From the IMG/VR virus record IMGVR_UViG_3300036766_000988, positions 1 through 64,000 of that record: a stretch of 64,000 nt of DNA; one strand, given 5' to 3'. The notes beneath the pieces were generated by a model. That model worked only from the letters and a program-made list of their open reading frames with translations, did no database searches and was not told the origin of the DNA. Below, in pieces: positions 1-64,000 of this stretch. Numbering within the stretch: position 1 is the first letter of the stretch; each line of letters starts with the position of its first letter. The position numbers were made by a program, and so were the translations under genes.

Positions 1-1193
1 CATCCACCAAAAGGGGCAGGGATGGCGACCGTCATCGTTTCGAGAACCGGGCGATCCGAGAAGATACGCCGAGCTGCATCGAAGTCCCCAATGAGGTCTG
101 CTCCTGGCGTGTCGATGGGCCCGATCTCGACCGCGTAGAAGGGCGAGTGACCACTCACGCCTCCACCAATGATCGTTGTTTCCCAATCGGAACGAAGCGC
201 GTTGTCGAAGAGATACGTGAGATTCTTGTCGAGAAGCTCTTCGTAGCTCCACGTGCCCGATACCGAGCGTAGATCCGCGATGTCGTCCGAAACGATGACA
301 TCGTAGAAAAGGCCGTCGGGACGATCTGAAGGCCCAGGCGAGGCCACCCCACCGTTGTGGTTCGTGTCCTTCTGGAACGAAGCGGAGTTCCGTCGAAAGA
401 CAGCCATGAGCGGGATCGCGTACATGTACCCATCGACGGTCCCAAGAGCGTTCGCCGGGTTGCCATCTCCTGCACGCCAGAGACCCCCATCCCCGCTCGG
501 ACTCTGGTTCACGTAGGCGAAAGCAGTCGCCACCCCATCGGGCAAAAGGGCGGCTGCTGGCACCGAGTTCGCCACGACCGAAGGATCGTTGAGAGCGTAG
601 GGGTACGAGAAGATGTCCACACCCGAGATGACGCGAAGGCGGTACTGGATCTGAACCCGCTTTGTACTCTCGACCCCCAGAACGACATCCTTGATGTCAT
701 CGGGCAGGTTGAGAACAGCGTCATCAGCCGGGGCGATCTTGACGTTGCCGTTCAACCAGATAAGACCAGTCGGACTCTTCCCTGTCGCATCAGGAGCGGC
801 CGAGAGAAGCCGACGCCAAACTTCAAGAACGATGAGGTCTGTCCGCTTGTCCCCTGCCACGACAGGCGGAGCGGCGAGCGTCAACTCGTTGTGCCCGTTC
901 GCATTCGAGTTCGCGATGCGGATCCCCCACCCGTTGACCGAAGCCACCAAGTTCGGGAACGCCATCAGGTTCCCAGCCGAACCGGAAGTGAAGATCGCGT
1001 TGAGGTTACCAGCCGATGCAGCCAGGAAATCTGGCGAGATCCAGCCAGAGATCATCTCCCGAAGTTCAAGGTCTTGGCCGAGATTCAGTTCCTTGTCGAG
1101 AACAGGCTTACCTGCCTCGAAGACAACTGTCTCCCAGTTGCGCCCCGTGGGGTCGAGGTAGCCAGAGACCGACGGTCCGTAATTCTTGCTCAT
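1..1193 (-). CDS. Virion structural protein, baseplate/tail-associated (DUF4815/DUF6519-like N-terminus); runs off the left edge
   Basis: Not in the ORF track. Manual translation from ATG 1193 (ATGA overlap with the HNH stop) gives MSKNYGPSVSGYLDPTGRNWETVVFEAGKPVLDKELNL..., resembling the 'V.FQ.G.P.LD.ELNE' N-terminus of phage baseplate/tail proteins. Confidence 0.6.
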   Translation of the reverse strand, partial: MSKNYGPSVSGYLDPTGRNWETVVFEAGKPVLDKELNLGQDLELREMISGWISPDFLAASAGNLNAIFTSGSAGNLMAFPNLVASVNGWGIRIANSNANGHNELTLAAPPVVAGDKRTDLIVLEVWRRLLSAAPDATGKSPTGLIWLNGNVKIAPADDAVLNLPDDIKDVVLGVESTKRVQIQYRLRVISGVDIFSYPYALNDPSVVANSVPAAALLPDGVATAFAYVNQSPSGDGGLWRAGDGNPANALGTVDGYMYAIPLMAVFRRNSASFQKDTNHNGGVASPGPSDRPDGLFYDVIVSDDIADLRSVSGTWSYEELLDKNLTYLFDNALRSDWETTIIGGGVSGHSPFYAVEIGPIDTPGADLIGDFDAARRIFSDRPVLETMTVAIPAPFGG

Positions 1194-1870
1194 GCTGCCC
1201 TCTGATTCGTACGAATCTGCGTACGAAGCCGATGACAAATGCAGCAAACGAGATCGCATTTCGCAAGCTCGACCAGCACCTTGTCTCGACCCCAGGACCA
1301 CATGTCTGTGATCTGCGCCACTTTCTCACCTCGAACATGATCGAAGTCCATCGCAACCGAAGGGCGGGATCGCCCGCAATCAAGACATGGTTTCGACTTG
1401 AGGGTGTTGAGCCATGCACGAAACGTGATCACACGAGGGGTCTTCGAATCCCCCTTCCGTTCTTGTGTTCGTACCCTGTGACAAGCACAGCACACGAGAT
1501 CACACTTGGCAATCTCTTCAAGAACGGCTTCACGACGATGGTTTGACATCTTCCCAAGCGCCCAACGCTTGACTCCACGAACGTGGTCGTATTCCATGCA
1601 GAACGCGACATATGTGTCCCCGCAATCGAGACACGATTTCCCAGCTTTCGTAGAATCGATGAACGCCCGGTACTCTACCCCTCGTCGTCGCTCATCAGCG
1701 AGCAAATTGTCCCGATGTTCGGCTCGCCATAGATCTCCGGCGATTTTGTAGGTGGCTTTTTTAACCCCCCACCGCGCACGGTTCTGCGCAAGACGTGCTG
1801 CTCGAACGTCGTCGGGAAGAGCGGCGTAATCCGCCCTTCGTTGTTCGTTGATGGAGATCGCAGAGGCCAT
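1190..1870 (-). CDS. HNH endonuclease with two tandem HNH/zinc domains
   Basis: Two copies of CLDCG..M[ED][YF]DHVRG.K...AKCDLVCC.CHR.RT. Confidence 0.85.
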   Translation of the reverse strand: MASAISINEQRRADYAALPDDVRAARLAQNRARWGVKKATYKIAGDLWRAEHRDNLLADERRRGVEYRAFIDSTKAGKSCLDCGDTYVAFCMEYDHVRGVKRWALGKMSNHRREAVLEEIAKCDLVCCACHRVRTQERKGDSKTPRVITFRAWLNTLKSKPCLDCGRSRPSVAMDFDHVRGEKVAQITDMWSWGRDKVLVELAKCDLVCCICHRLRTQIRTNQRAA

Positions 1871-1872
1871 GA

Positions 1873-2520
1873 CTAAAAAGTCAATCTCCAGACGATAGTG
1901 AGAGTCGAAGTGGCAGGCTTTGAGATGACAGGGAAGGGCAAGTAGTTGACGAGCGTGTCCTTCACCGTGAGATCAACGGTAGGATCATACGGTCCGTTCG
2001 GGGGCAAGACCGGGTTACGGATGCTCATGTTCGAGGAGAGGTTCCCTCCGAGAAGTCCCATCTCATCGAGCGGCCCGACAGCTTCCGACTCGGAAAACGT
2101 CGTCGTGAAGTCCACGATGTGGGTCGGGTAAGCGACCGGGGCACCGACGCTGTTGACGAACTGGGTGTTGGCAAACGTCTTGCGGGTCAACTCCGAGTAG
2201 AGTGACCGCTGCGTGTTCGTCGCCGCTGGGGGCGCCAACGGGTTCCATCCGACATCCCCGGTCCCCACCGCAAGCGCGTAGATGCCATGCGGGGGCTCGG
2301 CGCTGTTTTTCATCAGACGAGCGATCAAGATGCTCGCGTCCAAAACAACGAGGTTTCGAAGCTCTCGTTCTTCCTGGATCTCGCCCGTTGGACCATCCCG
2401 GAGCGTGAAAAAGACGTCTCCACGGATGTAGTAGCGCCGGAAGTCTTCCTCGTTGGCCGTACGAACGGCGAAAGTCGGTGGGGCGGCGTATGGCGCACGG
2501 AAGGCTTCGCCGATTTTCAT
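1873..2520 (-). CDS. Baseplate/tail-fibre-attachment-like structural protein
   Basis: ALAVGTG...LYSELTRK...FTTTFSESEAVGPLDEMGL...ISKPATSTLTIVWRLTF pattern; GAGGAG SD 6 nt before ATG 2520 (start revised from 2730). Confidence 0.6.
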   Translation of the reverse strand: MKIGEAFRAPYAAPPTFAVRTANEEDFRRYYIRGDVFFTLRDGPTGEIQEERELRNLVVLDASILIARLMKNSAEPPHGIYALAVGTGDVGWNPLAPPAATNTQRSLYSELTRKTFANTQFVNSVGAPVAYPTHIVDFTTTFSESEAVGPLDEMGLLGGNLSSNMSIRNPVLPPNGPYDPTVDLTVKDTLVNYLPFPVISKPATSTLTIVWRLTF

Positions 2521-2563
2521 GTGCATCTCCTCTACAACCGAGGAGGCGATAAGAGAAAAACGC

Positions 2564-3862
2564 CTAGACGACCGTCGGGTTCGCCGCCACGGAAGCCCCC
2601 GCCACAAGGACCGCAGTCGGGCCCAGTATCCGATGGGCGGTAGCGCCCAAGGACGAGTTGCCACCAAGGCCCATGTGAAGGATGGTGATGGCTTCCGGCC
2701 CAGGAGGGATCGGGCCGAGATTGTTTGCACAGATGAAAATCGGGGGCGTGGTCATCCCTGTGTTGTCGAAGAGCTTCCACGCAGGGTTGTTGAGCAGAGC
2801 AACGTAAGTGTGATCCCAGACCTCTCGCATGAGGATGCTGCAACTGCCATCCACCGCTTCAGGCATCGGCTCAACCAAGGAAGTGCCCGGGAAGGTCAGC
2901 TCGAACCTGGCCTCAAAGAGCCTCGGGAAGGGCGCCCAGAGGGTGATCCCACTCTGTCCGAGGGTCATCTGGGGCCCAATCGGGCTCCACGTGTAGAAGG
3001 GAGCCGGATCAGGTGGGCTTGGCGGGCTGTAGACGTCGTACGCTGTTGTGCAGACGTCTACTTCATCGACCTGGATGACCGAGTTCGGGATTGACGCTTG
3101 AAGCGCGGGGCTGAAGAAGACCAGCCCTGCCGGGTTCCCGAAGAGCCCCCCGTGTACCTCCCCCGAAAAAACATCGAGGTCGACGTTGAAACTCGCCTCC
3201 GGCTGAACGAACTGGAAAACACTTTCCGTGGGCAGGGGCGAAAGGAGGGTTTCCGTCTGGATCGCCCCTGTGAGGATCGTCTGGTACCACGCCGTTGTCT
3301 TCATCGGTGTCCCAAGGGTCAGCAAAACCGACCGAGGGTGTACCGACTGCTCAGGAACGGCAGAGTTGATGGAGAGCGGAACCCCTTGGAGATCCGTCAC
3401 CTGATAGGAGAGAGGATCTGAAAGCGCTGCGTTCATCAACATCGGTGCAGAGAAGACACACCGGATGCGCGTGGGAGAAGTCCCCACCGAAAAGTAAGAC
3501 GGAGCCACAGGGAACCCTGTAAAGAACGCCTTGTTCAAAACAGGGCTGATGAGAATCCCATCCAGGCTTTGAGCTACCGCAACATCTACCTCGTAGATCA
3601 CAAAGGACTGAGGGGACGTCACCAACCGTACTGACTGCGTGGTCTCGATAGTGACTGAAAAAACCGTAAGCGACGGGGAGATCGTGTAGTTCCCAGGAGC
3701 AAGAGTTGCTGGGATAGAGAAGTCCACGGGATCGCTGAACGTGATCTCCACGAGACCAGGATTCAACGCCGTCGCCGAAGTAACCCCAAACGGTAAAAAG
3801 TTCGAGCCAAAAGGGCCCGTACCGAAGAAACTATTGCCGTATCCACCAGGAAGAGGCATCAC
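2564..3862 (-). CDS. Structural protein with Ig-like repeats
   Basis: 432 aa; VEITFSDPVD and IRCVFSAPML beta-sandwich repeats; lies in the structural cluster. Confidence 0.55.
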   Translation of the reverse strand: MMPLPGGYGNSFFGTGPFGSNFLPFGVTSATALNPGLVEITFSDPVDFSIPATLAPGNYTISPSLTVFSVTIETTQSVRLVTSPQSFVIYEVDVAVAQSLDGILISPVLNKAFFTGFPVAPSYFSVGTSPTRIRCVFSAPMLMNAALSDPLSYQVTDLQGVPLSINSAVPEQSVHPRSVLLTLGTPMKTTAWYQTILTGAIQTETLLSPLPTESVFQFVQPEASFNVDLDVFSGEVHGGLFGNPAGLVFFSPALQASIPNSVIQVDEVDVCTTAYDVYSPPSPPDPAPFYTWSPIGPQMTLGQSGITLWAPFPRLFEARFELTFPGTSLVEPMPEAVDGSCSILMREVWDHTYVALLNNPAWKLFDNTGMTTPPIFICANNLGPIPPGPEAITILHMGLGGNSSLGATAHRILGPTAVLVAGASVAANPTVV

Positions 3863-3868
3863 CTACTC

Positions 3869-6800
3869 CTACGAATCGATGAAGACTCGTACCATCGGGG
3901 CACCCGGCGGACGAACAATTCGGTACACATGATAGAGGCCATCGAAGAAGTCAAATGGGGTTCCCCCAACGACAACCTCGGAAGCGAGGTCGTAACAGAG
4001 AACGTACCGGATCCCCGTCGGAGCAGTCACGAACGCCAAAGCTAGCGTCATCCCAGGCGCCGAGAAGCCAAAGCGCACTTGGGAGTCCCCCATGCCGCCA
4101 GAGCCATCGGAGAGCACCTTGAGGCGGAATTTCACTTCAAGCCCAAGAGAGATGGCATCGGGAAGCGGGGTCGCGTTCCTGTAAATCGTCTTGGTGCCCG
4201 TCCCGTCCGTCCCGTAGGTCAAAATGCCTGCAAAAGCAGAGCGAGCAACGTGGGCCGGGTTATCCGCAGCAAAGACCCACGGCGTGCCCGCGGTAACATC
4301 GTTCTCGGGGAGCACAGAGCCATCGTACGTGAGACACACGTCCTTCTGGAAGTAGATCGGCCCGTAAGAGAGAGGATCCTCTTGATCGGAGAAAGGTGCG
4401 ATGAGCCCTATCTCTCCTGTGTCCCGCTCAATCACAGAGAGCTGGCTGTAAAGCACATCATCAGGAACGAGCAGCTTGACCTCGACTCCAGGCTCGTTGA
4501 GCTTGAAGCCGTTGTTGTTGAGTACCTGTGCAGGATTGTTGAGACCCCCAACGAAGATCTTGATCGGGGTGGGCTGTCGAACCTCGAACGTCTCGGTACT
4601 TGGAACAAGCGGCGTACCTTCGTTCAAAAGAGTGAACGCGACAAGATTCTGGTTCTTGAGAAAGTCGGGATCCTGATGCGGAGGAATGCCTGTAGAGGAC
4701 GACCAGAAATCCGTGTGGGCGTGCGGGATGTTCGTTGTCAAGTGCTCTGGCGACGCGATCACATTCCGCTGGTTCAGGACTTGGTGATGAGGAGCAATCC
4801 GCAATTCGGTTGGGGATCGGGTGACCCCAAAGCGAACGTAATCCCAGTACGTTTGGGAGAGATTCGTCGGATCGAAAGCACCCCAAAGAATACTTGGAAC
4901 CGTCCCTGCAATGATACGGGGAAGCCCTACTATACTTGGGGGTAGAGTCGAATTATCGTAGTCCACAACCAAGAGCGGCGCAGGATCGGCGTCTAGAAGG
5001 ACCGTGACGAAGCTTCCTGCTGGATCTTCCACGATTCGGTAACGATGTTGCTGCGTCCAGTCCGTTTCCTTGAGGATTCGGTAACTGATGCTGCTGGGCT
5101 GTTGAGGCCACAAGCCTGCGATGGTGAGGGTGTGGGCCGCGGGAGGAGCTGCGATTTCGTACGTGCCCTTGTTCGGTCCCGCATCGACCACCAGCAGGTC
5201 TCCAGCGACAACCCCTGCCGTGATGAAGTTCACGTTCCCATCCGCAAGGGCGTTGCCCACGATGAGAGCTTGGGTGCCTGTCGTCTTCGTCGGCAGATGG
5301 TAGCCCGTGAAGCTGTCGGGGTCGTAGCCCCGCCAGATGCCACAATAATGTCTTGTCGCCGACCCAACCCGCCACGTGTTGCAGTAGGTCCAGTCGACAT
5401 TCGAGATGGCTTGAGATCCTGGAATCGAAGAACCGAAGGAGACATACCCCACGGGGCTCGCAGGAGGGGTCGCGAAGCCTGCGTATGGTTCAACAGCGAT
5501 GAACACCCCATCGATGAAGAGAGACACCAGACCCGCACCCGAGGCGTAGACCAACCGATAGGTATGGGGCTGCCCGTCTCTCCACTCGAAGGGGAGAGTT
5601 GCCACAACCGTCACTACCCCAAAGGCATCAATGCCGAAAAGGACAACCGAACGAGTACCATTGTCCTTGAGGTAGAAACCCAGGGTCTTGGTTGAGTCAT
5701 AGACCTGCGCTACCGCGCCCGTAAAGCCCGTGACAACATCCGCCGTGTAGCTCGTTGGCTGAAGACGAGCCTCCAAGATGTAGTCGTTGAGAGAACTGAG
5801 AATACGTCCTGGAGAAAGAATCGGAGCGTTGTCATCGAAGATGTAGAGCAGCCCATCCGTCGCAGCCGTGTTCGTCACACGAAGCGTTCGACCGAACATC
5901 TGAGCTGTGGGGGTTCCGGCTGTGATCTCGATCCACGGGATGGGAAGACTCGTCGGAAGAGCGTCACCACCGTAGGAAATCTTGGGCGCCGCTTGGTCGG
6001 CCAGGAACGAAAACTGGACGAGCCGGTCTCCATCATCGATTATCGCCGTGATAGCGTTTGGCGTAACCCCGTGTGTCCACGTGCGAACCGCCACGTCGAT
6101 ATCGAGCACAACTTCGGCATCCGTCGCAAGAAGCGGTTCCAGCCGCAGGAAGCCTCGGAAATCTCCTCCCACATAGGTTGTCGAAGAAGCGACGGCGCTC
6201 GTCGAATCGAGCAAGAGGAAGTCACTGCTGAGGATCGTCTCCGTCCCGTGATACCCAATGGGCGTCCACGGGTTCTGAGCCACCTCTGGCGTGACGTTAC
6301 CCTCGTACGAAACGAAGATGCTTGGTGCTGTCTGTAGAGGGTTGAGGGGCAGAACGGTGTACCGCACGTAGTCCCAAATGGTCGTGCTCGTAGCCGTCCG
6401 CGAAAGATTCCCAAAGTAGGTACCCTGCAAGCTGTTGAACGGAGTGTCGAGTTCTTCGAGATACGGTAGCTCGTCTTGGGTGACGCGCATGTTCTCGACG
6501 ATCTCTCCGTTGAGGAAGAGCTTCAAGATCCCCTGGGGGTCTTGGTAAATTCGGAAGCTATTTCGGATTGTCCAGTCGAGCGCGATGGGGGCATTCGTTG
6601 GATTGTTGTTCGAGTCGAGACCCCCCGTCCAAGCGGTGATAAGAGATGGATCGTTGCCAAAGCCCTTTTTCAAGAACCCGATCTTGGCCACCCCTCCATC
6701 GAGGAGATACCCAACAACGACCGCTTTCTGGTCATCCGAATAACCGTACGCGACGCCCGTGAAAACGCCTTGAGTCATTGGGGTTGCGGTGATGATGTTC

Positions 6801-9565
6801 CGCCAAGTGGCCGCAAAAACATGGGGGAAAGTCTGGTCGACGTCCCGGTTCCAGTAGATGAAGTTGCCGACTGGCGTGGATGTCGCTGTAACAGTCAGCT
6901 CATCCGCAACAACCGAGACGGTTCCAGTCCCCACCCGGTTCCACGGGGAAACCGAATCGTTTTCGGGTAGCCCCGTAGGTTCGTAGTTGATGAAGCTCGA
7001 TACAACCGTCCGTTGAAGAAGGGGGTAGGCGATACGGTTCGCCGGAGCGTTGAGACGAAGCGTATTGGGGTCGTTCAAGACCGCTGTGTAGGCCCGCTCG
7101 TAAGCGCGGTACTTCAGATCCCTCAAGAGAGGCTGAGGGAGCATCGCCTGGATGTCCGACGAATCCCCAATCGTCCATGGAACGGGCGTAGCCGACTCAA
7201 CTAGATGGCCTGCAACGTCCACATGGTGAGCGTCAGGTACCGCCACGATGTCGTAGATCCCAGCATTCAGACCAGAAAGAATTGCAATGCTAAGACCCGT
7301 GTAGTCGGCGAGAACATACCCGTCGTTGAGCTGGATGCGGGAAGTGGCAAACGTAATCCCCTTTGTGAAGGTCAGGTTTGCTTGAACACTAGAAGTGCTG
7401 TGAAGAGAGGCTTCCCCTACCTTCGTGAGGTACGCTGAAATATAGGAGTTGCCATGCAGCTCTGCACGGAGTGAAGGTACTGTCGCGTTCGTTCCTTGTT
7501 GGAACGGCGTCGGGCTCGTAAAGTTTGTCGGGACTGGGAGGACGTTGTTGTAACGATACTTGTGCCCCGAAGAGTCGTGTAGACGCCCAAGGTCCCGATT
7601 CCAGTTGTTGAGGCGGAACTCTTTCGAGTTAATGCGGCGAATCTCAACGGTCGGGTTTCGTACCCAATCGTAGTCCACCTTTACATCATCCGTCGAAAGG
7701 ATCGGGTTGGGCATGACGATCTGCCCGAGCAACCCAATGACCGCCGAGGGTCTTGTCGGCACTCCATTGATGCGAACCGTCACGTGCGCTGGGTCGTCAG
7801 CAATCTCTCCGTCTCTGGGGTCGAAGACTGCCCACGAAGCCAGAAGCTGACCCGCATCAGGAAGCGAGAAGCTTGCCTTCACGCGGAGCTTGTTGTTCGC
7901 GAGAACCCCGAGAATCCTGAACGTCCCATCGTTCCTCGCCGTACCACCAAGGGTGATATAGAGACCGATGAGGTTCGGGCCGAAGGCACCTCCCGTCAGG
8001 GTCAAGGTATCGGGAGCCAAGAAGGCCATCCCAAGCCCAGCTTGAAGTGTCAGGGGTGGACGGGCAATCGGCCCCTTGTTGACGAAGATACTCTGGGTTG
8101 TGATAGGGGCTGATCCGGTGAAAATAGCTGCGTTAAAGATCGGGTCAATTGGATTACCCGAAGAGTCGTGCGGCGTACCCGAAGCGTTCACCGTGAGGGT
8201 ATAGCTACCAGCCTGCATGCCATGCGTTTGGATAGCAACAGACGTTGGCGAAACTGTCTCGACCCCCAAGATTGTAACGGTTGTGGGTCCCGTGATCGCG
8301 TACTCGGCGGGACTCGTCAAGAACGAGTCGTCCAACATGGGATCCGAGAAAGTCACAAGGATCTGCCCCTCCGTGAGTCCTTGGACTGAGGTGACTTGAG
8401 GACGAGAAGCCGAAGCCACAATAACAGTGACCGACGAGTACAGTTCTCTTGTGGCCGCAACCATCAACCCACTAAGAGTGAGAATATACGAAGCGGTATC
8501 GGTAAACTTCGTCGTCCGAAGTCGGATCTCCAAAACTGGGGTCGTCCATAGCCACGGGATCGACCCGTTCATGGGATCCGTCTCAATGAGAGGCTTGTCC
8601 ACCGTGACCGTCGTCGAGTTCACAACAGTGACAACACGCAGAAAGTTGGTCGTGTTGTAGGCGCTACTCAAATAGAAATGGGTACCCACATCGGCGGGGA
8701 TGAAACTGGCTGTAGCGATGTGGATAGTATGGGGATCCAGAAGCTCTGCGTTTGTACCCGTCCCCTTGGTAGCAAACAAAGGGGTGACCCCCAGAATAGT
8801 CACAGGAAAAGCGTTCGGCGCCCCTAGAACAGGTCCCGCTGGAACCAACCCATAGTTCGAGAGGTCCATAACCCCATCAAGGCACAGTTCCAACGTCGGA
8901 GTGATCTTCAACTCCGTGTTGTGAGCGAAGATGCCTCCCGTCCCAACTGAGAGAGCTTCATCCCAAGTCACCCCATCAAAAACATGAAGCAATGCTTCTA
9001 CATGGCGCGTAGAACTATCAGAGATGGGGATCGTCTCCGATGGGAACACGTTCCGGTGCATGTGCCCAGGATCAAACGCATCGCTGACCGTAACCGTATC
9101 AACGACTGCGAGCAGCCCCACCTCATGAAGCGTGATGGGGGTGTCGCTCACCGCTACCGTGTCGGCAGTAGGAACAACAAAGTCCGTTCGGGCTCGGAAG
9201 GTAGGTGTAAACACCCCTGCGACGCCTGCGAGATCCATGACCGAGATCGAAACCGCATTGGGCCCACCCACCCAAGCAGGGTGGGTGCTGATCACAACGT
9301 CGAGCTGCTGGCCGTTGAAGGTGATGGAGCCGCCGTAGCCTGGCAGGAAGCCACCACCAGCGATGACATAGTTCAGACCCACGATCACCGACAAGGACCA
9401 CGGATCGAACTCAGCAGGATCCGTGATCGTGAAACTCACGGTTGCAGCAGGGTCAACACCTACGGATCCATTGGCAGGGGAAATGGAGACAAACGTAGAC
9501 CCAGTGGTGTCGAAAGACGTGCCACCGAAAGGTCCCTGTCCGTACGTGCCCTGCCCTGATGTCAT
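3869..9565 (-). CDS. Large virion protein (1898 aa) with Ig-like and lectin-like beta domains
   Basis: Long T/G/V-rich ORF; SISPANGSVGV and ILVTFSDPML Ig-like starts; repeated DW...H.YR[IL]V segments. Confidence 0.65.
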   Translation of the reverse strand: MTSGQGTYGQGPFGGTSFDTTGSTFVSISPANGSVGVDPAATVSFTITDPAEFDPWSLSVIVGLNYVIAGGGFLPGYGGSITFNGQQLDVVISTHPAWVGGPNAVSISVMDLAGVAGVFTPTFRARTDFVVPTADTVAVSDTPITLHEVGLLAVVDTVTVSDAFDPGHMHRNVFPSETIPISDSSTRHVEALLHVFDGVTWDEALSVGTGGIFAHNTELKITPTLELCLDGVMDLSNYGLVPAGPVLGAPNAFPVTILGVTPLFATKGTGTNAELLDPHTIHIATASFIPADVGTHFYLSSAYNTTNFLRVVTVVNSTTVTVDKPLIETDPMNGSIPWLWTTPVLEIRLRTTKFTDTASYILTLSGLMVAATRELYSSVTVIVASASRPQVTSVQGLTEGQILVTFSDPMLDDSFLTSPAEYAITGPTTVTILGVETVSPTSVAIQTHGMQAGSYTLTVNASGTPHDSSGNPIDPIFNAAIFTGSAPITTQSIFVNKGPIARPPLTLQAGLGMAFLAPDTLTLTGGAFGPNLIGLYITLGGTARNDGTFRILGVLANNKLRVKASFSLPDAGQLLASWAVFDPRDGEIADDPAHVTVRINGVPTRPSAVIGLLGQIVMPNPILSTDDVKVDYDWVRNPTVEIRRINSKEFRLNNWNRDLGRLHDSSGHKYRYNNVLPVPTNFTSPTPFQQGTNATVPSLRAELHGNSYISAYLTKVGEASLHSTSSVQANLTFTKGITFATSRIQLNDGYVLADYTGLSIAILSGLNAGIYDIVAVPDAHHVDVAGHLVESATPVPWTIGDSSDIQAMLPQPLLRDLKYRAYERAYTAVLNDPNTLRLNAPANRIAYPLLQRTVVSSFINYEPTGLPENDSVSPWNRVGTGTVSVVADELTVTATSTPVGNFIYWNRDVDQTFPHVFAATWRNIITATPMTQGVFTGVAYGYSDDQKAVVVGYLLDGGVAKIGFLKKGFGNDPSLITAWTGGLDSNNNPTNAPIALDWTIRNSFRIYQDPQGILKLFLNGEIVENMRVTQDELPYLEELDTPFNSLQGTYFGNLSRTATSTTIWDYVRYTVLPLNPLQTAPSIFVSYEGNVTPEVAQNPWTPIGYHGTETILSSDFLLLDSTSAVASSTTYVGGDFRGFLRLEPLLATDAEVVLDIDVAVRTWTHGVTPNAITAIIDDGDRLVQFSFLADQAAPKISYGGDALPTSLPIPWIEITAGTPTAQMFGRTLRVTNTAATDGLLYIFDDNAPILSPGRILSSLNDYILEARLQPTSYTADVVTGFTGAVAQVYDSTKTLGFYLKDNGTRSVVLFGIDAFGVVTVVATLPFEWRDGQPHTYRLVYASGAGLVSLFIDGVFIAVEPYAGFATPPASPVGYVSFGSSIPGSQAISNVDWTYCNTWRVGSATRHYCGIWRGYDPDSFTGYHLPTKTTGTQALIVGNALADGNVNFITAGVVAGDLLVVDAGPNKGTYEIAAPPAAHTLTIAGLWPQQPSSISYRILKETDWTQQHRYRIVEDPAGSFVTVLLDADPAPLLVVDYDNSTLPPSIVGLPRIIAGTVPSILWGAFDPTNLSQTYWDYVRFGVTRSPTELRIAPHHQVLNQRNVIASPEHLTTNIPHAHTDFWSSSTGIPPHQDPDFLKNQNLVAFTLLNEGTPLVPSTETFEVRQPTPIKIFVGGLNNPAQVLNNNGFKLNEPGVEVKLLVPDDVLYSQLSVIERDTGEIGLIAPFSDQEDPLSYGPIYFQKDVCLTYDGSVLPENDVTAGTPWVFAADNPAHVARSAFAGILTYGTDGTGTKTIYRNATPLPDAISLGLEVKFRLKVLSDGSGGMGDSQVRFGFSAPGMTLALAFVTAPTGIRYVLCYDLASEVVVGGTPFDFFDGLYHVYRIVRPPGAPMVRVFIDS

Positions 9566-9591
9566 CTAGATCTGGATCCTAGAGTAGACCT

Positions 9592-10164
9592 TTACCGTGA
9601 AATGAAGCTGAGCAGCGTCAGTTCAACCAAAGGGCCCCCGTTGGGCATGATCCCCCCGAAGCTCCCCACCGAAAGAGGAGTGCTAGTAGTGGTCCACTCG
9701 ACGTACGCAAGCGGCCCTGGCCCAGAATCTCGGGCGCGAAGCTTGTAGGTCGTCACGATGACGGTACCCCCACCCCCGTAAGGAGTGATCGAGCCGAGGG
9801 TGCTGTTGATGTATGTTGTCCCGTGATTCGGAGTCTCCGGCGTGGATGCACCAAGAGTAAACCCAACAGACTTCGCTCGATAAGGAGTAACCGAGAGGTC
9901 ATGAGCACCGCGAGCGCCTAGATTCGTATTGATATATGTCGTCCCCTGATTGGGAGTCTCAGGAGAAGCCACATTCAGTGAAGAAAGTAGACTCTGCTTC
10001 GCACGAGACACCGAAGACGAGAAGTCCACTGGGAAGCCAGGTCCCGAAGCGGAACTGTAGTAGGAGATGCCGCTCGTCTCCACAGGGGACAGCGTACTCG
10101 ACTGTCCGATGGGAGTGATCGCGGAAGTAAGTCCGCGTCGCTGGGATGCACCACCGTCAGCCAT
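9592..10164 (-). CDS. Small structural protein with an internal duplication
   Basis: ASPETPNQGTTYINTNLG and ASTPETPNHGTTYINSTLG repeat. Confidence 0.55.
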   Translation of the reverse strand: MADGGASQRRGLTSAITPIGQSSTLSPVETSGISYYSSASGPGFPVDFSSSVSRAKQSLLSSLNVASPETPNQGTTYINTNLGARGAHDLSVTPYRAKSVGFTLGASTPETPNHGTTYINSTLGSITPYGGGGTVIVTTYKLRARDSGPGPLAYVEWTTTSTPLSVGSFGGIMPNGGPLVELTLLSFISR

Positions 10165-10171
10165 AGGTCAC

Positions 10172-12688
10172 CTATCCGTTGGAAGGGATGCTTACGCCAT
10201 CCCAGGGGCCGAAGACGACAGGACAAGTAGAAGTGGTTTGCGTGGAACTAAACTGCATCCATTTTTTGCTGTCGAGGGACTCACCCATGTTCCCACCTCC
10301 GACAACGTACATCCAGCGCATGGTACCTTTACGCATCTTCTGATTGACGAACGGGGAAGCCACCATAATGGGCTCACGAACCCTGGGAGGCGGGTTGGCG
10401 AAAGTGCAGGCCACCGTCTCCGGGTTCCAGTATTGCTGACCCAACACAGGAAGGCTACTGCCTGATTGACTAGCCAAACACCACCCGAGAAACTCCTGAA
10501 AGGCGTCCCCTGTTGGCATCCCTCGACGGCGGAAACCAACGTAGGGACTCCACGCCGGGCTAGAGTCACCGCCAGCCAAATAAGTCGTAACGGCCATGTC
10601 AGTCACGCTGCCTACGGTGTTCGTTAGCGTCCGCACACGGGTACCCGCGGTGACATTTGTCATAGCCAAACAAACATAGGGATCGACATCTCCATCTTCC
10701 GTATCGTCACAGCGCTGAAAACCACTGACGACAAATGACGTTGCATTGGTGCTAGAACAGCCCACGAACTGTGCCCACGAACCATCTTGACTGATGTTCG
10801 TGTCCTCGATGCAATTCGCGGCGATGACCTGAATCATTCCTGTGATGGCGCCGCCTGCTCCTGCGAGGTTGATGCTGTTAGAAGTTACAACCCCCGCGCC
10901 CCCCTGTCCAAGACAGCACAGCGTCCCCATCGTAGGGAATCCATTGGCGGTGGGGATGCCAGTAGCCCCACCAGGGGCGATCTGCGGCGTACAGTTAGTG
11001 AGCGAAGCCATCGTAGAGAAGCGTCCGGTAAGAGACCCGGTGATACCTTCCAGGTTCTGGTCGATGCACTGGTAGTACTCATGTCCATTGGATAGGGTGT
11101 TCTTCCACCACACATACTCGCGCACGTACTCGATAACAGTCGCCGAAGGAGTAACCGAGGCACCAGAGCCAGCGGCTGCAACCGATGAGGTGTCCCACCC
11201 ACGAGGCCCAGCACCACTGCCGTTCAGACGAGGAGCAACGACAATGTAACCAGTGCCTCCTGTTGCATCGGTAACGATGCCGAGGAACTCACCCGAAGCA
11301 CCCGTGGCCGCTTGAATGACATTCTCGCCACGGATGAAAGCCGGGCTCGGCACGCTGGTGCTGATGGGGATCTTCAAAGTCGAGGGGCCCTGGAGGCAGA
11401 GCCAAGCACCAATGGCGTGATCGACAGTCGTGTAGGCGAATGCCGTAGGATAGACATCCTGAACAGGGTCCCGCTCCATCCAGTGGATCGCGTGTGGGCC
11501 GCCCGAGCCTCCATCGCTACCCACCGCAGCAGCGTTGCGAATCTTGACACTCGTCGCACTAACGTAGCCCACGATCATCCACGTACCGTTGTTGGCCGCG
11601 TTCGAGCAGTTCGAAAGCGTGATGCGGTGCCCGACGGAACTCAGGGTCATCCCCGTGAGACCTGTGACCGTAGCAACACCGTTCAGCACCGTGCTGATGT
11701 CCGCAACGAGACCGCCCGCCTTTTCAGTCCAGGTGATGAAGCCGTTGGCCAGGTCTTGGTAAGGATCGGGCGAATTGACGAACGTCTCCTGCCAACGAAT
11801 TGAGCCGTTGTTCGCATCCGTCGCACCCCCCGCGTTAGTCCACTGGACGCTCGATGAGCTGATGTACGCGGTGATCAAGAACGTGCCGTTGTTCCCGGCC
11901 GTCGTAGCACCACTGATCTTGATGTAGTGCCCAACCGAGGCGGGTGTCATGTTCACAAGACCAGTGGCCGTAATCGTGGTCACGGCCAACGTGAGGGTGG
12001 CATTATTCCCACCATTCGGAAAAGTTGTCACGCCAAACCCACACGGGTTGTAGATAGTGACACTCGTCGCAGAGATAAACGAGGCGATACGATAGGTACC
12101 ATTAAGCGCACTGTTGTACGCATTGGCGATCGTGAGCGCGTGGTTAACAGAATCCGCCGTCATGCCCGTCAGGCCAGTAACTGTCATGACCGTGTTGGTC
12201 ATGACATAGAAGTCACCGAGGTTATACGTACCCGAGGATAGGTTGGCTGTAAAACCCCCCATGGAGATAGTAGGGCTACCGTTGTTCAGAGGCACGTTCG
12301 AGGTGTAGGTGAGGCCTCCATCAATCGACCAACGAAGACGCGCGTTACCACTGAGGAGAGTGCCCCCTGTCGTAATTTCGATCCGAAGATTGAAATAAAC
12401 TGTGGGGGTGCCCGTCAAGTTAATCACCGGGGATGTGCCGGTCTGCGTGAAAGGCACACTGACGCTTGCCGCAGTGCCCGTCTGCGCCCCCACCGTAGCG
12501 AGGTTTACAAAACCGCCGACGGACCAAAGGTCAAGAGAGGCGTTTCCCGTCGTCTCCTTCGCGAACGAATCCGCACTTGCCTTGTAGGTCCAGCCTGCCG
12601 CCAACATGGCGCGTGTGGCTTTCCACACGGCGTGAAAACCTTCACCCGTCGTGTTGAGGTACGTGTTGGGAATGACGATATTCGGCAT
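10172..12688 (-). CDS. Fibre/appendage-like virion protein, paralog 4 of 4
   Basis: Shared N-terminal WKATRAMLAAGWTYKAS, LQGPSTLKIP core, C-terminal QKMRKG.MRW...GPWDG; 3 NGT repeats. Confidence 0.7.
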   Translation of the reverse strand: MPNIVIPNTYLNTTGEGFHAVWKATRAMLAAGWTYKASADSFAKETTGNASLDLWSVGGFVNLATVGAQTGTAASVSVPFTQTGTSPVINLTGTPTVYFNLRIEITTGGTLLSGNARLRWSIDGGLTYTSNVPLNNGSPTISMGGFTANLSSGTYNLGDFYVMTNTVMTVTGLTGMTADSVNHALTIANAYNSALNGTYRIASFISATSVTIYNPCGFGVTTFPNGGNNATLTLAVTTITATGLVNMTPASVGHYIKISGATTAGNNGTFLITAYISSSSVQWTNAGGATDANNGSIRWQETFVNSPDPYQDLANGFITWTEKAGGLVADISTVLNGVATVTGLTGMTLSSVGHRITLSNCSNAANNGTWMIVGYVSATSVKIRNAAAVGSDGGSGGPHAIHWMERDPVQDVYPTAFAYTTVDHAIGAWLCLQGPSTLKIPISTSVPSPAFIRGENVIQAATGASGEFLGIVTDATGGTGYIVVAPRLNGSGAGPRGWDTSSVAAAGSGASVTPSATVIEYVREYVWWKNTLSNGHEYYQCIDQNLEGITGSLTGRFSTMASLTNCTPQIAPGGATGIPTANGFPTMGTLCCLGQGGAGVVTSNSINLAGAGGAITGMIQVIAANCIEDTNISQDGSWAQFVGCSSTNATSFVVSGFQRCDDTEDGDVDPYVCLAMTNVTAGTRVRTLTNTVGSVTDMAVTTYLAGGDSSPAWSPYVGFRRRGMPTGDAFQEFLGWCLASQSGSSLPVLGQQYWNPETVACTFANPPPRVREPIMVASPFVNQKMRKGTMRWMYVVGGGNMGESLDSKKWMQFSSTQTTSTCPVVFGPWDGVSIPSNG

Positions 12689-12697
12689 GGTCTTCTC

Positions 12698-14968
12698 TCA
12701 GGCGTTCGTGGGGGTGGTCTGACCGTCCCAGGGGCCCGCAACGACAGGACCGTTGATGCCTGTCCCCAATTGTATCCAAGTGCCACTAAGGTAGGTCGTG
12801 TTCGCCACGCCACCTTCGGTAAGCATGCACCAACGCATGCGGCCTTTGCGCATCTTCTGGAGCACTTGTGTAGAGACAACCCAGACGTCATCTTTCACGA
12901 ACAAGTTGGTGGCCACCTGTGTCGCCACTTTACCCGGCTGCTGCGGGTTCGTGGAGACCAACAAAGCTGCGGCACTTGCACCGGCACAGCCCGTAGCGAC
13001 CGCCTGAAATTCTTGATACGCATCACCTGTGGGAAACCCTCGGCGACGCCAGCCCTTGTAGGGGGAGAAGGCACTGAGTAGGAAGAAAGCGTTTGCCTCA
13101 AAATAATCGACATTGCTTATTACAGATGTGTTGGTGGTTCGAGTAGATCCGTTCATCGGATAGGCGCCGCTGCTCCCGCAGGGGTTCCACACAACATACG
13201 GGTCAACGTCACCTTCCTCACCATCGTCGCAGCGCATGAACATAGTGCCGAAGTACACAGCAGGGCTAGAACCCGCTCCACCAATGGCAGCAATCCATGA
13301 CCCATCCGCGCTCACACCAGAACCCTCAATGCAATTAGTACACATGAACTGCGTGTTCCCGAGGTTCGTCGCGTTGCCTGATGTACCAAACCAGTTGTTG
13401 GCTCCCGTGCCCGCAGCGTTGCTGCCCCCCGTGCCAAGCGACACGTAGGAACCAGCAACAGGGAACGTATTGGTAGCTCCTCCGGGACAAACAGACGTCG
13501 TGGTACCGGTGTTACCAGCAAGGCTCGAAAACCGGGCAGCTCCTTCTAGGGCCTGATCAATGGTCTGGTGGAACATGTGCCCTTGAAACGCGGAGTTCTT
13601 CCAAAAGACCACCTCACGTACGTACTCAACTGGCACCGAGTTCACTGGCGTCGTGATGGTTGCACCCGAGGTTACCCCAGTGATCGTGTCAGTGTTGTTC
13701 GTATTGTTCCATCCGCGGGGCCCTGTTGCTTGAGCCCCAGTACCACTCAGACGGGGTTCGACCACGATGAACCCAAGTCCTCCCACCGTATCAAGACAGA
13801 GCCCTGTGATGAGGCCTTGGGCCCCTGTCGTCGTCTGTGTGACAACCTCACCCTTGACAAAAGTACCTGTGGGGATGTTGGTCCCGACCGGGATCTTCAT
13901 CGTTGATGGACCTTGAAGGTTCAGCCACGCACCAGCGCCCGTAGCTCCTTGAAGATGTAGACCATACGTCTGTGAAAGAGGGCTGGTCTCTGACCAGATG
14001 AGAGTGCCCACGCTGGCATCCGAAGTCACCGGCAGGGGAGAAGAAGAACTCTCAACCCAATGAATGTTGGGGCTATTGGCATCGGAGGCAACACCCGCAG
14101 GGTTGGCGTAACCGACACTTGTAGCTGAGTTGAAAACTGTGATGAGGAACGTGCCGTTGTTACCGGCCGAGGCCGCTCCTGAGATGGTGATGTAACGCCC
14201 AACCGAAGCTGCCGTGAAATTGACGCCTCCCGTGAGGGTCACAGTGGGTGTCACGAAGGTCGTAATCGAAGCAGCGATCCCGTTATTCAGATTCGCTTCT
14301 CGTGCAATTTCCACTGACGTAGCCGAAACAACGCGGGTGATCAGATACGTGCCGTTGTTTGTCGGAGTGGTCGCGTTAGCGATCGTGATGCGGTCACCAA
14401 CCGACCCTCGGCTGAGCGGAGAAGTCGTGGGGGTCACCATGCCGGTCAAACCGGTCAAAATAGCCCGGCCCGGGATAGCCCCAGCCGTTCCAGTTGCCGT
14501 AATGGTGGCCCCTGCCCCACCATGCTTCTCGGTCCACGTCGTTGTGGAGCTACCTGTCTCCAAAACAGCACCAGGATTCCAGACTGTAACGGAGGTGCCA
14601 GCCTGGGCCGTGATCCTGAATGTGCCGTTGTTGTTTGCGTTCAACGCACCGGAGATGGTGAGAAACCGGCCAACGGAGTTCGCCACGAAGCCCGAAACGA
14701 GCGTGATGATAGAGGTACCGCTGGAGGCCGCTGCGATCTGGGGAGCCGTACCTGTCTGGGCGCCAACCTGGATTAGGTTAATCCCCCCACCAACAGCCCA
14801 CTGGTCTTTTGACGCATCGAAGGTGGTGTCTTTGGCCGCTCCTGTCGCAGTACCGCTTGCCTTGTACCTCCACCCGGCAGCAAGCATCACCCGCGTGAGC
14901 TTCCATTGGATGTTGAAAGGCTCCGTCTGAAGGAATGCTTGATAGTTGGGGACGACGACGTGGGACAT
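12698..14968 (-). CDS. Fibre/appendage-like virion protein, paralog 3 of 4
   Basis: Same conserved blocks; 3 NNGT repeats. Confidence 0.7.
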   Translation of the reverse strand: MSHVVVPNYQAFLQTEPFNIQWKLTRVMLAAGWRYKASGTATGAAKDTTFDASKDQWAVGGGINLIQVGAQTGTAPQIAAASSGTSIITLVSGFVANSVGRFLTISGALNANNNGTFRITAQAGTSVTVWNPGAVLETGSSTTTWTEKHGGAGATITATGTAGAIPGRAILTGLTGMVTPTTSPLSRGSVGDRITIANATTPTNNGTYLITRVVSATSVEIAREANLNNGIAASITTFVTPTVTLTGGVNFTAASVGRYITISGAASAGNNGTFLITVFNSATSVGYANPAGVASDANSPNIHWVESSSSPLPVTSDASVGTLIWSETSPLSQTYGLHLQGATGAGAWLNLQGPSTMKIPVGTNIPTGTFVKGEVVTQTTTGAQGLITGLCLDTVGGLGFIVVEPRLSGTGAQATGPRGWNNTNNTDTITGVTSGATITTPVNSVPVEYVREVVFWKNSAFQGHMFHQTIDQALEGAARFSSLAGNTGTTTSVCPGGATNTFPVAGSYVSLGTGGSNAAGTGANNWFGTSGNATNLGNTQFMCTNCIEGSGVSADGSWIAAIGGAGSSPAVYFGTMFMRCDDGEEGDVDPYVVWNPCGSSGAYPMNGSTRTTNTSVISNVDYFEANAFFLLSAFSPYKGWRRRGFPTGDAYQEFQAVATGCAGASAAALLVSTNPQQPGKVATQVATNLFVKDDVWVVSTQVLQKMRKGRMRWCMLTEGGVANTTYLSGTWIQLGTGINGPVVAGPWDGQTTPTNA

Positions 14969-14980
14969 AGCTTCCTCAGA

Positions 14981-16741
14981 TCACTGATTGACCGGCGTGG
15001 TCGTGCCGTCTGCGGGCCCCGCAACGATGGGAAAAGGCGAAGCGAGTGTGCCACCGCTTGAGAGCTGGATCCAACGTTTGGTATCGAAGGTGTCGTTACC
15101 CGCGTTGCCGCTGCTGATATACCACCAGCGGAGACAGCCCTTGCGAATTTTGAAATTGGTCTGCTGCCCGACGGGCGGCGATGGGTTCACGTGGTCATTC
15201 ACCACATAGATAGGGTCCCGCACCTTTGTAGACGTTATGGTACAAGCAACCGTATCAACAGTTGTAGGAGTAACGCCCATGAGCAAGGCGTTCGCACCTT
15301 GCGCTGCACCGTAGGCGAGGATCCAGGAATCCCCGTTCATCACCCCACCCGAGGCGTAGCCACGCCGACGCCAACTGGTGAAACAAGTCTCCCCCGAGAT
15401 CGCGAAGTTGTTCGTAGTGAACGCATCCCCAGAAGCTGAATTCACATTGGAGTTGGCCGTGCGGGTTGCGTTGAGCCAACTGCCAGATGAAGTGGGAAGA
15501 GCCCATGCGTAGGGCTCAACATCCCCATCCTCCTGATCATCAAGGCGGTGAAAACCGAAGCCTTCGTAGGTGGTCGTCCCCGTAAGGGGCGTACCCCCAG
15601 CCCATGTAAAAGTACCATCCGCAGAGATATTGGCGTCCTCGATGGCATTGGCGCAGAGAAACTGGCATTTACCAAGATTGATAGCGACGCCGCCCCCGGA
15701 CCACGTGACGCTCGTGCCGGTAATCGCAGCCCCAGAACCCCCAGTCCCCGTCACTGCGTACGTACCGTAGAGCGGAAAACCATTGGTGGCGGGGTTGTTT
15801 CCTATGCTTCCACCTGGGCAGATCACAATGGTGCTCTGCCCTCCGGTGATCATAGTGGAAAAGCGACCCGTACCGATAGGCGAGGGTGCGGCCTCCGAGG
15901 CTTGATCAATCACTTGGTAGTAGGTGTGCCCGATGGTCGCGCTTCCTTTCCAAAACACAACCTCGCGTACAAACTCGATGACCGTTGTCGACGGCGTGAT
16001 GGTCGCACCCGATTTGGCCCCGGTGAGGAGATCAGTGGACCAACCGCGTGGGCCCGAACCAATACCGCTGACCCGCGGAGCAAAGACCATGTAGCCCTGG
16101 CCCCCAGCATCGGTGACGATGCCCATGAACTCGCCCTGGGCTCCGCTCGTCGTCTGAGTAACGTTCTCACCAGGAATGAACGTGCCCGTAGGGGTCGCGG
16201 CACCGATGGGCACCTTCATCGTGCTGGGGCCCTGCCCGCACCACCAAGCGCCCACACCCGAGGCCCCGGTGATGTTCGCCGGAAGCGTGTCAGTAAGCGC
16301 GCTCAGTTCCGTCCACGTGGCGGTGCCCGGTGTGGTCTCAGCAATGGCCGCTGGGTTCTCGATGTCCACCGAGGTCGCCGAATTGTACTTCGTGATGAGC
16401 CATGTGCCGACATTCGCCCCGTTGGTCGCACCCGTAATTTTCAGAAAGTGGCCAGGCGAAGTCGACGTGAAGCCAGTAAGCCCGGTAATAACTGCACGTC
16501 CCCCGAACTTCGTGGAGTTTGGGGCAGCGATCGTGAACGCGACTGTGGCCGTTTGCGCTCCGACCTGTACGCCAGCTCCCCACTTGTCATTGTTGGGGTT
16601 GCCCGTCGTGTCCTGCGCGACCGCATCAGAACTACCCTTGTAGCGCCAGCCCGCAGCCTTCATGGCACGCGTCAACTTCCAGATCCCGCTGGATTGGTCG
16701 TTCGACGTGTTGAGCAGGAAGTTCTCGACTTGGATGTCCAT
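14981..16741 (-). CDS. Fibre/appendage-like virion protein, paralog 2 of 4
   Basis: Same blocks; 1 repeat; start revised to MDIQVEN at 16741, 2 nt after the upstream TAG. Confidence 0.7.
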   Translation of the reverse strand: MDIQVENFLLNTSNDQSSGIWKLTRAMKAAGWRYKGSSDAVAQDTTGNPNNDKWGAGVQVGAQTATVAFTIAAPNSTKFGGRAVITGLTGFTSTSPGHFLKITGATNGANVGTWLITKYNSATSVDIENPAAIAETTPGTATWTELSALTDTLPANITGASGVGAWWCGQGPSTMKVPIGAATPTGTFIPGENVTQTTSGAQGEFMGIVTDAGGQGYMVFAPRVSGIGSGPRGWSTDLLTGAKSGATITPSTTVIEFVREVVFWKGSATIGHTYYQVIDQASEAAPSPIGTGRFSTMITGGQSTIVICPGGSIGNNPATNGFPLYGTYAVTGTGGSGAAITGTSVTWSGGGVAINLGKCQFLCANAIEDANISADGTFTWAGGTPLTGTTTYEGFGFHRLDDQEDGDVEPYAWALPTSSGSWLNATRTANSNVNSASGDAFTTNNFAISGETCFTSWRRRGYASGGVMNGDSWILAYGAAQGANALLMGVTPTTVDTVACTITSTKVRDPIYVVNDHVNPSPPVGQQTNFKIRKGCLRWWYISSGNAGNDTFDTKRWIQLSSGGTLASPFPIVAGPADGTTTPVNQ

Positions 16742-16743
16742 GG

Positions 16744-18756
16744 CTACATCCCTAAGTTCGGAAGGGTGGCGCCATCCCACGGACCAACGACAATAGGTCC
16801 TGCGGCGGCACCGGTTACTATCGCAGGAGCAAGCTGAATAAAAGCCCCATTGAACAACAGTCGGTTACAAGGCCCCCCTTCCGTAGCAAACCACCAACGT
16901 GAGTAACCCTTGCGCATCTTCTGACCTGATTGGAAGCTCGCGACGTATAGCGCCTCACGTGTCGGCATATTGTTGTTGGGGTGATTAGCTACCTTGTATG
17001 GGTATGTCTGGTTGCTATTGTTGAATGGAGCGTTGCTACAGAGCTGACCGAAACCGAAGTCCTGGTACGCGTCAGCCGAGGCAAAGGTACGTCGACGCCA
17101 ACCCCGACCGCAAGTAACGAGAGCCGTCCCGATGGTACCCGTGTAAAGAATCGGCCCGCTCTGAAACGCGGCCGACACAAAAACAGTGCGCGTTGCAGAG
17201 TTCACCGCAGAAGCATTATAGACGAATGCGACGTAGGGATCGAGATCGCCGTCCTCGGACCCATCCACGTGCATCCACGCCGTGCAGATGTAGAGGCCAA
17301 CAGCCGAGGACAATGCCCCCTGAAGAAGTGTCCAAGAACCATCCGCGCTGTGGGTGGAATCCTCAATGCAGTTCGCACAAAGGGCGTGTACGGCACCTCC
17401 ATAGGTCAAACCTGAATAGGCATTGTGCCACTGGGTAGTCCCTGTGCCCGCCGCGTTCGAACCGCCCGTCCCGAAGAGCACGTAGGAACCCGCTGCTGGG
17501 AACGTGCCGGTTGGGCCGCCAGGAGCAACAGTATTGGTAACACCTGCTGCTGCCGCAAGGACAGAAAAGCGGGAGGCATTCTCCGCCGCATTGTCGACGA
17601 CCTGCGTCCAGCAGTGCCCCAACGCTCCGGTGTTCTTCCAAATAACCAATTCGCGGACTAGTTCGATGGTCGCCACGTTAGCTGAGGTCACGGTGACCCC
17701 CGAGGCACCACCAGTGATAGTATCGGTGCCCCCGGTAGTCCAGCCGCGAACACCACCCCCTGTACCGTTGAGACGCGGTTCAACCACAAGGAATCCGAGG
17801 CCACCGCCAGTGTCGGTAACGCATCCGAGAATGGTGCCCGTGGCTCCTGATGTTGTCTGGGTGACCAACTCGTTAGTGAGGAAGGCGCCCGAGGGAACAT
17901 TCGTGCCAATGAAGACCTTCAAAGTCGATGGACCCTGAAGATCAATCCATGCTCCGTTACCCGTCGCGCCCGTGATGCTGAGCGGGTAAGTCTGCTGCGT
18001 CGGACTACACTCTGACCAGACAAGAGAGCCGTTGCTCGCATCCGTCGTCGCCGAAGCGTTGTCGATCTCCACCGAGGTCGAGGAGATCACCCTCGTGATC
18101 ATGAAAGTACCGTTGTTTGCGCCGGTGGTTGCACCAGCGATCGTGATGCGATCTCCGACGGAGCCTCGCACTACGGGGAAGGCAACCGACGCGACGAAGG
18201 GCGTGCCAGAGGAGACCGCGAAAATGGAGCGGCCCACCGTCGCGCCACCCGTCGATACGGCGGTGATTGATCCGTTGGCCCCACCCTGCTTCTCCGTCCA
18301 CGTGACCACAGTCGTCTCTGTAGTAGACGCTGGATTCCAGACCTTGACCGTCGTAGCGCTCGTAAAGGACACGATACGGAAAGTGCCGTTGTTCACCGCG
18401 TTGGCGGCCCCAGAGATGGTAAGAAACCGACCTGGAGACAGCGTGCTAGAGAAGGTAGCACCCGTGATCACATGCGTGACGGTGCCATCGTTGTTGGCGG
18501 TCATCGCGTCTGAACTAAAGCCCGTCTGTGCGTTCGAGTTCAGTGCGACACCGCCGCCAACGCCCCACTTCTCGTTGAGAAAGTTGCCATCTGTACTCTT
18601 AGTACCACCGGCGGTCGCATCCCCCGAACCCTTATACTTCCAGCCTGCCGCGAGGAGACCCCGAGTAAGTACCCAAAAGGCAAAGAAGGCATCCGTTGGC
18701 GCAGATGTAGCGGGCGCCGTGGGAGGATTGCGGTTGGTGAGGATAGCGTGCGGCAT
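16744..18756 (-). CDS. Fibre/appendage-like virion protein, paralog 1 of 4
   Basis: Same blocks; 2 NNGT repeats. Confidence 0.7.
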   Translation of the reverse strand: MPHAILTNRNPPTAPATSAPTDAFFAFWVLTRGLLAAGWKYKGSGDATAGGTKSTDGNFLNEKWGVGGGVALNSNAQTGFSSDAMTANNDGTVTHVITGATFSSTLSPGRFLTISGAANAVNNGTFRIVSFTSATTVKVWNPASTTETTVVTWTEKQGGANGSITAVSTGGATVGRSIFAVSSGTPFVASVAFPVVRGSVGDRITIAGATTGANNGTFMITRVISSTSVEIDNASATTDASNGSLVWSECSPTQQTYPLSITGATGNGAWIDLQGPSTLKVFIGTNVPSGAFLTNELVTQTTSGATGTILGCVTDTGGGLGFLVVEPRLNGTGGGVRGWTTGGTDTITGGASGVTVTSANVATIELVRELVIWKNTGALGHCWTQVVDNAAENASRFSVLAAAAGVTNTVAPGGPTGTFPAAGSYVLFGTGGSNAAGTGTTQWHNAYSGLTYGGAVHALCANCIEDSTHSADGSWTLLQGALSSAVGLYICTAWMHVDGSEDGDLDPYVAFVYNASAVNSATRTVFVSAAFQSGPILYTGTIGTALVTCGRGWRRRTFASADAYQDFGFGQLCSNAPFNNSNQTYPYKVANHPNNNMPTREALYVASFQSGQKMRKGYSRWWFATEGGPCNRLLFNGAFIQLAPAIVTGAAAGPIVVGPWDGATLPNLGM

Positions 18757-18762
18757 GGTCTG

Positions 18763-19953
18763 TTATGCCCAGGTAGCAGTCACGCGAGCCGAAGTGCATT
18801 CGACGTGATCGTTGGTGCCGCCCGCCGCCATGAACATCTGCACTTCGTAGTCCTTTTGGGAACCAGGAAGTGTGAGAGCGCCTGACGTGACGGTAGTCGA
18901 GAGCGTCGCTAGAGATGTCAGGACAGATCCCGCGACGATACCGCTGTCCGTGAGGTTGTAGAGCTGGATCGTGACCTGTGGGGCAGTCGTATCGACCACC
19001 GCTTGAAAGATGAATTGCGCGTTCGACGGGTACTTACTTGGATCCAAACGGAACGAGCCAATACGGGTTGCCACCGTCTGGCTGGTTGTTTGAAGACCAA
19101 TGACCCCTTCGATGTCATCCGAGTGAGGAAGCACCAGGGGATCAATCGCGGCAAGATACGTCCGCGTCCAGTTCGTCCCATCGAACCCGACCTCAAAACC
19201 ATACGAGAACGTGCCGCTAGGTGGAGCCGGAAGAGATACGATCACGGCCCCACCGACACCGCTGTGAAGCACGAAGTTGCCAGCACCTGCGGTCATGTTG
19301 ACTCGGTACTTGAAGCGCTTGCCCGTGGACGGGGGCCCTGTTGTCACCAGCTCTTCGGTGTAAACCCCCGTACCGGTCATGTTGATGACCCGCCAAGGGT
19401 TGCTAGTACCATCCGTGATCGAAACGGTACTCGGACCTGCCGCTACGAAGTTGACCGTGCTGGAAAGACCCAAGAATCGTCCGACACGAGACCTCAAGAA
19501 GCGAAAGACGGCATCAAGAAAAACATTCGTGGAAGCGTCCGCTCGGCCTTCCCAGCCTGCCTGTTGGGCTGCGGCAGATCCCCCGATGTTGGTCATCGGG
19601 CCAGTCATCCCAGCGCTTGGCAAGACGAGGCTGTAGTCAGCGTCTCCGATGGCGAAGAACCGGACATCCGTGGTCACCACAGGTCCAGGGTCGGTTCGAA
19701 CCAATTTGATGATGTAGACGCCGTCTGTCGTCAGATCACCAGCGCTGATGTTCGCTGTCTGGGTCGAGGCGTTGTTGACGGTAGGAGGTGAGCCGAGAGG
19801 CCCAGGGAACCCCACGATCGTCCACGCCCACGTCGCACCAGCACCTGCCGCATCGGTGAAATTCACCTGTACGCCAGTCGTGTACCCAAGCGCCGACTGC
19901 CCCGCTGGGGTCGTGGTGATTCCCTGGGAAAACTGGATCTGCGCAGCAGGCAT
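18763..19953 (-). CDS. Structural protein (PKD/Ig-like N-terminus)
   Basis: 396 aa T/G-rich; TWAWTIVG..P..S and GVYIIKLV pattern. Confidence 0.5.
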   Translation of the reverse strand: MPAAQIQFSQGITTTPAGQSALGYTTGVQVNFTDAAGAGATWAWTIVGFPGPLGSPPTVNNASTQTANISAGDLTTDGVYIIKLVRTDPGPVVTTDVRFFAIGDADYSLVLPSAGMTGPMTNIGGSAAAQQAGWEGRADASTNVFLDAVFRFLRSRVGRFLGLSSTVNFVAAGPSTVSITDGTSNPWRVINMTGTGVYTEELVTTGPPSTGKRFKYRVNMTAGAGNFVLHSGVGGAVIVSLPAPPSGTFSYGFEVGFDGTNWTRTYLAAIDPLVLPHSDDIEGVIGLQTTSQTVATRIGSFRLDPSKYPSNAQFIFQAVVDTTAPQVTIQLYNLTDSGIVAGSVLTSLATLSTTVTSGALTLPGSQKDYEVQMFMAAGGTNDHVECTSARVTATWA

Positions 19954-20108
19954 CGACTAGGCTCCCGCATCGAAGGAAATTCGGGCGACCCCTCGTAACT
20001 CCACGTTCTTTGCAACGAGCGCTCAAACCATGGTCTCAACAGGTCAAGCCCTGCCATGCCTCGGTAAATCGCTTATACGGCCTCCGGACCCACCCGGCAC
20101 AAGCCTTG

Positions 20109-20879
20109 CTAAAGTCCAGCCCAAGAATCAAAACCCGTCCCCTTGCTTCTTCCCTTGAGAGTAGTGCTGATCTTAGCCCTAGTCTCAGCACTGACCTGGT
20201 GCCCTTTTTTCGCAGCACTGATCTTGGCTTTGGTCTCAGCACTGTGTCCTCTAGGTCGTTCCACACTACCGGGAAGCCGCCATCCTTTGTGAGATGCCTG
20301 TCTACCTTTAGCAACCCCACACATCTTTGGTGCAGACAGCTCGCGTGAAGCACAGAAAACCCGCATGTTCGTGAACGTGATCTCCTGTCCAGAAGGATCA
20401 ACGAAGCAGTAGGTCTTCCCTGGGTTGATGCAGGCTACTGGCATCTTCCGACCCTGCATTGTCTCCGCTCGTTTTTTACGAGCTTCAGGAGATGTCCGCA
20501 AACCCGTATGGACTCTGGACATGAGCGCCCGAGTTTGGGCACTGTGCCGATACCCACCCCTCTTTCTCCCTTCTGAAATGAGGCGTTTCATCTCAGGGGA
20601 TGCCGCCCCGTACCCATCCCCAGCGAACAAGTTGTACCCGTTGGGAGCAAAGGTGTTCAGAGTGGTCGCCCAGAACTTTTCCTTCTCATTCAGATCGGTC
20701 TGGCTGGTGCATTCACACAAAACCTCGGCCGAGAAGTTCTCTTTACCGTACTTCTGCATCGCTGCTGAAATCGGCATGTGCTTGCCGGAACTGGGCCAGC
20801 CATGACGATACAGACGGTACTTCAACGACTTCGTCGTTTGCCCTACGTACCGCTTACCGTTCAGCAGATTCGTCAGGCG
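20109..20879 (-). pseudogene. GIY-YIG homing endonuclease with NUMOD3 repeats, 5'-truncated
   Basis: RLTNLLNGKRYVGQT...PNGYNL and HSAETKAKIS repeats are present, but the GIY strand and a credible start are missing. Confidence 0.7.
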
Positions 20880-21144
20880 TTTTCTCGGAGCAAAGCCTGC
20901 TGAACCTGTAGGCAAATTCGAGCTACCTCCCGATCACCTGTTCGGGATGGAAGTGCCGAAAAACGGATCGGCCTGCTCCAAGTGCAAGTTCCTCCAGAAG
21001 CGTTCCGAGGGGGAGACGGTCGATCACTGCACGTCGGACTACTTCAAGAACTGGCGAAAGAGCCTCGGGAAAACCGACCCAACCCTCATCCCAGCCCCCG
21101 CCGACCAGTACTGCTGCGACGTCTTCGCCCAGACGTCTGGCTAG
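20872..21144 (+). CDS. Cys-rich small protein, apparently 5'-truncated (VRRFL tag)
   Basis: Frame is open upstream of ATG 20947 (VRRFLGAKPAEPVGKFELPPDHLFGMEVPKNGSACSKC) with no start codon back to the stop at 20803-20805. Confidence 0.55.
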   Translation, partial: VRRFLGAKPAEPVGKFELPPDHLFGMEVPKNGSACSKCKFLQKRSEGETVDHCTSDYFKNWRKSLGKTDPTLIPAPADQYCCDVFAQTSG

Positions 21145-21173
21145 GGCACTTATCGCAGGTTCTTCGTAGAACC

Positions 21174-21509
21174 ATGCGACTGACAATCCTCGTCCTCTTC
21201 GCCCTCACGCTCCTCATCGGATGTCCGCAGCAGGCGACCTCGCCGACGTTTGTGCAGGTCCCCGATACGGAAGTCTGCCCCACCATGTGCGCGCACTTCC
21301 GCGAACTGAAGTGCCCCGAGGGGGATGACTACTACGACAACGACAAGCCCGGCCCCAAGGGCGTGCCGAACGCCAAGTGCGAAGAGTTCTGCCAGCGGCA
21401 GCAGACCAACGGGGTCTATGAGAACCCCAGGTGCCTCTCGAAAGTCCCGTCCTGTGCCCTCATCGAAGATTGGCGCAAGAAGGACTGTTCGGTGGATGGG
21501 GGCCCCTGA
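21174..21509 (+). CDS. Cys-rich lipoprotein
   Basis: MRLTILVLFALTLLIG-C lipobox followed by multiple further Cys. Confidence 0.7.
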   Translation: MRLTILVLFALTLLIGCPQQATSPTFVQVPDTEVCPTMCAHFRELKCPEGDDYYDNDKPGPKGVPNAKCEEFCQRQQTNGVYENPRCLSKVPSCALIEDWRKKDCSVDGGP

Positions 21510-21934
21510 TGCCTGTCTGTGCCGAGAACGTCGTCCGACGATTCCTCGCGAAGCAGGTGACGTACGTAGGGGTTTTGCTCAACCGAGCAAGCCAACAAAA
21601 ACTCATTCACTGGTGGAACAAGTACGTGAAGATCCCGCTACACCCAGAGATCTTCGCCCATCACATGACCATCAAGTTCATGCCCACCCCAGAAGAAGTC
21701 CAAGCGTTTCCCATTGGGGAGCGAAGAAACCTCAAGGTCATCGGATGGGCGGCTGACGACAAGGGTCAGGCGGTCTTGGTTGTCCCTCAAGGGATCGAGA
21801 GCGACTACACACGTCCCCACATCACGATGGCCTGCGCCCCAGGGACAGGAGCCGTCTACTCGAACGAGCTGCTCGCCCAGGGGGTACATCGTGTGAACGG
21901 CCCCATGCTCACCGGCACCATCGACACCCGCTAG
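21509..21934 (+). CDS. 2H phosphoesterase (tRNA-ligase cyclic phosphodiesterase-like)
   Basis: Two HxT motifs (HHMTIKF, PHITMA) and C-terminal YSNELL; TGATG-coupled start. Confidence 0.8.
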   Translation: MPVCAENVVRRFLAKQVTYVGVLLNRASQQKLIHWWNKYVKIPLHPEIFAHHMTIKFMPTPEEVQAFPIGERRNLKVIGWAADDKGQAVLVVPQGIESDYTRPHITMACAPGTGAVYSNELLAQGVHRVNGPMLTGTIDTR

Positions 21935-21947
21935 GTCTAGGAACGCC

Positions 21948-24900
21948 ATGCCCCTTTCACCCGTCTGCCAAGTTCAGGTCAACGCCGGTCCCTGGGTCGC
22001 CACGACGAACGGCGTGGACGCCAGCAGCGGAGATGTGATCAGCATCCGTCTTGCGGATACCACCTCCGTCGTCGACTGGTATCTCCAATTCAACGGGACG
22101 GATGAAACCTCGACGGCACCCGCCCTCACAAGCGTCAACGGGGTCACCCACAAAGTCACCACGCCTTCGACGGTCCCGACTTTCACACTTCCGGCAGGCC
22201 TGGGAAAGGCGTTCCTTCTACAGTCCTTGGTCACGGGGATCGGCGGCCCCATCCAGACGACGTTCTCCGTCTTCATCCAAAATGCGACCGGGGATCGAGT
22301 TGGTGCTATCGGAGAAGCACGCGAGGGTGATCAAAACTTCGGGTGGATCACCAAGGTCAATCCTCTCATCCGATATGGCGCCAAGCTTCTACAAGGCGCC
22401 ACGATCCCTGCATCCCCAGGATTCGGGGACATCGGCAAAGTCCTCACGGTCACAGGCACAGGCGCCTACGGTCTTACGGCGACAGGCGGCTTCATCGCCG
22501 GGGGGGATCTGTCGGGAACCTCGATCAACCAGAGCGTCATTGGTCTAACGAACGTTGCCTCTGATCTCTTCTTCTCGAACGCCGCTTCAAGGTTCATCAG
22601 CTTTGGTATCGTAGCTCCTCCCCTGGCCACCGCAGGCAAAAGCCTCACCATCTCCCCAGAAGGAGGCGGTGCTGCAACTGCGGGCGCGGATGGGGGACCG
22701 GCGGGAAACGTCTCCCTTCAAGGCCTGACGGGCGGAGCTGCAAGTGCAACCCATCGGGCAGGCGCCGGAACATCGGTCTTCATCGACGCTGGGGATGCAG
22801 GATCAAACTCTCTAGGGGGCGGCGGAAACAGCGGTGGGGATGTCTGGATTCGAGCAGGCGCCCACACAGGGGGTCTCGCACCGATGCCGCCATGGGCGGC
22901 GCCAGCCCTTCCTCCGGGAGTAGACGGTACGATCTACATTGGTCGAGCCGATGACACCCCCGTCCAACTTGCGACGACTTTCTTCGTGGGAGTGGCAACT
23001 CACTGGGCGAATGTCAACTTCGACACGGGTGCCGATGCAACGCTTGACGTGCTCGGGACGCACAAGCTGCTGCTGGCCCCCACAGCCTCCGGGATCGATG
23101 TCGCAGCATCGGGCAAACCCACTCATGTTTTGGGTAGCCTCACAGTCGATCAGGCTTTGGTTGCGCCCACACTTCCAACAGCAATTGGGGGTGTAGACAT
23201 TGGCAAGGTACTCACCCAAACGGGAGTCGATGGCGCGATCTGGCAAACACCAATCACTGCTGGCATAACCGCCCTGACTGGGGACGTAACTGCCTCGGGT
23301 TCTGGTTCGGTGGCGGCTACTGTCGTCCAAATCCAAGGACAGACGGTCAGCTCGGGAGCGCTCACCAAGGGCCGCTTCTTGATGGCGACGAGTACAAGCA
23401 ATTGGGCTCAGACCGATCTCTCAGGCGACGTAGCGAACTCCAACGCAACAACAGGGCTCATTACTGTCACCGCTCTTCAAGGCTTCGCTGTCGACACCGG
23501 AGCCCCTGGCAACGGCAACGTCCTGACGTGGAACTCCGGCACTTCAAAGTGGACCGCAACTGCTCCTGCTGGGGGCTCCGGGATCACTCAGCTCACGGGC
23601 GACGTGACAGCAGGCCCTGGTACTGGATCGCAAGCAGCCACTGTCGTCAAGGTAAACGGCACCACTGTACCCACAACAGCAGGCGGTGACGCGACAAAGG
23701 TTCTCACCTGCACAGGAGCGGGATCGGCCACTTGGCAAACCCCTGGTGCGGGCTCGTACGCAAGTCCTTTGGCGGTGCCGGATGCCGTTCGGGTCCTGCG
23801 GCAGCTCAGCTCTACGACAAGAAATCTTCCGACAAATCTGGTCCGAGATATCGTCAGTGTTGTCCCCCAACTCGGTGCCAACAACTACCAAGAGATCGAT
23901 GCTGTAGATAGCTACGTGCTCGGGATAGATAACGGTAACCCCAACACCAATCTCAATGTTCGGATCACCGACGTGAGTACAGGGCTGTTGACCACCTACA
24001 CTCAAGGTGGTTTCGCAGCGGCCAACAACTGGCTCCATATCAAGACAGGCTCCTTCAGCACCCAACGCCTCATCTTGTGCTCAGGATTGCTAGGTCTTGC
24101 ATCGTTTGATTGGACCACTGGTTCCTACACAGCTCCTGCGACGTGGGGTATCACAGGTACCTGTTCGAACATCTGGACAGGACCCGATCTCGCGGTTGTC
24201 ATGTCAGGAGGAGTGATCTACAAGATCGCTCCGTCAGGTTGGGGGGCGCTCACATTCAGCGTCACGACAGTGCCTGGTGGGCCTTATGCCCAAACGGACT
24301 ACCTATTCTGCCAGAATGGTTTCGTGTATTTCGTGAACCGTCTCGCCGCTCCCTCAACGTTAAACGAGGTGAATCTGGCAACAGGGGCAACCCGAACGCT
24401 TCTTATCCACCTGACCGATCAATTCGCAACCACCATGATCGACTCCGACGGTCGATACATCTTCCTGGTTGGCGTTCTCTCTGGAGGTGGTGGGACGGTG
24501 GTCAACGCCATCGAGATTTCGACTCTTACTGTTGCTGTCAGCGCTGCACACGCAGTGGGGCCCTGTGTCTGGGATGGGCGCTATGTCTGGGGGGAGTCCC
24601 CCGATTTCACCGCAGGCATCCGATGGGATCCCTACTCCGGTGAGACAGTGTTGTTCCCTATCGACAACACAGCTTCCCGACAATGGGTACGTAATCCCAG
24701 CCCAACAAGTACAAGCGATTTCGGGGTCTACACCCACAACACCTTCCGCATCTACGAGCTTCAAGACCACCAGTACATCCCGATCGACACGATTCGAGTC
24801 CGCGCCCTCGCCGGGATCCCAACGACGTTCGCGACAACTCCCAACATCATCTCAAGCCAAAGCTCGTTCGTCTGTCTCAACAACAGCGGCGCAGGCTTGA

Positions 24901-25127
24901 CAGTCACCTTGCCGTTGGATCTGCGTGCGGGCCAGACGGTCATCGTCATGGACGCCAGCGGGGCTGCCGCAGCCCACAACCACACGATCTCAACCCCTGC
25001 GGGGCACAAGTTCGCTGACGGAACAACCTCAAAGACCCTCAACACCAACGGCGGGTCGATGCAGTTCTACTTCACGGGGCTCACCCTGGGGGGGTCCCTG
25101 GTTTGGGTAGTAACTTCGGTCACTTAG
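21948..25127 (+). CDS. Tail-fibre/receptor-binding-like protein (1059 aa)
   Basis: Repeats ITALTGDVTA...AATVV and DIGKVLT, Gly-rich segments, beta-propeller-like C-terminal region. Confidence 0.65.
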   Translation: MPLSPVCQVQVNAGPWVATTNGVDASSGDVISIRLADTTSVVDWYLQFNGTDETSTAPALTSVNGVTHKVTTPSTVPTFTLPAGLGKAFLLQSLVTGIGGPIQTTFSVFIQNATGDRVGAIGEAREGDQNFGWITKVNPLIRYGAKLLQGATIPASPGFGDIGKVLTVTGTGAYGLTATGGFIAGGDLSGTSINQSVIGLTNVASDLFFSNAASRFISFGIVAPPLATAGKSLTISPEGGGAATAGADGGPAGNVSLQGLTGGAASATHRAGAGTSVFIDAGDAGSNSLGGGGNSGGDVWIRAGAHTGGLAPMPPWAAPALPPGVDGTIYIGRADDTPVQLATTFFVGVATHWANVNFDTGADATLDVLGTHKLLLAPTASGIDVAASGKPTHVLGSLTVDQALVAPTLPTAIGGVDIGKVLTQTGVDGAIWQTPITAGITALTGDVTASGSGSVAATVVQIQGQTVSSGALTKGRFLMATSTSNWAQTDLSGDVANSNATTGLITVTALQGFAVDTGAPGNGNVLTWNSGTSKWTATAPAGGSGITQLTGDVTAGPGTGSQAATVVKVNGTTVPTTAGGDATKVLTCTGAGSATWQTPGAGSYASPLAVPDAVRVLRQLSSTTRNLPTNLVRDIVSVVPQLGANNYQEIDAVDSYVLGIDNGNPNTNLNVRITDVSTGLLTTYTQGGFAAANNWLHIKTGSFSTQRLILCSGLLGLASFDWTTGSYTAPATWGITGTCSNIWTGPDLAVVMSGGVIYKIAPSGWGALTFSVTTVPGGPYAQTDYLFCQNGFVYFVNRLAAPSTLNEVNLATGATRTLLIHLTDQFATTMIDSDGRYIFLVGVLSGGGGTVVNAIEISTLTVAVSAAHAVGPCVWDGRYVWGESPDFTAGIRWDPYSGETVLFPIDNTASRQWVRNPSPTSTSDFGVYTHNTFRIYELQDHQYIPIDTIRVRALAGIPTTFATTPNIISSQSSFVCLNNSGAGLTVTLPLDLRAGQTVIVMDASGAAAAHNHTISTPAGHKFADGTTSKTLNTNGGSMQFYFTGLTLGGSLVWVVTSVT

Positions 25128-25136
25128 CGATTTCCT

Positions 25137-25163
25137 GCTGATCAGGGGAGCTTTTCGGCGTAG
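25137..25163 (+). promoter_or_regulatory. Class A promoter GCTGATC-N15-CGTAG
   Basis: Matches three other copies; ATG 7 nt downstream. Confidence 0.6.
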
Positions 25164-25170
25164 TAGAGGC

Positions 25171-25326
25171 ATGGCTACTCAAGTCCTCCGCGTCGAAAAG
25201 CCCACCCCCCGCAGCGGCCTTACCTGGGCCATGCGGAAGCGCCACGGCGTCACGATCCGTCCGATGAAGGACCGCCGTCTCAAGCGGCAGAACCGCCGGT
25301 CTTGGACCCGCGAGGAACAGGCCTAG
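25171..25326 (+). CDS. Small basic hypothetical protein (51 aa)
   Basis: MATQVLRVEKPTPRSG...; below the ORF-track cutoff; directly follows the promoter motif. Confidence 0.5.
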   Translation: MATQVLRVEKPTPRSGLTWAMRKRHGVTIRPMKDRRLKRQNRRSWTREEQA

Positions 25327-25328
25327 CT

Positions 25329-25535
25329 GTGGCCCGCGATGCCGAAGCCCTCCTTCAGGAGGCCTGCCGCCGCCTCGACGCTCTCATCGACGACGAGGCG
25401 TGCTCGTTCTCGGCTGACCGTCGGGATGGCGAAACCTGCCGTGAGTCCCGCACCCGCATCCAGGGCGTCCCCTGCGCCGGATGTGCCCAGTGCGAAGGCC
25501 GAGCTTTCCTGAAGCGCGTGAAGGAGCAGTCGTGA
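25329..25535 (+). CDS. Hypothetical Cys-rich protein
   Basis: GTG start just after the upstream TAG; CAGCAQC. Confidence 0.5.
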   Translation: MARDAEALLQEACRRLDALIDDEACSFSADRRDGETCRESRTRIQGVPCAGCAQCEGRAFLKRVKEQS

Positions 25536-25831
25536 GCGTCCACTCGATGATCCTGGTCAGTAGGGAATCTCCTGACCATCTCACCCAAGAAACTTGGGGT
25601 TTCGTGCTCATCGACGAGAAGCTCGTCCTGGACACCTACACGAAGGGCGTGAAGCCCACGAAGCGGCACAAGCCCGTGCGGCAGGTGTACTACTCGCGGC
25701 TCAACAGCCGCGATGCACCGTGCCCCGAGGCCGAAGTGCCGTGGCGTGAGGACGTGAACGCCGAAGCTCTCGCGCAGCTCCTCGCCCTGTTCAAGGTCGG
25801 TCGATGGAAGGCCGACTTCGGCCGCCGGTAG
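25532..25831 (+). CDS. Hypothetical protein
   Basis: GTGA overlap with the upstream stop; protein-like composition. Confidence 0.6.
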   Translation: MSVHSMILVSRESPDHLTQETWGFVLIDEKLVLDTYTKGVKPTKRHKPVRQVYYSRLNSRDAPCPEAEVPWREDVNAEALAQLLALFKVGRWKADFGRR

Positions 25832-25833
25832 AA

Positions 25834-25860
25834 GCTGAACCCCCGCCCTTGGAGGCGTAG
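25834..25860 (+). promoter_or_regulatory. Class A promoter GCTGAAC-N15-CGTAG
   Basis: Exact consensus; ATG 25868 is 7 nt downstream. Confidence 0.7.
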
Positions 25861-25867
25861 TACCCGC

Positions 25868-26146
25868 ATGAACTTCAAACCCAACCTCGCCAACGAGTTC
25901 GCCTACGCGACCGAGTGCAACCTCGCCACCCTCTCCGGCCTGTTGCTCAAGAAGCGCAGCCCCAAAAACGAGATCGAGCGGCAGACCAACATCTGTCTGC
26001 GGATGTTGGTCTGGTGTCGATTGGAGAAGGCCGTGATCGAGTGGGGCAGCCCGGTCTACAAGAACTTCGGACGCGTCGAGAAACTCGTGGCGGAGACGGA
26101 TCTTCCCACGGCGCTCAAACTCTGGGTCTTGGAACACAAGGCATGA
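25868..26146 (+). CDS. Hypothetical protein
   Basis: ORF behind a class A promoter. Confidence 0.65.
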   Translation: MNFKPNLANEFAYATECNLATLSGLLLKKRSPKNEIERQTNICLRMLVWCRLEKAVIEWGSPVYKNFGRVEKLVAETDLPTALKLWVLEHKA

Positions 26147-26391
26147 GCCAGCCAGACTGGGAAAACCGTTTCCGCGACGCAGCCTTCGTCGCCATCTGGA
26201 GTCGCTGGCAGACCGCTCGGGCCATGTGGCGCAAAGCCTGGTGGTTCGTCGAACGCGGCCAGGGGGGCTCGGATCCTGTCTACGACCCCCAACCCGAGCT
26301 GATCCAGGACTCAGAAAAACGCGCCGAGGCCACCGAATACCAAGCTGCTCGCTCGGCGTATCTGACCGAACTGAAGCGCTACCCGGTGTAG
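26143..26391 (+). CDS. Hypothetical protein
   Basis: MSQPDWENRF...; ATGA overlap. Confidence 0.55.
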   Translation: MSQPDWENRFRDAAFVAIWSRWQTARAMWRKAWWFVERGQGGSDPVYDPQPELIQDSEKRAEATEYQAARSAYLTELKRYPV

Positions 26392-26399
26392 ATCTTGGG

Positions 26400-26648
26400 G
26401 TGACCCCCAGAGAAAAATTCCTCCTGTTCGTCGGCACCTACGCCGGAGCCGTTTGTTCGAAGACCATCGCCTCCGTGGCCATCGCATGGGCTCGGCAAGT
26501 ACAGCCCAACATCTTCGAAACCCATCCCAACGCGGAAGAGTCTCTTGCTTTCGAGTTTGTCTCGTGGCAGGCGGGAGATCGACAACGTCCGGCATGGTTC
26601 CCGATGAGCGACGGAGAACGTGCCGTCTTGGGGGCTCCTCCCCGCTGA
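26400..26648 (+). CDS. Hypothetical protein
   Basis: GTG start 8 nt after the GGTGTAG motif. Confidence 0.5.
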   Translation: MTPREKFLLFVGTYAGAVCSKTIASVAIAWARQVQPNIFETHPNAEESLAFEFVSWQAGDRQRPAWFPMSDGERAVLGAPPR

Positions 26649-26670
26649 ACGAACAAGAAAGAGAACGTAG
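26644..26670 (+). promoter_or_regulatory. Class A promoter GCTGAAC-N15-CGTAG
   Basis: Exact consensus; ATG 26679 is 8 nt downstream. Confidence 0.7.
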
Positions 26671-26678
26671 CAGCTTTC

Positions 26679-27461
26679 ATGGAACGTGTGATCTTCATCG
26701 GAGACGTCCACGGATGTCTGGCAGAGCTGGTCGAGTTACTTGACCGCCTCAACCCCGCACCGGAGGACAGTCTCATCTTCCTCGGAGACCTGATCGACCG
26801 CGGCCCCGATCCCGTGGGTGTCGTGCGGTTCGTCCGCAACCTGAGACAGACCCTCAACATGAATACACCCGGCACGACCCTGCTGGGCAACCACGAAGAA
26901 AAGGCTCTTCGGTGGCACCGGCACGAGAATCGTCGAGCCGCCGACCCCAAGTACAAGAACCCGATGAAGAGGGTTCCTGAAGCTCGGCTGGCCGAGTGGC
27001 GTGGGCTCAATGCAGACGATCTGGAGTTCCTCGGGAGCTGTCCGCCTTACCTCGATCCTCTGCCGGACTGGTACGCCGTCCACGGAGGCTTCGTGCCTGG
27101 GAAGCAGCCCGGCCTCCAGAAGGTCGGAGAGATGATCCGGTGCCGCTGGGTCGACACCGAGGGACACCATGTCGGCATGATGGAGGGCAGCCTCGACATG
27201 CCTCCGGGGGCACGCCCCTGGATGGAGGCCTTCGACGGACCGTTCAACGTGGTCTGTGGCCACGCGGTTCATTCGCTCGTCGATCCTCGCATCGACCAAA
27301 CGACTTCGGGTTTCGAGGTTTGGTCGATCGATACGGGCTGTGTCTTCGGAGGACGTCTGACCGCTCTGGTGCTGGACCCCACACACCCCGACCGACGCGA
27401 GGTCGTTCAGGTTCAAGCCCGTCAGAAGTACGCCGAGCTTCGAGGGGGCGGCGTCGAATGA
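26679..27461 (+). CDS. Calcineurin-like metallophosphoesterase (PrpA/ApaH/Pnkp-phosphatase family)
   Basis: GDVHG, GDLIDRGP, GNHE, VHGG, GH and IDTGCVFGGRLTA motifs. Confidence 0.92.
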   Translation: MERVIFIGDVHGCLAELVELLDRLNPAPEDSLIFLGDLIDRGPDPVGVVRFVRNLRQTLNMNTPGTTLLGNHEEKALRWHRHENRRAADPKYKNPMKRVPEARLAEWRGLNADDLEFLGSCPPYLDPLPDWYAVHGGFVPGKQPGLQKVGEMIRCRWVDTEGHHVGMMEGSLDMPPGARPWMEAFDGPFNVVCGHAVHSLVDPRIDQTTSGFEVWSIDTGCVFGGRLTALVLDPTHPDRREVVQVQARQKYAELRGGGVE

Positions 27462-27462
27462 C

Positions 27463-27489
27463 GCTGAACCCTCGAAGCTCCTAGCGTAG
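27463..27489 (+). promoter_or_regulatory. Class A promoter GCTGAAC-N15-CGTAG
   Basis: Exact consensus; ATG 27497 is 7 nt downstream. Confidence 0.7.
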
Positions 27490-27496
27490 CACCAAC

Positions 27497-27697
27497 ATGG
27501 AAAACTCTTCCGATATCATCGCTCAGCTCATGGCTGCCGAGGTCGCGTTCCTCATGGCCTTCGGCTGGACTCCCGTGGCGCTTCCCACCGGAAACGGATC
27601 GTACCATGCCCAGTTCAAGTGCCCCAAAACCGGCGACCTGATGGATCGGTGGGCGGCCGTGGCACGGCAGAAGCTCGCATGCGATTTCCCGGCGTAG
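27497..27697 (+). CDS. Hypothetical protein
   Basis: ORF behind a class A promoter. Confidence 0.55.
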   Translation: MENSSDIIAQLMAAEVAFLMAFGWTPVALPTGNGSYHAQFKCPKTGDLMDRWAAVARQKLACDFPA

Positions 27698-27733
27698 CTG
27701 TCAGAACCCGCCGCCCTCGGGCGTCTCAAGAAC

Positions 27734-28315
27734 ATGACCATGAAAACCCAGATCAAACTCGCCGTCTCCGACATCGTGTCCGCGTTCGAGCCCGCTGCGG
27801 TTGGCTCTCGCGTGACCGACAGCCCGTCGTTCTACCGCGTCGCCGAAGAGGCCATCGCGAAGTACGACTTCACCCAGGGAAAGGTGCCCGGTCAGGGCTA
27901 TGTGCTCTGCCCCGAGGCCGTTCCCTTCGTCTCGGCTGGCGTGGGGCTCAAGTCTTCGAACCCCGATCACTACGTCTGCCGGGAGCACCGAGGAGTCGTA
28001 TCGGCCTACCTCAAGCGGGAATTCGCCGCCAAGGTTACCGGCTGCGCGCTCGTGGTCTACACGCGGAAGGCCTACTTTCAGGATCCCGACGTGACCCCGG
28101 CCGAAGCTGCACGGATCGACTCCCAAGACCCCACCCATGTCCTGGTGGCCGTCTTGGCGTCCGCGGGCCCCGAGAGCCCGCTCTCGCCCTACCGGCTCGT
28201 CTGGAACCTCGCTGGGGGCAACAAGGAAGCCCTCGTTTGGACTGCGGACGAAATCCGCGCCAAGGCCAAGACCGTCATCGACTACAACGGATCTTGGAGT
28301 GCCGTCGCTGACTGA
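27734..28315 (+). CDS. Conserved hypothetical protein (possibly DUF3228-like)
   Basis: ALVVYTRKAY...VAVLASAGPESPLSPYRLVWNLAGG pattern recalled from the family. Confidence 0.5.
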   Translation: MTMKTQIKLAVSDIVSAFEPAAVGSRVTDSPSFYRVAEEAIAKYDFTQGKVPGQGYVLCPEAVPFVSAGVGLKSSNPDHYVCREHRGVVSAYLKREFAAKVTGCALVVYTRKAYFQDPDVTPAEAARIDSQDPTHVLVAVLASAGPESPLSPYRLVWNLAGGNKEALVWTADEIRAKAKTVIDYNGSWSAVAD

Positions 28316-28794
28316 GGCTGGAGACGGCTCAACAACTTGTCGAACATGGGGTTCGTGAGCGCTCCTCGACGAGCATGTTGTACGAGCCGCACAGCATGCT
28401 CGCCTGAACACCCAAGATGCAAGTAGAGCGCAAGGGCTGACACGAGCCCGCTTCGATTGCGTCCTTGCCAACAGGTAACGAGCGTCTTGCGCCCAGCTTT
28501 GAGGTTTGCAGCCACTTCACGCGCTGCCCTCAAAGCCAAGGCGAGGTCTTCTCGTTCGGGTAAGAAACTCCCGTTGTCATCGTTGGGAGCGTAGATGACC
28601 TGAACACCAGGGTACGGATTCGGCTCTCGAAGCCCAATCAACATCTCCATTCCATCGGGGAAAACACGCGGAGGCTGAAACTCACGTGCGCAAAGCACGA
28701 GCGTGTGAAACCCCGCGTTCGTCAGAGCGTGTCCTGGTGGAGGCCAGCCGCCTTGATAAAGCCCGGGATGGATAAGAGTCGCGTCGAAGGTCAA
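28282..28794 (-). CDS. Dual-specificity/tyrosine phosphatase
   Basis: CX5R motif LVTCWQGRNRSG; GLYQG; LTNPMF. Confidence 0.88.
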   Translation of the reverse strand: MTFDATLIHPGLYQGGWPPPGHALTNAGFHTLVLCAREFQPPRVFPDGMEMLIGLREPNPYPGVQVIYAPNDDNGSFLPEREDLALALRAAREVAANLKAGRKTLVTCWQGRNRSGLVSALALYLHLGCSGEHAVRLVQHARRGALTNPMFDKLLSRLQPQSATALQDPL

Positions 28795-28997
28795 CCGTTC
28801 GCCTTACGCACCATCGGCACGCTCATCTCACTTGGAAATGGAGAGAGCCGGATCACCCGCAATTTGCCTTTCGAGCGGCTCTTTGCATCGGGATCGTTCA
28901 ACACGGCTGCGTAGAGCGTCCGTGCAAGTTTCGCTGTCTCCGTGGTGGCCGCAGCCAGCGCCCGAATCGAGTCTTGCTCTTCACTCGAAATGCACAT
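28791..28997 (-). CDS. Hypothetical protein
   Basis: MCISSEEQDSIRAL...; fills the gap between neighbouring genes. Confidence 0.45.
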   Translation of the reverse strand: MCISSEEQDSIRALAAATTETAKLARTLYAAVLNDPDAKSRSKGKLRVIRLSPFPSEMSVPMVRKANG

Positions 28998-29010
28998 CGT
29001 CACTGGCCTC

Positions 29011-29613
29011 CTAGCGTCCCCCAGGCAGTTTGGGCTTGTCCGTGTCGATGTAGCCCAACGCGGACAGTACCCCTCGAAGCAAGCCATTGGCCGTCGCGAG
29101 CTGCTCTCGAATTTTGAGCATCTCCTCGGCACGCTGTTGGGAGTCCTTGACGTACTCGTCGCGCGAGACCACCCGTCCGTGACTCTGACCTGGAAGCTGG
29201 GTTTCGACTTCGTGTTCGATGCGCTCGATCTTCGCCTCGATGTCGTCCTCGACCCGCTTGAGGCGATCCCGGAACTCTTTCATGTTCCGATCCATGCGAT
29301 CCTCGAACTGGATCTGACCGGAAAGGTCGTTCGACGAACTCATCCGAGTTCGTGCAAGAAGACGCTTCGCCCAGTCCGGTGGATCGTCTTCCCAAGAATC
29401 CACCTCGCGACGGAGCTTCTTGGTGGTGTCCTCGACGAGCGAAAGTGCGAGATAGATCCCTGTCTTGGGATCCACCGTTCCCACCTTCTCTTCGAGCAAA
29501 GCCAGACGTTTCTTGGTGTCCTTGACGACCGTTAGAAACGTCGTAACTGCTGAGGTGCCCCCCGTCAGCAAACCGCCGACTACGCTCTCGATCACATGTG
29601 TCAGGTCGGCCAT
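29011..29613 (-). CDS. Coiled-coil protein with a hydrophobic N-terminus
   Basis: VVGGLLTGGTSAVTTFLTVV followed by heptad-rich helices. Confidence 0.6.
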   Translation of the reverse strand: MADLTHVIESVVGGLLTGGTSAVTTFLTVVKDTKKRLALLEEKVGTVDPKTGIYLALSLVEDTTKKLRREVDSWEDDPPDWAKRLLARTRMSSSNDLSGQIQFEDRMDRNMKEFRDRLKRVEDDIEAKIERIEHEVETQLPGQSHGRVVSRDEYVKDSQQRAEEMLKIREQLATANGLLRGVLSALGYIDTDKPKLPGGR

Positions 29614-29672
29614 CGTTTACCCTCGTTAAGGGAGTTCCATAAGTATGTGATTCAACTAGGAAGAGCGTCACT

Positions 29673-30212
29673 TCACGCACCTCCCTTCGAATCGAAGCAC
29701 ACGACACAGCGTGGCTCGTACGTTTCGGATCCCCCGACGAGAATGGCAGCGTCAGATCGAATCAAACGATGAGAACGGGTGCTGGGACCTCCACATTTCG
29801 AGCACCGACCCGAAAGCTTCACGACTTCATTCGCGAAAGCCATCAAGACAGGCATGGGCCCGAAAGGACGACCGAAACAATCCAGGTCGAGCCCTGCAAC
29901 GATAACCCGCACTCCAGCGCGAACCGCGTCGAGAAGGCGCGGAACAGCATCCGACGAAAGGAACTGGGCCTCATCGATGGCGATGATCTCGGCGCCCAAG
30001 GGTAGGTCAGGAGCATCAGGAGCGAGACACTTCGCCTCGATCTTCAACCCATCATGCGAGTGGATGAACTCATCCGCATGCCGGGTATCCGTCACCGGCT
30101 TGAAGGCAACAGTGCGGGAAAGGTCCCTGGCAAGCCGAACGCGGTAGATGAGCGTCTCGGTCTTGCCGCTGAACATCGGCCCGGCGATCACTTCGAGACG
30201 TCCTGCGTTCAT
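29673..30212 (-). CDS. tdk: Thymidine kinase
   Basis: GPMFSGKT, IDEAQF, AGLDLD, CSKC...YEPRCVVC. Confidence 0.95.
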   Translation of the reverse strand: MNAGRLEVIAGPMFSGKTETLIYRVRLARDLSRTVAFKPVTDTRHADEFIHSHDGLKIEAKCLAPDAPDLPLGAEIIAIDEAQFLSSDAVPRLLDAVRAGVRVIVAGLDLDCFGRPFGPMPVLMAFANEVVKLSGRCSKCGGPSTRSHRLIRSDAAILVGGSETYEPRCVVCFDSKGGA

Positions 30213-30343
30213 CTCAGTTGTCCCTGCGCACAAGTAGATCTGGGACTATTTGGAAGAAGCCTCGACGATCCGGGGCCAGAGAGCTTCTCGTAGGTCTGCC
30301 CACCTGCACGGATGCTGAGCAGCCCCTAGGCACCCTTTGGGTG

Positions 30344-31438
30344 CTACAGCATCGACTCCACGACCCTCATGCACAAAGCGTTGAGGGCGTGGATGTCCGA
30401 AGATCGGGGAAGAGACGAGAGCTTGTCTGCCTTCTCGATCCTGTGGGACTGAGCCTCGAACCACTCAGCGAGCTTCTCGAAATTCCAGGCTCCGGCACGG
30501 ATGCCGAGCAGCTCTTCGGCATCGTCACGTCGCACGTGAACCTGACCCGTCGTGAGGATCTCCTCGCAGCACCTGGAAAGACGAACCAGGTGCATCGCGT
30601 GTTTTGTGTCAAAGCCGAACTTCTCTTCGAGAGCTGCCCGCGCAGGATTGCGCTCCGTTTTCCACGTCTGGAACTGGATCCAGTTTCGGTGGGCAGCCCC
30701 ATATCGACGCTCCTGGTCAAGCAACTCGATGAAATTCGTCGTGAAGCCGATGTGCCGTGCTGCCGAAAGCCACACATGCTCGTCGAAAGAGTCCTCACCC
30801 CAAAGAGTGATCTCGGCAAGAAGCCGAAGAAACTCGTCCTTGATGGCCTGTCTCATACCCGGCTCGACACCTTCGAGTTCGTGCCATGACCATTTGTCGA
30901 GCTGCTTCTGGATGGCTGCCTGGGCTGCCGCAAGCTGATCAGCCGGGATGACAGTGCGCTCGGGAAGACCGAACTCTGCCCGCGTCGGAGGAGCCGCAAC
31001 GGGGTTGAGAAGCCAACGCCTATGCGTGAGGATGCGCTTCATCTGAGCGTGGGCGTACCCCTGGAACGTGTGCTTGACCTTCCGACTCAGAAAAAGGTGT
31101 CGGTTGTCGAGAAGCACTCGGGCAGGAGGCGTCACGAGAAGATGATCGGATTCATCCGTGTAGAGCAGCTCCAACACGTTCGGGTTGCACTCGGCAGCGA
31201 GCTTCAAGAACTTCTTGACCTCAAAGATCACGAGGTCGGGTTCCTTCTGCACGGCTTGCTCGAAAACCTGAGAAAACCCGAGGTAGTACTCTTTCGGAGC
31301 GATGGCGACGCCTCGAAGGTCGAGATCCGAAGTCGGTAGACTCGTCCCATAGGCATGAGATCCATGTCGAGTGACATAGATCGTCCGCTCGGGAAGCCAC
31401 GTGAGATTACCGGTGTAGATCTTCCAGTCGAAAGCCAT
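30344..31438 (-). CDS. Pol-beta-superfamily nucleotidyltransferase (YcgL/Nuc-transf-like)
   Basis: GSHAYGTSLPTSDLDLRG, NPNVLELL, FGFDTKHAMHLVRL. Confidence 0.9.
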   Translation of the reverse strand: MAFDWKIYTGNLTWLPERTIYVTRHGSHAYGTSLPTSDLDLRGVAIAPKEYYLGFSQVFEQAVQKEPDLVIFEVKKFLKLAAECNPNVLELLYTDESDHLLVTPPARVLLDNRHLFLSRKVKHTFQGYAHAQMKRILTHRRWLLNPVAAPPTRAEFGLPERTVIPADQLAAAQAAIQKQLDKWSWHELEGVEPGMRQAIKDEFLRLLAEITLWGEDSFDEHVWLSAARHIGFTTNFIELLDQERRYGAAHRNWIQFQTWKTERNPARAALEEKFGFDTKHAMHLVRLSRCCEEILTTGQVHVRRDDAEELLGIRAGAWNFEKLAEWFEAQSHRIEKADKLSSLPRSSDIHALNALCMRVVESML

Positions 31439-31859
31439 GCGGGATCCCTACACCGAGTTGTTGGAAGCGTGGGCCGACATCCGAGCGAAACCCGACTCGC
31501 TTCCGCCCGAACTCGTGGACGAGATGGTGGAGATCGCGACGAATATCCGGCAGTGGATCTCCCGGGGCGAGAACGATCGGTTCCGCCAGACCCTGGACGA
31601 GCTGCGAGCGCACATCCCCAAAACAGCTCCTCCAAGGCGAACAGCCTACGAGATCGCCGTCACGTTGCTCGACGCTCTTCCGTTCGAGGTTGACGATCCC
31701 GAGACGCCCAGCGAGCCGTTCGCCTTCCGATGTTGGCGAACCGTAGAATGTGGGTACTCGGTCATGGATGCGAAGCTCGCCACAGACCCCAGCTTCCGAG
31801 TGTACCCACGCATCGAGTACCCACCCCCTTCACGTCACTTCTTGGAGACGAAGGCGTAG
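31437..31859 (+). CDS. Hypothetical protein (internal RRTAYE..LL tag-like segment)
   Basis: Divergent ORF with protein-like composition. Confidence 0.5.
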   Translation: MRDPYTELLEAWADIRAKPDSLPPELVDEMVEIATNIRQWISRGENDRFRQTLDELRAHIPKTAPPRRTAYEIAVTLLDALPFEVDDPETPSEPFAFRCWRTVECGYSVMDAKLATDPSFRVYPRIEYPPPSRHFLETKA

Positions 31860-32029
31860 AGCTTCTCTGCCTCCGCAATCACCTGCTCCGTCGTGTACTT
31901 CGACCACTCTTTGGCCGTCGTCTGCTGCGTTTTCTGTTGCTCGAACGTCATGTGAGCGTTCTCGGCGATGATGTCTCTCGCAAGGTGCAGTAGACCAGCG
32001 CGGATCTCGTAGGGCTTCGGGTCAGACAT
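31835..32029 (-). CDS. Small phage hypothetical protein
   Basis: MSDPKPYEIRAGLL...VIAEAEKLYAFVSKK; GGAG SD. Confidence 0.65.
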   Translation of the reverse strand: MSDPKPYEIRAGLLHLARDIIAENAHMTFEQQKTQQTTAKEWSKYTTEQVIAEAEKLYAFVSKK

Positions 32030-32115
32030 GGGTGTTCTCCGTGTGTGTGTTGCGGCCTCTCCATGAAGCCGCACCGCGCCTCTACACCACAACGAAGGCG
32101 GGGAGCGTCGCTCCT

Positions 32116-32388
32116 TCACCACCACTTCGTGGGGGATTGCGGACCTTCACCCTTGGCGCACCACGCATAGGCGTCGTAGCCAACGTAGTGGTCAGAACGG
32201 AGATGCGGGTAGGTGAACTCGACAGGCTCGTCCCAGCCCACGTGGCCGAGCCAGCCCTTGTCCGTGATGAGGAACCGTACATCGTTGAGGTTGGCGTGCA
32301 TCTCGACGAGAGTGGCCTCAATGGGACCGATGATGTGCCCGTCCCCGGCGCCGAACCAGACCTCGATATCCAAGACGTTCTCGCTCAT
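32116..32388 (-). CDS. Hypothetical protein
   Basis: MSENVLDIEVWFG; start directly after the upstream stop. Confidence 0.55.
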   Translation of the reverse strand: MSENVLDIEVWFGAGDGHIIGPIEATLVEMHANLNDVRFLITDKGWLGHVGWDEPVEFTYPHLRSDHYVGYDAYAWCAKGEGPQSPTKWW

Positions 32389-32389
32389 G

Positions 32390-33025
32390 TTACAGGGCCT
32401 CGCGGGCTCCTCGAAACCTAGAGGCTTCCAGAGGCTCGCGTTCGTACGCTCGCCGGAGGCCTTCACGCAGCTCGATCGTGTCCGTCCCGTCGTAGCGGAT
32501 GATGTTCGGATGCGCCTTGGAACCTCCGCTTGCGAAGTCCGCGTTCCACGGATGCGCGAGACAGATGACGAGACCACGCGGCCTCACCTTGAGCCACGTG
32601 AGGAAGTAGGGCGGAAAGTCGTCGAACAAGACCCGACCGTAAACGAGCGACTTCTGGCCGGTCACCGTGACGGTCGCGTCCGGGAGATGCTCGCAACACC
32701 ATTCGAGCTTCTCTCCCCAAGCGGGCCCGTTCTTCTGAGGTCCCTTGGTGAGCACATGAAGCCCGAATCCGAGCTGGCGAAGCTCCTCAACGACCTGGAA
32801 ACCCAACGGAAGGGGCTTGAGGTTGCGCCAAAAGCCGGGCTGGCGCTGAATCATCTTGCGGCGAGCCTCGACATGCGGGGGTTCACTGCCCGTCGAGTAC
32901 CGGTCCCCGTAGAGGGGCTCGTCAGGGCTTTGGAGCGACCGCATCTGGTTCCGCATCTCCGTGTCGTAGTCCGCCACGGTACCGTCGAGGTCGATGAGCG
33001 CTACCCGATCCTGTTCGTCTTCCAT
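32390..33025 (-). CDS. HAD 5'(3')-deoxyribonucleotidase (NT5C-like)
   Basis: DLDGTVADY, PGFWRNL, K..W, LFDDFP, HPWN. Confidence 0.88.
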   Translation of the reverse strand: MEDEQDRVALIDLDGTVADYDTEMRNQMRSLQSPDEPLYGDRYSTGSEPPHVEARRKMIQRQPGFWRNLKPLPLGFQVVEELRQLGFGLHVLTKGPQKNGPAWGEKLEWCCEHLPDATVTVTGQKSLVYGRVLFDDFPPYFLTWLKVRPRGLVICLAHPWNADFASGGSKAHPNIIRYDGTDTIELREGLRRAYEREPLEASRFRGAREAL

Positions 33026-33054
33026 GCTGTAAAGTACACCGAAAGTAATCCTAG

Positions 33055-33097
33055 AAACGCGAAACCCCCGCTGCCACCAAAGGCGCGAGGGTTGCGA
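33055..33097 (-). terminator. Hairpin/terminator after the ncRNA array
   Basis: CGCAACCCTCGC...GCGGGGGTTTCGCG followed by TTTC. Confidence 0.45.
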
Positions 33098-33102
33098 TGA
33101 AG

Positions 33103-33243
33103 TCGGCCGACAAGTTGTCGTCTAGACCTTGCGGGCAGCGTCCGACCTGAGAGTCATGTCTCAGCGTTCGGCGGGACAGGGTCGTTCACCCCTGGCGTCC
33201 CCGCTCCCATTTTGGCGATGTAGTCCAGACAGTATTCGGTCGA
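33103..33243 (-). ncRNA. Y-RNA-like unit 5
   Basis: 5' UCGACCGAAUACUGUCUGGACUACAU ... 3' GACAACUUGUCGGCCGA closing stem; downstream of Ro60. Confidence 0.7.
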
Positions 33244-33268
33244 GCAGGCAGCGTAAGCCGTGGAACGA

Positions 33269-33354
33269 GCACGGGCAAGGGTTGACGGTTAGGGCCATTT
33301 TAGAGGCCCGCCTTGTCTTAGTATGTAGACCCAATCGGCATCTGACCCCCGCAC
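33269..33354 (-). ncRNA. Y-RNA-like unit 4
   Basis: 5' GUGCGGGGGUCAGAUGCCGAUUGGGUCUACAU ... CCGUCAACCCUUGCCCGUGC. Confidence 0.6.
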
Positions 33355-33365
33355 CTAGATGCGGA

Positions 33366-33496
33366 AACCAGCAAAAGTTGACGGAGTCCGTTGGCGCCAC
33401 GTAGGACGCCTTGTGAGATTCAGGTCTTCTTCATGTATGGGAGTTCCCTTGGAAGATCGATTTTTAGATGTAGACCCTGCGGGCATTCCCCCGGTT
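33366..33496 (-). ncRNA. Y-RNA-like unit 3
   Basis: 5' AACCGGGGGAAUGCCCGCAGGGUCUACAU ... CCGUCAACUUUUGCUGGUU. Confidence 0.6.
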
Positions 33497-33520
33497 GCTT
33501 TCGGGAGACAAAAGGTGCCG

Positions 33521-33576
33521 AGTCAAAAAGTGACGTCTACTTCACCAGTGAGATAGTGCCACTCCGTTGTCCGACT
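33521..33576 (-). ncRNA. Y-RNA-like unit 2 (divergent)
   Basis: AGUCGGA...UUUGACU stem; GCACUAUCU in place of GGUCUACAU. Confidence 0.35.
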
Positions 33577-33604
33577 TAGAGTGTTGGATGGCTCGTGGAA
33601 GACA

Positions 33605-33632
33605 AGACTAAAGCAACTCGTAACCGTGTCAA
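33605..33632 (-). promoter_or_regulatory. Sigma70-like promoter inside the ncRNA array
   Basis: TTGACA-N16-TAGTCT. Confidence 0.5.
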
Positions 33633-33644
33633 GGAAAGAAAATC

Positions 33645-33707
33645 GGGGCAACAAGAAATGCTGAGTCGTTGTCGAAGGGTGATGTAGACCCAGACTGCAT
33701 TCGCCCC
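33645..33707 (-). ncRNA. Y-RNA-like unit 1
   Basis: 5' GGGGCGAAUGCAGUCUGGGUCUACAU ... GCAUUUCUUGUUGCCCC; contains the GNCGAANG bacterial Y-RNA motif. Confidence 0.7.
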
Positions 33708-33724
33708 AAACTTGTAGACGCGCA

Positions 33725-33750
33725 GGGGGTCTGCCATCTGACAGACCCCC
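33725..33750 (-). terminator. Strong hairpin after the TROVE gene
   Basis: Plus-strand GGGGGTCTG-ccatctga-CAGACCCCC inverted repeat; no U-tract. Confidence 0.5.
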
Positions 33751-33758
33751 CACACGGT

Positions 33759-35504
33759 TCACGTCATCGACTCGATGACCTCCACCCAGCTTGAAGCCGA
33801 GCCCGAGTGGAAGGACTTCACGACCTCGAACACCTGATCGGAGAAGCCGCCGACATTCAGGATGTCGTTCCTCGAAGGAGCGGGCGACGTGGTGTTCGGC
33901 TGTACGTCGTTGCACACGAGCCGTGCATCCGAACGGCCCTTCTTGATGAGGTCCCACTGACGGAGGGTCTCGGTCCTCGACCCACCCCAGTTACCGTACC
34001 TCGGCGAATCCATCCACGACTCGTTGTCCGAGACGTACATGGCGAGCGCCGGGCGGATACCCATGGTGGTGATGGCCGCGAGTGCCGCCGAGCAGTTGGT
34101 GCCGCCACATGGCAGCGCCGTGAGCTTCTGCGCGTTCGTCATGATCGAATCACGCGGGTTGAGACGAACGTCCGTGAGGGCCTTCGACTCGAACGGGATG
34201 ATGACCGCGTGCGGGTTCACCCGCAGCATCGAAGCCGCGATGACGGCTGCAACGTCGATGCAACGAACCTTCGACGTGTGCTGCTCGACCCGGCCGGTCT
34301 TCGGGTTCATCTGCATGCCCGTGATGGGCGAGTGCATGGAGCCCGAGATGTCCGGCATGATGACCACGACGTCATCGACGGTCGGAACGTTCTTGGTCGC
34401 GATCTCCATCGCGTCCTGGAGAGCATTCGTGATCTCGCGCGGCATCTCCGCGTTCATGTTGAGGTAGGCGACCAAGAGCTGGTACGGGAGAGCCCGTGCC
34501 TTCGAGATCGACTGCGCATCGGCAAGCTTGGCCGCAACCGCCTTCACGACGTCGGCGCTCTTGAACGCCCCCTTCTTGTTGAAGAGGTTGAGCCGCTGAC
34601 GAAGCGACTGCCACGACTGGCGCAGAGCCAGCTCCTGCCACTGCTCGACGCTGAGCGGCAGACCTTCGAGCATCTCGAAAGGCACCTTCGGGGTCTCCCC
34701 CTGCGGCTCCTTCTTGAAGCGCTCGTAATCCGCCACGACCGACGGAATTGCATCGGACACTACGAAATCGTTGCCCTCGAACTTCCCGGCGGTCTTGTCG
34801 AGCAGATAGCCGAAGAGAGCCGCGCGTTCGCGGGTCATCGGGTGCGGGTGAACGAGCGACACGATGTCCCCAAGGGACGGATCGTTGCCGATCGACTGGA
34901 AAAACACCTGCTCGTCGGTCTTGGTGTCGAACCAGCTACGAATGAGCCGACGCGGCGCCGTACCCAGGGACTTACGGCCCGCTTCGCCCGAGCGGACGAT
35001 CTGGACGAAGTTCTTGAGCATCTTGCCGTTGTCGATCACACGCGGGAACACGGCCCACACGATCTCGTTGAGACGCTCGACCTCCTCATGAGCCGCAGCG
35101 ATCTGGGCTTCGAGCGACACCGGGACGTCACGCTTCTCCGTGCGGAGAGCCGCACGCTGCTGAAGCAGAATCTCCTCGACCTTGTGTGCCTCAGCCACAC
35201 GACCCGAGAGAGTCGCGACGAGGAACGCGGGCATGTCCTTGAGGAAGCCCTTCTCACGGCTGTAGAGCGCGAGCTTCCCGATGAACTCGGGGTCGCACTG
35301 AGTCGTCAGCTCCTTCACCTTCGTGAGCTGATCCTCGGCCTTCGCGTAGAAGGTGTTGTTGAAGCAACCCGTCGCAGCGAGCTGCGCGAGGGCTTCCTTC
35401 GCCTTGAGCGAGTACGCCAACCCGCCCGCCTCGTTCTTCGTGTCCGCAGCCGGAGACTTCGCGGAAACGCCCTTCGCCCCCCTGAAAAGGCTCTTCGATG
35501 CCAT
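33759..35504 (-). CDS. rsr: Ro60/Rsr TROVE + vWA RNA-binding protein
   Basis: NEAGGLAY, LAATGCFNNTFY, ALPYQLLVAY, MIDAS DISGSM, GGTNCS, VSDNESW, VGGFSDQVF; GGAGG SD before MASKS. Confidence 0.93.
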   Translation of the reverse strand: MASKSLFRGAKGVSAKSPAADTKNEAGGLAYSLKAKEALAQLAATGCFNNTFYAKAEDQLTKVKELTTQCDPEFIGKLALYSREKGFLKDMPAFLVATLSGRVAEAHKVEEILLQQRAALRTEKRDVPVSLEAQIAAAHEEVERLNEIVWAVFPRVIDNGKMLKNFVQIVRSGEAGRKSLGTAPRRLIRSWFDTKTDEQVFFQSIGNDPSLGDIVSLVHPHPMTRERAALFGYLLDKTAGKFEGNDFVVSDAIPSVVADYERFKKEPQGETPKVPFEMLEGLPLSVEQWQELALRQSWQSLRQRLNLFNKKGAFKSADVVKAVAAKLADAQSISKARALPYQLLVAYLNMNAEMPREITNALQDAMEIATKNVPTVDDVVVIMPDISGSMHSPITGMQMNPKTGRVEQHTSKVRCIDVAAVIAASMLRVNPHAVIIPFESKALTDVRLNPRDSIMTNAQKLTALPCGGTNCSAALAAITTMGIRPALAMYVSDNESWMDSPRYGNWGGSRTETLRQWDLIKKGRSDARLVCNDVQPNTTSPAPSRNDILNVGGFSDQVFEVVKSFHSGSASSWVEVIESMT

Positions 35505-35600
35505 GGTACCCTCCTGCATGCGCCCCGGCCGAAGCCGAACCGCCAAAGTGCCCGCCTTCATGCGACCCGCTATGGGCCGCCAAACTGGCGAGCAGGGGTT

Positions 35601-36080
35601 CTATACACCAGGCTCGTTGAGACCGTCGAGATATTTTTCAACGACCCTCAAGGCCAGGGGGTCGTCCGCGTAGAGATACCGCTTCACCTTCCGGTACTTC
35701 TGGGGCGGACTTGGTACGGGGACCTTCGGCGGTTTCACATGCTTGACGGGCTTGGGCTTCTTGGGCGGCAAGACATGCTTCGGGGGGATCGGGGGATGAA
35801 GAGGAGCGGGCGGCGGTTCGCGAACGATCTCTGGTTTGTGAGGCTTTTTGGGCTTCCGCGGAAGATGAGGCTGCCCCGGATGACGATGCGGAGCTGGCTT
35901 TCCCTCCGTGTTGAGCTTCGAGGGCGGGATTTTCTGGTAAACCCCAGCCTCCTCCTGCAACGTCTCGGGAAGAACGTAGACGATCCGCTCCTTGTCCGTG
36001 TTGTAGACAGGGATCATGTTCTTCGGTCGCGTGTACTTCCCTTCCAGGAAGCGTGCGATGACACGATGAACGAGATCCAT
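35601..36080 (-). CDS. Pro/Lys-rich protein with RVIARFL tags
   Basis: N-terminal LVHRVIARFL, C-terminal LALRVVEKYL. Confidence 0.6.
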   Translation of the reverse strand: MDLVHRVIARFLEGKYTRPKNMIPVYNTDKERIVYVLPETLQEEAGVYQKIPPSKLNTEGKPAPHRHPGQPHLPRKPKKPHKPEIVREPPPAPLHPPIPPKHVLPPKKPKPVKHVKPPKVPVPSPPQKYRKVKRYLYADDPLALRVVEKYLDGLNEPGV

Positions 36081-36103
36081 GCTCTCCAGAGTCTACCAAA
36101 AGA

Positions 36104-36856
36104 TCAGAAGTCCTCATCAGCAAGAAGCCGCGTCCAGGCATCTCGGGGATCCTTGGGCTTCTCACAAGGTCTCCAACGCGTCGAGAAGGTCACAACATTC
36201 TCATGGAGAACTTTCTCGGTTCGCCAAACGGCCACTTGCACTCGAAGCATCGTGAGTTCTGTGATGCACGCAACGACTTGGCCCCCTTCCGCTTCAGGGT
36301 GCTGCACCCACTGACCGATCTGTAGCCAATCCGGGCGCACAAACGGGGGCACCTCGGAACCGTTCGCATCCGTGCCGGAGTCGTAGATCGGCAGCGCCCC
36401 CTCGGGAAGTTGCTCGACGAGGAACGTGCGACGACCGACCGACTGGTAGTCCATCCGCTGCCGTATAGGCGCGACCATCGCCTGAGCAAGCCGCTGACGG
36501 CCTTGCTGCGACTCTAGAGCCTGCCGGATGATCTGCTCTTGTGTGATCTGAGGAAGAACGTCACGATTGAGGTTCCCTAGATCAAGCAACCCATGGGGGT
36601 TCGTGAGCCGCTCAAACCCAAGGATAGGGCGCGTCGTGAGCGGCGTTTCAACACGACCATACTGGTCGTGGATCCTACGTAGAGCAGGTGAATCCGTCTC
36701 TAGGGACTCGTTCCGCCAATGAACAATGAGGCTCGGGACCGGCCTACGTAGGACGTCAATAGACGCAACGTCGCCAGATTCCGCGAACAGCGCCCGATGG
36801 CTGTTCATCAAGATCCGACCGTCGAGGTCGTTCGGATAGAAAAGTGTCCAGGGCAC
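36104..36856 (-). CDS. Hypothetical protein with a capsid-like segment and C-terminal AWTRLLADE tag
   Basis: GRQRLAQAMVAPIRQRMDYQSVGRRTFLVEQLPEGALPIYD segment. Confidence 0.65.
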   Translation of the reverse strand: MPWTLFYPNDLDGRILMNSHRALFAESGDVASIDVLRRPVPSLIVHWRNESLETDSPALRRIHDQYGRVETPLTTRPILGFERLTNPHGLLDLGNLNRDVLPQITQEQIIRQALESQQGRQRLAQAMVAPIRQRMDYQSVGRRTFLVEQLPEGALPIYDSGTDANGSEVPPFVRPDWLQIGQWVQHPEAEGGQVVACITELTMLRVQVAVWRTEKVLHENVVTFSTRWRPCEKPKDPRDAWTRLLADEDF

Positions 36857-36907
36857 GGGAAGGCCCGAGACTACACCATCAAAAAGAAGCTAAGAAATGT
36901 TACGCAG

Positions 36908-36981
36908 TGGAGTGTCGTACGGGGATCGAACCCGTGTACCCGGATTTAGAGTTCGGTGCCTGACCTCTAGGCTAACGACAC
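36908..36981 (-). tRNA. Amber-suppressor tRNA (anticodon CUA)
   Basis: Cloverleaf: acceptor GUGUCGU/ACGACAC, D-arm GCCU-AGAGGUC-AGGC, anticodon arm CCGAA-CUCUAAA-UCCGG (one A-C mismatch), T-arm ACGGG-UUCGAUC-CCCGU, U73-CCA. Confidence 0.9.
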
Positions 36982-36985
36982 GAGA

Positions 36986-37285
36986 TTACCGACCGATTGC
37001 CACAAGAGCTTCATCCACAGCCGTGTCGGCCAGGATAAAGCTCCGCATGGCCCGAACCCACCCAGCATTCCGAGCGAACTGAATGAACGCCGAAATTTCC
37101 TCGGGCCCCACGGTGGAACAACGCCGTTCGGCAAATTCCACCGTGAGGATGTGACCAGGGCTGGTCTCATCCTCGATGAGGACTCGAAGTCGAGGTCCGA
37201 TACTAGGCTTCAAAGCCCGAACCCTGAAGCGGTACGGAACTCCGTTGACCTTGATCTGTCGGGTGCCCCTTCGAGGCATCGTCAT
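36986..37285 (-). CDS. Hypothetical protein
   Basis: MPRRGTRQIKVNGVPYRFRV...GPEEISAFIQFARNAGW; ATGA overlap. Confidence 0.65.
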   Translation of the reverse strand: MTMPRRGTRQIKVNGVPYRFRVRALKPSIGPRLRVLIEDETSPGHILTVEFAERRCSTVGPEEISAFIQFARNAGWVRAMRSFILADTAVDEALVAIGR

Positions 37286-37680
37286 GCAGCTTCAGTACAC
37301 CGAAGAGCGAGCGGAAGACTACTGACAAGACGACGAGCTGCGGGTTCAAGAGCAAACGCCGTCAACTCGTTCCCCCGGTCGGGCTCATGGAACGGCGCCA
37401 CCGAGAAGCCCCGGTCGACTGCCCTGTTGAAGAGGCCCCAAAGAGCCTCCTCGTTGGGCACGGCAAGCATGGCGAGGTAGTTCGAGCGCGTGTACCACGC
37501 CTGATCGATTTCCGGGTGATGAGCCACGAACTCCCGCAAGGCGTGCGCCGTCTGGATGGCTTGCACCCCCGGAGGGAGATCTTCCCGCGTCACGAGGAAA
37601 AGTTTGTCGGTCGGGCCCACAACAAGACTCCGTGAACCCAGATGAGCACCCATGTTCTCCATGTCACGTCGTCCCCCCAT
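37282..37680 (-). CDS. Peptidyl-tRNA hydrolase, Pth2-like
   Basis: KLFLVTREDLPPGVQAIQTAHA...L.VPNEEAL...FHEPDRGNELTAFAL...LPLAL; start uncertain. Confidence 0.8.
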   Translation of the reverse strand: MGGRRDMENMGAHLGSRSLVVGPTDKLFLVTREDLPPGVQAIQTAHALREFVAHHPEIDQAWYTRSNYLAMLAVPNEEALWGLFNRAVDRGFSVAPFHEPDRGNELTAFALEPAARRLVSSLPLALRCTEAA

Positions 37681-38260
37681 CGGAGTCCTCGTCGTACTCG
37701 TTATCGTCTTCCGCCATAACCCTGCGTTCGTCGGCGCACTTGCGGAAGTGCATTGAAACCGCCCCGATGATGGTTTCGGGAAGACCCGCCGTCTTCAGGC
37801 TCTCCTTCCAACCCACCTCGGAACGATCCCCTGCGATCCAGTGCTTTTCCCCGATGATGAACTTGGGCGGATCACTGTAGACGTTCCCGCCAGGCGTCTC
37901 CAAGTAGGGCCACAACTCCAGCGGGCTGTCATTGCAACAACCGCAGTTATGCCGAAGATCGAAGCGGTCGACTTTCGTGTTCACGGACTTCGAATAGTAG
38001 GCCACCTTGTTCCAGCGGCCCGTAAACTGCCGAAGATCCGGGTACTCCTTGAGAAGGGACTCGATCTGGTCCGCTTGGGCAAGCGCCGCTGCGGCTTCCT
38101 TGCGAAGCTTCTCGATTGCGCGTGGAACGGCAAGTCTAGCATCCTCCTCGACCTTCTTTTGCCATTCCTCAGCGGCCTTGCGACGCGACGCTTCCGCAGC
38201 CGCTTGCTGCTCGGGGGTGGGCTCGGATGTCAGGGCCTTCAGAAGCTTCTTGCTGAGCAT
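37664..38260 (-). CDS. Hypothetical protein (HNCGCC motif)
   Basis: MLSKKLLK start coupled to the upstream stop. Confidence 0.65.
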   Translation of the reverse strand: MLSKKLLKALTSEPTPEQQAAAEASRRKAAEEWQKKVEEDARLAVPRAIEKLRKEAAAALAQADQIESLLKEYPDLRQFTGRWNKVAYYSKSVNTKVDRFDLRHNCGCCNDSPLELWPYLETPGGNVYSDPPKFIIGEKHWIAGDRSEVGWKESLKTAGLPETIIGAVSMHFRKCADERRVMAEDDNEYDEDSDGGTT

Positions 38261-39459
38261 CACGAGAGCACCTGCTTCGCATATGCGAAGGCCTCGGCCA
38301 TTGCAGCCGCCGAATGCTCGAACCACTTATCCTCGACGTGCTTGCCATCCCGATAGATGACGAGCTTGATCGGGCCGGTCTCACAGGCCCATTCGAGGTC
38401 AATGGTGCTCTTGGCCTTGTAGTGGATCCGGCGGCACCACCGCTTCTCCCGACCGGTGAAGTGCGGACACCAGTTGTCGTACGTGACCCCGAGGCCCGAA
38501 TGATCTTCGGGCGACAATGCAGGATCCTTCACCAGCTCGATGTACGCCAGGTAAAGCGGATCGGTGGCCTTGAAGTCCTCCTTCCACTGCTCGTACTTGC
38601 GATTGCCTTCCTCTCGGTCGGCCCGGACCTTCTTCTCCTGCTCGGAAACCCACTCCTCGACGAGCACGAGTTTCATACCCTCGCGGCGGAAGGTCTTGGT
38701 GGCGGCATCCACCCTCGGCTTCTGCTTACAGTGATCGGGGCAGTCGTCGTGATCGCACTCCGCCCGTTCCGTCTGGTAGCACTTGATCGTCCCATCGGGC
38801 TCGATGGTGGGGTACTTGCTGTCCTCTTCGACCCCTCCCTCAGCCTCGATCTCCGGCCAACCCTCCATGGGGTTGGAGAAGTCGAAGAAACGGAACTCGT
38901 ACGGGCAGGCCCAGTGGCAGCCACAGACCACCAACATCTGGGATCCCGCATCGAACGTGGAGTCTGCCCAGCAGAAGCCGAAACCTTCCTCCGCCTCTTC
39001 GGGCAGGAAATCCCGACGCTTGCCGGTATCCAGCTCGATGACCGTCTGCCCTTGATAGTCCTCGCCGCAGACGAGGTAATCATGACCGTTCGGATGCCCT
39101 TCGACGAACGTGTACGGGAACGCAGAGTAGTTCCTGTTCACGACCGCGATGGGCGCATCCGAGCCGAGCTTGAAGACCTTCCCCTGGATGTAAGACCAGC
39201 ATCCAGGCTTCGTCTCGTAGCTCGCGATGACAAGCTTGTACTGCCCGCTCGAACTCAGCTTCTCCCAACGATCTTTCGTGCTCTCGTTCGCGGGAACGAA
39301 AACAGCGTCCTTCTCGGCCCGATAGTACGCCTTGAGCAGACCCGGCTGAACGAGGGCCTTGAGACGCTTTCGCTCCTCGTAAGCACCCGGCTCGTGGCTA
39401 TCGAAGTCGAGGTAGGCCTGCAACTCGGGGGTCATCCCCTTGAAGGTCGTGTTCATCAC
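38260..39459 (-). CDS. Hypothetical protein (~400 aa)
   Basis: GTGA overlap with the upstream gene; GCHWACPY motif. Confidence 0.7.
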   Translation of the reverse strand: MMNTTFKGMTPELQAYLDFDSHEPGAYEERKRLKALVQPGLLKAYYRAEKDAVFVPANESTKDRWEKLSSSGQYKLVIASYETKPGCWSYIQGKVFKLGSDAPIAVVNRNYSAFPYTFVEGHPNGHDYLVCGEDYQGQTVIELDTGKRRDFLPEEAEEGFGFCWADSTFDAGSQMLVVCGCHWACPYEFRFFDFSNPMEGWPEIEAEGGVEEDSKYPTIEPDGTIKCYQTERAECDHDDCPDHCKQKPRVDAATKTFRREGMKLVLVEEWVSEQEKKVRADREEGNRKYEQWKEDFKATDPLYLAYIELVKDPALSPEDHSGLGVTYDNWCPHFTGREKRWCRRIHYKAKSTIDLEWACETGPIKLVIYRDGKHVEDKWFEHSAAAMAEAFAYAKQVLS

Positions 39460-39836
39460 GCGACCTCCGTACGGACGTAGGGCTTCTTCTCCCGCACCGG
39501 AGCCGCGATAGCCCCCTCGGGGTTGGCGAGCCACTGCTCGACCTCGGGGCTCGGCTTCGTCGCCCACGAACTCTTGGCCACCTCGGCGAAGCCAGGGATG
39601 TGCGTCCCGAGGATCGTCGTGATGTACCGTGCGTTGGGCGGGTTGTGGTTGACGACCGTGCCGTCCGGCATCACCTGCTGCCGGGTCTGGCGCTCGACGC
39701 GGCGGTACGGGAAACCCCGCACGAACGCCCACGCGAGGTTGCCCTCACGGCCTCCGGTGTTGGCACGGATGGCCCGGTGGATCGCCTTCACTTGCGCCTT
39801 CTCGTCGGCGCTCATCTGCTTGTAGTTCTCGAACAT
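39456..39836 (-). CDS. Hypothetical protein, first gene under the leader attenuator
   Basis: AAGGAG SD; LAWAFVRGFPYRRVE. Confidence 0.7.
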   Translation of the reverse strand: MFENYKQMSADEKAQVKAIHRAIRANTGGREGNLAWAFVRGFPYRRVERQTRQQVMPDGTVVNHNPPNARYITTILGTHIPGFAEVAKSSWATKPSPEVEQWLANPEGAIAAPVREKKPYVRTEVA

Positions 39837-39843
39837 GATCTAT

Positions 39844-39940
39844 CTCCTTGATTTGACTCTACTGTTTCGCGGTTGGCTGAAACAGGAGTCCAAGGAGGAC
39901 CACGTGCAAGAGCGAGGTGCAGCTAGAGGAAGTGTTTCAC
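39844..39940 (-). promoter_or_regulatory. Leader peptide MKHFL(UAG)LHLALARGPP with an SD-sequestering hairpin
   Basis: GTG AAA CAC TTC CTC TAG CTG CAC CTC GCT CTT GCA CGT GGT CCT CCT; hairpin CTCCTTG-GACTC-CTGTTTC / GAAACAG-GAGTC-CAAGGAG. Confidence 0.75.
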
Positions 39941-39947
39941 GGGGAGC

Positions 39948-39976
39948 AGCATGCGCTCTCAGATCCTGGTTGTCAA
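39948..39976 (-). promoter_or_regulatory. Sigma70 promoter
   Basis: TTGACA-N17-CATGCT; leader GTG starts 7 nt downstream (leaderless). Confidence 0.7.
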
Positions 39977-40033
39977 CGGGATCGTGACGTCAGGCTCACT
40001 TCTTCTGAAAACACCGTTGAAGTCGGAGGTGCG

Positions 40034-40360
40034 TCAGTAATTTCGGTGCCGAGACGCATCTCCCATGTCGCCGGGGAACCCCATTTTGCTCGTCGTCCGC
40101 ATCACGTCCTTGACCGCTTCGGGGATCTGTTCGCTGGTCTCGACGTAGCGGGTGTAGGGCCTTCCCATCAGGTGGCCTTCGTTGCCGTCGATCTTCACGA
40201 CCGCGACCATGTAGCCGCCCTTGCCGCCCGCTTGAGGCCTGACGACGACCGTGTACTCCCACGGACGCCCATCTGTCGTGGTGCTCTTCTCAGCCCGACC
40301 GAGTTCCTTCGGGGTGAGGCGGATGGCCTTGTCAGCACGACGATCGTACGAGTACGTCAT
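40034..40360 (-). CDS. Hypothetical protein (MTYSYDRRA N-terminus)
   Basis: ORF; TCTTGT motif upstream. Confidence 0.6.
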   Translation of the reverse strand: MTYSYDRRADKAIRLTPKELGRAEKSTTTDGRPWEYTVVVRPQAGGKGGYMVAVVKIDGNEGHLMGRPYTRYVETSEQIPEAVKDVMRTTSKMGFPGDMGDASRHRNY

Positions 40361-40382
40361 ACCCCACCCTGACACAAGAAGT

Positions 40383-40928
40383 TCAGCCGCTCAGGAACCG
40401 GGCGGTGACCCGAAGCGCTGTAGTATCCTCGGGACTGCACGCGATCTGCATCGGAGTTGTGCTGACGTGATGGATCTTGAACTCAACGCTCTTCGTCTTG
40501 AGAAACGTGTCGAAAGCCCCGACATGTTCAGCACGGTCTTCCCACATCTCAACCTGCTTTGTTGTCTCTGACAAGAGAGCAGCGATCGTCTTGAGCTTGA
40601 AAGGGAGCGTGTCATCCCCGTTAGAAAAATGGGTCTCATCGAACCGGAGGCCCACCTCAGCCAACAGAGCTTGGACCCGAGTCCGCAGCTTCGGAGGCCT
40701 GCCTGTAATCATGATCGCATAGACACTAGGATTGGAAATGGACTTGCGTGCCGCTGCCACCGTAGAAGCCACCCACCACTCAGCGTCAGGCTTTTCTGGC
40801 ACGCATGGAGGCGAGAGACTCTCAAGCCGACCCCACCAGCCCTGCGTCCACCACTCAGGTTTCGCAGGCGAGCGAAAAAGCGTCCCATCGAAGTCGAAGA
40901 CATGCAGGGTCTCGATAGTCACGGGCAT
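40383..40928 (-). CDS. HAD phosphatase, Swiss-Army-Knife RNA-repair type
   Basis: LHVFDFDGTLFRSP, MITGR, FK, MWEDR..H; C-terminal ALRVTARFL. Confidence 0.8.
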   Translation of the reverse strand: MPVTIETLHVFDFDGTLFRSPAKPEWWTQGWWGRLESLSPPCVPEKPDAEWWVASTVAAARKSISNPSVYAIMITGRPPKLRTRVQALLAEVGLRFDETHFSNGDDTLPFKLKTIAALLSETTKQVEMWEDRAEHVGAFDTFLKTKSVEFKIHHVSTTPMQIACSPEDTTALRVTARFLSG

Positions 40929-42181
40929 GCACCAGGGGGTCGAGGGTCAGCTTCACCTTTCCAGTAGGTCGTAACAAGAAGCATCGAATGGCCCTTCGGA
41001 CGCACGACGATCGAGAGGCCACTCGCCGAATCCACCCACTCAAAGCTTGTGCCCCGAGCCCAGCCTTCGGTCACCCGCTGGTACATTTGGTTCTTCTGCG
41101 ACTTCCAGTCGTTGAGCGCCTTCAAGAGAGAACGAATGCCCGCTCGAACAAGCGGAACCGTGATGCCTCGTAGATCCATCCGATACTGCGCGTGTGGAGT
41201 GATGAGGATGTTGTCGATCGACCCGATCCCATGTTCTCGATCAGGGCTGTAGATCTTCGCGGCATCTGGGTTCTGTACTTTCTCACCGTGCTCGACGTCC
41301 TCAACGAGGTCATCACGAACAGCCGGATTCCGTACTTCCTTCTCGATGCGCTCGACCACATGGCAAGGTCCGCCGGGATAGCCTAGGGGAGGATCAAGAT
41401 CCGCCTGACGGTCCAACGCCGAGGTCTTGGGTGCCACCCACGCACCCAATTCGATCGTCAGAGCCACCTGGACTTTCGATGCTGGGATGTCCCCCAGATA
41501 TGCAATTGATCCAATGCGCGCAAGGCTCTTGGTGGGATCGGTTTCGCGACTATCTTCATCGGCCGCGACCTTCGAACCATCAATGCCGCGTACTTCTAGA
41601 ACCACTGCCGTTCCGTGGTGAGCTTTCGCAGCATCCAGCGCAGCGAACTTCGCCATCGAGAGCTGGGTCGTCAAATACACAGCTTCGGCTCGGCCTACGC
41701 CAGCGCCAGACCCCACCCCATAAGCAGGAACTACGTTGGTGTGGCTGCGAGGTCGTAGTCCCTCGACCAAAATACGAGAAGCCGCCGTAGAACTCGTCCC
41801 ATGATAGAAAGTCAGATGCTCCCAGTTCACCGAAGGTGTGTGGGGTTCCCCCAATAGCTGAGAGACAGGAATCCACGGCCCGTCAAACTTGATGACGAAC
41901 TCGTGTAGCTCGGGGTACTCCCGCACCATCTCACGAAGCGCCTTGTGGAACCCTGCGTGATGTTCTGTGGCACCATCAACCATGAGATTGCGCCAGTCGT
42001 TCTCACGCGCAAGGCTGAGCGCCGCATCCCAAGCCCAACCACCACGGAGGTACCCCCCAAGCTCCCAAGAACCTGCATCGTCCCCGTGGAAAGAGCCGTG
42101 ATACTTCTTGCCCTTACGTGGCAACGAGGCGGCCTGCCTGGCGAGAAACCGGGCGACGACTCGAAGGGCCAGCGCGTTCAT
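40919..42181 (-). CDS. Multidomain protein with an ADP-ribosyltransferase/Tpt1-like domain and a C-terminal HA..RM..R.I (RelE/DUF4258-like) domain
   Basis: FYHGTS...ILVEGLRP...VYLT...VVLEV; TPHAQYRMDLRGIT; N-terminal LRVVARFL. Confidence 0.6.
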   Translation of the reverse strand: MNALALRVVARFLARQAASLPRKGKKYHGSFHGDDAGSWELGGYLRGGWAWDAALSLARENDWRNLMVDGATEHHAGFHKALREMVREYPELHEFVIKFDGPWIPVSQLLGEPHTPSVNWEHLTFYHGTSSTAASRILVEGLRPRSHTNVVPAYGVGSGAGVGRAEAVYLTTQLSMAKFAALDAAKAHHGTAVVLEVRGIDGSKVAADEDSRETDPTKSLARIGSIAYLGDIPASKVQVALTIELGAWVAPKTSALDRQADLDPPLGYPGGPCHVVERIEKEVRNPAVRDDLVEDVEHGEKVQNPDAAKIYSPDREHGIGSIDNILITPHAQYRMDLRGITVPLVRAGIRSLLKALNDWKSQKNQMYQRVTEGWARGTSFEWVDSASGLSIVVRPKGHSMLLVTTYWKGEADPRPPGACP

Positions 42182-42208
42182 CGCTAACCCATCGGCACAA
42201 GAGGTTAT

Positions 42209-42817
42209 TCAGCTCTTGGCCTTGCGAGCCTCATCCCGAGCCTTGCGAGCCCCTTCCGCTGTAGACCAGACCCGAAGCTTGATGGCTCCGAGCGAGCGCA
42301 TGATGAGAAAGAGGGTCGTCCAGAGCGACTGATCCCCGTAGATCTCGGCCGACCACTTGCACCGGTCGCTCTTCTCGGCATCGTAGTACCCGAAGACGAG
42401 ATTACGCGGGAACCCTTCGAAATAGACCGCATGGAGAGAATCCCCCGTGTAGTCAGGATCGACAGGGGGCGTCGTGTAGAAGAGACCGGAAAAGTCGGCG
42501 TCGATGGGCTTTTCGCTGATGACCGAAAGCTTCCAGTCGTGGAAGTTGTTGCGGAGGATGAGCCGAAGCCCGAGATCCGGACGCGACAGCTCGTACACGG
42601 GGAGGAGAATCGACTTCGAGACATGCGTCGAGATGACGTTGGGGATCGCGTGGGTGTCGTCATAGTCGAGCCCCGCCCCAACGAGACCGACGAGGTCATC
42701 CCGCACGAAGCTGACCTGATGCCCCCAAGCGCTCTTCCAGAGCATCTCGTCGCCAACGGCCTGTTGACTGATCCACGCTTGCAGTTTGTTGGGGGAATCG
42801 CTGGAATTGAGGGTCAT
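42209..42817 (-). CDS. Hypothetical protein
   Basis: VISTHVSKSILLPVY...RNNFHDWKLSV; start revised. Confidence 0.65.
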   Translation of the reverse strand: MTLNSSDSPNKLQAWISQQAVGDEMLWKSAWGHQVSFVRDDLVGLVGAGLDYDDTHAIPNVISTHVSKSILLPVYELSRPDLGLRLILRNNFHDWKLSVISEKPIDADFSGLFYTTPPVDPDYTGDSLHAVYFEGFPRNLVFGYYDAEKSDRCKWSAEIYGDQSLWTTLFLIMRSLGAIKLRVWSTAEGARKARDEARKAKS

Positions 42818-43044
42818 GGTTCGCTCGTCTGATGTGGATTTGGGGCGGCTACCCGGTGGTAATGAGTCAAAGCTTGGCGCACCGTTTCGGCCGTCTCGGC
42901 ATCTGGGCAAACGGCGACCGTACGACACTCTGCATCGAACACTTCACACCAACCGGTGGGGAGTTGTACTGCGGGGTTGTCGGCTGCATAGGATCGCTCG
43001 ATGGGCAGCGTGCTCAAGTCCAACTCAAGATCTTCAATCCTCAT
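42814..43044 (-). CDS. Hypothetical protein
   Basis: MRIEDLELD; AAGGA SD; ATGA overlap. Confidence 0.5.
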   Translation of the reverse strand: MRIEDLELDLSTLPIERSYAADNPAVQLPTGWCEVFDAECRTVAVCPDAETAETVRQALTHYHRVAAPNPHQTSEP

Positions 43045-43058
43045 GTTGTCCTTGCTGC

Positions 43059-43337
43059 CTACCAAACGTCCTCGGACGTGAGCATCCGTGCTCGGACCTT
43101 ACTCTCGTCCTTGATCTGCCCGTGCAACTTCGCGCTCACCAGCGCTTGCTTGCGATTCAGGTATCGACCCGATGCGTCCAAGAACCCCTCGTCGTCCTCG
43201 TCCGTGTCTACGCTCTTGACGCCCGTTTCCTCGACGATCAGACGGATGATGTCGTGATGGCGGTTCGGCGACGGCAGCGAGAAGACCCGACCTTGGAACC
43301 GGATCGCAACGTGCGTGATGGGCGTTCGTTCACTCAT
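43059..43337 (-). CDS. Conserved phage hypothetical protein
   Basis: PNRHHDII...GFLDASGRYLNRKQAL...LTSEDVW. Confidence 0.7.
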   Translation of the reverse strand: MSERTPITHVAIRFQGRVFSLPSPNRHHDIIRLIVEETGVKSVDTDEDDEGFLDASGRYLNRKQALVSAKLHGQIKDESKVRARMLTSEDVW

Positions 43338-43579
43338 GAATTGCTCGACTTGTGTCCCTCGACGGCGGCCAAGATAGCCTGAGCCGCTGGGCTTCCTTCA
43401 GCGGCACGCTTGACGACCTCATCACGCGTGATGGCCCCGCCGATCGTGAGCTGCCGTCTGTACTTCTCCCACGAATGCGGAAGGCCCGGATGCTCGAAAG
43501 CGTGCTGGCAACGCAACCGCGTGCTGTCCCAAAGCGTGAAGTCCGAAATGACTCCGCACTTGCCGTCCGTATCACTCAT
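43334..43579 (-). CDS. Hypothetical protein
   Basis: MSDTDGKCG...RCQHAFEHPGLPHSW. Confidence 0.5.
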   Translation of the reverse strand: MSDTDGKCGVISDFTLWDSTRLRCQHAFEHPGLPHSWEKYRRQLTIGGAITRDEVVKRAAEGSPAAQAILAAVEGHKSSNS

Positions 43580-43586
43580 TGGGATC

Positions 43587-44873
43587 TCACTCGTAGTCGC
43601 GACGGCCGACATAGCTCGTCTTTTGAGGCACACCCTTGTTCGACAGGTCTTGGAAGCGGTACGTGATGACAGTACCGATCGCGGGCGGGTTGCGACGATC
43701 CTTGTCCGAAAGCCCCGTCCCGAGGTTGAACTCCACCCCAGCGTTGAGCGACACCTTGTCGTTGAAGAACCGCTGGGACTTGCATTCGAGAGCGCCCACG
43801 CGACCCTTGTGCTTACCCTTCCCCGCCGTGTACCCCGTGACGTAGGCCTCGGCATCGTAGAAGGTCTTGACCTTCACGAGGGTGTCACTTCGAGCCCGTA
43901 CGTAGAGCGAGTTCGCCTTGCGGAGCATGACGCCTTCACCACCGAGCTTCTCGACCTCATCGAGGTACATGCGAAGATGCGGGATGCCACGGCAGATCTG
44001 ATGCTCGACGAGCTTGACCTCGTTATACTTCCGCGCGACCGCCTTCAACATGTCGTACCGCTTGGAGAACGGCTCCTGCACCATCGGAAGGTCGAAGGCT
44101 CGGAACTGGATCTGCTGCCAGTAGGTTCCCTGATCATGACGGCGAACGAAACCGCTCGTCTCCTGGAAGCGCTTGCGGCCAATCCAGAACTCCCCGTCGA
44201 GGTGCAGATCCTTCGGGAAGTGCTGCAAGTACCACTCGGGCACGCGGAAGATGTTGTCGAGCCGCGAACGGAAAACCCGGCCGTCCCAGTAGGCCCGCAC
44301 CCCATCGAGCTTCTCGCTCATGAGATAGCCAGTCGGATCGAGCACCCCGTCCCACGACTCCGCAAGCAGAACCGCGAACTTCGACTCGCCTTCCTCTTCG
44401 TTCTCGGTCACGAGAACGGTCTCCACGGGAGGCGGAGGATCATCCCCGAACGGATCGGCGCCGAGCAGACGAGTCCACGCCGTAGCGGGCGCTGCTGGCT
44501 TCGGGGGTGGCACGGGCTTCGACCGCACGGTGGCCAGCTTCGACGGCACGAGATAGCGTGCAGCTCGACCGTTCTGCGTCACCTGCCCACCAAGAAGAGA
44601 CGTGGGGAGAGGAGCCCTTCGTTGGGGAGTGGGGGTCGACGGCGCATTGTAGGACGCCGCAGCCTGGACCGACGTACGAACACGGACATCCTCGGCGGCC
44701 GAGCCACGGAACGCCCGCAGGTGCTTGCATGTGCGCTGATCGATGCCCAGCGACTGATTCCGCCAAGCAGGGCACGAACAACTGTAAACCCCACCCGTGT
44801 TGTAAAGCTCGTAGCTCCGTCCCGAGCTGGAACGGACCGTACGACGCTCACCATCGCGAAGATTCTCAGGCAT
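43587..44873 (-). CDS. lig: ATP-dependent DNA ligase with an N-terminal SWIM zinc finger
   Basis: SEKLDGVRAYW, LDGEFW, EGVMLR, LVKVK, OB-fold GTGLSD; YSCSCPAW...CKHL. Confidence 0.92.
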   Translation of the reverse strand: MPENLRDGERRTVRSSSGRSYELYNTGGVYSCSCPAWRNQSLGIDQRTCKHLRAFRGSAAEDVRVRTSVQAAASYNAPSTPTPQRRAPLPTSLLGGQVTQNGRAARYLVPSKLATVRSKPVPPPKPAAPATAWTRLLGADPFGDDPPPPVETVLVTENEEEGESKFAVLLAESWDGVLDPTGYLMSEKLDGVRAYWDGRVFRSRLDNIFRVPEWYLQHFPKDLHLDGEFWIGRKRFQETSGFVRRHDQGTYWQQIQFRAFDLPMVQEPFSKRYDMLKAVARKYNEVKLVEHQICRGIPHLRMYLDEVEKLGGEGVMLRKANSLYVRARSDTLVKVKTFYDAEAYVTGYTAGKGKHKGRVGALECKSQRFFNDKVSLNAGVEFNLGTGLSDKDRRNPPAIGTVITYRFQDLSNKGVPQKTSYVGRRDYE

Positions 44874-44930
44874 CGTGTACTCCTTGGGTACCTTACACCG
44901 CTGCTACGCGGGGAGACCCCCAAGTTCAAC

Positions 44931-45253
44931 CTAGGCTTCGCCGACGACCTGTTTTTTCCCGAAGATGCCGTCCCAGTTGTTGCGAAACGCCTGCGAGTTC
45001 ACCTTGGCCGGACCTTTGGTGCTCCCGGACACTCCCCCGACTTCCTCGACTTTGAAGCGCTGTGTCCCAGCGATCTGTTCGATGTGAAAGGCTCCCGCCG
45101 GGATGGGCTGGCCTTCTTTCATGGGCGTCATCACCCCGACGGCGATCTGGTGATCGGCTGTGTGTCGAACAAACGGACGCGAGCCATCCCCAAGATCAGG
45201 CCCCGCTTGAAGCTCATCCCCGCAGGGCAGGGCGCTTTTTTGTCGTCGTCCAT
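44931..45253 (-). CDS. Hypothetical protein with an apparent frameshift in an A6 run
   Basis: ATG 45253 lies 8 nt after GGTGTAA; MDDDKK followed by the -1 frame reads continuously into MTPMKEGQP...NWDGIFGKK. Confidence 0.5.
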
Positions 45254-45262
45254 GCCCTACTT

Positions 45263-45279
45263 TACACCGCTTCGGTGTA
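45263..45279. promoter_or_regulatory. Back-to-back GGTGTA promoters forming a palindrome
   Basis: TACACCG-CTT-CGGTGTA between divergent starts 45253 and 45290. Confidence 0.6.
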
Positions 45280-45289
45280 CTCTAACAGC

Positions 45290-45733
45290 GTGCCGCACTG
45301 GATCCTTCGAGACCACATACCCGTCGAGGTCGAAGACCCTCTCGTCTGGGCCCAGTTCTTTGAAGACATGGAAAACCGACGTGTTGCCGAAACCCTCATC
45401 GGTTCCGCACGCATCTCGACCGTCTTCTTGGGACTTGACCACAACTTTGGGGGAGAGGGCCCGCCCCTCCTCTTCGAAAGCATGATCTTTGAGGGACCCG
45501 AAGACCTCAACGAGCGAGAGGTGCGGTACGCCACGTGGGACGAGGCTACCGCAGGTCACCAAGAGCTTGTTCAGATTGTCTCGGAACGCCTGGGCATCAT
45601 CTCAAAACCGTCCAAGAGCCTCGTTGCCCGCATCGCCAAAAAGGTCGTCTTCGCGGAGAACCATCGGGTACCGAAGCCTTCTCTGACCGCCTGGGATCGT
45701 ATCACACGCGATGACGATGACGATGATCTCTAG
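45290..45733 (+). CDS. Phage hypothetical protein with C-terminal TAWDRI..DD tag
   Basis: ISTVFLGLDHNF...LLFESMIF...RYATWDEA.AGH; GTG start. Confidence 0.7.
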   Translation: MPHWILRDHIPVEVEDPLVWAQFFEDMENRRVAETLIGSARISTVFLGLDHNFGGEGPPLLFESMIFEGPEDLNEREVRYATWDEATAGHQELVQIVSERLGIISKPSKSLVARIAKKVVFAENHRVPKPSLTAWDRITRDDDDDDL

Positions 45734-46155
45734 ACGGGACGCATCCTAGCAGCGTAGTACGGCCCTCCAGGGCCAAACGGCGCTCCCGTAGTAGGCGTTC
45801 CCGTTGTAGCCGCACCCGTGACGTGCATGGTCGAGAACGGATGACGGAAAACCACCTGCCGGATGATGATGATCGGCTGAGGCGGCATCTGAGGAGCCCT
45901 CCGAAGCGTCATCTTTTCGATTTTTTCGTAGACCGTGGCAAGCGTCCTGAACCGCTCGGTCTTTTCAGGGTCGTTGCCCGTGCGGTCAGGATGTAGCTCG
46001 AAAGCGAGCTTCCGATAGCTCTTCCGAGCCCGTTCCTTCAGCTCTTCGAGGGCTTTTCCACCTAGCTCGAAGGGCATTCGTTCGATCGCTTGAAGATCCG
46101 CGGGGTAGTTCACCCCAAGCGCACAGAGCATCGAAACGACGAGGGCCTGGTCCAT
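45730..46155 (-). CDS. J-domain (DnaJ-like) protein
   Basis: YRKLAFELHPDR...ERFR. Confidence 0.85.
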   Translation of the reverse strand: MDQALVVSMLCALGVNYPADLQAIERMPFELGGKALEELKERARKSYRKLAFELHPDRTGNDPEKTERFRTLATVYEKIEKMTLRRAPQMPPQPIIIIRQVVFRHPFSTMHVTGAATTGTPTTGAPFGPGGPYYAARMRPV

Positions 46156-46196
46156 CGGTGTACCTTCACTTGTACCGCAACGATAGGAGAATCATC

Positions 46197-46451
46197 GTGG
46201 CCCTAGTTTCCGAAGTGCAGCATGTCTACTACATCCGATGCTGCGGCTGTTACCGACGAGCCCGGTTGGCCTTTCACCGGATCGTTGCCATCGGCTACGC
46301 CAAGAAACAGGGGTACACTCGACACGTCACCCTCAGTGGCACCAGCACTGAAGTCGTGTGGCTCTGCAAAGTGTGCTCGAAGAGTGACATCGTGCTCAAG
46401 ACCCTCGAAGAAAATTCTCCCCCCAAACCTGCAACCACCGCCAAACGCTGA
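46197..46451 (+). CDS. Small Zn-finger protein
   Basis: RCCGC...LCKVC; GGAG SD before GTG. Confidence 0.5.
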   Translation: MALVSEVQHVYYIRCCGCYRRARLAFHRIVAIGYAKKQGYTRHVTLSGTSTEVVWLCKVCSKSDIVLKTLEENSPPKPATTAKR

Positions 46452-46454
46452 TCC

Positions 46455-47960
46455 ATGCCCGAAGGACAACCGCTCGTCAGCGAGATCTGGGAAATGGTGG
46501 ACGGTACCGGACGATCTGTCCGAGGGATCGTTGCTGATATGACCCCGACCGTCGCCACCTTGGTCTCTTTCACGGGAAACCGCTTCCGCATCAGTCCTTC
46601 GAGGATGCTCACGACGTGGCGCTTTGCTCAAGCCCCTCCTCCGACCGCTCTGCGGTGCAATCGACGTGGATGCAACCAACCAGGGATGCTCCGTTTCCAG
46701 CGAGGACTATCCCCCGAGTGGGTCTGCCCCAGGCACCTGCCCGTGGGGGTTCAAGCTTCGCTCACGACCGAGAGCTTAGGCCTTCCTCAAACCCCTCAAG
46801 CTCAACAGGTCCAAGTCCCCCTATGCCCGAGATGTCACGTCGCGGGTCTGATGATTGAGGACGCGCGGGTATCGACCCTTCAAGTGCAGTTCTGGCAGTG
46901 CCCTCAGTGCAACGCACGTTGGGGATCGCTATCGATCCCTCCCACCTTGGTGGAAAACGTAGCCTCCTACGTTCGGGCAGCCATCGATGACTTCATGACC
47001 CAGACCCGTACGCACCAAGTGCGGATCGACCAGATCGAAACCCGCTCCTACATCCTCCCGCAGCTCTTCGGAGATACGCACCTTGCGGAAGCTGCGCCCT
47101 CAACGCCCCCTCAGCTACACCTCTACCGTGGATTGCATGTCGTACAGAACGACAACCTTGGAGAGGGGGTTGCGATGATCTTCCGCACCAGCGGCGCCCC
47201 CGTCGTACGGGACACCAGTCGGGATCATGTCATGGCCCTGCCCACCAACGAAGAGATGTTGATGGGGTCGCCTGCACGACGCACCGTCGCCGAAGCTGTT
47301 GCCGAAGCCCTTCGAGCGGATCGCGAAGAGAACCGAGCTGAACTCTTGGCTCGCCCTGTTTCCCAGAACGTGATCGACAGCTACCGATCCAGCGAGTCTG
47401 AGTACGTCGGCATTTTTCCGGTACGGCAAACCCTACCGGTTCTCCCAGCCGATCCTCAACCCTTCATACCTGTGCAGCAAATGGGGACAATAGAGGAAGA
47501 AGCTTGGATTCAGGAACAAGCCCCGACCCCTTTCGCGGCCGTGGGCCAACGATGGATCCAACGCAAAACCGGCGACCTCATCGAGATCACACGCGTTGGG
47601 CCCACGGACGACCGAAGCACCACCGTAGTACACTTCAAGCGGGTATCGGATGGAGTCGAGTCGTCAAACGCCATGTTGCTCGACGACTTCATGCGCGAAT
47701 GCCACCCCTACACAACAAGATCAAGTCAACCCCAGGACATCCCTGTTGTTGTGGTGCTCAAAGACGAAGAGTGGGAGCACGTGGATTCAGGAGAAGTCGT
47801 GCGGATTGATACGGTGGACTCCAAACGTGATCTCATCATCGTCATGCAGAAAGAGGGTAAACGTCGAAGCGTGCCCCTCTTCGAGTTTGCCAACGCTCGA
47901 TGGCGCAAGATCATCCGACGCACTGCTTACGACCGCCTCCTCGACTTGGAGGACGACTGA
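46455..47960 (+). CDS. Modular hypothetical protein (Zn ribbons, SH3-like modules, tag RTAYDRLLDLEDD)
   Basis: CPRC...CPQC; VGQRW and DEEW modules. Confidence 0.7.
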   Translation: MPEGQPLVSEIWEMVDGTGRSVRGIVADMTPTVATLVSFTGNRFRISPSRMLTTWRFAQAPPPTALRCNRRGCNQPGMLRFQRGLSPEWVCPRHLPVGVQASLTTESLGLPQTPQAQQVQVPLCPRCHVAGLMIEDARVSTLQVQFWQCPQCNARWGSLSIPPTLVENVASYVRAAIDDFMTQTRTHQVRIDQIETRSYILPQLFGDTHLAEAAPSTPPQLHLYRGLHVVQNDNLGEGVAMIFRTSGAPVVRDTSRDHVMALPTNEEMLMGSPARRTVAEAVAEALRADREENRAELLARPVSQNVIDSYRSSESEYVGIFPVRQTLPVLPADPQPFIPVQQMGTIEEEAWIQEQAPTPFAAVGQRWIQRKTGDLIEITRVGPTDDRSTTVVHFKRVSDGVESSNAMLLDDFMRECHPYTTRSSQPQDIPVVVVLKDEEWEHVDSGEVVRIDTVDSKRDLIIVMQKEGKRRSVPLFEFANARWRKIIRRTAYDRLLDLEDD

Positions 47961-49453
47961 TGCCCCCGCCTGGAATCCCTGATTGGGTCTTCCCCGGGGC
48001 TGTCGTACAACAGAACGGCCGCAGGCCCCGTTACGCCATCGGCACGATGGACCTACATAGCGATCTCCGACACTGTGAGATCTTCCTGCAACGAATCATC
48101 GAAGGAGATCCTCCGAGTCTCGCGAACGGAGAAGACTTCGAGACCATGTACCTCGGAGATCTGCTGGGCGGCTGGCATCACACGGGTGAGTATCTTTACC
48201 CTCGTATGTCCCAACCAATTAACGTCACAGGTCTGGGTGCGTTCCCAATTGGGTCTACTGTTGACATAACAAATTCCCGAGGAGAGCACGAATACTTCTC
48301 AGTCACGGGTCACGCAGAGAACACGAGCCAGATTATCCATCTCGACCAACAGATAGCCACTCAAGCCCCTCCGCTTGTAGGGGAGTGGTATCGTTGGGAA
48401 TCCGGAGACGTCCCGATCACTCTCTTTTTCGTCGAAGGAATTGCGAACGGCCAAGTTGAAGTATCCCTTGGGATGACCGACACGCTGGAACACATTCCCG
48501 TCGAGGACTTCATCCGAGCCTTAGCCAACGGACCTCGCGATGAGCCCCGTGGAGAGGCTTCCGCCCAACATCTCAACTACGAATGGGTGTTCTCCGAACC
48601 TTATCTAGATGACACGGACGAATCCGGCTTCCTTCCAGGGAGCGTTATGTTGGACACTGAGGGTCGAGAGTTCTTCCTTCTTGCCCGCAACCGCAACAAT
48701 ACATGGGTTTGCCGTGCTGCTCATGACATGAGCACATGCCCCGAGAACTACCTCGCTAGAGCGCATTTTCTCGCAAGTCAGTTCAGGGCGCAGTTCCACA
48801 TGGAAGCTGTCGAAGTGATGAGCGGAACCCCAGAAGGAATAGGGATGTCGTTCGCGGAGCGCGTTCTCCAACTGAACCAACCCATGGGCAGTGCATATCT
48901 CGCCGGGGAGCCGATCCATGAAGACGACCCCGATTACTTCAGACCCGTAAACGGAGATATCTCAGGCAATCCCGAACCCCCAATGCGTTTCCGTATCGGT
49001 GATCGATGGCATTTCGACGCCCCCAACGAAGGTATCTGGACGCTTGAAACGGTGGAGGATAGGTATCACGAGGGAGAGCACACGATCACCAATAGATTCC
49101 GAGGGGACGATGGGGCTGTCATGTCGGGCCCCCAGGACTGGGTCATCCGCAACGGTCGACGGATCACGCCACCGGATCCTAGGTTCACGGGCGATCCAGT
49201 CGAACCCAACCAAGTATGGGAGATCCCTACAAACACCACACGGCAGCCCACTTCTCGATGGAAAGTCACAAGTCTCGCTACCCGTTCCACTGGAGACGAA
49301 ATGGTGAACCTGACCCCCGAGAACGGAAAAGGAGCCCCCATCTGCTGGCCGGTGATCCGACTCCGGGCCCAAGGCCGATGTGTTTTTGACGGCCGCATCC
49401 GTCGAACATCCTTCGAGCGTCTCATCTCCGACGAGGGCGATGATGTCGGGTGA
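47960..49453 (+). CDS. Modular hypothetical protein (repeated G..W modules, tag RTSFERLISDE)
   Basis: TGATG-coupled start MPPPGIPDW. Confidence 0.7.
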   Translation: MPPPGIPDWVFPGAVVQQNGRRPRYAIGTMDLHSDLRHCEIFLQRIIEGDPPSLANGEDFETMYLGDLLGGWHHTGEYLYPRMSQPINVTGLGAFPIGSTVDITNSRGEHEYFSVTGHAENTSQIIHLDQQIATQAPPLVGEWYRWESGDVPITLFFVEGIANGQVEVSLGMTDTLEHIPVEDFIRALANGPRDEPRGEASAQHLNYEWVFSEPYLDDTDESGFLPGSVMLDTEGREFFLLARNRNNTWVCRAAHDMSTCPENYLARAHFLASQFRAQFHMEAVEVMSGTPEGIGMSFAERVLQLNQPMGSAYLAGEPIHEDDPDYFRPVNGDISGNPEPPMRFRIGDRWHFDAPNEGIWTLETVEDRYHEGEHTITNRFRGDDGAVMSGPQDWVIRNGRRITPPDPRFTGDPVEPNQVWEIPTNTTRQPTSRWKVTSLATRSTGDEMVNLTPENGKGAPICWPVIRLRAQGRCVFDGRIRRTSFERLISDEGDDVG

Positions 49454-49922
49454 ACCAGAGCGATACAGTCGCTACCCCGAGGTCGGGCTGTTCTACGCCA
49501 TGCGTGAGCCCCTGTGCCTCGCACAGATCACGGCGGTTAGCACCACGGGCCTTGGTAACGGACCGACCAGCGTCCTTCTCAATGCCTGGACGCCCACATC
49601 CGATAAAGAGGAGCTGTCCTTCATCGACCTACGGGCCGACATGGCAGACTACCTTTGGCACAGCGAGGAAATCGAACTCGGCTCAGGTCATTACGCCGGG
49701 TGGAAAATCGATGCTGTTGCGGGCGACGTGTACTTGGCCACCATGATCAACCGTCTCTGGTTCGCAGGACCCAAAACGACTTCCAAGATGCTTCACGTGA
49801 TCGCCAACTTTCATGTATCCGAAAGCGATCTCCTAATGGCAGTCCTCTACCAACAAGGTGCTGGACACCGCAGGCCTCGGTGTAAGACCGCCTTCGAGCA
49901 CATCTTGGAGGATGCCACGTGA
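49440..49922 (+). CDS. Hypothetical protein (tag KTAFEHILED)
   Basis: GAGGG SD; overlaps the upstream stop. Confidence 0.6.
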   Translation: MMSGEPERYSRYPEVGLFYAMREPLCLAQITAVSTTGLGNGPTSVLLNAWTPTSDKEELSFIDLRADMADYLWHSEEIELGSGHYAGWKIDAVAGDVYLATMINRLWFAGPKTTSKMLHVIANFHVSESDLLMAVLYQQGAGHRRPRCKTAFEHILEDAT

Positions 49923-50176
49923 GCGGAGTTCAACCAGGTCAGCTTTGGATATCCCCCGAACCCGAAACATATTATGTCTCGGCAATCGGCAATGACGGAA
50001 CAGTCTGCGTCGTTCCGGTGCGTATCTCAGGCACGGGACCACACGCGCAGATCATCCGCAAAGGCGACTCAAAAAGCGTCAAGACCTCGGAGATGCTTGA
50101 GCTGTGGATGCCTACCGCCAAGACCAGCGAACCCGGCCCGACGTGGCACGAGCGGATCATGGCCGACGAGGACTAG
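49919..50176 (+). CDS. Small SH3-like protein (tag PTWHERIMADED)
   Basis: VQPGQLWIS; GTGA overlap. Confidence 0.6.
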   Translation: MSGVQPGQLWISPEPETYYVSAIGNDGTVCVVPVRISGTGPHAQIIRKGDSKSVKTSEMLELWMPTAKTSEPGPTWHERIMADED

Positions 50177-50718
50177 CCGAAGTAGTTGAGCGCGATCCCG
50201 TTGAGAACAACGTGCATCGTGTTATCGCAAATGATCATCAGCCACACGGCCATGAACGCGGGCCGATCCTGGTAGTAGCCCGTTCCGACGCACTCTGACC
50301 ACGGGTAGTTGCGGATCATCGTGGGCGCACCCTCGATGGAGCACACCATCTTCGAGGAATCCTTGCATTGGGCGCACGTAGGAATGAACCTCTCGACTGT
50401 GCTCTTGACCTCGACCGGGGTCTTACAGGCCCCGCAGATCCAGGTCTTCATATAGAGCGGGATCCCCTTCGGCTGGAGGAAGTTCTTGGCCCAACAGATG
50501 TACCGAGCGAGCCGCCAGCGGTCGATGACGAAGTGGGTCCCGAGAATAATCGCAAGCGCTGCGGGGCTTCGGGTGAGCACCAGAAACGGCAGCGTATAGG
50601 TGATGACGTGTGCCAACGCAGGCCACGACGACTTCGTTTTCTGATTGGCCATCCAATCGGATTGAAGAATGTAGTCCCCGAAGGCGTGTAGGACCAACAT
50701 GTCGGCGGTGATGAACAT
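50173..50718 (-). CDS. DUF3307-like membrane protein with an inserted Zn ribbon
   Basis: HAFGDYILQSDWMA.QK, HFVIDRW, DNTMH; CGAC..CAQC insert. Confidence 0.8.
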   Translation of the reverse strand: MFITADMLVLHAFGDYILQSDWMANQKTKSSWPALAHVITYTLPFLVLTRSPAALAIILGTHFVIDRWRLARYICWAKNFLQPKGIPLYMKTWICGACKTPVEVKSTVERFIPTCAQCKDSSKMVCSIEGAPTMIRNYPWSECVGTGYYQDRPAFMAVWLMIICDNTMHVVLNGIALNYFG

Positions 50719-50745
50719 CAGGCTTTCTCCAGGGCACTCAAAGGG

Positions 50746-51012
50746 TTACTTCATCACACGCTTGGCCGCACGCCGCGTTCGTTTGCGCATGAACGGCTCG
50801 ATCTCGGACGGCCACATTTCCTGGCCCTTGATCATCTTGACGAAGAACGTGCCGCCCGCATTCGCACACTTGCTCGCCGTACCATCCTTGTGCTGCTTCT
50901 TGTGGAAGAACTCCGGTCTCGGACCGAACGGCTCACAGTCGTCCATCACCATGTGACAGCTCTTACAGACTGCGCGTGCATCTCGTCGTGTCTTCGCCAA
51001 AGTGATCGTCAT
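50746..51012 (-). CDS. Hypothetical Cys/His protein
   Basis: MTITLAK...CKSC; ATGA overlap. Confidence 0.5.
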   Translation of the reverse strand: MTITLAKTRRDARAVCKSCHMVMDDCEPFGPRPEFFHKKQHKDGTASKCANAGGTFFVKMIKGQEMWPSEIEPFMRKRTRRAAKRVMK

Positions 51013-51290
51013 GGGACTCGTTCCAAGTCGGTCGGCAGGTAACCGTACCGCAGGTTGCTTGGCTGCCACCGAACATTGACTTCGGGACCGACCTTCGCCG
51101 GATCGTAGTCCTGATGCCCCACCGGAACGTTGTTGTAGTCCATGGGACCCTCGATGATGCCCACACATCGGCGGAACTCACGAATGTGCCCTCGGCATGA
51201 CCACTCTCCCCACGGGAGCTGCGCCCAGAACATCCGCTTACGGAACGCCTTCGTCCAACGAACCCGGTCTCCCGGTTGTAAATCAGCCAT
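51009..51290 (-). CDS. Small SH3-like hypothetical protein
   Basis: LQPGDRVRW...VNVRW. Confidence 0.6.
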   Translation of the reverse strand: MADLQPGDRVRWTKAFRKRMFWAQLPWGEWSCRGHIREFRRCVGIIEGPMDYNNVPVGHQDYDPAKVGPEVNVRWQPSNLRYGYLPTDLERVP

Positions 51291-51303
51291 CGAACAACCT
51301 CAC

Positions 51304-51495
51304 CTATCGGGGTTCGGGGAAGCTAGCGTTATGTCGCGCACTGTTGCAATCGTTGCAGCCACAAGTACAGTTGGCTTTCCCACTGCAACGAGCATTTGCT
51401 TGGCAATGCGCGTACTGCCCGTTGACGTACGGTGCAGGATGTTCCCTGGTCTTGGGACGGTTGATCTTGCCCCTGGCCCCTTTGAGTTTCTTCAT
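51304..51495 (-). CDS. Small Cys-rich protein
   Basis: CTCGCNDC. Confidence 0.5.
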   Translation of the reverse strand: MKKLKGARGKINRPKTREHPAPYVNGQYAHCQANARCSGKANCTCGCNDCNSARHNASFPEPR

Positions 51496-51932
51496 GGCTG
51501 AGCCGAAAACACAGCCCCAACGCCGTTTGCGACCACCACGACAGCGAGGGCTTCCATCGAGGACAACACCTTGCCCGCCTCTGAATCGATGCTGTCGAGA
51601 GCTTCCTGGATGCCTTCGCGACCGGCAAGCCCACGAGCAATCGGCTTCATGCCCTGATCGCGGATGGCCTGCCAGTCGTGACCAGGCATGAGAACGTCGG
51701 CAAGCGCGCTCCCCGCGGGGTCGTCCACGTCCAACAGGACAATCACCGTATCGGAAGAAGACCTCCCGAGCGCGGCAACCCGACCGACGAAGTGTTGCAC
51801 CCGCTCGGCATTCGCTTCCAGCAGTAAACGGCAGTTGTGCCGCTCCACCGCCTGGACCACCGCGAATCCCACCGGGTCGACCAACACAGCCTGACCCTCT
51901 CTGTAGAGCACTTTAGCGGTTATCTCACTCAT
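51492..51932 (-). CDS. Hypothetical protein
   Basis: LADVLMPGHDWQAIRDQG.KPIARGLA. Confidence 0.65.
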   Translation of the reverse strand: MSEITAKVLYREGQAVLVDPVGFAVVQAVERHNCRLLLEANAERVQHFVGRVAALGRSSSDTVIVLLDVDDPAGSALADVLMPGHDWQAIRDQGMKPIARGLAGREGIQEALDSIDSEAGKVLSSMEALAVVVVANGVGAVFSAQP

Positions 51933-52432
51933 CTTGGCCTCGCCAGCAGAACAGAAAATCCGCCCCGCTGTTTCAGGTGTTCTCCCAGCTCGAACCAGGC
52001 CTCATGGGGCTTCGTGCGGCCCGAATCGCTCACAAGAAGTTGATACTGACCCGTCCTGCGAGAGTCGGGAGGGCCGTCCCATTTCAGACGCGTACCGCAG
52101 TAGAGGACCCAGTGGTCAGTCTCAAAAACCATGGGCTCGTGAACCGCTTTCACCTGCGCGATGGCGTAGTAGCCTGCGTCGAAGGCCATCGTGAGCCACT
52201 CGCGCCACTCCATCGACTGCGACCACGACGGGTCACCCCAAGCACGCTGGGCATCCCACGTGGGCCAAAATGGAGTGCGGGTGATGAAGCGATCGATGGA
52301 TCGAGTTTGGTAGAAAGCCTGCTTGAGGGCCTTCACCATCGAGGTGTAGTCGAAGGACTCGAACTTCTCCCCCTTGGGGTGGAGCTTGACGTACACCTCT
52401 TCCACCGACATGCCAAGAAGACCTGCTAGCAC
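51929..52432 (-). CDS. Hypothetical protein (possible papain-like remnant)
   Basis: HWVLYCG...LVSDS; start uncertain. Confidence 0.5.
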   Translation of the reverse strand: MLAGLLGMSVEEVYVKLHPKGEKFESFDYTSMVKALKQAFYQTRSIDRFITRTPFWPTWDAQRAWGDPSWSQSMEWREWLTMAFDAGYYAIAQVKAVHEPMVFETDHWVLYCGTRLKWDGPPDSRRTGQYQLLVSDSGRTKPHEAWFELGEHLKQRGGFSVLLARPR

Positions 52433-52730
52433 GCACCGCAGTCCCCTCCTGGGTGCAGCTCCGGCGTTGGCTGCTTCACGACCCGGCGCGGGAGAGCGAC
52501 AAGATTCTCTACGGTCGGATCGTCCACGGGGCCTCGATCATCCCTACACCGGGCTCAATCGAACCGGAACGTCGTCTTACCCCCCGCCTTGATATAGGCT
52601 GCGATCCACGCATCGATGAAGGTCCGCATCGGGAGCGAGATGTCTATCGTGTCGATGGCTTCATCGGCAGCATCCCGAGCGTGGGAAGAAGGGAAGTGCT
52701 CCCTGTACCAAGCTGCTGCATCCTGCTTTT

Positions 52731-52979
52731 TCAACGACCACGACTTTCAGGGGTTTGCAACATCCGCGTGCCGTTTGGAAAGATGTCGTAGTACATCCCT
52801 TCTTCGTAGCGCGTGTGACGAGTCCCGTTCTCCGTGCGCTTGGCCCATTCAAGCAAGGCAGCCGCCTTCGAAAGGGGGCCGGTCACGTCGATCCAACCAT
52901 CCGCCCAGTCGTACTCCCGAATGATGTAGAGCCCATCAGGAGACTCAGGGATCTCGGGAGCATTTCCGAGCACAGACAT
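52731..52979 (-). CDS. Hypothetical protein
   Basis: YDWADGWIDV...YYDIFP. Confidence 0.6.
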   Translation of the reverse strand: MSVLGNAPEIPESPDGLYIIREYDWADGWIDVTGPLSKAAALLEWAKRTENGTRHTRYEEGMYYDIFPNGTRMLQTPESRGR

Positions 52980-53447
52980 AGCCAGGGCTTTCTACGGTAC
53001 GACTTCGAGGAGATCTCGAATCGGGCCTGCGTCAAGTTGACCTTCAACAGGACGCACTACCGTCCAACCCGCCACTACACCAAGCGGCCTCCGAGCGCGA
53101 AAGCAGCGCCCCACTTGGTCTCGAAGTACCGCTCCTGCCTCTACCACCGCAGACACCCCGTCCTGCTCCAACCGAACCGAAGGGCCCAGACTTTCGGCCC
53201 ACGAAGGTAGTGACGTGCCATGATCTCGTACGGCATAGTTATCCGGTCTGATCAACCAGGAGGCGAAGTTTGACCAAGGCCGTGACCAGCGCGTTGTCCT
53301 GCTCGAATGTCTTGAACACAGTCAAGAGTTTCCCGCTTTGCATCCCCAGCGTAGCTGCTGCCACAAGAGATGCGATCTCTTGTGGGGTCAACTTCACATT
53401 GATCTCGGGCACAAGCTCTCCTCGTCCTTGCTGGCCCAGAACAGGGC

Positions 53448-54224
53448 TCAGATCTTAATGTCCTTCCGACGCTCCTCTTCGGCTTCGATACCCTTGAGAG
53501 CACGAGCCCAGTCGTCCACGTGCATGAGCCGCATCGACCCAAACATGGGATAGCCGTTGATCCCTCGCGGCAAGGCTGCGTTCCAGTACTCCCAGATGCA
53601 CCCGATTTGGCTGAGCGACTCCTTGTTGTACTGGGAGAGCCCTCCCAACGCGAGGGGCAGAAAGACCAACCCGACCACCTGCGCACCTCCGTTCGGGTTG
53701 ATGTGCTTGTCTGTGAAAATCGAGTTGCCGAGAAAATCGAAGACGAACTTCTTGAGATCCTCGTCAGCCATCCGAGGCAAGTCGAGCGCCGGAGCGAAGC
53801 CATCCCAGTCCCCAGGAAGCTCGTCGTCGATGCCGAGAAGCCCGAGGTGCTTGAAAAGGCCGTGGTTGTACTCCCGGAACGTGCAGTTGGGTTCGAGGAC
53901 CCTCTTGAAAGGAACCCATCCGACCCACGTGTTGGGCTCACACGCTGAGGGCTCGCCCTTGAAAGAGTCGATCCTGTAGACCCAAGCAACCTTGTTGTCC
54001 ACGGGGTCTACGCGCTCGTAGACCTTGACGGCCTCCTCGACTTCGACACCGCCCTCTTCCCGTGTTTCGCGTCTTACCGCGACAGCCGGATCCTCGCCAG
54101 GTTCGATCTTTCCCCCAGGAAGCCCAAGATCTTCGAGGTTGCCCTTACGAGAGATCGCCAGGACTTCCTTGCCGTTCTTCCCCTCACGAAGGAAGAGCGC
54201 AACAACGCTGCTCGGGGACTCCAT
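53448..54224 (-). CDS. Nudix hydrolase fused to an unknown C-terminal domain
   Basis: Nudix box GGKIEPGEDPAVAVRRETREEGG. Confidence 0.88.
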   Translation of the reverse strand: MESPSSVVALFLREGKNGKEVLAISRKGNLEDLGLPGGKIEPGEDPAVAVRRETREEGGVEVEEAVKVYERVDPVDNKVAWVYRIDSFKGEPSACEPNTWVGWVPFKRVLEPNCTFREYNHGLFKHLGLLGIDDELPGDWDGFAPALDLPRMADEDLKKFVFDFLGNSIFTDKHINPNGGAQVVGLVFLPLALGGLSQYNKESLSQIGCIWEYWNAALPRGINGYPMFGSMRLMHVDDWARALKGIEAEEERRKDIKI

Positions 54225-54241
54225 GTAAGATCACTACACCG

Positions 54242-54397
54242 CTAGAAGCGGTCGTAGTCTCTCGTCTTGCGTAGAGGTCTGTGTTTCCGGGGGTTGGGAG
54301 ACTCCCAACGAAGTACATCCGCCAGCACAACGAATAGGAGCGCCGCAAGAACAAGGGCGATCCACAAGACATCTTCGATCGAGACGCTGTCGGCCAT
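54242..54397 (-). CDS. Small membrane protein (51 aa)
   Basis: Manual translation MADSVSIEDVLWIALVLAALLFVVLADVLRW... Confidence 0.45.
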   Translation of the reverse strand: MADSVSIEDVLWIALVLAALLFVVLADVLRWESPNPRKHRPLRKTRDYDRF

Positions 54398-54467
54398 GGA
54401 AAGCGGAAGGGACGACCCTCAAGCGGTCCCTTACAGGCGGCCAAGAGCACGTCCCCTCCAGTCCCCT

Positions 54468-54710
54468 CTACACCGAAATGTCGTCGGACAAGAGACGTTC
54501 CCAGAACGTGGGCAGTTCTCGTTCCGTCGCATTCAGTTGCGCGACAAGCGGGTGTGAATGAGGCGCGTCTTGCCGCAGAACACTCCACCGCACCCCGCAG
54601 TCAGCACAAAAGATCGTGATGGGCTGCCACGGACGCTTACCTTCGTGACACCCGAGCGTATGCCCCTTCTTCCGAACGTGGTCCCGAGCTTTCTCGATAG
54701 ACGTCTTCAT
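54468..54710 (-). CDS. Small Zn-ribbon protein (tag PTFWERLLSDD)
   Basis: CADCG; ATGA overlap. Confidence 0.6.
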   Translation of the reverse strand: MKTSIEKARDHVRKKGHTLGCHEGKRPWQPITIFCADCGVRWSVLRQDAPHSHPLVAQLNATERELPTFWERLLSDDISV

Positions 54711-54991
54711 AGGAACCCCTCATCGAGGATCTTAGCCCAGGCAGAGCCGTCACGCGGAGGAATGTGTCGAAAGGCTTTTTCGAGCACAACACGAGCTTCT
54801 TCTGAGGTCAGGAGCACCCGCAGGGCCCCTGATTGGACAAGGGTGATCCTTGAAATACGCACCTGGAACGAACACGAACGGCAAAACAGCAAGACCCCGA
54901 GCCCGCGACGTACATCCGGAGTCACCAAGATATCTCGGTGGATGGTCGTTTCCACGTGCTTCCGCATGCGGGCAATAGCCGAATTGCTCAT
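54707..54991 (-). CDS. Small protein (tag SAWAKILDE)
   Basis: CRSC; ATGA overlap. Confidence 0.55.
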   Translation of the reverse strand: MSNSAIARMRKHVETTIHRDILVTPDVRRGLGVLLFCRSCSFQVRISRITLVQSGALRVLLTSEEARVVLEKAFRHIPPRDGSAWAKILDEGFL

Positions 54992-55269
54992 CTGCGTTGT
55001 TTGCGCTTGTGAGGACGGATCTTGACCCGCCCGTCTTGTTTGCTGATCCAGGCAACTGTCTTCGCGAACTCCGCATGCCCGAGAAGAGCCTCGACCGTGT
55101 AGTACGTCGCTTTCAATTCACGGTTCGTGAAGAACGCGTGAATCGACTTGTGGCAGTCTCGGCAAAGGGTCTTGGTAACCTTTCCCCCCAGACTCTTCGG
55201 CACGAGATGATGGTCAGTCGGGTGATAATTGGGCCGCAGACAGAGCGGGCACCTATCAGGTGTCGTCAT
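54988..55269 (-). CDS. HNH endonuclease
   Basis: CPLC...DHHLVPKSLGG...LCRDCHKSIH. Confidence 0.85.
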   Translation of the reverse strand: MTTPDRCPLCLRPNYHPTDHHLVPKSLGGKVTKTLCRDCHKSIHAFFTNRELKATYYTVEALLGHAEFAKTVAWISKQDGRVKIRPHKRKQRR

Positions 55270-55570
55270 CAAGGAAGTCATCTTGGAGCCTCATCCAAGC
55301 AGTCGGTCGCTCTGTCGTGATGCCGGGTATTTTGAGCATCGCCTTGAGAAGTTGCTGTGGACCATCCTGCATCTTGTAGAAAGGCGCCAGCTCAGGTTCA
55401 GCCATGATCTCACCGTGCGTGATGCTCCACTCCTTGGCGCACTTGCGACAGCGAAAGCACCAGGTCATCGGATAGGGGTGAATCCGTACCTGGGCATCGA
55501 ACTCCCGGTGCTGGGGCGTCCGCGTGATATGCTCGAAGATCTCCCCGATTGTTTGACGAGCTTTACTCAT
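55256..55570 (-). CDS. Small protein (tag PTAWMRLQDD)
   Basis: MSKARQ start; CRKC. Confidence 0.6.
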   Translation of the reverse strand: MSKARQTIGEIFEHITRTPQHREFDAQVRIHPYPMTWCFRCRKCAKEWSITHGEIMAEPELAPFYKMQDGPQQLLKAMLKIPGITTERPTAWMRLQDDFLDDDT

Positions 55571-56222
55571 CGTCTCCAAGGAGTTCCCCAACTTTCTCCC
55601 ACGCGATGGGACGATCCCGTCCTGCCGTGAGCTTCGCAGACTCAATCTCAGCTCCCCATCCGAACCTGTCCGTGAGGTCTGGGCGCCCCCCGGCAGCGAT
55701 CTCATCCTCTGAGAAGACCCAAGAACGCCGACATCTTGTAAGATCGGCGTAACACGAGATCGTCCACGCAGTGAGGAACGTGCGTCGGTCAAGGCCCTCA
55801 GCGAGCGAGCCCCCTTGCTCAATTGTGAAGCTCCGATGCTTGTCCAACGCGACGTGATCTCGAAGGTCTTTGAGTTTGCGGGTGAATCCATTCGCAAGAC
55901 CTGCAAACGCTTCGGGATTCACGCTCTCGATGTGAACCCGCACCTCGGGTTCAAGATCGAAGAGGAAGCTCACGAAGTTCGGCTCTTGAGGTCCCCCTAG
56001 GGTGCCTTCCAAGAGGACTTGGCCCATGGCCACCGTGGAGTCGTAGAACACGTTGACACCCCACGCCATCCCGGCCGGGCCATACCCGAGGGTCATACGG
56101 TCGAAAATATCGAGCCTTGGCGCGATTGGTGCAAATTCGGCCTCAGCGACCCGGATGCTGGTGACCCGACCATCCTCCCGCTGGATGAAGTCGAAGGCGG
56201 TCGAGAGCTGCTCAGGGGTCAC
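55563..56222 (-). CDS. Hypothetical protein with capsid-like segments (tag IAWEKVGELLGDDE)
   Basis: LSTAFDFIQREDGRVTSI...AWG; YADL...WGAEI. Confidence 0.6.
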   Translation of the reverse strand: MTPEQLSTAFDFIQREDGRVTSIRVAEAEFAPIAPRLDIFDRMTLGYGPAGMAWGVNVFYDSTVAMGQVLLEGTLGGPQEPNFVSFLFDLEPEVRVHIESVNPEAFAGLANGFTRKLKDLRDHVALDKHRSFTIEQGGSLAEGLDRRTFLTAWTISCYADLTRCRRSWVFSEDEIAAGGRPDLTDRFGWGAEIESAKLTAGRDRPIAWEKVGELLGDDE

Positions 56223-56249
56223 CTAGAAAGTCTACACCGGATCGTCGAA

Positions 56250-56492
56250 CTACCTACCACGACGAAGCTTCCCTACGCTCCCGCGCCCTCCCTCGGTCGT
56301 GTGCTGTACGTCGCGCCGCACGGTCGTCCCACACTCCTCGCAGGAGCCCCGGCCATGCTTGCAGAGCTTCGGAGGATCAGGCTCCACGTACTCGAACGAA
56401 GGCGCCCCCCTCCACCAGTCCTTGGTTTCCCGAGTAGGTGGCGCTTCAAAAGGATTCTTCGTAGACTCACGGGGCCAGGGCTTCGTGCTCAT
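56250..56492 (-). CDS. Small Cys-rich protein
   Basis: MSTKPW...CKHGRGSCEECG. Confidence 0.45.
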   Translation of the reverse strand: MSTKPWPRESTKNPFEAPPTRETKDWWRGAPSFEYVEPDPPKLCKHGRGSCEECGTTVRRDVQHTTEGGRGSVGKLRRGR

Positions 56493-56742
56493 GTTCGGCG
56501 GTTCCTTCGACGGTCGAGCCAGTTGAGAAAGCGCTGCCACCTGTTGGTGGGCCACCACGTGCGAACGAGCTTACTCCCGTAGGGGCGTCCGCGCAGGACT
56601 ACTTCCTTGAGGATGCCACACCGGCACTCGTGACACGTAGTGTCGATGGGATGCTCAGCAATCTTGTCCTCGGGGGGCAGCCTACTGAAGGCCCTTCGAC
56701 AGAAGGTGAAGTCGAGGAAGACGCCTCCTGGATAGTGGAGCT

Positions 56743-57105
56743 TCAAGCAAGCTTCTCCGTGGCAGTGAGTTCCATCCACCGATGATCGCACCGATTGCAC
56801 TTGAAATGAAAGTGCTTTGGTGCATTCGGGATCTCACACACGATGAAAGTCTGACCCCACCTCCGAAGAAACCAGAAACCGTTCTTCAGGACGTAGTGGC
56901 CGCTCCCGCGACAAATTTGTCCCCAGTAAGTGATGTACTCACTACTGGCCTTACACTCGGCGCACACACGTTTCCCAAACTCGACGAACGGAAGCATCTG
57001 GGAGGATGCTTCTTCCCGCGCCCGGCAGACTTCACACGCCTGGGCCCTGTAGGGGCTCTCGCTCTTGGGTTCGGATTCGGGTTTCTCCGTCACGACGTCG
57101 GTCAT
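56743..57105 (-). CDS. Zn-finger hypothetical protein
   Basis: CEVC, CAEC, CNRC; leaderless motif upstream. Confidence 0.6.
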   Translation of the reverse strand: MTDVVTEKPESEPKSESPYRAQACEVCRAREEASSQMLPFVEFGKRVCAECKASSEYITYWGQICRGSGHYVLKNGFWFLRRWGQTFIVCEIPNAPKHFHFKCNRCDHRWMELTATEKLA

Positions 57106-57124
57106 CGCGACTACTACACCGGCT

Positions 57125-57529
57125 CTAGTGCCAGTAGAGCGCCACGGGCGTTTCGGGGTCTAACCCCGCCAGGTACGCCCAGATGGCTTTGTTCTTCCGA
57201 TACTCGGTGACCCCCTTGCGCTTCGCAAGCGCTACGAGATCCTTCGCCAGCACGCAGTAGATCTCTTCTCCGTACGGAGTCGTTTTCGTGACCCCATACC
57301 CATGCTCCTCACACACCTGCTCCCCCTCGCCCACGACATAGCCTTCGGGAAGCCGATGCGTCCCCAGAAAAGAATAGAAGTTCTCGGAAACTGGTTTTCC
57401 GGTCTTCTCCTCGATCTTCTGGATCTCCTCGAAGATCGGACTGCGGTGGCAGTTGAGGATGGTGTGGGAAAACTGAAAGGAAGGCACCGGATACGAATCA
57501 AACGGCAACAGGTAGAGGTCGAGGCCCAT
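57125..57529 (-). CDS. Hypothetical protein
   Basis: MGLDLYLLP...VALYWH; 8 nt after GGTGTAG. Confidence 0.65.
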   Translation of the reverse strand: MGLDLYLLPFDSYPVPSFQFSHTILNCHRSPIFEEIQKIEEKTGKPVSENFYSFLGTHRLPEGYVVGEGEQVCEEHGYGVTKTTPYGEEIYCVLAKDLVALAKRKGVTEYRKNKAIWAYLAGLDPETPVALYWH

Positions 57530-57537
57530 GCTGTACT

Positions 57538-57834
57538 CTACACCGAAGAGTCGTCCCCCAAGAGACGTTCCCATGCAGTAGGGGCTACCGGGTTACGAAG
57601 CTCAGGCGTCCTGGCGCGGATGTAGTCAAGGACTTGTTGTTTCGTGAGACTCGGCTCATGCACCATCTTGGTCGTGATCTCACACAGAAGGGAATCATCC
57701 TGAACGATCAGCACAGCCATGGCCCGAGCTGTGATGAAGTCCCCAGCCAACACCGTCTCGACCAAAGCCTTGACCCGTACAGCCTTGGCATCCTCAAAGG
57801 CGTCGAAAGTTTGGTTGCGTTCTTCTGAGGTCAT
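57538..57834 (-). CDS. Small protein (tag PTAWERLLGDD)
   Basis: ATGA overlap. Confidence 0.6.
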   Translation of the reverse strand: MTSEERNQTFDAFEDAKAVRVKALVETVLAGDFITARAMAVLIVQDDSLLCEITTKMVHEPSLTKQQVLDYIRARTPELRNPVAPTAWERLLGDDSSV

Positions 57835-58367
57835 CGGAAAAACTTTCTCGCTCGAAAGTAGGTGTCGAGCGCCGCCTCAAGCCACTCACGAGGATCGTCG
57901 AAACCAGCCGCTGCCGTCAAACGATCCACCGTACGGGTATCCCCAAACATGGAGTCCCTGACAGTAGCGGCAAGCTTGTCCGCAGCCTCGGGCAACGAAA
58001 GAGGTATCCCGTGATCCTCCCGAAAGGATCCGGTCAAAAATTCGACGTGGCCATCGAGCAGCATTGTCAACATGCCGAGCCGAACCCCATTCGAATCCGC
58101 CAACGCTTGGACCTCTTGCGAGAGAAGAGGCTGACGCCACGACGCATTGGTCATCCGAAGCGTGATTCGAGAGCGACAAGATCCGTCCGGTGCCGCACCT
58201 TCGTTTGGAGGCGGATACGACGGCGTAATCCCAACCGTCCCCACCTCGATACCGTGGTTGATCGGCTCCCATGCCGTTGGCTCACGGACCCCAGCCACGA
58301 AGAGCTGGAGGGTGTCCGTCTCCGTGTACCACTCAACATGGTAGCCCACCCCCCGCTTGACGATCAC
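57831..58367 (-). CDS. Hypothetical protein
   Basis: GTGA-coupled start VIVKRGVG. Confidence 0.5.
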   Translation of the reverse strand: MIVKRGVGYHVEWYTETDTLQLFVAGVREPTAWEPINHGIEVGTVGITPSYPPPNEGAAPDGSCRSRITLRMTNASWRQPLLSQEVQALADSNGVRLGMLTMLLDGHVEFLTGSFREDHGIPLSLPEAADKLAATVRDSMFGDTRTVDRLTAAAGFDDPREWLEAALDTYFRARKFFR

Positions 58368-58732
58368 CGACGACCCCTGCGGATAGAAACGAATACCTGT
58401 TCGATTCGCGCTCGCCCTACAGGGTTCGCCGAGTGACATGTCAACTCTGCTGGACTTTCGAGACGGCCCAAGGCTACCTCTTCTTCGAGACAGGTCGCCA
58501 CGTCGTAGCCGGTCTGACCGGGCCCGAGATCATGGTCGAGCGACAAGCTCACAACTCGGTAGCCCTCGGTCCGCTGCCCATCCAGGATGTAGAGCGCCTG
58601 CCAGGCGGCCTCTACACGAGTCCACTCACTAGAAGGCGCCGGACGCTCGTCATCGAGCCACAGCTTCACCTGCTGGCCCTGCACGAACCGAGGACGGGCA
58701 TCCCAACAAGTCCCCCCACGGTCGATCATCAT
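58364..58732 (-). CDS. Cyclic-phosphate-processing receiver-like domain protein
   Basis: KLWLDDERPAP, SLDHDLG, GYDVA, HSANPVGRARI. Confidence 0.8.
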   Translation of the reverse strand: MMIDRGGTCWDARPRFVQGQQVKLWLDDERPAPSSEWTRVEAAWQALYILDGQRTEGYRVVSLSLDHDLGPGQTGYDVATCLEEEVALGRLESPAELTCHSANPVGRARIEQVFVSIRRGRR

Positions 58733-58740
58733 GCCGCTTC

Positions 58741-58977
58741 CTACACCGAGGACGCTTTTCGCATCTCCAGCACTTCTCCCGTGACCTTGGCGAGAAGACC
58801 CTCCAGGATACGGAGAGCTTCTCGGGCCTCCAGTTCCTCCTGGCCGGAGAAGTAGAAGACCACATGTCGGGCGCGGATCACAGCGCCTTCGATGGCTCGA
58901 AGGCGATTCGTCAGCGAGTTGCCGCCATCGCTCGCATCCCAGTCCGGTTTGTTGTACTCAGGCTTGTTGTGGCTCAC
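58741..58977 (-). CDS. Hypothetical protein
   Basis: ORF in tandem run. Confidence 0.5.
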   Translation of the reverse strand: MSHNKPEYNKPDWDASDGGNSLTNRLRAIEGAVIRARHVVFYFSGQEELEAREALRILEGLLAKVTGEVLEMRKASSV

Positions 58978-59603
58978 GGAGTAGTCCCCTCAACATCAAG
59001 CGATGCCTTCGCCTCCCTGAGCTTCTTCCCATACTCCGTCGCGTCATCCCACCAGGGGTCGATACGCCAGAAGTTGTTCCAGTAGCAGACGTCGATGGTC
59101 AGATGGTTGTCCCAACCTGCCTTGTCGATCGCGTCCCAGATATCACCCCGCTTCTTCCACGTACGACGCGAGATCCCCTCGGGCTCATCCGTGTTGTTCC
59201 AGTAACAGAAGTCGACGAGCCGCTTGTCCTCCTTCATGAAGTCGAGGACATCGCCCATAAGCATGTCGCAAAAGGGGATGAAGTACATCCGGCCTTCATA
59301 CTCCCAGATGCCCACCGAGACATCGAAGTGGAACGTGTTGCGTTCCATGAGGGTGACCTGTGCTCGGTAGCGCTCACGAACGAGATCGTGCGCCATCGAG
59401 TGGCGAGCCCCCCAGTCGTCTCGGGTCGCCCTGAGACGAAGATACTCATCCGAGTTCGGATCGATCTCCGCCATCACAGCTTCGTAGACGTTCCGAAGCT
59501 CCTTCCGAACGTTCTCGGTTCCGCGCTTCTTGATGTCGCGAACGACCTCCCAAAGCTTCGCGGGGTTCTTCAACCGGTACGCCGTGTAAATCTTGGTACT
59601 CAT
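58974..59603 (-). CDS. Phage hypothetical protein
   Basis: MSTKIYTAY...YWNNTDEPE..W..R...W. Confidence 0.7.
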   Translation of the reverse strand: MSTKIYTAYRLKNPAKLWEVVRDIKKRGTENVRKELRNVYEAVMAEIDPNSDEYLRLRATRDDWGARHSMAHDLVRERYRAQVTLMERNTFHFDVSVGIWEYEGRMYFIPFCDMLMGDVLDFMKEDKRLVDFCYWNNTDEPEGISRRTWKKRGDIWDAIDKAGWDNHLTIDVCYWNNFWRIDPWWDDATEYGKKLREAKASLDVEGTTP

Positions 59604-59716
59604 GGGCTCTAGAGAACTACACCAGGATCCCCAAACTCGCTGGTGTAAAGAACCCCATGCCGCTTCCGAACCCATTCGGTGTACCGTAGAGCAGGAGAGC
59701 CCACGCGGGCGCAACC

Positions 59717-61975
59717 ATGTCCAACGAGAAGCCTTCCATCGTCGTTGCCCCCAAGATCAAGGTGGATACCCTTCCGGAAACCCCAAGCGACTCCGCCCCG
59801 GAAATCGGACGATGGTACTGGGTTCACGAGCCCGTCGTGGAAGACTCGGAAGAGGAGCCCAACGATCTCGAACCCAAGAAAGACCGCTGGCTCGGGTGCG
59901 TCATCCACGTGGGATCGAACTACGCAGAGCTGCAAGGGGTCGGACAGTACAGCAACTCGGAACGCGTCCTGCTCGACGACTTCGAGGTTCGATGCACGTT
60001 CGTACCTGACGCGGACACCATCATCCAAACGAACGTGGCCAACTACCAGCAGAGAGTCCACAGCCTGATGGGGCAGGTGCGCGAGATCACCGCCCGGTTG
60101 GCCATCACGCCGGGCATGGCCCTTCCCCAGGGAGGGTCCGAAATGAGTGCTTTGGCGCTTCGTTCGGATCAGCCGATGGAGGACTACAAGACCGCCCTGG
60201 TCGAAGCCAAAGAGAAAACCTTGCCCGAACTGTTCAAGGCCATCCGAGCCGCGAACGAAGGGCTCGGCCGTTGGATGTCCGCAACCCTCATCCCGCTCGA
60301 AGCCCAAGCTGCCGCGTTGGAACCCGCCATCGGGGCGATCAAGAATCGCCTCTTCTCAGTCGAGCTGTACGCAGGTCTCGTCGAGGAAGTGGAGCAAGTA
60401 CGAGAAGGCGAGCCCGCTGCTCTCACCGAGAAAATCCACCTCATGCAGAGGCGTGCCTACATGGACGAGGAATGCCTCGCTCAATACGAAGTCGGGGGGA
60501 TGGAGTTCAAGGATTTACCCGCCTTTGATCGGTGGCTTGCACGCCCGGCCAACCTGAACCGACTGATGCCCTTTCCCCGGTGCATCCTCGCCTTTCGAGT
60601 TCGCCGTCACGAGAAGAACCGCGAGATGATCAACCTCCGGGACTTCCTTCGGATTCTCGATGGGATCGAAGCCGACAAGTCGACGTACCTCTACATCCGA
60701 AACGGCGAGCAACTCTTCCGGCTGGGGACCGCCATCGAGTTCGACGAGAAGCTTTTCCCGAATATGGATCACCAACGGCTCACGGGAAAGCTCTGGGCAA
60801 GGATGTTCGGCGATACCGTCGAGCACCTGATCTCGGACAACGAGTACCAAGCGCTGCTCGAACAAGACGCGAAGAACAAAAAGGAAGAGCGCTACTACCG
60901 AAGCTCCACGAGAGACTACCAGGAATTCTCGCCGGACAACGTCTACCACGACGACATCGCAAAGTACGTCCAAGAGGAGATCACGAAGCACAACCGACTC
61001 GTGTTGGTGCTGCAAGGACTTCTGGACCGATCTCCCGTGCTGCACCCGCACCCGCAGTGGTCGCTCTGGACTGCGGGAGGCTTCACGCAAGCCCTGACGC
61101 TCATCTACGACGATGCCCGTGCTCTGGTGGCGGGGCCCAAACCCGACTTCAAGCAGTACCGAGAGAAGCTCAACCGTTCGCTCAAGACCGGATCGGTGAC
61201 GGTCGGACAACAGAGGGCTTGGTTGAAAGCCGAAGCGGCCAAGGAATCGGATCGCAGAGACCGCGACTACCGGCACCAAAGTGACTACCGGCCCACGGAG
61301 TTCCAACCGCGAGGCAACCCTGGGCCTGGGTCGCTGGCCTACGTGAAGAATTTTCGAAAGACCGCCAAGACCTGTACCTACGAATGGGGTCGCCGACGAT
61401 CAGCCCAAAGCTGGAAGGATGATGCTCCCTTGGAACTTCGCTGCACCTTCACGACACCTGCCCAAAAGGTGCTCAACGTGTCGGCCTACAAACCGGGAGA
61501 TTTCCGGCTGTTCTTCAACGATCCCCGAACACGCTCCGAATACCTCAAGTGGGCCCCCATGCTTCTCGAAGCCGAGGAATTCCACGCAGGCAACCGACCC
61601 CTGAAGCCGCCGAAGGCGATCCCTCCGCGCAAGAAGACCGAGGATGGGAGCTGGCTCTACAGTCAGCGCAAGGCCCGCAAAGCTCTGATCGGGAAGGCCG
61701 TGCGATTGACCCGTGAGGTCGAGACCACGACCAACATTCGCTACAAGATTGGGAGCCTGTGGCGGGTCTACAACGACCGTGGGAAGTTCCTGCTGGTGGG
61801 CATCACACCGGAAGGCATCACAGAAGAAGAGCCTCGACGTCGCGTACGTGGAGTCGAAAGCTACTCATTCGAGGTCGACTACAAGGTACCAGCCATGCCG
61901 AAGCCCCAAACCGACCAGAAGCCGGAACCCAAGGCCGAACCGGACGAAGATGAAGACGAGGATTCCGACGAGTAG
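59717..61975 (+). CDS. Large conserved hypothetical protein (752 aa)
   Basis: Long ORF; ELYAGL.EEV, QRRAYMDEE, YIRNGE, GLLDRSPV, NPGPG blocks. Confidence 0.75.
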   Translation: MSNEKPSIVVAPKIKVDTLPETPSDSAPEIGRWYWVHEPVVEDSEEEPNDLEPKKDRWLGCVIHVGSNYAELQGVGQYSNSERVLLDDFEVRCTFVPDADTIIQTNVANYQQRVHSLMGQVREITARLAITPGMALPQGGSEMSALALRSDQPMEDYKTALVEAKEKTLPELFKAIRAANEGLGRWMSATLIPLEAQAAALEPAIGAIKNRLFSVELYAGLVEEVEQVREGEPAALTEKIHLMQRRAYMDEECLAQYEVGGMEFKDLPAFDRWLARPANLNRLMPFPRCILAFRVRRHEKNREMINLRDFLRILDGIEADKSTYLYIRNGEQLFRLGTAIEFDEKLFPNMDHQRLTGKLWARMFGDTVEHLISDNEYQALLEQDAKNKKEERYYRSSTRDYQEFSPDNVYHDDIAKYVQEEITKHNRLVLVLQGLLDRSPVLHPHPQWSLWTAGGFTQALTLIYDDARALVAGPKPDFKQYREKLNRSLKTGSVTVGQQRAWLKAEAAKESDRRDRDYRHQSDYRPTEFQPRGNPGPGSLAYVKNFRKTAKTCTYEWGRRRSAQSWKDDAPLELRCTFTTPAQKVLNVSAYKPGDFRLFFNDPRTRSEYLKWAPMLLEAEEFHAGNRPLKPPKAIPPRKKTEDGSWLYSQRKARKALIGKAVRLTREVETTTNIRYKIGSLWRVYNDRGKFLLVGITPEGITEEEPRRRVRGVESYSFEVDYKVPAMPKPQTDQKPEPKAEPDEDEDEDSDE

Positions 61976-61987
61976 CGTCTGAACAGG

Positions 61988-62215
61988 TCATGGCAGGAGC
62001 TTCTCGACTTCGACCCAAGGGCCGATGCCAAGTAGCTCCACCGAACCATCTTCCAAACGAACCTCCATCCGGACACCCGTCACGATGGAGCGACCCCGTA
62101 ATTCCATCGCCTTGGTCGTGATACTCACAACCTCGAAGACGTGTTCGGTCTCCTCGGGCTCACACGAAGCCGTCACACGGAAGAAATCCCCAGCTACCAG
62201 CTCGTAGGGCTTCAT
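61988..62215 (-). CDS. Hypothetical protein
   Basis: MKPYELVAGDFF; GGAGG SD. Confidence 0.5.
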   Translation of the reverse strand: MKPYELVAGDFFRVTASCEPEETEHVFEVVSITTKAMELRGRSIVTGVRMEVRLEDGSVELLGIGPWVEVEKLLP

Positions 62216-62219
62216 CGAA

Positions 62220-62852
62220 CTAGAACCTCCTCGCCCACTCTTCGAGCATCGACATGAAGAGGTGCCCCTGTTCGATGGCGTCATCCACCGCCACGTGAGT
62301 GTGGGGCTTGTTCGAGAACCACCGCTGCGGCATGTTCCGCTTCACGGACTCCCGGAACGAAGTTCCGAGCACCCCCATCGCGAACGTCTTGATGTCGAGG
62401 GCGCTGAAACTAAACGGACTATCGAGCCCGAATCGGCGGACGTACCAGTACACGAACGTGAAGTCGAAACCGGCGGGGTATCCGACGAAGACCGCGTTCC
62501 TGGCAACGCCGTTCTTCCCCAGCTCGATGCCGGGGAGACTGTTCACCCATGCGACGAATCGTGTCATCGCGACAGACGGCGCCAAGAGGTTCTCCCGGCA
62601 CGCCCTCCAGGCCTCGGGTTGGGTCGCCCACCACGCCATCGTGTCAGGCTCGGGCGTGGCGCCGTCGAGCAGTTCGAGGTTGGCCGAGAACGTCGAGATG
62701 ACGTTCTTGTTGAGGGTGAAAGGCTCTTTCGGATCGGTACGCTGATCTGGACGAAAAGCCGCCGCCCCGAAGCTGAGCATCGAGTTCGGGCCTGGGATGG
62801 GCCCGTCCGCTTCGATGTCCACGCTCACGTACACCTCACGCAGTAAATTCAT
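62220..62852 (-). CDS. DEDDh 3'-5' exoribonuclease (Rv2179c-like)
   Basis: [31 protein letters not shown]. Confidence 0.88.
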
Positions 62853-62870
62853 ACTGCGTCACTACACCGG

Positions 62871-62956
62871 CGGAGGCAGAGGGATTCGAACCCCCGGTGG
62901 GTATTACCCACGACTGCTTTCAAAACAGTAGGCATAAACCGCTCGCCCATACCTCC
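62871..62956 (-). tRNA. tRNA-Ser (UGA)
   Basis: Acceptor GGAGGUA/UGCCUCC, ACUGU-UUUGAAA-GCAGU, long variable arm, GGGGG-UUCGAAU-CCCUC, G73; followed by CCG, not CCA. Confidence 0.92.
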
Positions 62957-62960
62957 AAGG

Positions 62961-62988
62961 AAAAGGGACGGGATCTCTCCCGTCCCCC
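62961..62988 (-). terminator. Intrinsic terminator
   Basis: GGGACGGGA-gaga-TCCCGTCCC followed by TTTT. Confidence 0.65.
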
Positions 62989-63006
62989 GTCTACATCCTC
63001 ACCAGC

Positions 63007-64000
63007 TTACCAGCGGGTGGAGGACTTCGACTGCTTGATCTTCTTGGTCATCGACTTCTTCGCCGGGGCGGGCTTCGCCTTGGCGTCGTCATCGACGTTC
63101 GTCTGTGGAAGGGACGGCATCAGGATCGCCTGAAGAGCCGCATCGGGATCGACCGGCTGGATGATGGGGTTGATGAAGGGCTGCACGATCCCCCCGATGG
63201 GAGCCTGAACGTTGAAAGCGTTCGGGTCGCCGCCCCAGACGGCCGGGACGTTGCCCCCGATAACCGGGACGTTAGCGCCCCAGACGGGCGGGGCGTTGGC
63301 ATCCCCGACGGCCGGGATCACCTGCCCAACACCACCGGTGAACGCGTTGCTCGTCGAAGTCTGCACCGAGTTCGACATCTGAACGCCGTAGCTACAAAGC
63401 TCGTCCACCGCCGCCTCATCGCCCGCCGAGAGGCTCATCCCACGGGTACCGCCGCCTGAGAATGACCGGAGGTAGCCCTGGTTCGCCGTGTAGTTCCGTG
63501 AATCCGAGAGACGCATCCCGATGCCGTCTGCTGCGCACGCCGCTGCCGCAAGGCCTCGATGCCGGACGTTGTTCGACACCGCGTTCATGACCCCCTGAGC
63601 TGCCGCGAAGTTGCCCTTCTTGGCCTGCTCCTCCGCTTCGAGCTGAGCCCTGATGACCTCGTGGAGTCCGACGATCTTGTCCAGATCGGCGTTCGCCTTG
63701 GAGTCCTCGTCGCCCGCCTTGACGAAGTGGACCTTCGCCTTGGCCTCACCGGTCTTGTGCTCGCGCTTGCCGTTGGCGTCGATGACGTCGTACCCGAACT
63801 TCACGTCGAAGACATTGACCGCACGAGGAAACGCCTGCTTCTGCTCCTTGAGCTTCACGGCGAACACGAGATGACGCTGCTCTTCCGCGAGCACATCGGA
63901 GATCTTGATGTTGACCTCGCCCCCGACGTCCTCGCTCTCGGCCTCGACGTCGGTGATGACCCGCTCGATGGAGTGTCCGACGAGCGGAGAGACCTCGATA
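63007..64000 (-). CDS. C-terminal part of a large protein (possibly vWA-associated), 5' end beyond the window
   Basis: Frame open to the window edge; DVLAEEQRHLVF...AQLEAEEQAKKGNFAAA. Confidence 0.55.
   Translation of the reverse strand, partial: IEVSPLVGHSIERVITDVEAESEDVGGEVNIKISDVLAEEQRHLVFAVKLKEQKQAFPRAVNVFDVKFGYDVIDANGKREHKTGEAKAKVHFVKAGDEDSKANADLDKIVGLHEVIRAQLEAEEQAKKGNFAAAQGVMNAVSNNVRHRGLAAAACAADGIGMRLSDSRNYTANQGYLRSFSGGGTRGMSLSAGDEAAVDELCSYGVQMSNSVQTSTSNAFTGGVGQVIPAVGDANAPPVWGANVPVIGGNVPAVWGGDPNAFNVQAPIGGIVQPFINPIIQPVDPDAALQAILMPSLPQTNVDDDAKAKPAPAKKSMTKKIKQSKSSTRW

What the first reader, a model, noticed from the sequence alone, without database searches (positions are those of the whole stretch)
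36380..56222. Three tagged accessory proteins appear to carry different fragments of a major capsid protein (decoys?)
From my recollection of HK97-fold capsid proteins of related large phages (not a search result): 36380-36538 (QALESQQGRQRLAQAMVAPIRQRMDYQSVGRRTFLVEQLPEGALPIYD) resembles the N-terminal arm; 55563-56222 (LSTAFDFIQREDGRVTSI...AWG; YADL...WGAEI) resembles two degenerate copies of the central region; 47400-47456 (EYVGIFPVRQTLPVLPADP) resembles the C-terminal region. All three proteins end in the TAWxRLL-like tag. Known: capsid proteins trigger defences such as CapRel and Lit. Inference: capsid-mimic baits that titrate capsid-sensing immunity or deliver it to the hub, or modulators of capsid assembly.
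Basis: inference. Interest (0 to 1): 0.75.

Follow-up and report, generated by a model that had tools for sequence, protein, structure and literature searches.

The report
Capsid-protein fragments inside tagged phage proteins
A huge sediment phage, like its relatives, encodes several modular accessory proteins that each carry a different conserved piece of the phage's own HK97-type major capsid protein, and many also end in a shared C-terminal tag; this pattern was not found described, and it probably links these proteins to capsid assembly or packaging rather than being proven immune decoys.

Summary
The core observation holds. The window is the first 64 kb of a 252-kb contig, about half of a huge phage related to Bacillus phage G. 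I built a profile from the roughly 295-aa HK97-fold capsid protein (MCP) of this clade.

- **A** (36104-36856, minus strand): E 9e-25.
- **C** (55563-56222, minus strand): E 1e-3.
- **B** (46455-47960, plus strand): E 6e-3.

Reversed and shuffled controls never scored better than E 0.69. Profile-profile comparison gave 99.8% for A, 93.5% for C and 47% for B.

- A carries the N-arm helices and the first E-loop strand.
- C carries one A-domain core. The claimed second copy is not supported.
- B carries the long P-domain strand.

Three more piece-bearing proteins lie elsewhere on the contig. Related huge phages, including the cultured Tunturi 5, have their own sets beside one intact MCP. The tag sits on 15 ORFs, most without MCP pieces.

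Function is not shown. My best reading (about 0.4) is self-mimicry that docks these proteins onto the capsid assembly network, with the tag acting as a capsid-targeting peptide. The decoy idea stays possible (about 0.2) but has no direct support.

The parts
36104..36856 (-). Protein A, 250 aa, GTG start. Order of modules: ferredoxin-like N-domain, flexible linker, MCP N-arm piece, small beta-barrel, tag.
   Evidence: ORF and translation. 25 homologs of 160-390 aa, most with the same architecture. AF2 model: pLDDT 77, pTM 0.36, so the domains are independent.
36356..36559 (-). MCP-derived piece of A (residues 100-167): the three N-arm helices plus the first E-loop strand. It is the most conserved part of the A family.
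   Evidence: phrog_2522 E 8.5e-11. MCP HMM E 8.8e-25. hhalign 99.8%, E 1e-27, matching MCP 8-74. Invariant columns lie in this stretch. Mapped onto the MCP model.
36152..36331 (-). Small beta-barrel of A (residues 176-235), of KOW/Tudor/SH3 type.
   Evidence: AF2 pLDDT about 90. Foldseek gives only generic small-barrel matches, E 0.02 or worse.
36107..36142 (-). C-terminal tag of A (DAWTRLLADEDF).
   Evidence: Predicted as a short helix at residues 240-245. Kept in homologs.
46455..47960 (+). Protein B, 501 aa. Order of modules: N-terminal barrel-like region, very conserved zinc-binding (CCCH-like) motif and a zinc ribbon, variable linker holding the MCP piece, two barrel-like C-terminal regions, tag.
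   Evidence: Only weak zinc-ribbon Pfam matches.
47352..47453 (+). MCP-derived piece of B (residues ~300-333): the last A-domain strand and the long P-domain strand.
   Evidence: MCP HMM E 0.0062, rank 4 of 4951. hhalign E 2e-4, prob 47%, matching MCP 234-266. Motif present in 8 of 14 homologs. Beats all controls.
47922..47957 (+). C-terminal tag of B (TAYDRLLDLEDD).
   Evidence: Conserved in 13 of 14 family members.
55563..56222 (-). Protein C, 219 aa: N-terminal MCP A-domain core, an unrelated C-terminal half, and a looser tag.
56001..56222 (-). MCP-derived piece of C (residues 1-74): A-domain core (helix, strand, helix, hairpin).
   Evidence: MCP HMM E 0.0013, rank 3. hhalign 93.5%, E 2.3e-7, matching MCP 166-244. 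Mapped onto the MCP model.
55566..55607 (-). Tag of C (IAWEKVGELLGDDE). The ortholog has TSWGRIL followed by an acidic end.
45062..45733 (+). Tagged ORF without a detectable MCP piece (tail TAWDRIT plus an acidic run).
   Evidence: No Pfam match.
47900..49453 (+). Tagged ORF, 517 aa (tail TSFERLIS plus acidic residues). Its start is uncertain. It is the neighbour of B, and its ortholog is adjacent to the B ortholog in L131.
49380..49922 (+). Tagged ORF (tail TAFEHILED).
54468..54710 (-). Tagged ORF, 80 aa (tail TFWERLLSDD).
   Evidence: Ortholog in L131.
54707..54991 (-). Tagged ORF, 94 aa (tail SAWAKILDE).
   Evidence: Ortholog in L131.
57538..57834 (-). Tagged ORF, 98 aa (tail TAWERLLGDD).

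Best explanation
A, B and C belong to a wider set of modular accessory proteins of phage-G-like huge phages. Each carries a conserved copy of one interaction element of the phage's own HK97-fold capsid protein:
- the N-arm helices plus the first E-loop strand;
- the E-loop hairpin plus a P-domain strand;
- the long P-domain strand;
- the A-domain core.

The most likely mechanism is inferred, not shown. These self-mimicking pieces would bind what the matching MCP element normally binds. That means neighbouring MCP subunits (by arm or strand exchange) and the C-terminal tails of scaffold-type proteins that dock on the N-arm. The proteins would then be recruited into procapsids, or would modulate their assembly.

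The shared C-terminal tag is a separate sorting peptide: a Pro-rich linker, a short amphipathic helix around an invariant aromatic-x-Arg, and an acidic end. It is carried by 15 proteins. It plausibly targets them to the capsid interior, like the C-terminal tails of scaffolding proteins, prohead proteases and encapsulin cargo.
For: Shown:
- The homology of the pieces is statistically solid.
- They map to defined sub-structures of a confident HK97-fold MCP model: pLDDT 89, top Foldseek hit HK97 gp5 at E 1e-11.
- In the A family the piece is the most conserved region and keeps the residues that are near-invariant in true MCPs. It sits between disordered linkers and does not pack on A's own domains (pTM 0.36). 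This is what a trans-binding arm would look like.
- The pattern recurs. Three more piece proteins lie on the same contig: 222337-222798 (E 1e-7), 180115-180570 and 250694-250963 (hhalign E 2e-5 and 3e-5).
- Complete relatives have one intact MCP plus pieces fused to other modules.
- The pieces are no closer to the cognate MCP than to other MCPs, so they are old and maintained.
- The tag is positionally enriched and is kept in orthologs on a syntenic contig, where 9 of 21 genes carry it.

Suggestive for capsid targeting:
- The only tag-like C-terminus on an annotated gene of phage Tunturi 5 is on its head maturation protease, which ends in ASFDRLLRK.
- Scaffold-like proteins of about 60 related loci end in a conserved L-W-[DE]-R-P or LSxLW motif.
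- The clade's protease proteins end in a W-K-G-R-I-A-S motif.
- In phage 80alpha, the C-terminal helix-and-hook of the scaffold docks on the MCP N-arm helix and is mimicked by SaPI1 CpmB (PMC5644958).
Against: - No binding, localisation or expression data exist.
- The genes lie in an accessory region, not in the head module. Their neighbours are a Ro60-like protein, a ligase, a NUDIX protein and a PARP-like protein.
- Their complement differs between phages whose MCPs are 76-95% identical. That looks more like arms-race genes than structural genes.
- In G001 the tag variant (SRFERIL) does not resemble that phage's own scaffold tail (SSLWNSAPDV). The tag-to-tail similarity is therefore short, found post hoc and possibly chance.
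- A-domain and P-strand pieces are intramolecular core elements of the fold. It is not obvious how they would dock on a folded MCP.
- Tunturi 5 gp172 has a Tat-like signal or membrane anchor in front of its piece, which would place the piece outside the cytoplasm.
Confidence: 0.4

Rival explanations
1. Immune decoys or baits. The MCP-like pieces mimic the parts of the very conserved MCP that host capsid-sensing defences recognise. They would titrate those sensors, or use the tag to deliver them to a common hub that sequesters or destroys them.
For: - The genes sit among accessory, counter-defence-like genes: a Ro60-like RNA-binding protein, a nucleotidyltransferase, a ligase, a NUDIX protein and a PARP-like protein.
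- Tunturi 5 gp219 lies next to NAD-salvage genes.
- Different phages carry different sets and arrays of pieces, including tandem small paralogs in G002, as expected under an arms race.
- The MCP is unusually conserved (70-95%), which makes it a good target for sensors.
- Many different N-terminal modules share one tag, as adaptors to a single hub would.
- That capsid proteins trigger CapRel and Lit is established knowledge.
Against: - No sensor, hub or interaction has been identified.
- There are no matches to known defence or anti-defence families.
- For the known capsid sensors, binding of the capsid element activates the toxin. A plain decoy would therefore trigger the system rather than block it.
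- Short strand pieces are unlikely to reproduce a folded epitope.
- Timing of expression is unknown, since no RNA runs exist.
Confidence: 0.2
2. MCP-derived 'Velcro' for a non-capsid complex. Under this idea the pieces bind one another, for example E-loop/N-arm pieces with P-domain pieces as in MCP-MCP contacts. Tags would bind the small beta-barrels. Together they would build a multivalent network or factory that is independent of the capsid shell.
For: - Complementary elements are spread over different proteins. G001 has a circularly permuted mini P-domain protein (301 aa) with the same N-domain as A.
- Several of the proteins combine one to several small barrels with one tag preceded by a Pro-rich linker.
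Against: - The sets are incomplete and redundant in every genome examined: no spine-helix piece reaches significance, and E/F and B/D are duplicates.
- The barrels could not be linked by sequence.
- No interaction evidence exists.
Confidence: 0.12
3. No dedicated function. The pieces would be remnants of illegitimate recombination with the MCP gene (or, for B, a chance resemblance) that happen to sit in linkers of unrelated proteins.
For: - In B the piece lies in the most variable region and is absent from 6 of 14 homologs.
- B's statistics are modest: E 0.006 and hhalign prob 47%.
Against: - The A piece is the best conserved part of a family whose members are only 30-57% identical overall.
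- The C and D pieces are conserved or highly similar.
- Independent piece proteins recur in at least six related genomes.
- Controls never reach these scores.
Confidence: 0.06

Closest known systems
SaPI1 CpmB and phage 80alpha scaffolding protein (shared C-terminal helix-and-hook that docks on the MCP N-arm; PMC5644958)
   Same: A short C-terminal amphipathic helix is reused by a second protein to reach the same site on an HK97-fold capsid protein. It is mimicry within the capsid assembly network, and the N-arm helix is the docking platform.
   Different: In that case the scaffold's tail is copied, not the capsid protein. Here sub-domains of the MCP itself are copied into several proteins, and the tag's partner is unknown.
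Capsid-targeting peptides: the HK97 prohead protease C-terminal tail, the T4 capsid targeting sequence of internal proteins and Alt, and encapsulin cargo-loading peptides (own knowledge; T4 core components in PMC9958956 and PMC3012670)
   Same: One short terminal peptide, after a flexible linker, is shared by many otherwise unrelated proteins. The MCP family here is close to encapsulin shells. A tag-like tail ends the Tunturi 5 protease.
   Different: The sequence motif differs from all of these, and encapsidation has not been shown. The T4 signal is N-terminal and is cleaved.
MCP paralogs such as the T4 gp24 vertex protein
   Same: Extra genes derived from the major capsid protein that act in the capsid.
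   Different: gp24 is a full-length HK97 fold. A, B and C hold only 30-75-residue pieces embedded in other domains.
Capsid-derived triggers of abortive infection: the Gol peptide of T4 gp23 with Lit, and MCP sensing by CapRel (own knowledge)
   Same: Short or partial regions of a major capsid protein are biologically recognised on their own.
   Different: Those are parts of the intact MCP sensed by the host. No phage-encoded stand-alone MCP fragment acting as a decoy turned up in five literature searches.
Decoration proteins that add a strand to the E-loop/N-arm sheet (lambda gpD type; own knowledge)
   Same: Accessory proteins that bind an HK97 lattice by beta-augmentation with an extended arm.
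   Different: Those arms are not homologous to the MCP, and the genes lie in the head module.

Membership tests
HK97-fold major capsid protein (Pfam PF05065 / PHROG phrog_2522) | Sequence homology to the family | tested here: met
   A piece E 8.5e-11 to phrog_2522. hhalign 99.8% for A, 93.5% for C and 47% for B.
HK97-fold major capsid protein (Pfam PF05065 / PHROG phrog_2522) | Complete fold: N-arm, E-loop, P-domain, spine helix and A-domain in one chain | tested here: not met
   Each protein matches only one stretch of the 295-aa MCP: 8-74, 166-244 or 234-266. No other part aligns. The model of A has no HK97 body. They are not capsid proteins.
C-terminal capsid-targeting / scaffold-type docking peptides | Short peptide at the extreme C-terminus after a flexible linker, shared by unrelated proteins | tested here: met
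   15 ORFs carry it. The 7-residue pattern is enriched 10-fold at C-termini, p 5e-7. Pro-rich linkers precede it, and a helix is predicted at A residues 240-245.
C-terminal capsid-targeting / scaffold-type docking peptides | Resemblance to the tails of the phage's own scaffold or protease | tested here: inconclusive
   The Tunturi 5 protease ends in ASFDRLLRK. Scaffold tails carry L-W-[DE]-R-P and protease tails W-K-G-R-I-A-S. However, the G001 tag and the G001 scaffold tail differ.
C-terminal capsid-targeting / scaffold-type docking peptides | Binding to the shell interior and encapsidation of the tagged protein | not testable with these tools
   This needs proteomics, reporter fusions or complex prediction.
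Phage anti-defence decoy / sponge | Direct binding and neutralisation of a host immune sensor | not testable with these tools
   The host is unknown (sediment metagenome) and no sensor has been identified.
Phage anti-defence decoy / sponge | Early expression, before the mimicked trigger appears | not tested
   No RNA run holds this phage.
Full-length MCP paralog (T4 gp24 type) | Second full-length HK97-fold gene | tested here: not met
   Complete relatives show one full MCP and only partial extra matches.

The most novel reading that the evidence does not exclude
Phage-G-like huge phages may run a modular 'address-and-tag' system. Sub-domain mimics of their own, highly conserved capsid protein would serve as baits, either for host capsid-sensing immunity proteins or for unassembled MCP. 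A shared C-terminal tag, possibly read by the small beta-barrels or by the capsid interior, would route whatever is bound to a common hub. That would be a viral adaptor network built from self-capsid fragments, with no described counterpart.
Probability: 0.2. Interest if true: 0.9.

Novelty: new variant of a known kind. Interest (0 to 1): 0.72.

Why it matters
Capsid assembly and protein packaging in phages with genomes of 250-500 kb are almost unstudied. So is how such phages cope with immunity that senses capsid proteins.

A conserved set of proteins built from pieces of the phage's own capsid protein, plus a tag on about 5% of the called genes, gives concrete and testable handles:
- a candidate capsid-targeting signal, useful for loading cargo into very large capsids;
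- candidate assembly modulators or counter-defence baits.

One cultured relative, Tunturi 5 on Tunturiibacter, carries such pieces, so experiments are feasible.

Tried and rejected
- **Second MCP-like copy in C:** rejected.
- **Own MCP on the contig:** absent. The contig is about 53% complete.
- **Recent copying or concerted evolution with the cognate MCP:** rejected. The pieces are equidistant from all MCPs.
- **A 'split MCP' rebuilt from pieces that tile the whole fold:** rejected. The sets are redundant and incomplete in G000 and in the complete genome G001.
- **Tag identical to the scaffold tail:** only a W-[DE]-R core is shared, and it is not matched within G001.
- **Linking the small barrels by sequence:** the HMM found only A itself.
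- **Searches with no informative result for A, B, C or the other tagged proteins:** Pfam, PHROG, PADLOC, the ESM Atlas, and Foldseek against PDB and BFVD gave nothing beyond the MCP piece and generic KOW/Tudor/SH3-like barrels.
- **Relatives of C in IMG/VR:** none found.
- **Nucleotide relatives in GenBank phages:** none.
- **RNA evidence:** only sediment DNA runs hold the window.
- **My recollection that T4 core proteins share segments with gp23:** I could not confirm it in the two reviews I read, so I do not use it.
- **One hhalign call through the tool failed** and was repeated locally.


Full report
**Setting**

The window is the first 64 kb of a single 252,183-bp IMG/VR virus contig. GC is about 59%, no terminal repeats were found, and CheckV rates it 53% complete. 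No GenBank phage matches it at the nucleotide level. The only sequencing runs that hold it are sediment metagenome DNA.

The capsid protein family discussed below places it with other huge phages:
- uncultured phages of 250-490 kb;
- more distantly, Tunturiibacter phage Tunturi 5 (309 kb; MCP 48% identical);
- Bacillus phage G (498 kb; MCP 40% identical).

**The three proteins**

| Protein | Coordinates | Strand | Length | C-terminal end |
|---|---|---|---|---|
| A | 36104-36856 | minus | 250 aa | DAWTRLLADEDF |
| B | 46455-47960 | plus | 501 aa | TAYDRLLDLEDD |
| C | 55563-56222 | minus | 219 aa | IAWEKVGELLGDDE |

All three have metagenomic homologs that keep both the architecture and the tail:
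- A has 25 homologs, some on contigs of 280-407 kb.
- B has 20.
- C has one, which lies on the same 12.5-kb contig as a B homolog.

**Is the capsid resemblance real?**

A hits PHROG phrog_2522 'major head protein' (E 8.5e-11) with residues 105-164 only. One of A's database hits, P0024 (295 aa), is a true capsid protein. It matches phrog_2522 at E 9e-54 and carries Pfam Phage_capsid.

Complete relatives reached through the A segment each hold exactly one full-length MCP of this type. These are G001 (407 kb), G002 (436 kb) and G003 (377 kb). Their MCPs are 70-95% identical to each other and to P0024. The MCP of the present phage is probably of the same kind and lies on the missing half of the genome.

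I built an HMM from 100 such MCPs and searched all 4951 stop-to-stop frames of the contig with filters off. The four best hits were:

| Rank | Protein | E-value | HMM positions matched |
|---|---|---|---|
| 1 | A | 8.8e-25 | 24-88 |
| 2 | D (222337-222798, plus strand; new, untagged) | 9.9e-8 | 246-285 |
| 3 | C | 0.0013 | 178-252 |
| 4 | B | 0.0062 | 245-274 |

Reversed sequences and five shuffles of the same database never did better than E 0.69.

Profile-profile comparison, family against family, gave:
- A: 99.8%, E 1e-27, A residues 101-167 against MCP 8-74;
- C: 93.5%, E 2.3e-7, C residues 1-74 against MCP 166-244;
- B: 47%, E 2e-4, B residues ~300-330 against MCP 234-266.

The B motif is present in 8 of 14 family members and sits in B's most variable region. 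hhalign gave 0.6%, covering only a nine-residue stretch around WGAEI, and BLASTP found no internal repeat.

**What the pieces are**

An AlphaFold model of P0024 is confident (pLDDT 89, pTM 0.85). Its best structural matches are HK97 gp5 (E 1e-11), followed by other phage capsids and encapsulins. On that model:
- the A piece is the three N-arm helices plus the first E-loop strand;
- the C piece is the A-domain core;
- the B and D pieces are the last A-domain strand plus the long P-domain strand.

Two further ORFs of the contig carry the E-loop hairpin plus the following P-domain strand: 180115-180570 and 250694-250963, both on the plus strand (hhalign 77% and 73%, E 2e-5 and 3e-5).

The model of A looks like beads on a string (pTM 0.36):
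- a confident ferredoxin-like N-domain (residues 1-70);
- a disordered linker;
- the helical MCP piece, whose E-loop part is disordered;
- a confident small beta-barrel of KOW/Tudor/SH3 type (residues 176-235);
- a short tag helix.

Fold searches on this model give only generic barrel matches.

In the A family the MCP piece is the best conserved region. It keeps the positions that are nearly invariant in real MCPs.

**The pattern recurs in relatives**

- G001 has an A ortholog, a B-like 514-aa protein and an 84-aa ORF with a spine-helix piece. The B-like protein combines several barrels, a P-strand piece, a zinc ribbon and a tag.
- G001 also has a 301-aa protein with A's N-domain followed by MCP positions 262-300 and then 104-138. 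That amounts to a circularly permuted mini P-domain.
- G002 has tandem small ORFs. Each combines an N-arm or P-strand piece with a CxxC...CxxC ribbon and ends in V-M/I-E-S.
- G003 has a 214-aa protein with a long A-domain piece (E 1e-17).
- Two further partial contigs (G006, G009) also have pieces.
- Tunturi 5 has gp172 (P-strand piece behind a Tat-like signal or anchor) and gp219 (A-domain piece). Phage G showed none.

The pieces are not more similar to the MCP of their own phage than to other MCPs. They are therefore old and maintained, not fresh copies.

**The tag**

Fifteen ORFs of the contig end in the motif [TS]-[AFC]-[WFY]-[EDS]-[RKH]-[LI]-[LIM], usually followed by acidic residues and often preceded by prolines. 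Nine of them lie at 36-58 kb in the window. A strict seven-residue pattern for the motif is ten times more frequent at C-termini than inside frames (p 5e-7).

Orthologs on a syntenic 12.5-kb contig keep the tag, where 9 of 21 genes carry it. G001 uses the variant [ST]-R-F-[ED]-R-[IV]-L. None of the tagged proteins has a Pfam or PADLOC match.

The tag and the pieces are only partly linked:
- D and the two E-loop proteins have no tag.
- Twelve tagged ORFs show no MCP piece.

**How it may work**

Nothing here measures function, so this section is inference.

The A piece shows strict, MCP-like conservation in an exposed, flexible position. That argues it binds, in trans, what the MCP N-arm binds. 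In phage 80alpha the N-arm helix is the docking site for the C-terminal helix-and-hook of the scaffolding protein, and SaPI1 CpmB copies that tail to reach the same site (PMC5644958).

Several tails in the present clade have a similar character:
- Scaffold-like proteins two genes upstream of the MCP end in a conserved L-W-[DE]-R-P or LSxLW motif.
- Protease proteins end in W-K-G-R-I-A-S.
- The only tag-like C-terminus on an annotated gene of Tunturi 5 belongs to its head maturation protease, ASFDRLLRK, close to the B-family tag consensus.

I therefore favour, at about 0.4, that the pieces and the tag both connect these proteins to the capsid assembly network, either as packaged cargo or as assembly modulators.

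Several points count against this:
- The genes sit in an accessory region.
- Gene content turns over between phages.
- The G001 tag does not match the G001 scaffold tail.
- Tunturi 5 gp172 carries a signal-like N-terminus.

The decoy idea (about 0.2) explains the genomic context and the turnover well. It lacks any identified sensor or hub, and a simple decoy of a trigger should activate the sensor rather than block it.

Two further readings remain:
- a capsid-independent network held together by the pieces and tags (0.12);
- neutral remnants (0.06), which could apply to B alone.

**Novelty**

Five literature searches found no description of phage proteins built from sub-domain fragments of the phage's own capsid protein, and none of this tag.

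The nearest known cases are tail mimicry by CpmB, terminal capsid-targeting peptides and full-length MCP paralogs. I therefore file this as a new variant of a known kind. There is a real chance that it is something further removed.

Noticed in passing
window 29000-45000 and 53448-54224: An accessory island with RNA/DNA-repair and nucleotide-signalling flavour. It holds a nucleotidyltransferase (30344-31438, phrog_388), a Ro60/TROVE-vWA RNA-binding protein (33759-35561), a HAD-like ORF (40383-40928), a weak PARP-like ORF (40919-42181), an ATP-dependent DNA ligase (43587-44873) and a NUDIX hydrolase (53448-54224). The tagged genes are interspersed among them.
   Followed up: partly
window 46455-47960, residues 60-160 of B: The N-terminal half of B holds an almost invariant zinc-binding (CCCH-like) motif followed by the invariant stretch H-L-P-V-G-V, then x-A-x-L-T-T-E-S-x-G, and a second CxxC...CxxC ribbon. 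This region is far more conserved than the MCP piece and is probably B's main functional site.
   Followed up: no
L092 and L090 (G002, a 436-kb complete huge phage): Tandem small paralogs each combine an MCP N-arm or P-strand piece with a zinc ribbon and an identical C-terminal ending, V-M/I-E-S. This looks like a different 'tag' solution to the same theme.
   Followed up: partly
L129:2931-3224 (Tunturi 5 gp172): A 97-aa protein with a twin-arginine-like N-terminus (TRRQFF plus a hydrophobic stretch), followed by the most conserved MCP strand-helix motif. A capsid piece that may be exported or membrane-anchored is unexplained.
   Followed up: no
L006-L082, ORF two genes upstream of the MCP: Scaffold-like, Gln-rich proteins of about 60 related phages end in one of two conserved tails: K-K-L-G-x-V...L-E-x-L-W-[DE]-R-P, or L-S-x-L-W-x-S-A-P-D-V...F. 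Protease-domain proteins end in F-L-x-W-K-G-R-I-A-S. These are candidate shell-docking motifs.
   Followed up: partly
(control genomes): PHROG phrog_2522 also matches Thermotoga maritima, which I take to be its encapsulin, and encapsulins rank high in the fold search. This huge-phage MCP family therefore appears close to encapsulin shells.
   Followed up: no
window 3869-19953, minus strand: A run of very large ORFs (1898, 838, 756, 599, 670 and 396 aa) has no PHROG match at all. They may be virion or tail proteins of this divergent clade.
   Followed up: no
G000 180573-180875 and 181048-181350, minus strand (L118): Two tandem 100-aa paralogs with near-identical starts sit next to the E-loop-piece ORF at 180115-180570.
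   Followed up: no

Follow-up and report, generated by a model that had tools for sequence, protein, structure and literature searches.

A tRNA gene with the anticodon CUA, which reads UAG, stands in the window (the first 64 kb of the source record, the whole stretch of DNA analysed here) in a genome where TAG is a true and by no means rare terminator, as it is in a complete relative. The gene probably encodes a true nonsense suppressor that selection has preserved in a huge phage with many tRNAs and the standard code; its product would be charged by the host and would allow partial readthrough of UAG, and it does not serve to give TAG a new meaning in the genes of the phage itself. A stop-reading tRNA (CUA or UUA) is usually the near downstream neighbour of a gene for a Pth2-type peptidyl-tRNA hydrolase, both in uncultured huge phages and in cultured Bxz1-like mycobacteriophages, and in the huge phages the gene of a conserved 399-aa propeller protein is often beside it as well. 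Jumbo phages that use the standard code have already been reported to carry suppressor tRNAs, and this kind of feature is known, but the Pth2 cassette is a new lead: the link seems to be unreported, and no paper tying suppressor tRNAs to a Pth2 gene was found in a literature coverage that was itself incomplete. The features of the cassette, its surroundings, and its orthologues are listed in Table 1.

Table 1. Position and basis of the suppressor tRNA gene, the genes around it, and its orthologues in related loci
Feature	Position	Strand	Basis
tRNA, anticodon CUA (reads UAG)	36908-36981	minus	ARAGORN, Rfam RF00005, sequence
99-aa ORF	36986-37285	minus	ORF list; tblastn relatives in 6 loci
Pth2-type peptidyl-tRNA hydrolase homologue (PTH2)	37282-37680	minus	Pfam, PHROG, PDB profile
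199-220-aa ORF	37664-38326	minus	ORF list, own gene call; relatives in 22 loci
Conserved 399-aa protein P0001	38260-39459	minus	674 relatives
161-250-aa ORF	36104-36856	minus	ORF list, own gene call; 51 nt downstream of the tRNA
Ro60/TROVE-vWA homologue	33759-35561	minus	Pfam PF25045 1.3e-9, PF05731
HAD_SAK_1 phosphatase domain	40383-40928	minus	Pfam PF10307 2e-14; neighbour in L014 too
ATP-dependent ligase (adenylation + OB)	43587-44873	minus	PF14743 4e-21, PF01068 2.5e-10
CUA orthologue	L060:1676-1751		Syntenic, same body as the window tRNA
UUA orthologues	L015:2732-2805, L059:3712-3785		Syntenic

The gene is 74 nt long, with a class I body and an encoded CCA, and ARAGORN, a check that the earlier note had proposed, calls it with anticodon CTA on the minus strand over exactly the interval in Table 1, as one of two tRNAs in the 64-kb window. 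Rfam RF00005 matches positions 36911-36981 of the minus strand over model positions 1-71 of 71, with 56.8 bits (gathering score 29) and E 1e-9. The acceptor stem has 7 bp, the D stem 4 bp with a 7-nt D loop containing GG, the anticodon stem 5 bp with a single mismatch (A30-C40), and the T stem 5 bp with the T loop UUCGAUC; the variable loop has 4 nt, and the discriminator is U73. But for A30-C40, everything that defines an elongator tRNA of the RF00005 type is present (cloverleaf, U33, G18G19, T loop, CCA), and CUA sits, as in an amber suppressor, in a normal 7-nt loop, CUCUAAA, with A37-A38 directly 3' of the anticodon. The earlier note had described the loop, the D-loop GG, the canonical T-loop, U73, and the one A-C mismatch correctly. 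The minimum-free-energy fold of the single sequence is no better than those of shuffled sequences (z = -0.87), but a poor z-score is usual in tRNAs and is outweighed by the covariance-model score.

ARAGORN labels the gene tRNA-Pyl, a label that comes from the anticodon alone and that we reject, as no structural hallmark of tRNA-Pyl is present. The CUA anticodon is all that the two share: tRNA-Pyl is marked by a small D loop without GG, the lack of TψC, a 6-bp anticodon stem, and a 3-nt variable loop, whereas the window tRNA has GG in its D loop, a TψC-type T loop, an anticodon stem of 5 bp, and a two-base linker from acceptor stem to D stem. The claim in the earlier note that the tRNA is not of the Pyl type, made there without naming the minus strand, is thus borne out by the D loop, the T loop, and the anticodon stem. 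A search for pylS in the 53%-complete contig (TIGR02367) gave one 14-bit match only, to a HisRS-like fragment. The HisRS-like ORF, of 191 aa, was also considered as a charging enzyme and was rejected as a conserved partner, since neither the complete relative nor any of the fetched loci has a homologue.

The same note had called the charged amino acid unclear, and isotype typing gave no clear answer either: by nearest-neighbour typing against 341 phage tRNAs no isotype stands out, with His, Lys, and Leu at the top at 0.71-0.73. The D arm and anticodon stem look Gln/Glu-like, whereas the phage's own tRNA-His has almost the same acceptor and T stems. Judged by identity elements, the bacterial Ser, Leu, and Tyr types are excluded, by the short variable loop only, and G3-C70 rules out Ala. 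In E. coli amber suppressors, U35 favours GlnRS or LysRS, and because of U35 our best guess is Gln or Lys.

The source record is linear, 252,183 bp long, with a GC content of 59.5% and a CheckV completeness of 53%. Its 54 tRNA genes and its tmRNA all lie on the minus strand; the CUA tRNA is solitary, 26 kb away from the main tRNA array at 62.8-88.5 kb. PHROG matches between 160 and 220 kb include helicases, NAD ligase, ribonucleotide reductase, UvsX, RtcB, and GroEL, and the contig is a huge-phage fragment. Nucleotide and protein searches gave no GenBank phage match for a 14-kb stretch, an 838-aa ORF, or the 399-aa protein, and neither a terminase nor a clear capsid gene was found in the approximately 53%-complete contig.

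That TAG terminates genes here is seen in several ways. Genes were called with our own codon-usage caller, trained on the genome itself (a crude tool, with a coverage of about 75%), and the 338 calls end in TGA in 181 cases, in TAG in 118 (about 35%), and in TAA in 39. Treating TAG as a sense codon with a neutral score reduces coverage (0.755 to 0.724) as well as the summed coding score (10859 to 9870). Where two same-frame ORFs with coding signal flank a stop codon, that stop is TAG no more often than TGA, and in the few TAG junction cases examined each downstream ORF has its own ATG or GTG within 12 codons. Conserved genes that end in TAG stop where their family profiles end: for example, an exonuclease V homologue of 761 aa matches phrog_4412 up to position 733 of 743. 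When the phage proteins were compared with the fetched relatives by tblastn, only 8 TAG codons, scattered singly, fell within 87,409 aligned residues, and the large unannotated ORFs at 3.8-25 kb, which are probably structural, are uninterrupted by TAG.

A complete relative, IMGVR_UViG_3300028654_000001 (G001; 512,571 bp with terminal repeats, GC 49%), is laid out in the same way, with a tmRNA and 41 tRNAs in an array and one CUA tRNA standing alone 19 kb off. It too prefers code 11, 153 of its 622 genes (25%) end in TAG, and its junction candidates number 2 for TAG vs 12 for TGA. The earlier note had stated that long genes are not broken by TAG and that many end in it, and had concluded that there is no wholesale recoding; both statements stand, on the TAG-ended calls and the lack of excess junctions for the first, and for the second on the loss of coverage and coding score under code 15, with which G001 concurs. 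The comparison of coding density under codes 11 and 15 that it proposed comes out in favour of code 11 in the contig and in G001 alike.

Relatives of the cassette suggest how the tRNA has been maintained. The closest homologues of the 399-aa protein, at 63-67% identity, lie in the same gene order, with the same tRNA body in place; L015 and L059, for example, have the order 400aa-155aa-PTH2-99aa-tRNA, and the D and T arms of their UUA tRNAs are identical to those of the window tRNA. At pairs 2:71 and 6:67 both sides have changed in the orthologues relative to the window tRNA. The anticodon stem is perfectly paired in these two UUA orthologues, and the nearest CUA orthologue, in L060, has a stem mismatch too. 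The discriminator also varies (U73 in the window tRNA, A73 in L015 and L060), so tRNA identity is not obviously conserved. In an alignment of 12 class-I cassette tRNAs, 96% of cells pair and double changes occur in 14 of 21 pairs, pairing statistics that are partly built in because the tRNAs were chosen by a tRNA finder. Invariant among the 12 are U33, U35, A36, A37, and A38, with C or U at position 34, and the A36-A37-A38 context is present in 19 of 26 cassette suppressors. The real evidence for selection is the syntenic orthologues together with the invariant stop-reading anticodon, and by these sequence comparisons the window tRNA is not decaying, its stop-reading anticodon being held by selection in relatives. 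Pattern searches of IMG/VR were less telling: the exact anticodon-arm pattern gave two matches, neither of them a tRNA, and relaxing it to loop plus T arm brought up 16 unrelated CUA tRNAs from phages, uninformative for orthology.

In the window, the 399-aa gene, the 199-aa ORF, PTH2, the 99-aa ORF, and the tRNA look like one transcription unit, judging by their arrangement. The 199-220-aa ORF overlaps both of its neighbours, the 399-aa gene and PTH2, and is without a match in Pfam and PHROG; the start of the 99-aa ORF overlaps the PTH2 stop (ATGA), and a gap of 4 nt separates its own TAA stop from the tRNA. No promoter-like or minus-strand terminator-like site was found near the tRNA. A 99-aa gene is called at the same position in L015. 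PTH2 matches Pfam PF01981 with E 1e-4, exactly at the cut-off, and phrog_1866, and a profile built from 17 PTH2 homologues finds the archaeal Pth2 structure 1wn2 (E 3e-8) and human Bit1 in the PDB; its relatives in Bixzunavirus phages are annotated 'peptidyl tRNA hydrolase'. The 674 relatives of the 399-aa protein, 50-66% identical, come from huge-phage contigs and Sorangium genomes. Its AF2 model (pLDDT 89.9) has a partial beta-propeller (residues 54-271), a helical hairpin, and a C-terminal beta domain, for which Foldseek against the PDB, the ESM Atlas, and VIA-align wide returned generic beta-propeller matches only, and an Atlas feature search gave weak leads below 0.9 (Tsi1/DUF4652). On the other side of the tRNA, the 161-250-aa ORF has a partial PHROG match to a head-protein family over residues 105-164.

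Farther out, the same strand carries the Ro60-vWA homologue, whose relatives in L001-L011 (41-46% identity) are in huge phages and mostly within tRNA arrays, and the HAD_SAK_1 and ligase genes, the latter also a neighbour in L014 and L016. HAD_SAK_1 is the phosphatase domain of 'Swiss Army Knife' RNA-repair proteins, and Pfam places a PARP-like protein further along the same strand. Together, the Ro60-vWA, HAD_SAK_1, ligase, and PARP-like genes form an RNA repair and quality-control neighbourhood. A 159-aa ORF in frame with Ro60 across a TAG was considered as a readthrough target and set aside, as this arrangement is absent from L014 and L016.

The pairing of a stop-reading tRNA with this cassette recurs across phages, in counts that take all contigs without collapsing lineages and that are partly dependent, since the sets of loci overlap and some contigs are in both IMG/VR and the JGI collection. 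In IMG/VR loci of the 399-aa family, a CUA or UUA tRNA is very often the sole tRNA within 6 kb. The 41 tRNAs of 80 metagenome loci of this family include 23 CUA, 3 UUA, 3 CUA in 8-nt loops, and 1 UCA; of the 39 phage loci that extend at least 3.5 kb to either side, a suppressor is present in 15 and only other tRNAs in 3, and no suppressor lies near any of 11 full-length cellular homologues (eight from Sorangium, the remainder from Myxococcales MAGs). The hydrolase gene shows the same association when it alone is searched for: in IMG/VR loci found only with the PTH2 profile, a CUA or UUA tRNA lies within 3 kb in 18 of 29, often 10-200 nt downstream, and such tRNAs make up 21 of the 56 tRNAs in these loci, against a background of 1 in 54 tRNAs in this genome and 1 in 42 in G001. 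The tRNA usually follows PTH2 immediately, with a gap of only 3 nt in L062, of 35 nt in L045, and of 12-13 nt in both L113 and L114, and the published huge-phage records LR756500, LR756501 (735 kb), and LR745208 contain the same PTH2-suppressor pair. Two suppressors are present in many cassette loci, a class-I tRNA and another whose variable arm is long, and some 399-aa homologues have beside them tRNA-like genes with anticodon loops of 6, 8, or 9 nt. The cassette tRNA bodies are not all homologous; what is common to them is the anticodon. The tiny spacer alone could preserve the adjacency of PTH2 and tRNA without any joint function.

The pair is also present in cultured phages. Bixzunavirus (cluster C, Bxz1-like) shares the Pth2-type gene (39-44% identity) with a CUA tRNA about 250 nt downstream, as well as a tRNA array with a tmRNA and the standard code; in phage IkeLoa, for example, gene 151 is annotated 'peptidyl tRNA hydrolase' and gene 152 'tRNA-Pyl(cta)'. 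These phages differ from the window phage in having the pair inside the main tRNA array, in their actinobacterial hosts, and in their genome size of about 155 kb, and the anticodon loop of their tRNA looks irregular, with older records calling it tRNA-Arg.

A suppressor in a standard-code relative of recoded gut phages has been read as a step to recoding (10.1101/2021.08.26.457843), and the earlier note had likewise suggested an early stage of recoding. Partial or incipient recoding would mean either that TAG is sense in late genes of the missing half of the contig or that the lineage is nearing code 15. Room for it is left by the completeness of about 53% and the lack of an identified terminase or clear capsid gene in the contig, and in recoded phages the early genes and the suppressor do stay in the standard code (10.1101/2021.08.26.457843). 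Nevertheless, we consider it very unlikely. G001, which is complete and has the solitary CUA tRNA, prefers code 11 and shows fewer TAG than TGA junction candidates, the probably structural ORFs in the window are unbroken, and cultured Bixzunavirus phages with the hydrolase-tRNA(CUA) pair are annotated in the standard code. The proposed start of recoding is a genome of low GC content with rare TAG or TGA stops (10.1101/2021.08.26.457843); here TAG is common (35% of gene ends, 25% in G001) and GC content is 49-60%, which is the opposite. Code 15 crAss-like, Lak, and other recoded phages share with the window phage a phage tRNA(CUA) in standard-code genes, presumed to be charged by the host (10.1101/2021.08.26.457843, PMC9523058), but differ in their in-frame TAG in late genes, low GC content, few TAG stops, and sometimes an RF2. 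In the 53%-complete contig we found no excess of in-frame TAG, no rise in coding density under code 15, no rarity of TAG, and no RF2 or dedicated aminoacyl-tRNA synthetase: the search for these two, which the earlier note had proposed, gave no match in the contig to RF-1 or PCRF domains (PF00472, PF03462) or to GluRS/GlnRS (PF00749), and in complete G001 none to PCRF; no RF2/RF-1 domain gene was found in either genome. The suggestion of early recoding also fits poorly with the CUA and UUA tRNAs persisting at the cassette in relatives that share only 45-66% identity in the neighbouring proteins and range in GC content over 49-60%. The picture is that of a long-lived stable state with no transition to recoding.

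Two other explanations can be weighed. The tRNA could be a decaying or accidental suppressor, a sense tRNA (for Gln, Glu, or Lys, for example, which differ by one base at position 36) mutated to CUA and tolerated as a weak or dead pseudo-tRNA, as the A30-C40 mismatch, a U73 unlike the orthologues, the place apart from the main array, and the unremarkable single-sequence fold might suggest. Against this, CUA and UUA orthologues and analogues recur at the cassette over deep divergence with compensatory stem changes, and the covariance score is high; moreover, the closest of the 53 other tRNAs in the genome is at most 68% identical, so the CUA tRNA is no recent copy of another tRNA there. We regard decay as extremely improbable. 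A non-decoding RNA, whether a decoy or substrate, a partner of Pth2, the propeller, or Ro60, or a bait for an anticodon nuclease or tRNA-modifying toxin, is an unlikely explanation that has more in its favour. The tRNA lies within a string of RNA-repair and quality-control genes; Y RNAs, the partners of bacterial Ro60, mimic tRNA; very different bodies of class I and class II stand at the same place; and the tRNA-like genes with 6-, 8-, and 9-nt loops could hardly decode normally. However, the sole feature conserved across the unrelated bodies is the stop-reading anticodon with U33 and A37-A38, which are what decoding needs. The acceptor end is standard, with CCA, and the tRNA topology is normal, with no permuted module such as that of YrlA-type Y RNAs, in which the two ends pair into a Ro60-binding stem and the tRNA-like part has no anticodon arm for decoding; no Rfam Y-RNA model has a match between 33 and 39 kb even when E values as high as 5 are allowed. 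A decoy meant for a nuclease that attacks real tRNAs would also be expected to bear a sense anticodon.

A selected suppressor tRNA of this kind can be set beside several known systems. The E. coli suppressors supE and supB (from tRNA-Gln), supF (tRNA-Tyr), and supD (tRNA-Ser) are mutant cellular alleles whose charging is known, each one anticodon change from a sense tRNA. CUA and UUA on one body, as in these suppressors, are seen in the pair formed by the window tRNA and its L015 orthologue, and the class-II cassette bodies resemble the Ser/Tyr-type suppressors; the window tRNA, unlike all of them, is a fixed, conserved phage gene. Closer parallels are the jumbo phages XacN1, with two CUA/UUA suppressors for which an in-silico search for readthrough of TAG stops found nothing (PMC5852040), RsoM2USA, with one suppressor tRNA (PMC8504454), and Bacillus phage G, with a UUA tRNA (PMC12484599). 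Like these, the window phage is large and rich in tRNAs, uses TAG as a common stop, and has a CUA/UUA tRNA with no identifiable target, but none of the three has detectable similarity to the window genome (compared through the 399-aa protein and the 14-kb stretch). In XacN1 the suppressors lie in a tRNA array in the terminal repeat and the hydrolase gene is elsewhere, and the PTH2 cassette is not described in the papers on XacN1, RsoM2USA, and phage G.

If the gene is the selected suppressor that we favour, the tRNA would be co-transcribed with the hydrolase and released by RNase P and 3' processing, and a host synthetase tolerant of the CUA anticodon would charge it. The charged tRNA would then compete with RF1 at UAG, and a fraction of ribosomes would read through. 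According to Ueda 2002, as cited in PMC3985003, readthrough by suppressors makes non-stop complexes that are resolved by trans-translation, and Pth2 and tmRNA could deal with the peptidyl-tRNA and non-stop ribosomes that readthrough leaves. Alternatively, Pth2, tmRNA, and the tRNA may be one kit that keeps ribosomes moving under attack on termination or on tRNAs. The benefit to the phage could be to buffer amber mutations in a very large genome, to keep ribosomes moving when UAG termination is limiting or attacked, or to damage the gene expression of a host or competitor.

Any readthrough may be inefficient. For the regulated readthrough that the earlier note had offered as a possible role, the contig (and, for junctions, also G001) showed neither a target gene nor a coding-like extension beyond TAG nor a backup-stop signature: backup stops after TAG genes are not enriched, with a median of 34 codons to the next non-TAG stop (44 for TGA genes). 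With none of these in place, efficient suppression would lengthen about one third of the phage proteins, adding a median of 34 residues at what looks like a high cost; that backup stops and a target are both lacking suggests a low efficiency or a role that does without extended proteins. The A30-C40 mismatch may itself weaken the copy of the tRNA in the window.

A more speculative possibility, and in our judgement quite an unlikely one, is that Pth2 and the stop-reading tRNA act together as a two-part stand-in for RF1 at UAG and UAA. The tRNA, whose CUA and UUA forms jointly cover the codons of RF1, would recognise the stop and take over the peptide, and the co-expressed hydrolase would free the peptide from it, so that UAG would still end genes if host RF1 were scarce, inhibited, or attacked by a toxin directed at stop codons. 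Such a stand-in would explain why TAG is frequent as a terminator with no backup stops selected, why the amino acid seems irrelevant (unrelated class-I and class-II bodies at the same place), why UGA readers are nearly absent from the cassette, and why the tRNA lies within tens of bases of the hydrolase across very distant phages.

Orphan suppressor tRNAs have repeatedly been described in phages without stop recoding, never with an explanation. For this lineage, the comparison argues against the usual reading that they are on the way to recoding, and the tie to a Pth2-type neighbour gives a concrete hypothesis, in which the tRNA acts in termination, ribosome rescue, or counter-defence. As the same pair is present in cultured, genetically tractable mycobacteriophages, this can be tested at the bench. 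Should the pair prove to act on termination, this would amount to a new viral takeover of the last step of translation and would offer a natural supply of suppressor tRNAs that function in hosts with high GC content.

The complete 512,571-bp relative (G001) and the 252,183-bp record that begins with the window (G000) each carry a large tRNA array with a tmRNA (see table), and the tmRNA tag encoded in G000 is ANDNSTALPALLAA. ARAGORN found no tRNA-Tyr in either genome, unlike four of the Ro60-linked relatives (L006, L007, L010, and L011), in which tRNA-Tyr is present, and no tRNA-His in G001. The tRNA-His of G000 has A73 and an encoded G at position -1. It has 6 of the 7 acceptor-stem pairs and 4 of the 5 T-stem pairs in common with the CUA tRNA, and the two are unlike elsewhere; this likeness could come from recombination between tRNA genes or from a common identity element. 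The G000 array also contains a truncated histidyl-tRNA synthetase (HisRS) ORF that retains the regions of motifs 2 and 3 and lacks the anticodon-binding domain. It has no homologue in G001 or in any fetched locus and could represent either a remnant or a mini-synthetase. Embedded in the same array is an ORF whose product contains a restriction endonuclease domain of the SfiI type.

Locations of the features discussed (L-numbers are fetched loci)
Feature	Location	Strand	Details
Very large ORFs	window 3869-25127		1856, 838, 756, 586, 670, 1059 aa
Ro60/TROVE-vWA homologue	window 33759-35561	-	
Pro/Lys-rich ORF	window 35601-36080	-	159 aa; TAG stop
CUA tRNA	window 36908-36981	-	
tRNA array and tmRNA	G000 62869-88477		53 tRNAs
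tRNA-His	G000 81793-81867		
Truncated HisRS ORF	G000 83836-84411 (L270:1288-1863)	-	191 aa; Pfam tRNA-synt_2b 8e-10; PDB HisRS 6e-16
SfiI-type endonuclease ORF	G000 84622-85692 (L270:2074-3144)	-	356 aa; Pfam 4.6e-16
tRNA array and tmRNA	G001 457935-479593		41 tRNAs
tRNA-like genes, abnormal anticodon loops	L064:3058-3220, 4449-4629; L065:1367-1528, 2779-2957; L066:4677-4749; L076:7193-7266		
Short-arm tRNA	L241:3322; L255:3805; L256:3804; L040:7410-7485		ARAGORN Leu(UAA); loop CUUAAAG

Some tRNA-like genes that adjoin homologues of the 399-aa propeller gene (in L064, L065, L066, and L076) have anticodon loops of 6, 8, or 9 nucleotides. ARAGORN assigns them the anticodons 'ca', 'gcca', or 'tcta' and, for a 9-nucleotide loop, GUG; with loops of these predicted sizes, ordinary decoding cannot occur. 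In some phages, the gene for the peptidyl-tRNA hydrolase Pth2 is immediately followed by the short-arm tRNA, which has a poorly paired anticodon stem and may be a shifted UUA reader. The propeller protein (window 38260-39459, minus strand) also has cellular relatives: Sorangium chromosomes (13-16 Mb) encode full-length homologues at 55-57% identity (L136-L142), and Paenibacillus, Deinococcales, Planctomycetota, and other groups have homologues of the N-terminal domain alone. Neither a Pth2 gene nor a suppressor tRNA adjoins any of these cellular copies. Atlas features for this protein give hints of Tsi1/DUF4652 immunity-like propellers (score <0.9).

The Ro60 relatives of huge phages lie mid-array among tRNAs (L002, L005-L007, and L011), and no Y RNA was found by Rfam near the Ro60 gene of the window. 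That gene is in frame with the TAG of the Pro/Lys-rich ORF, and the 13 intervening codons are free of stops, such that readthrough of the TAG would fuse the ORF product to the Ro60 protein. We rejected this candidate: the in-frame arrangement is absent from two other loci (L014 and L016) and is therefore probably due to chance. Elsewhere in the window, the only PHROG match among the very large ORFs at a cut-off of 0.001 is a marginal one to the 670-aa ORF (E 7e-4); the products of these ORFs may be structural or tail proteins from an undescribed lineage. Across G000, use of TAG as a stop is uneven: it ends 5 of the 30 genes in the replication and repair block (190000-220000), versus about 40% elsewhere in the genome, a low share that may reflect expression level or timing.
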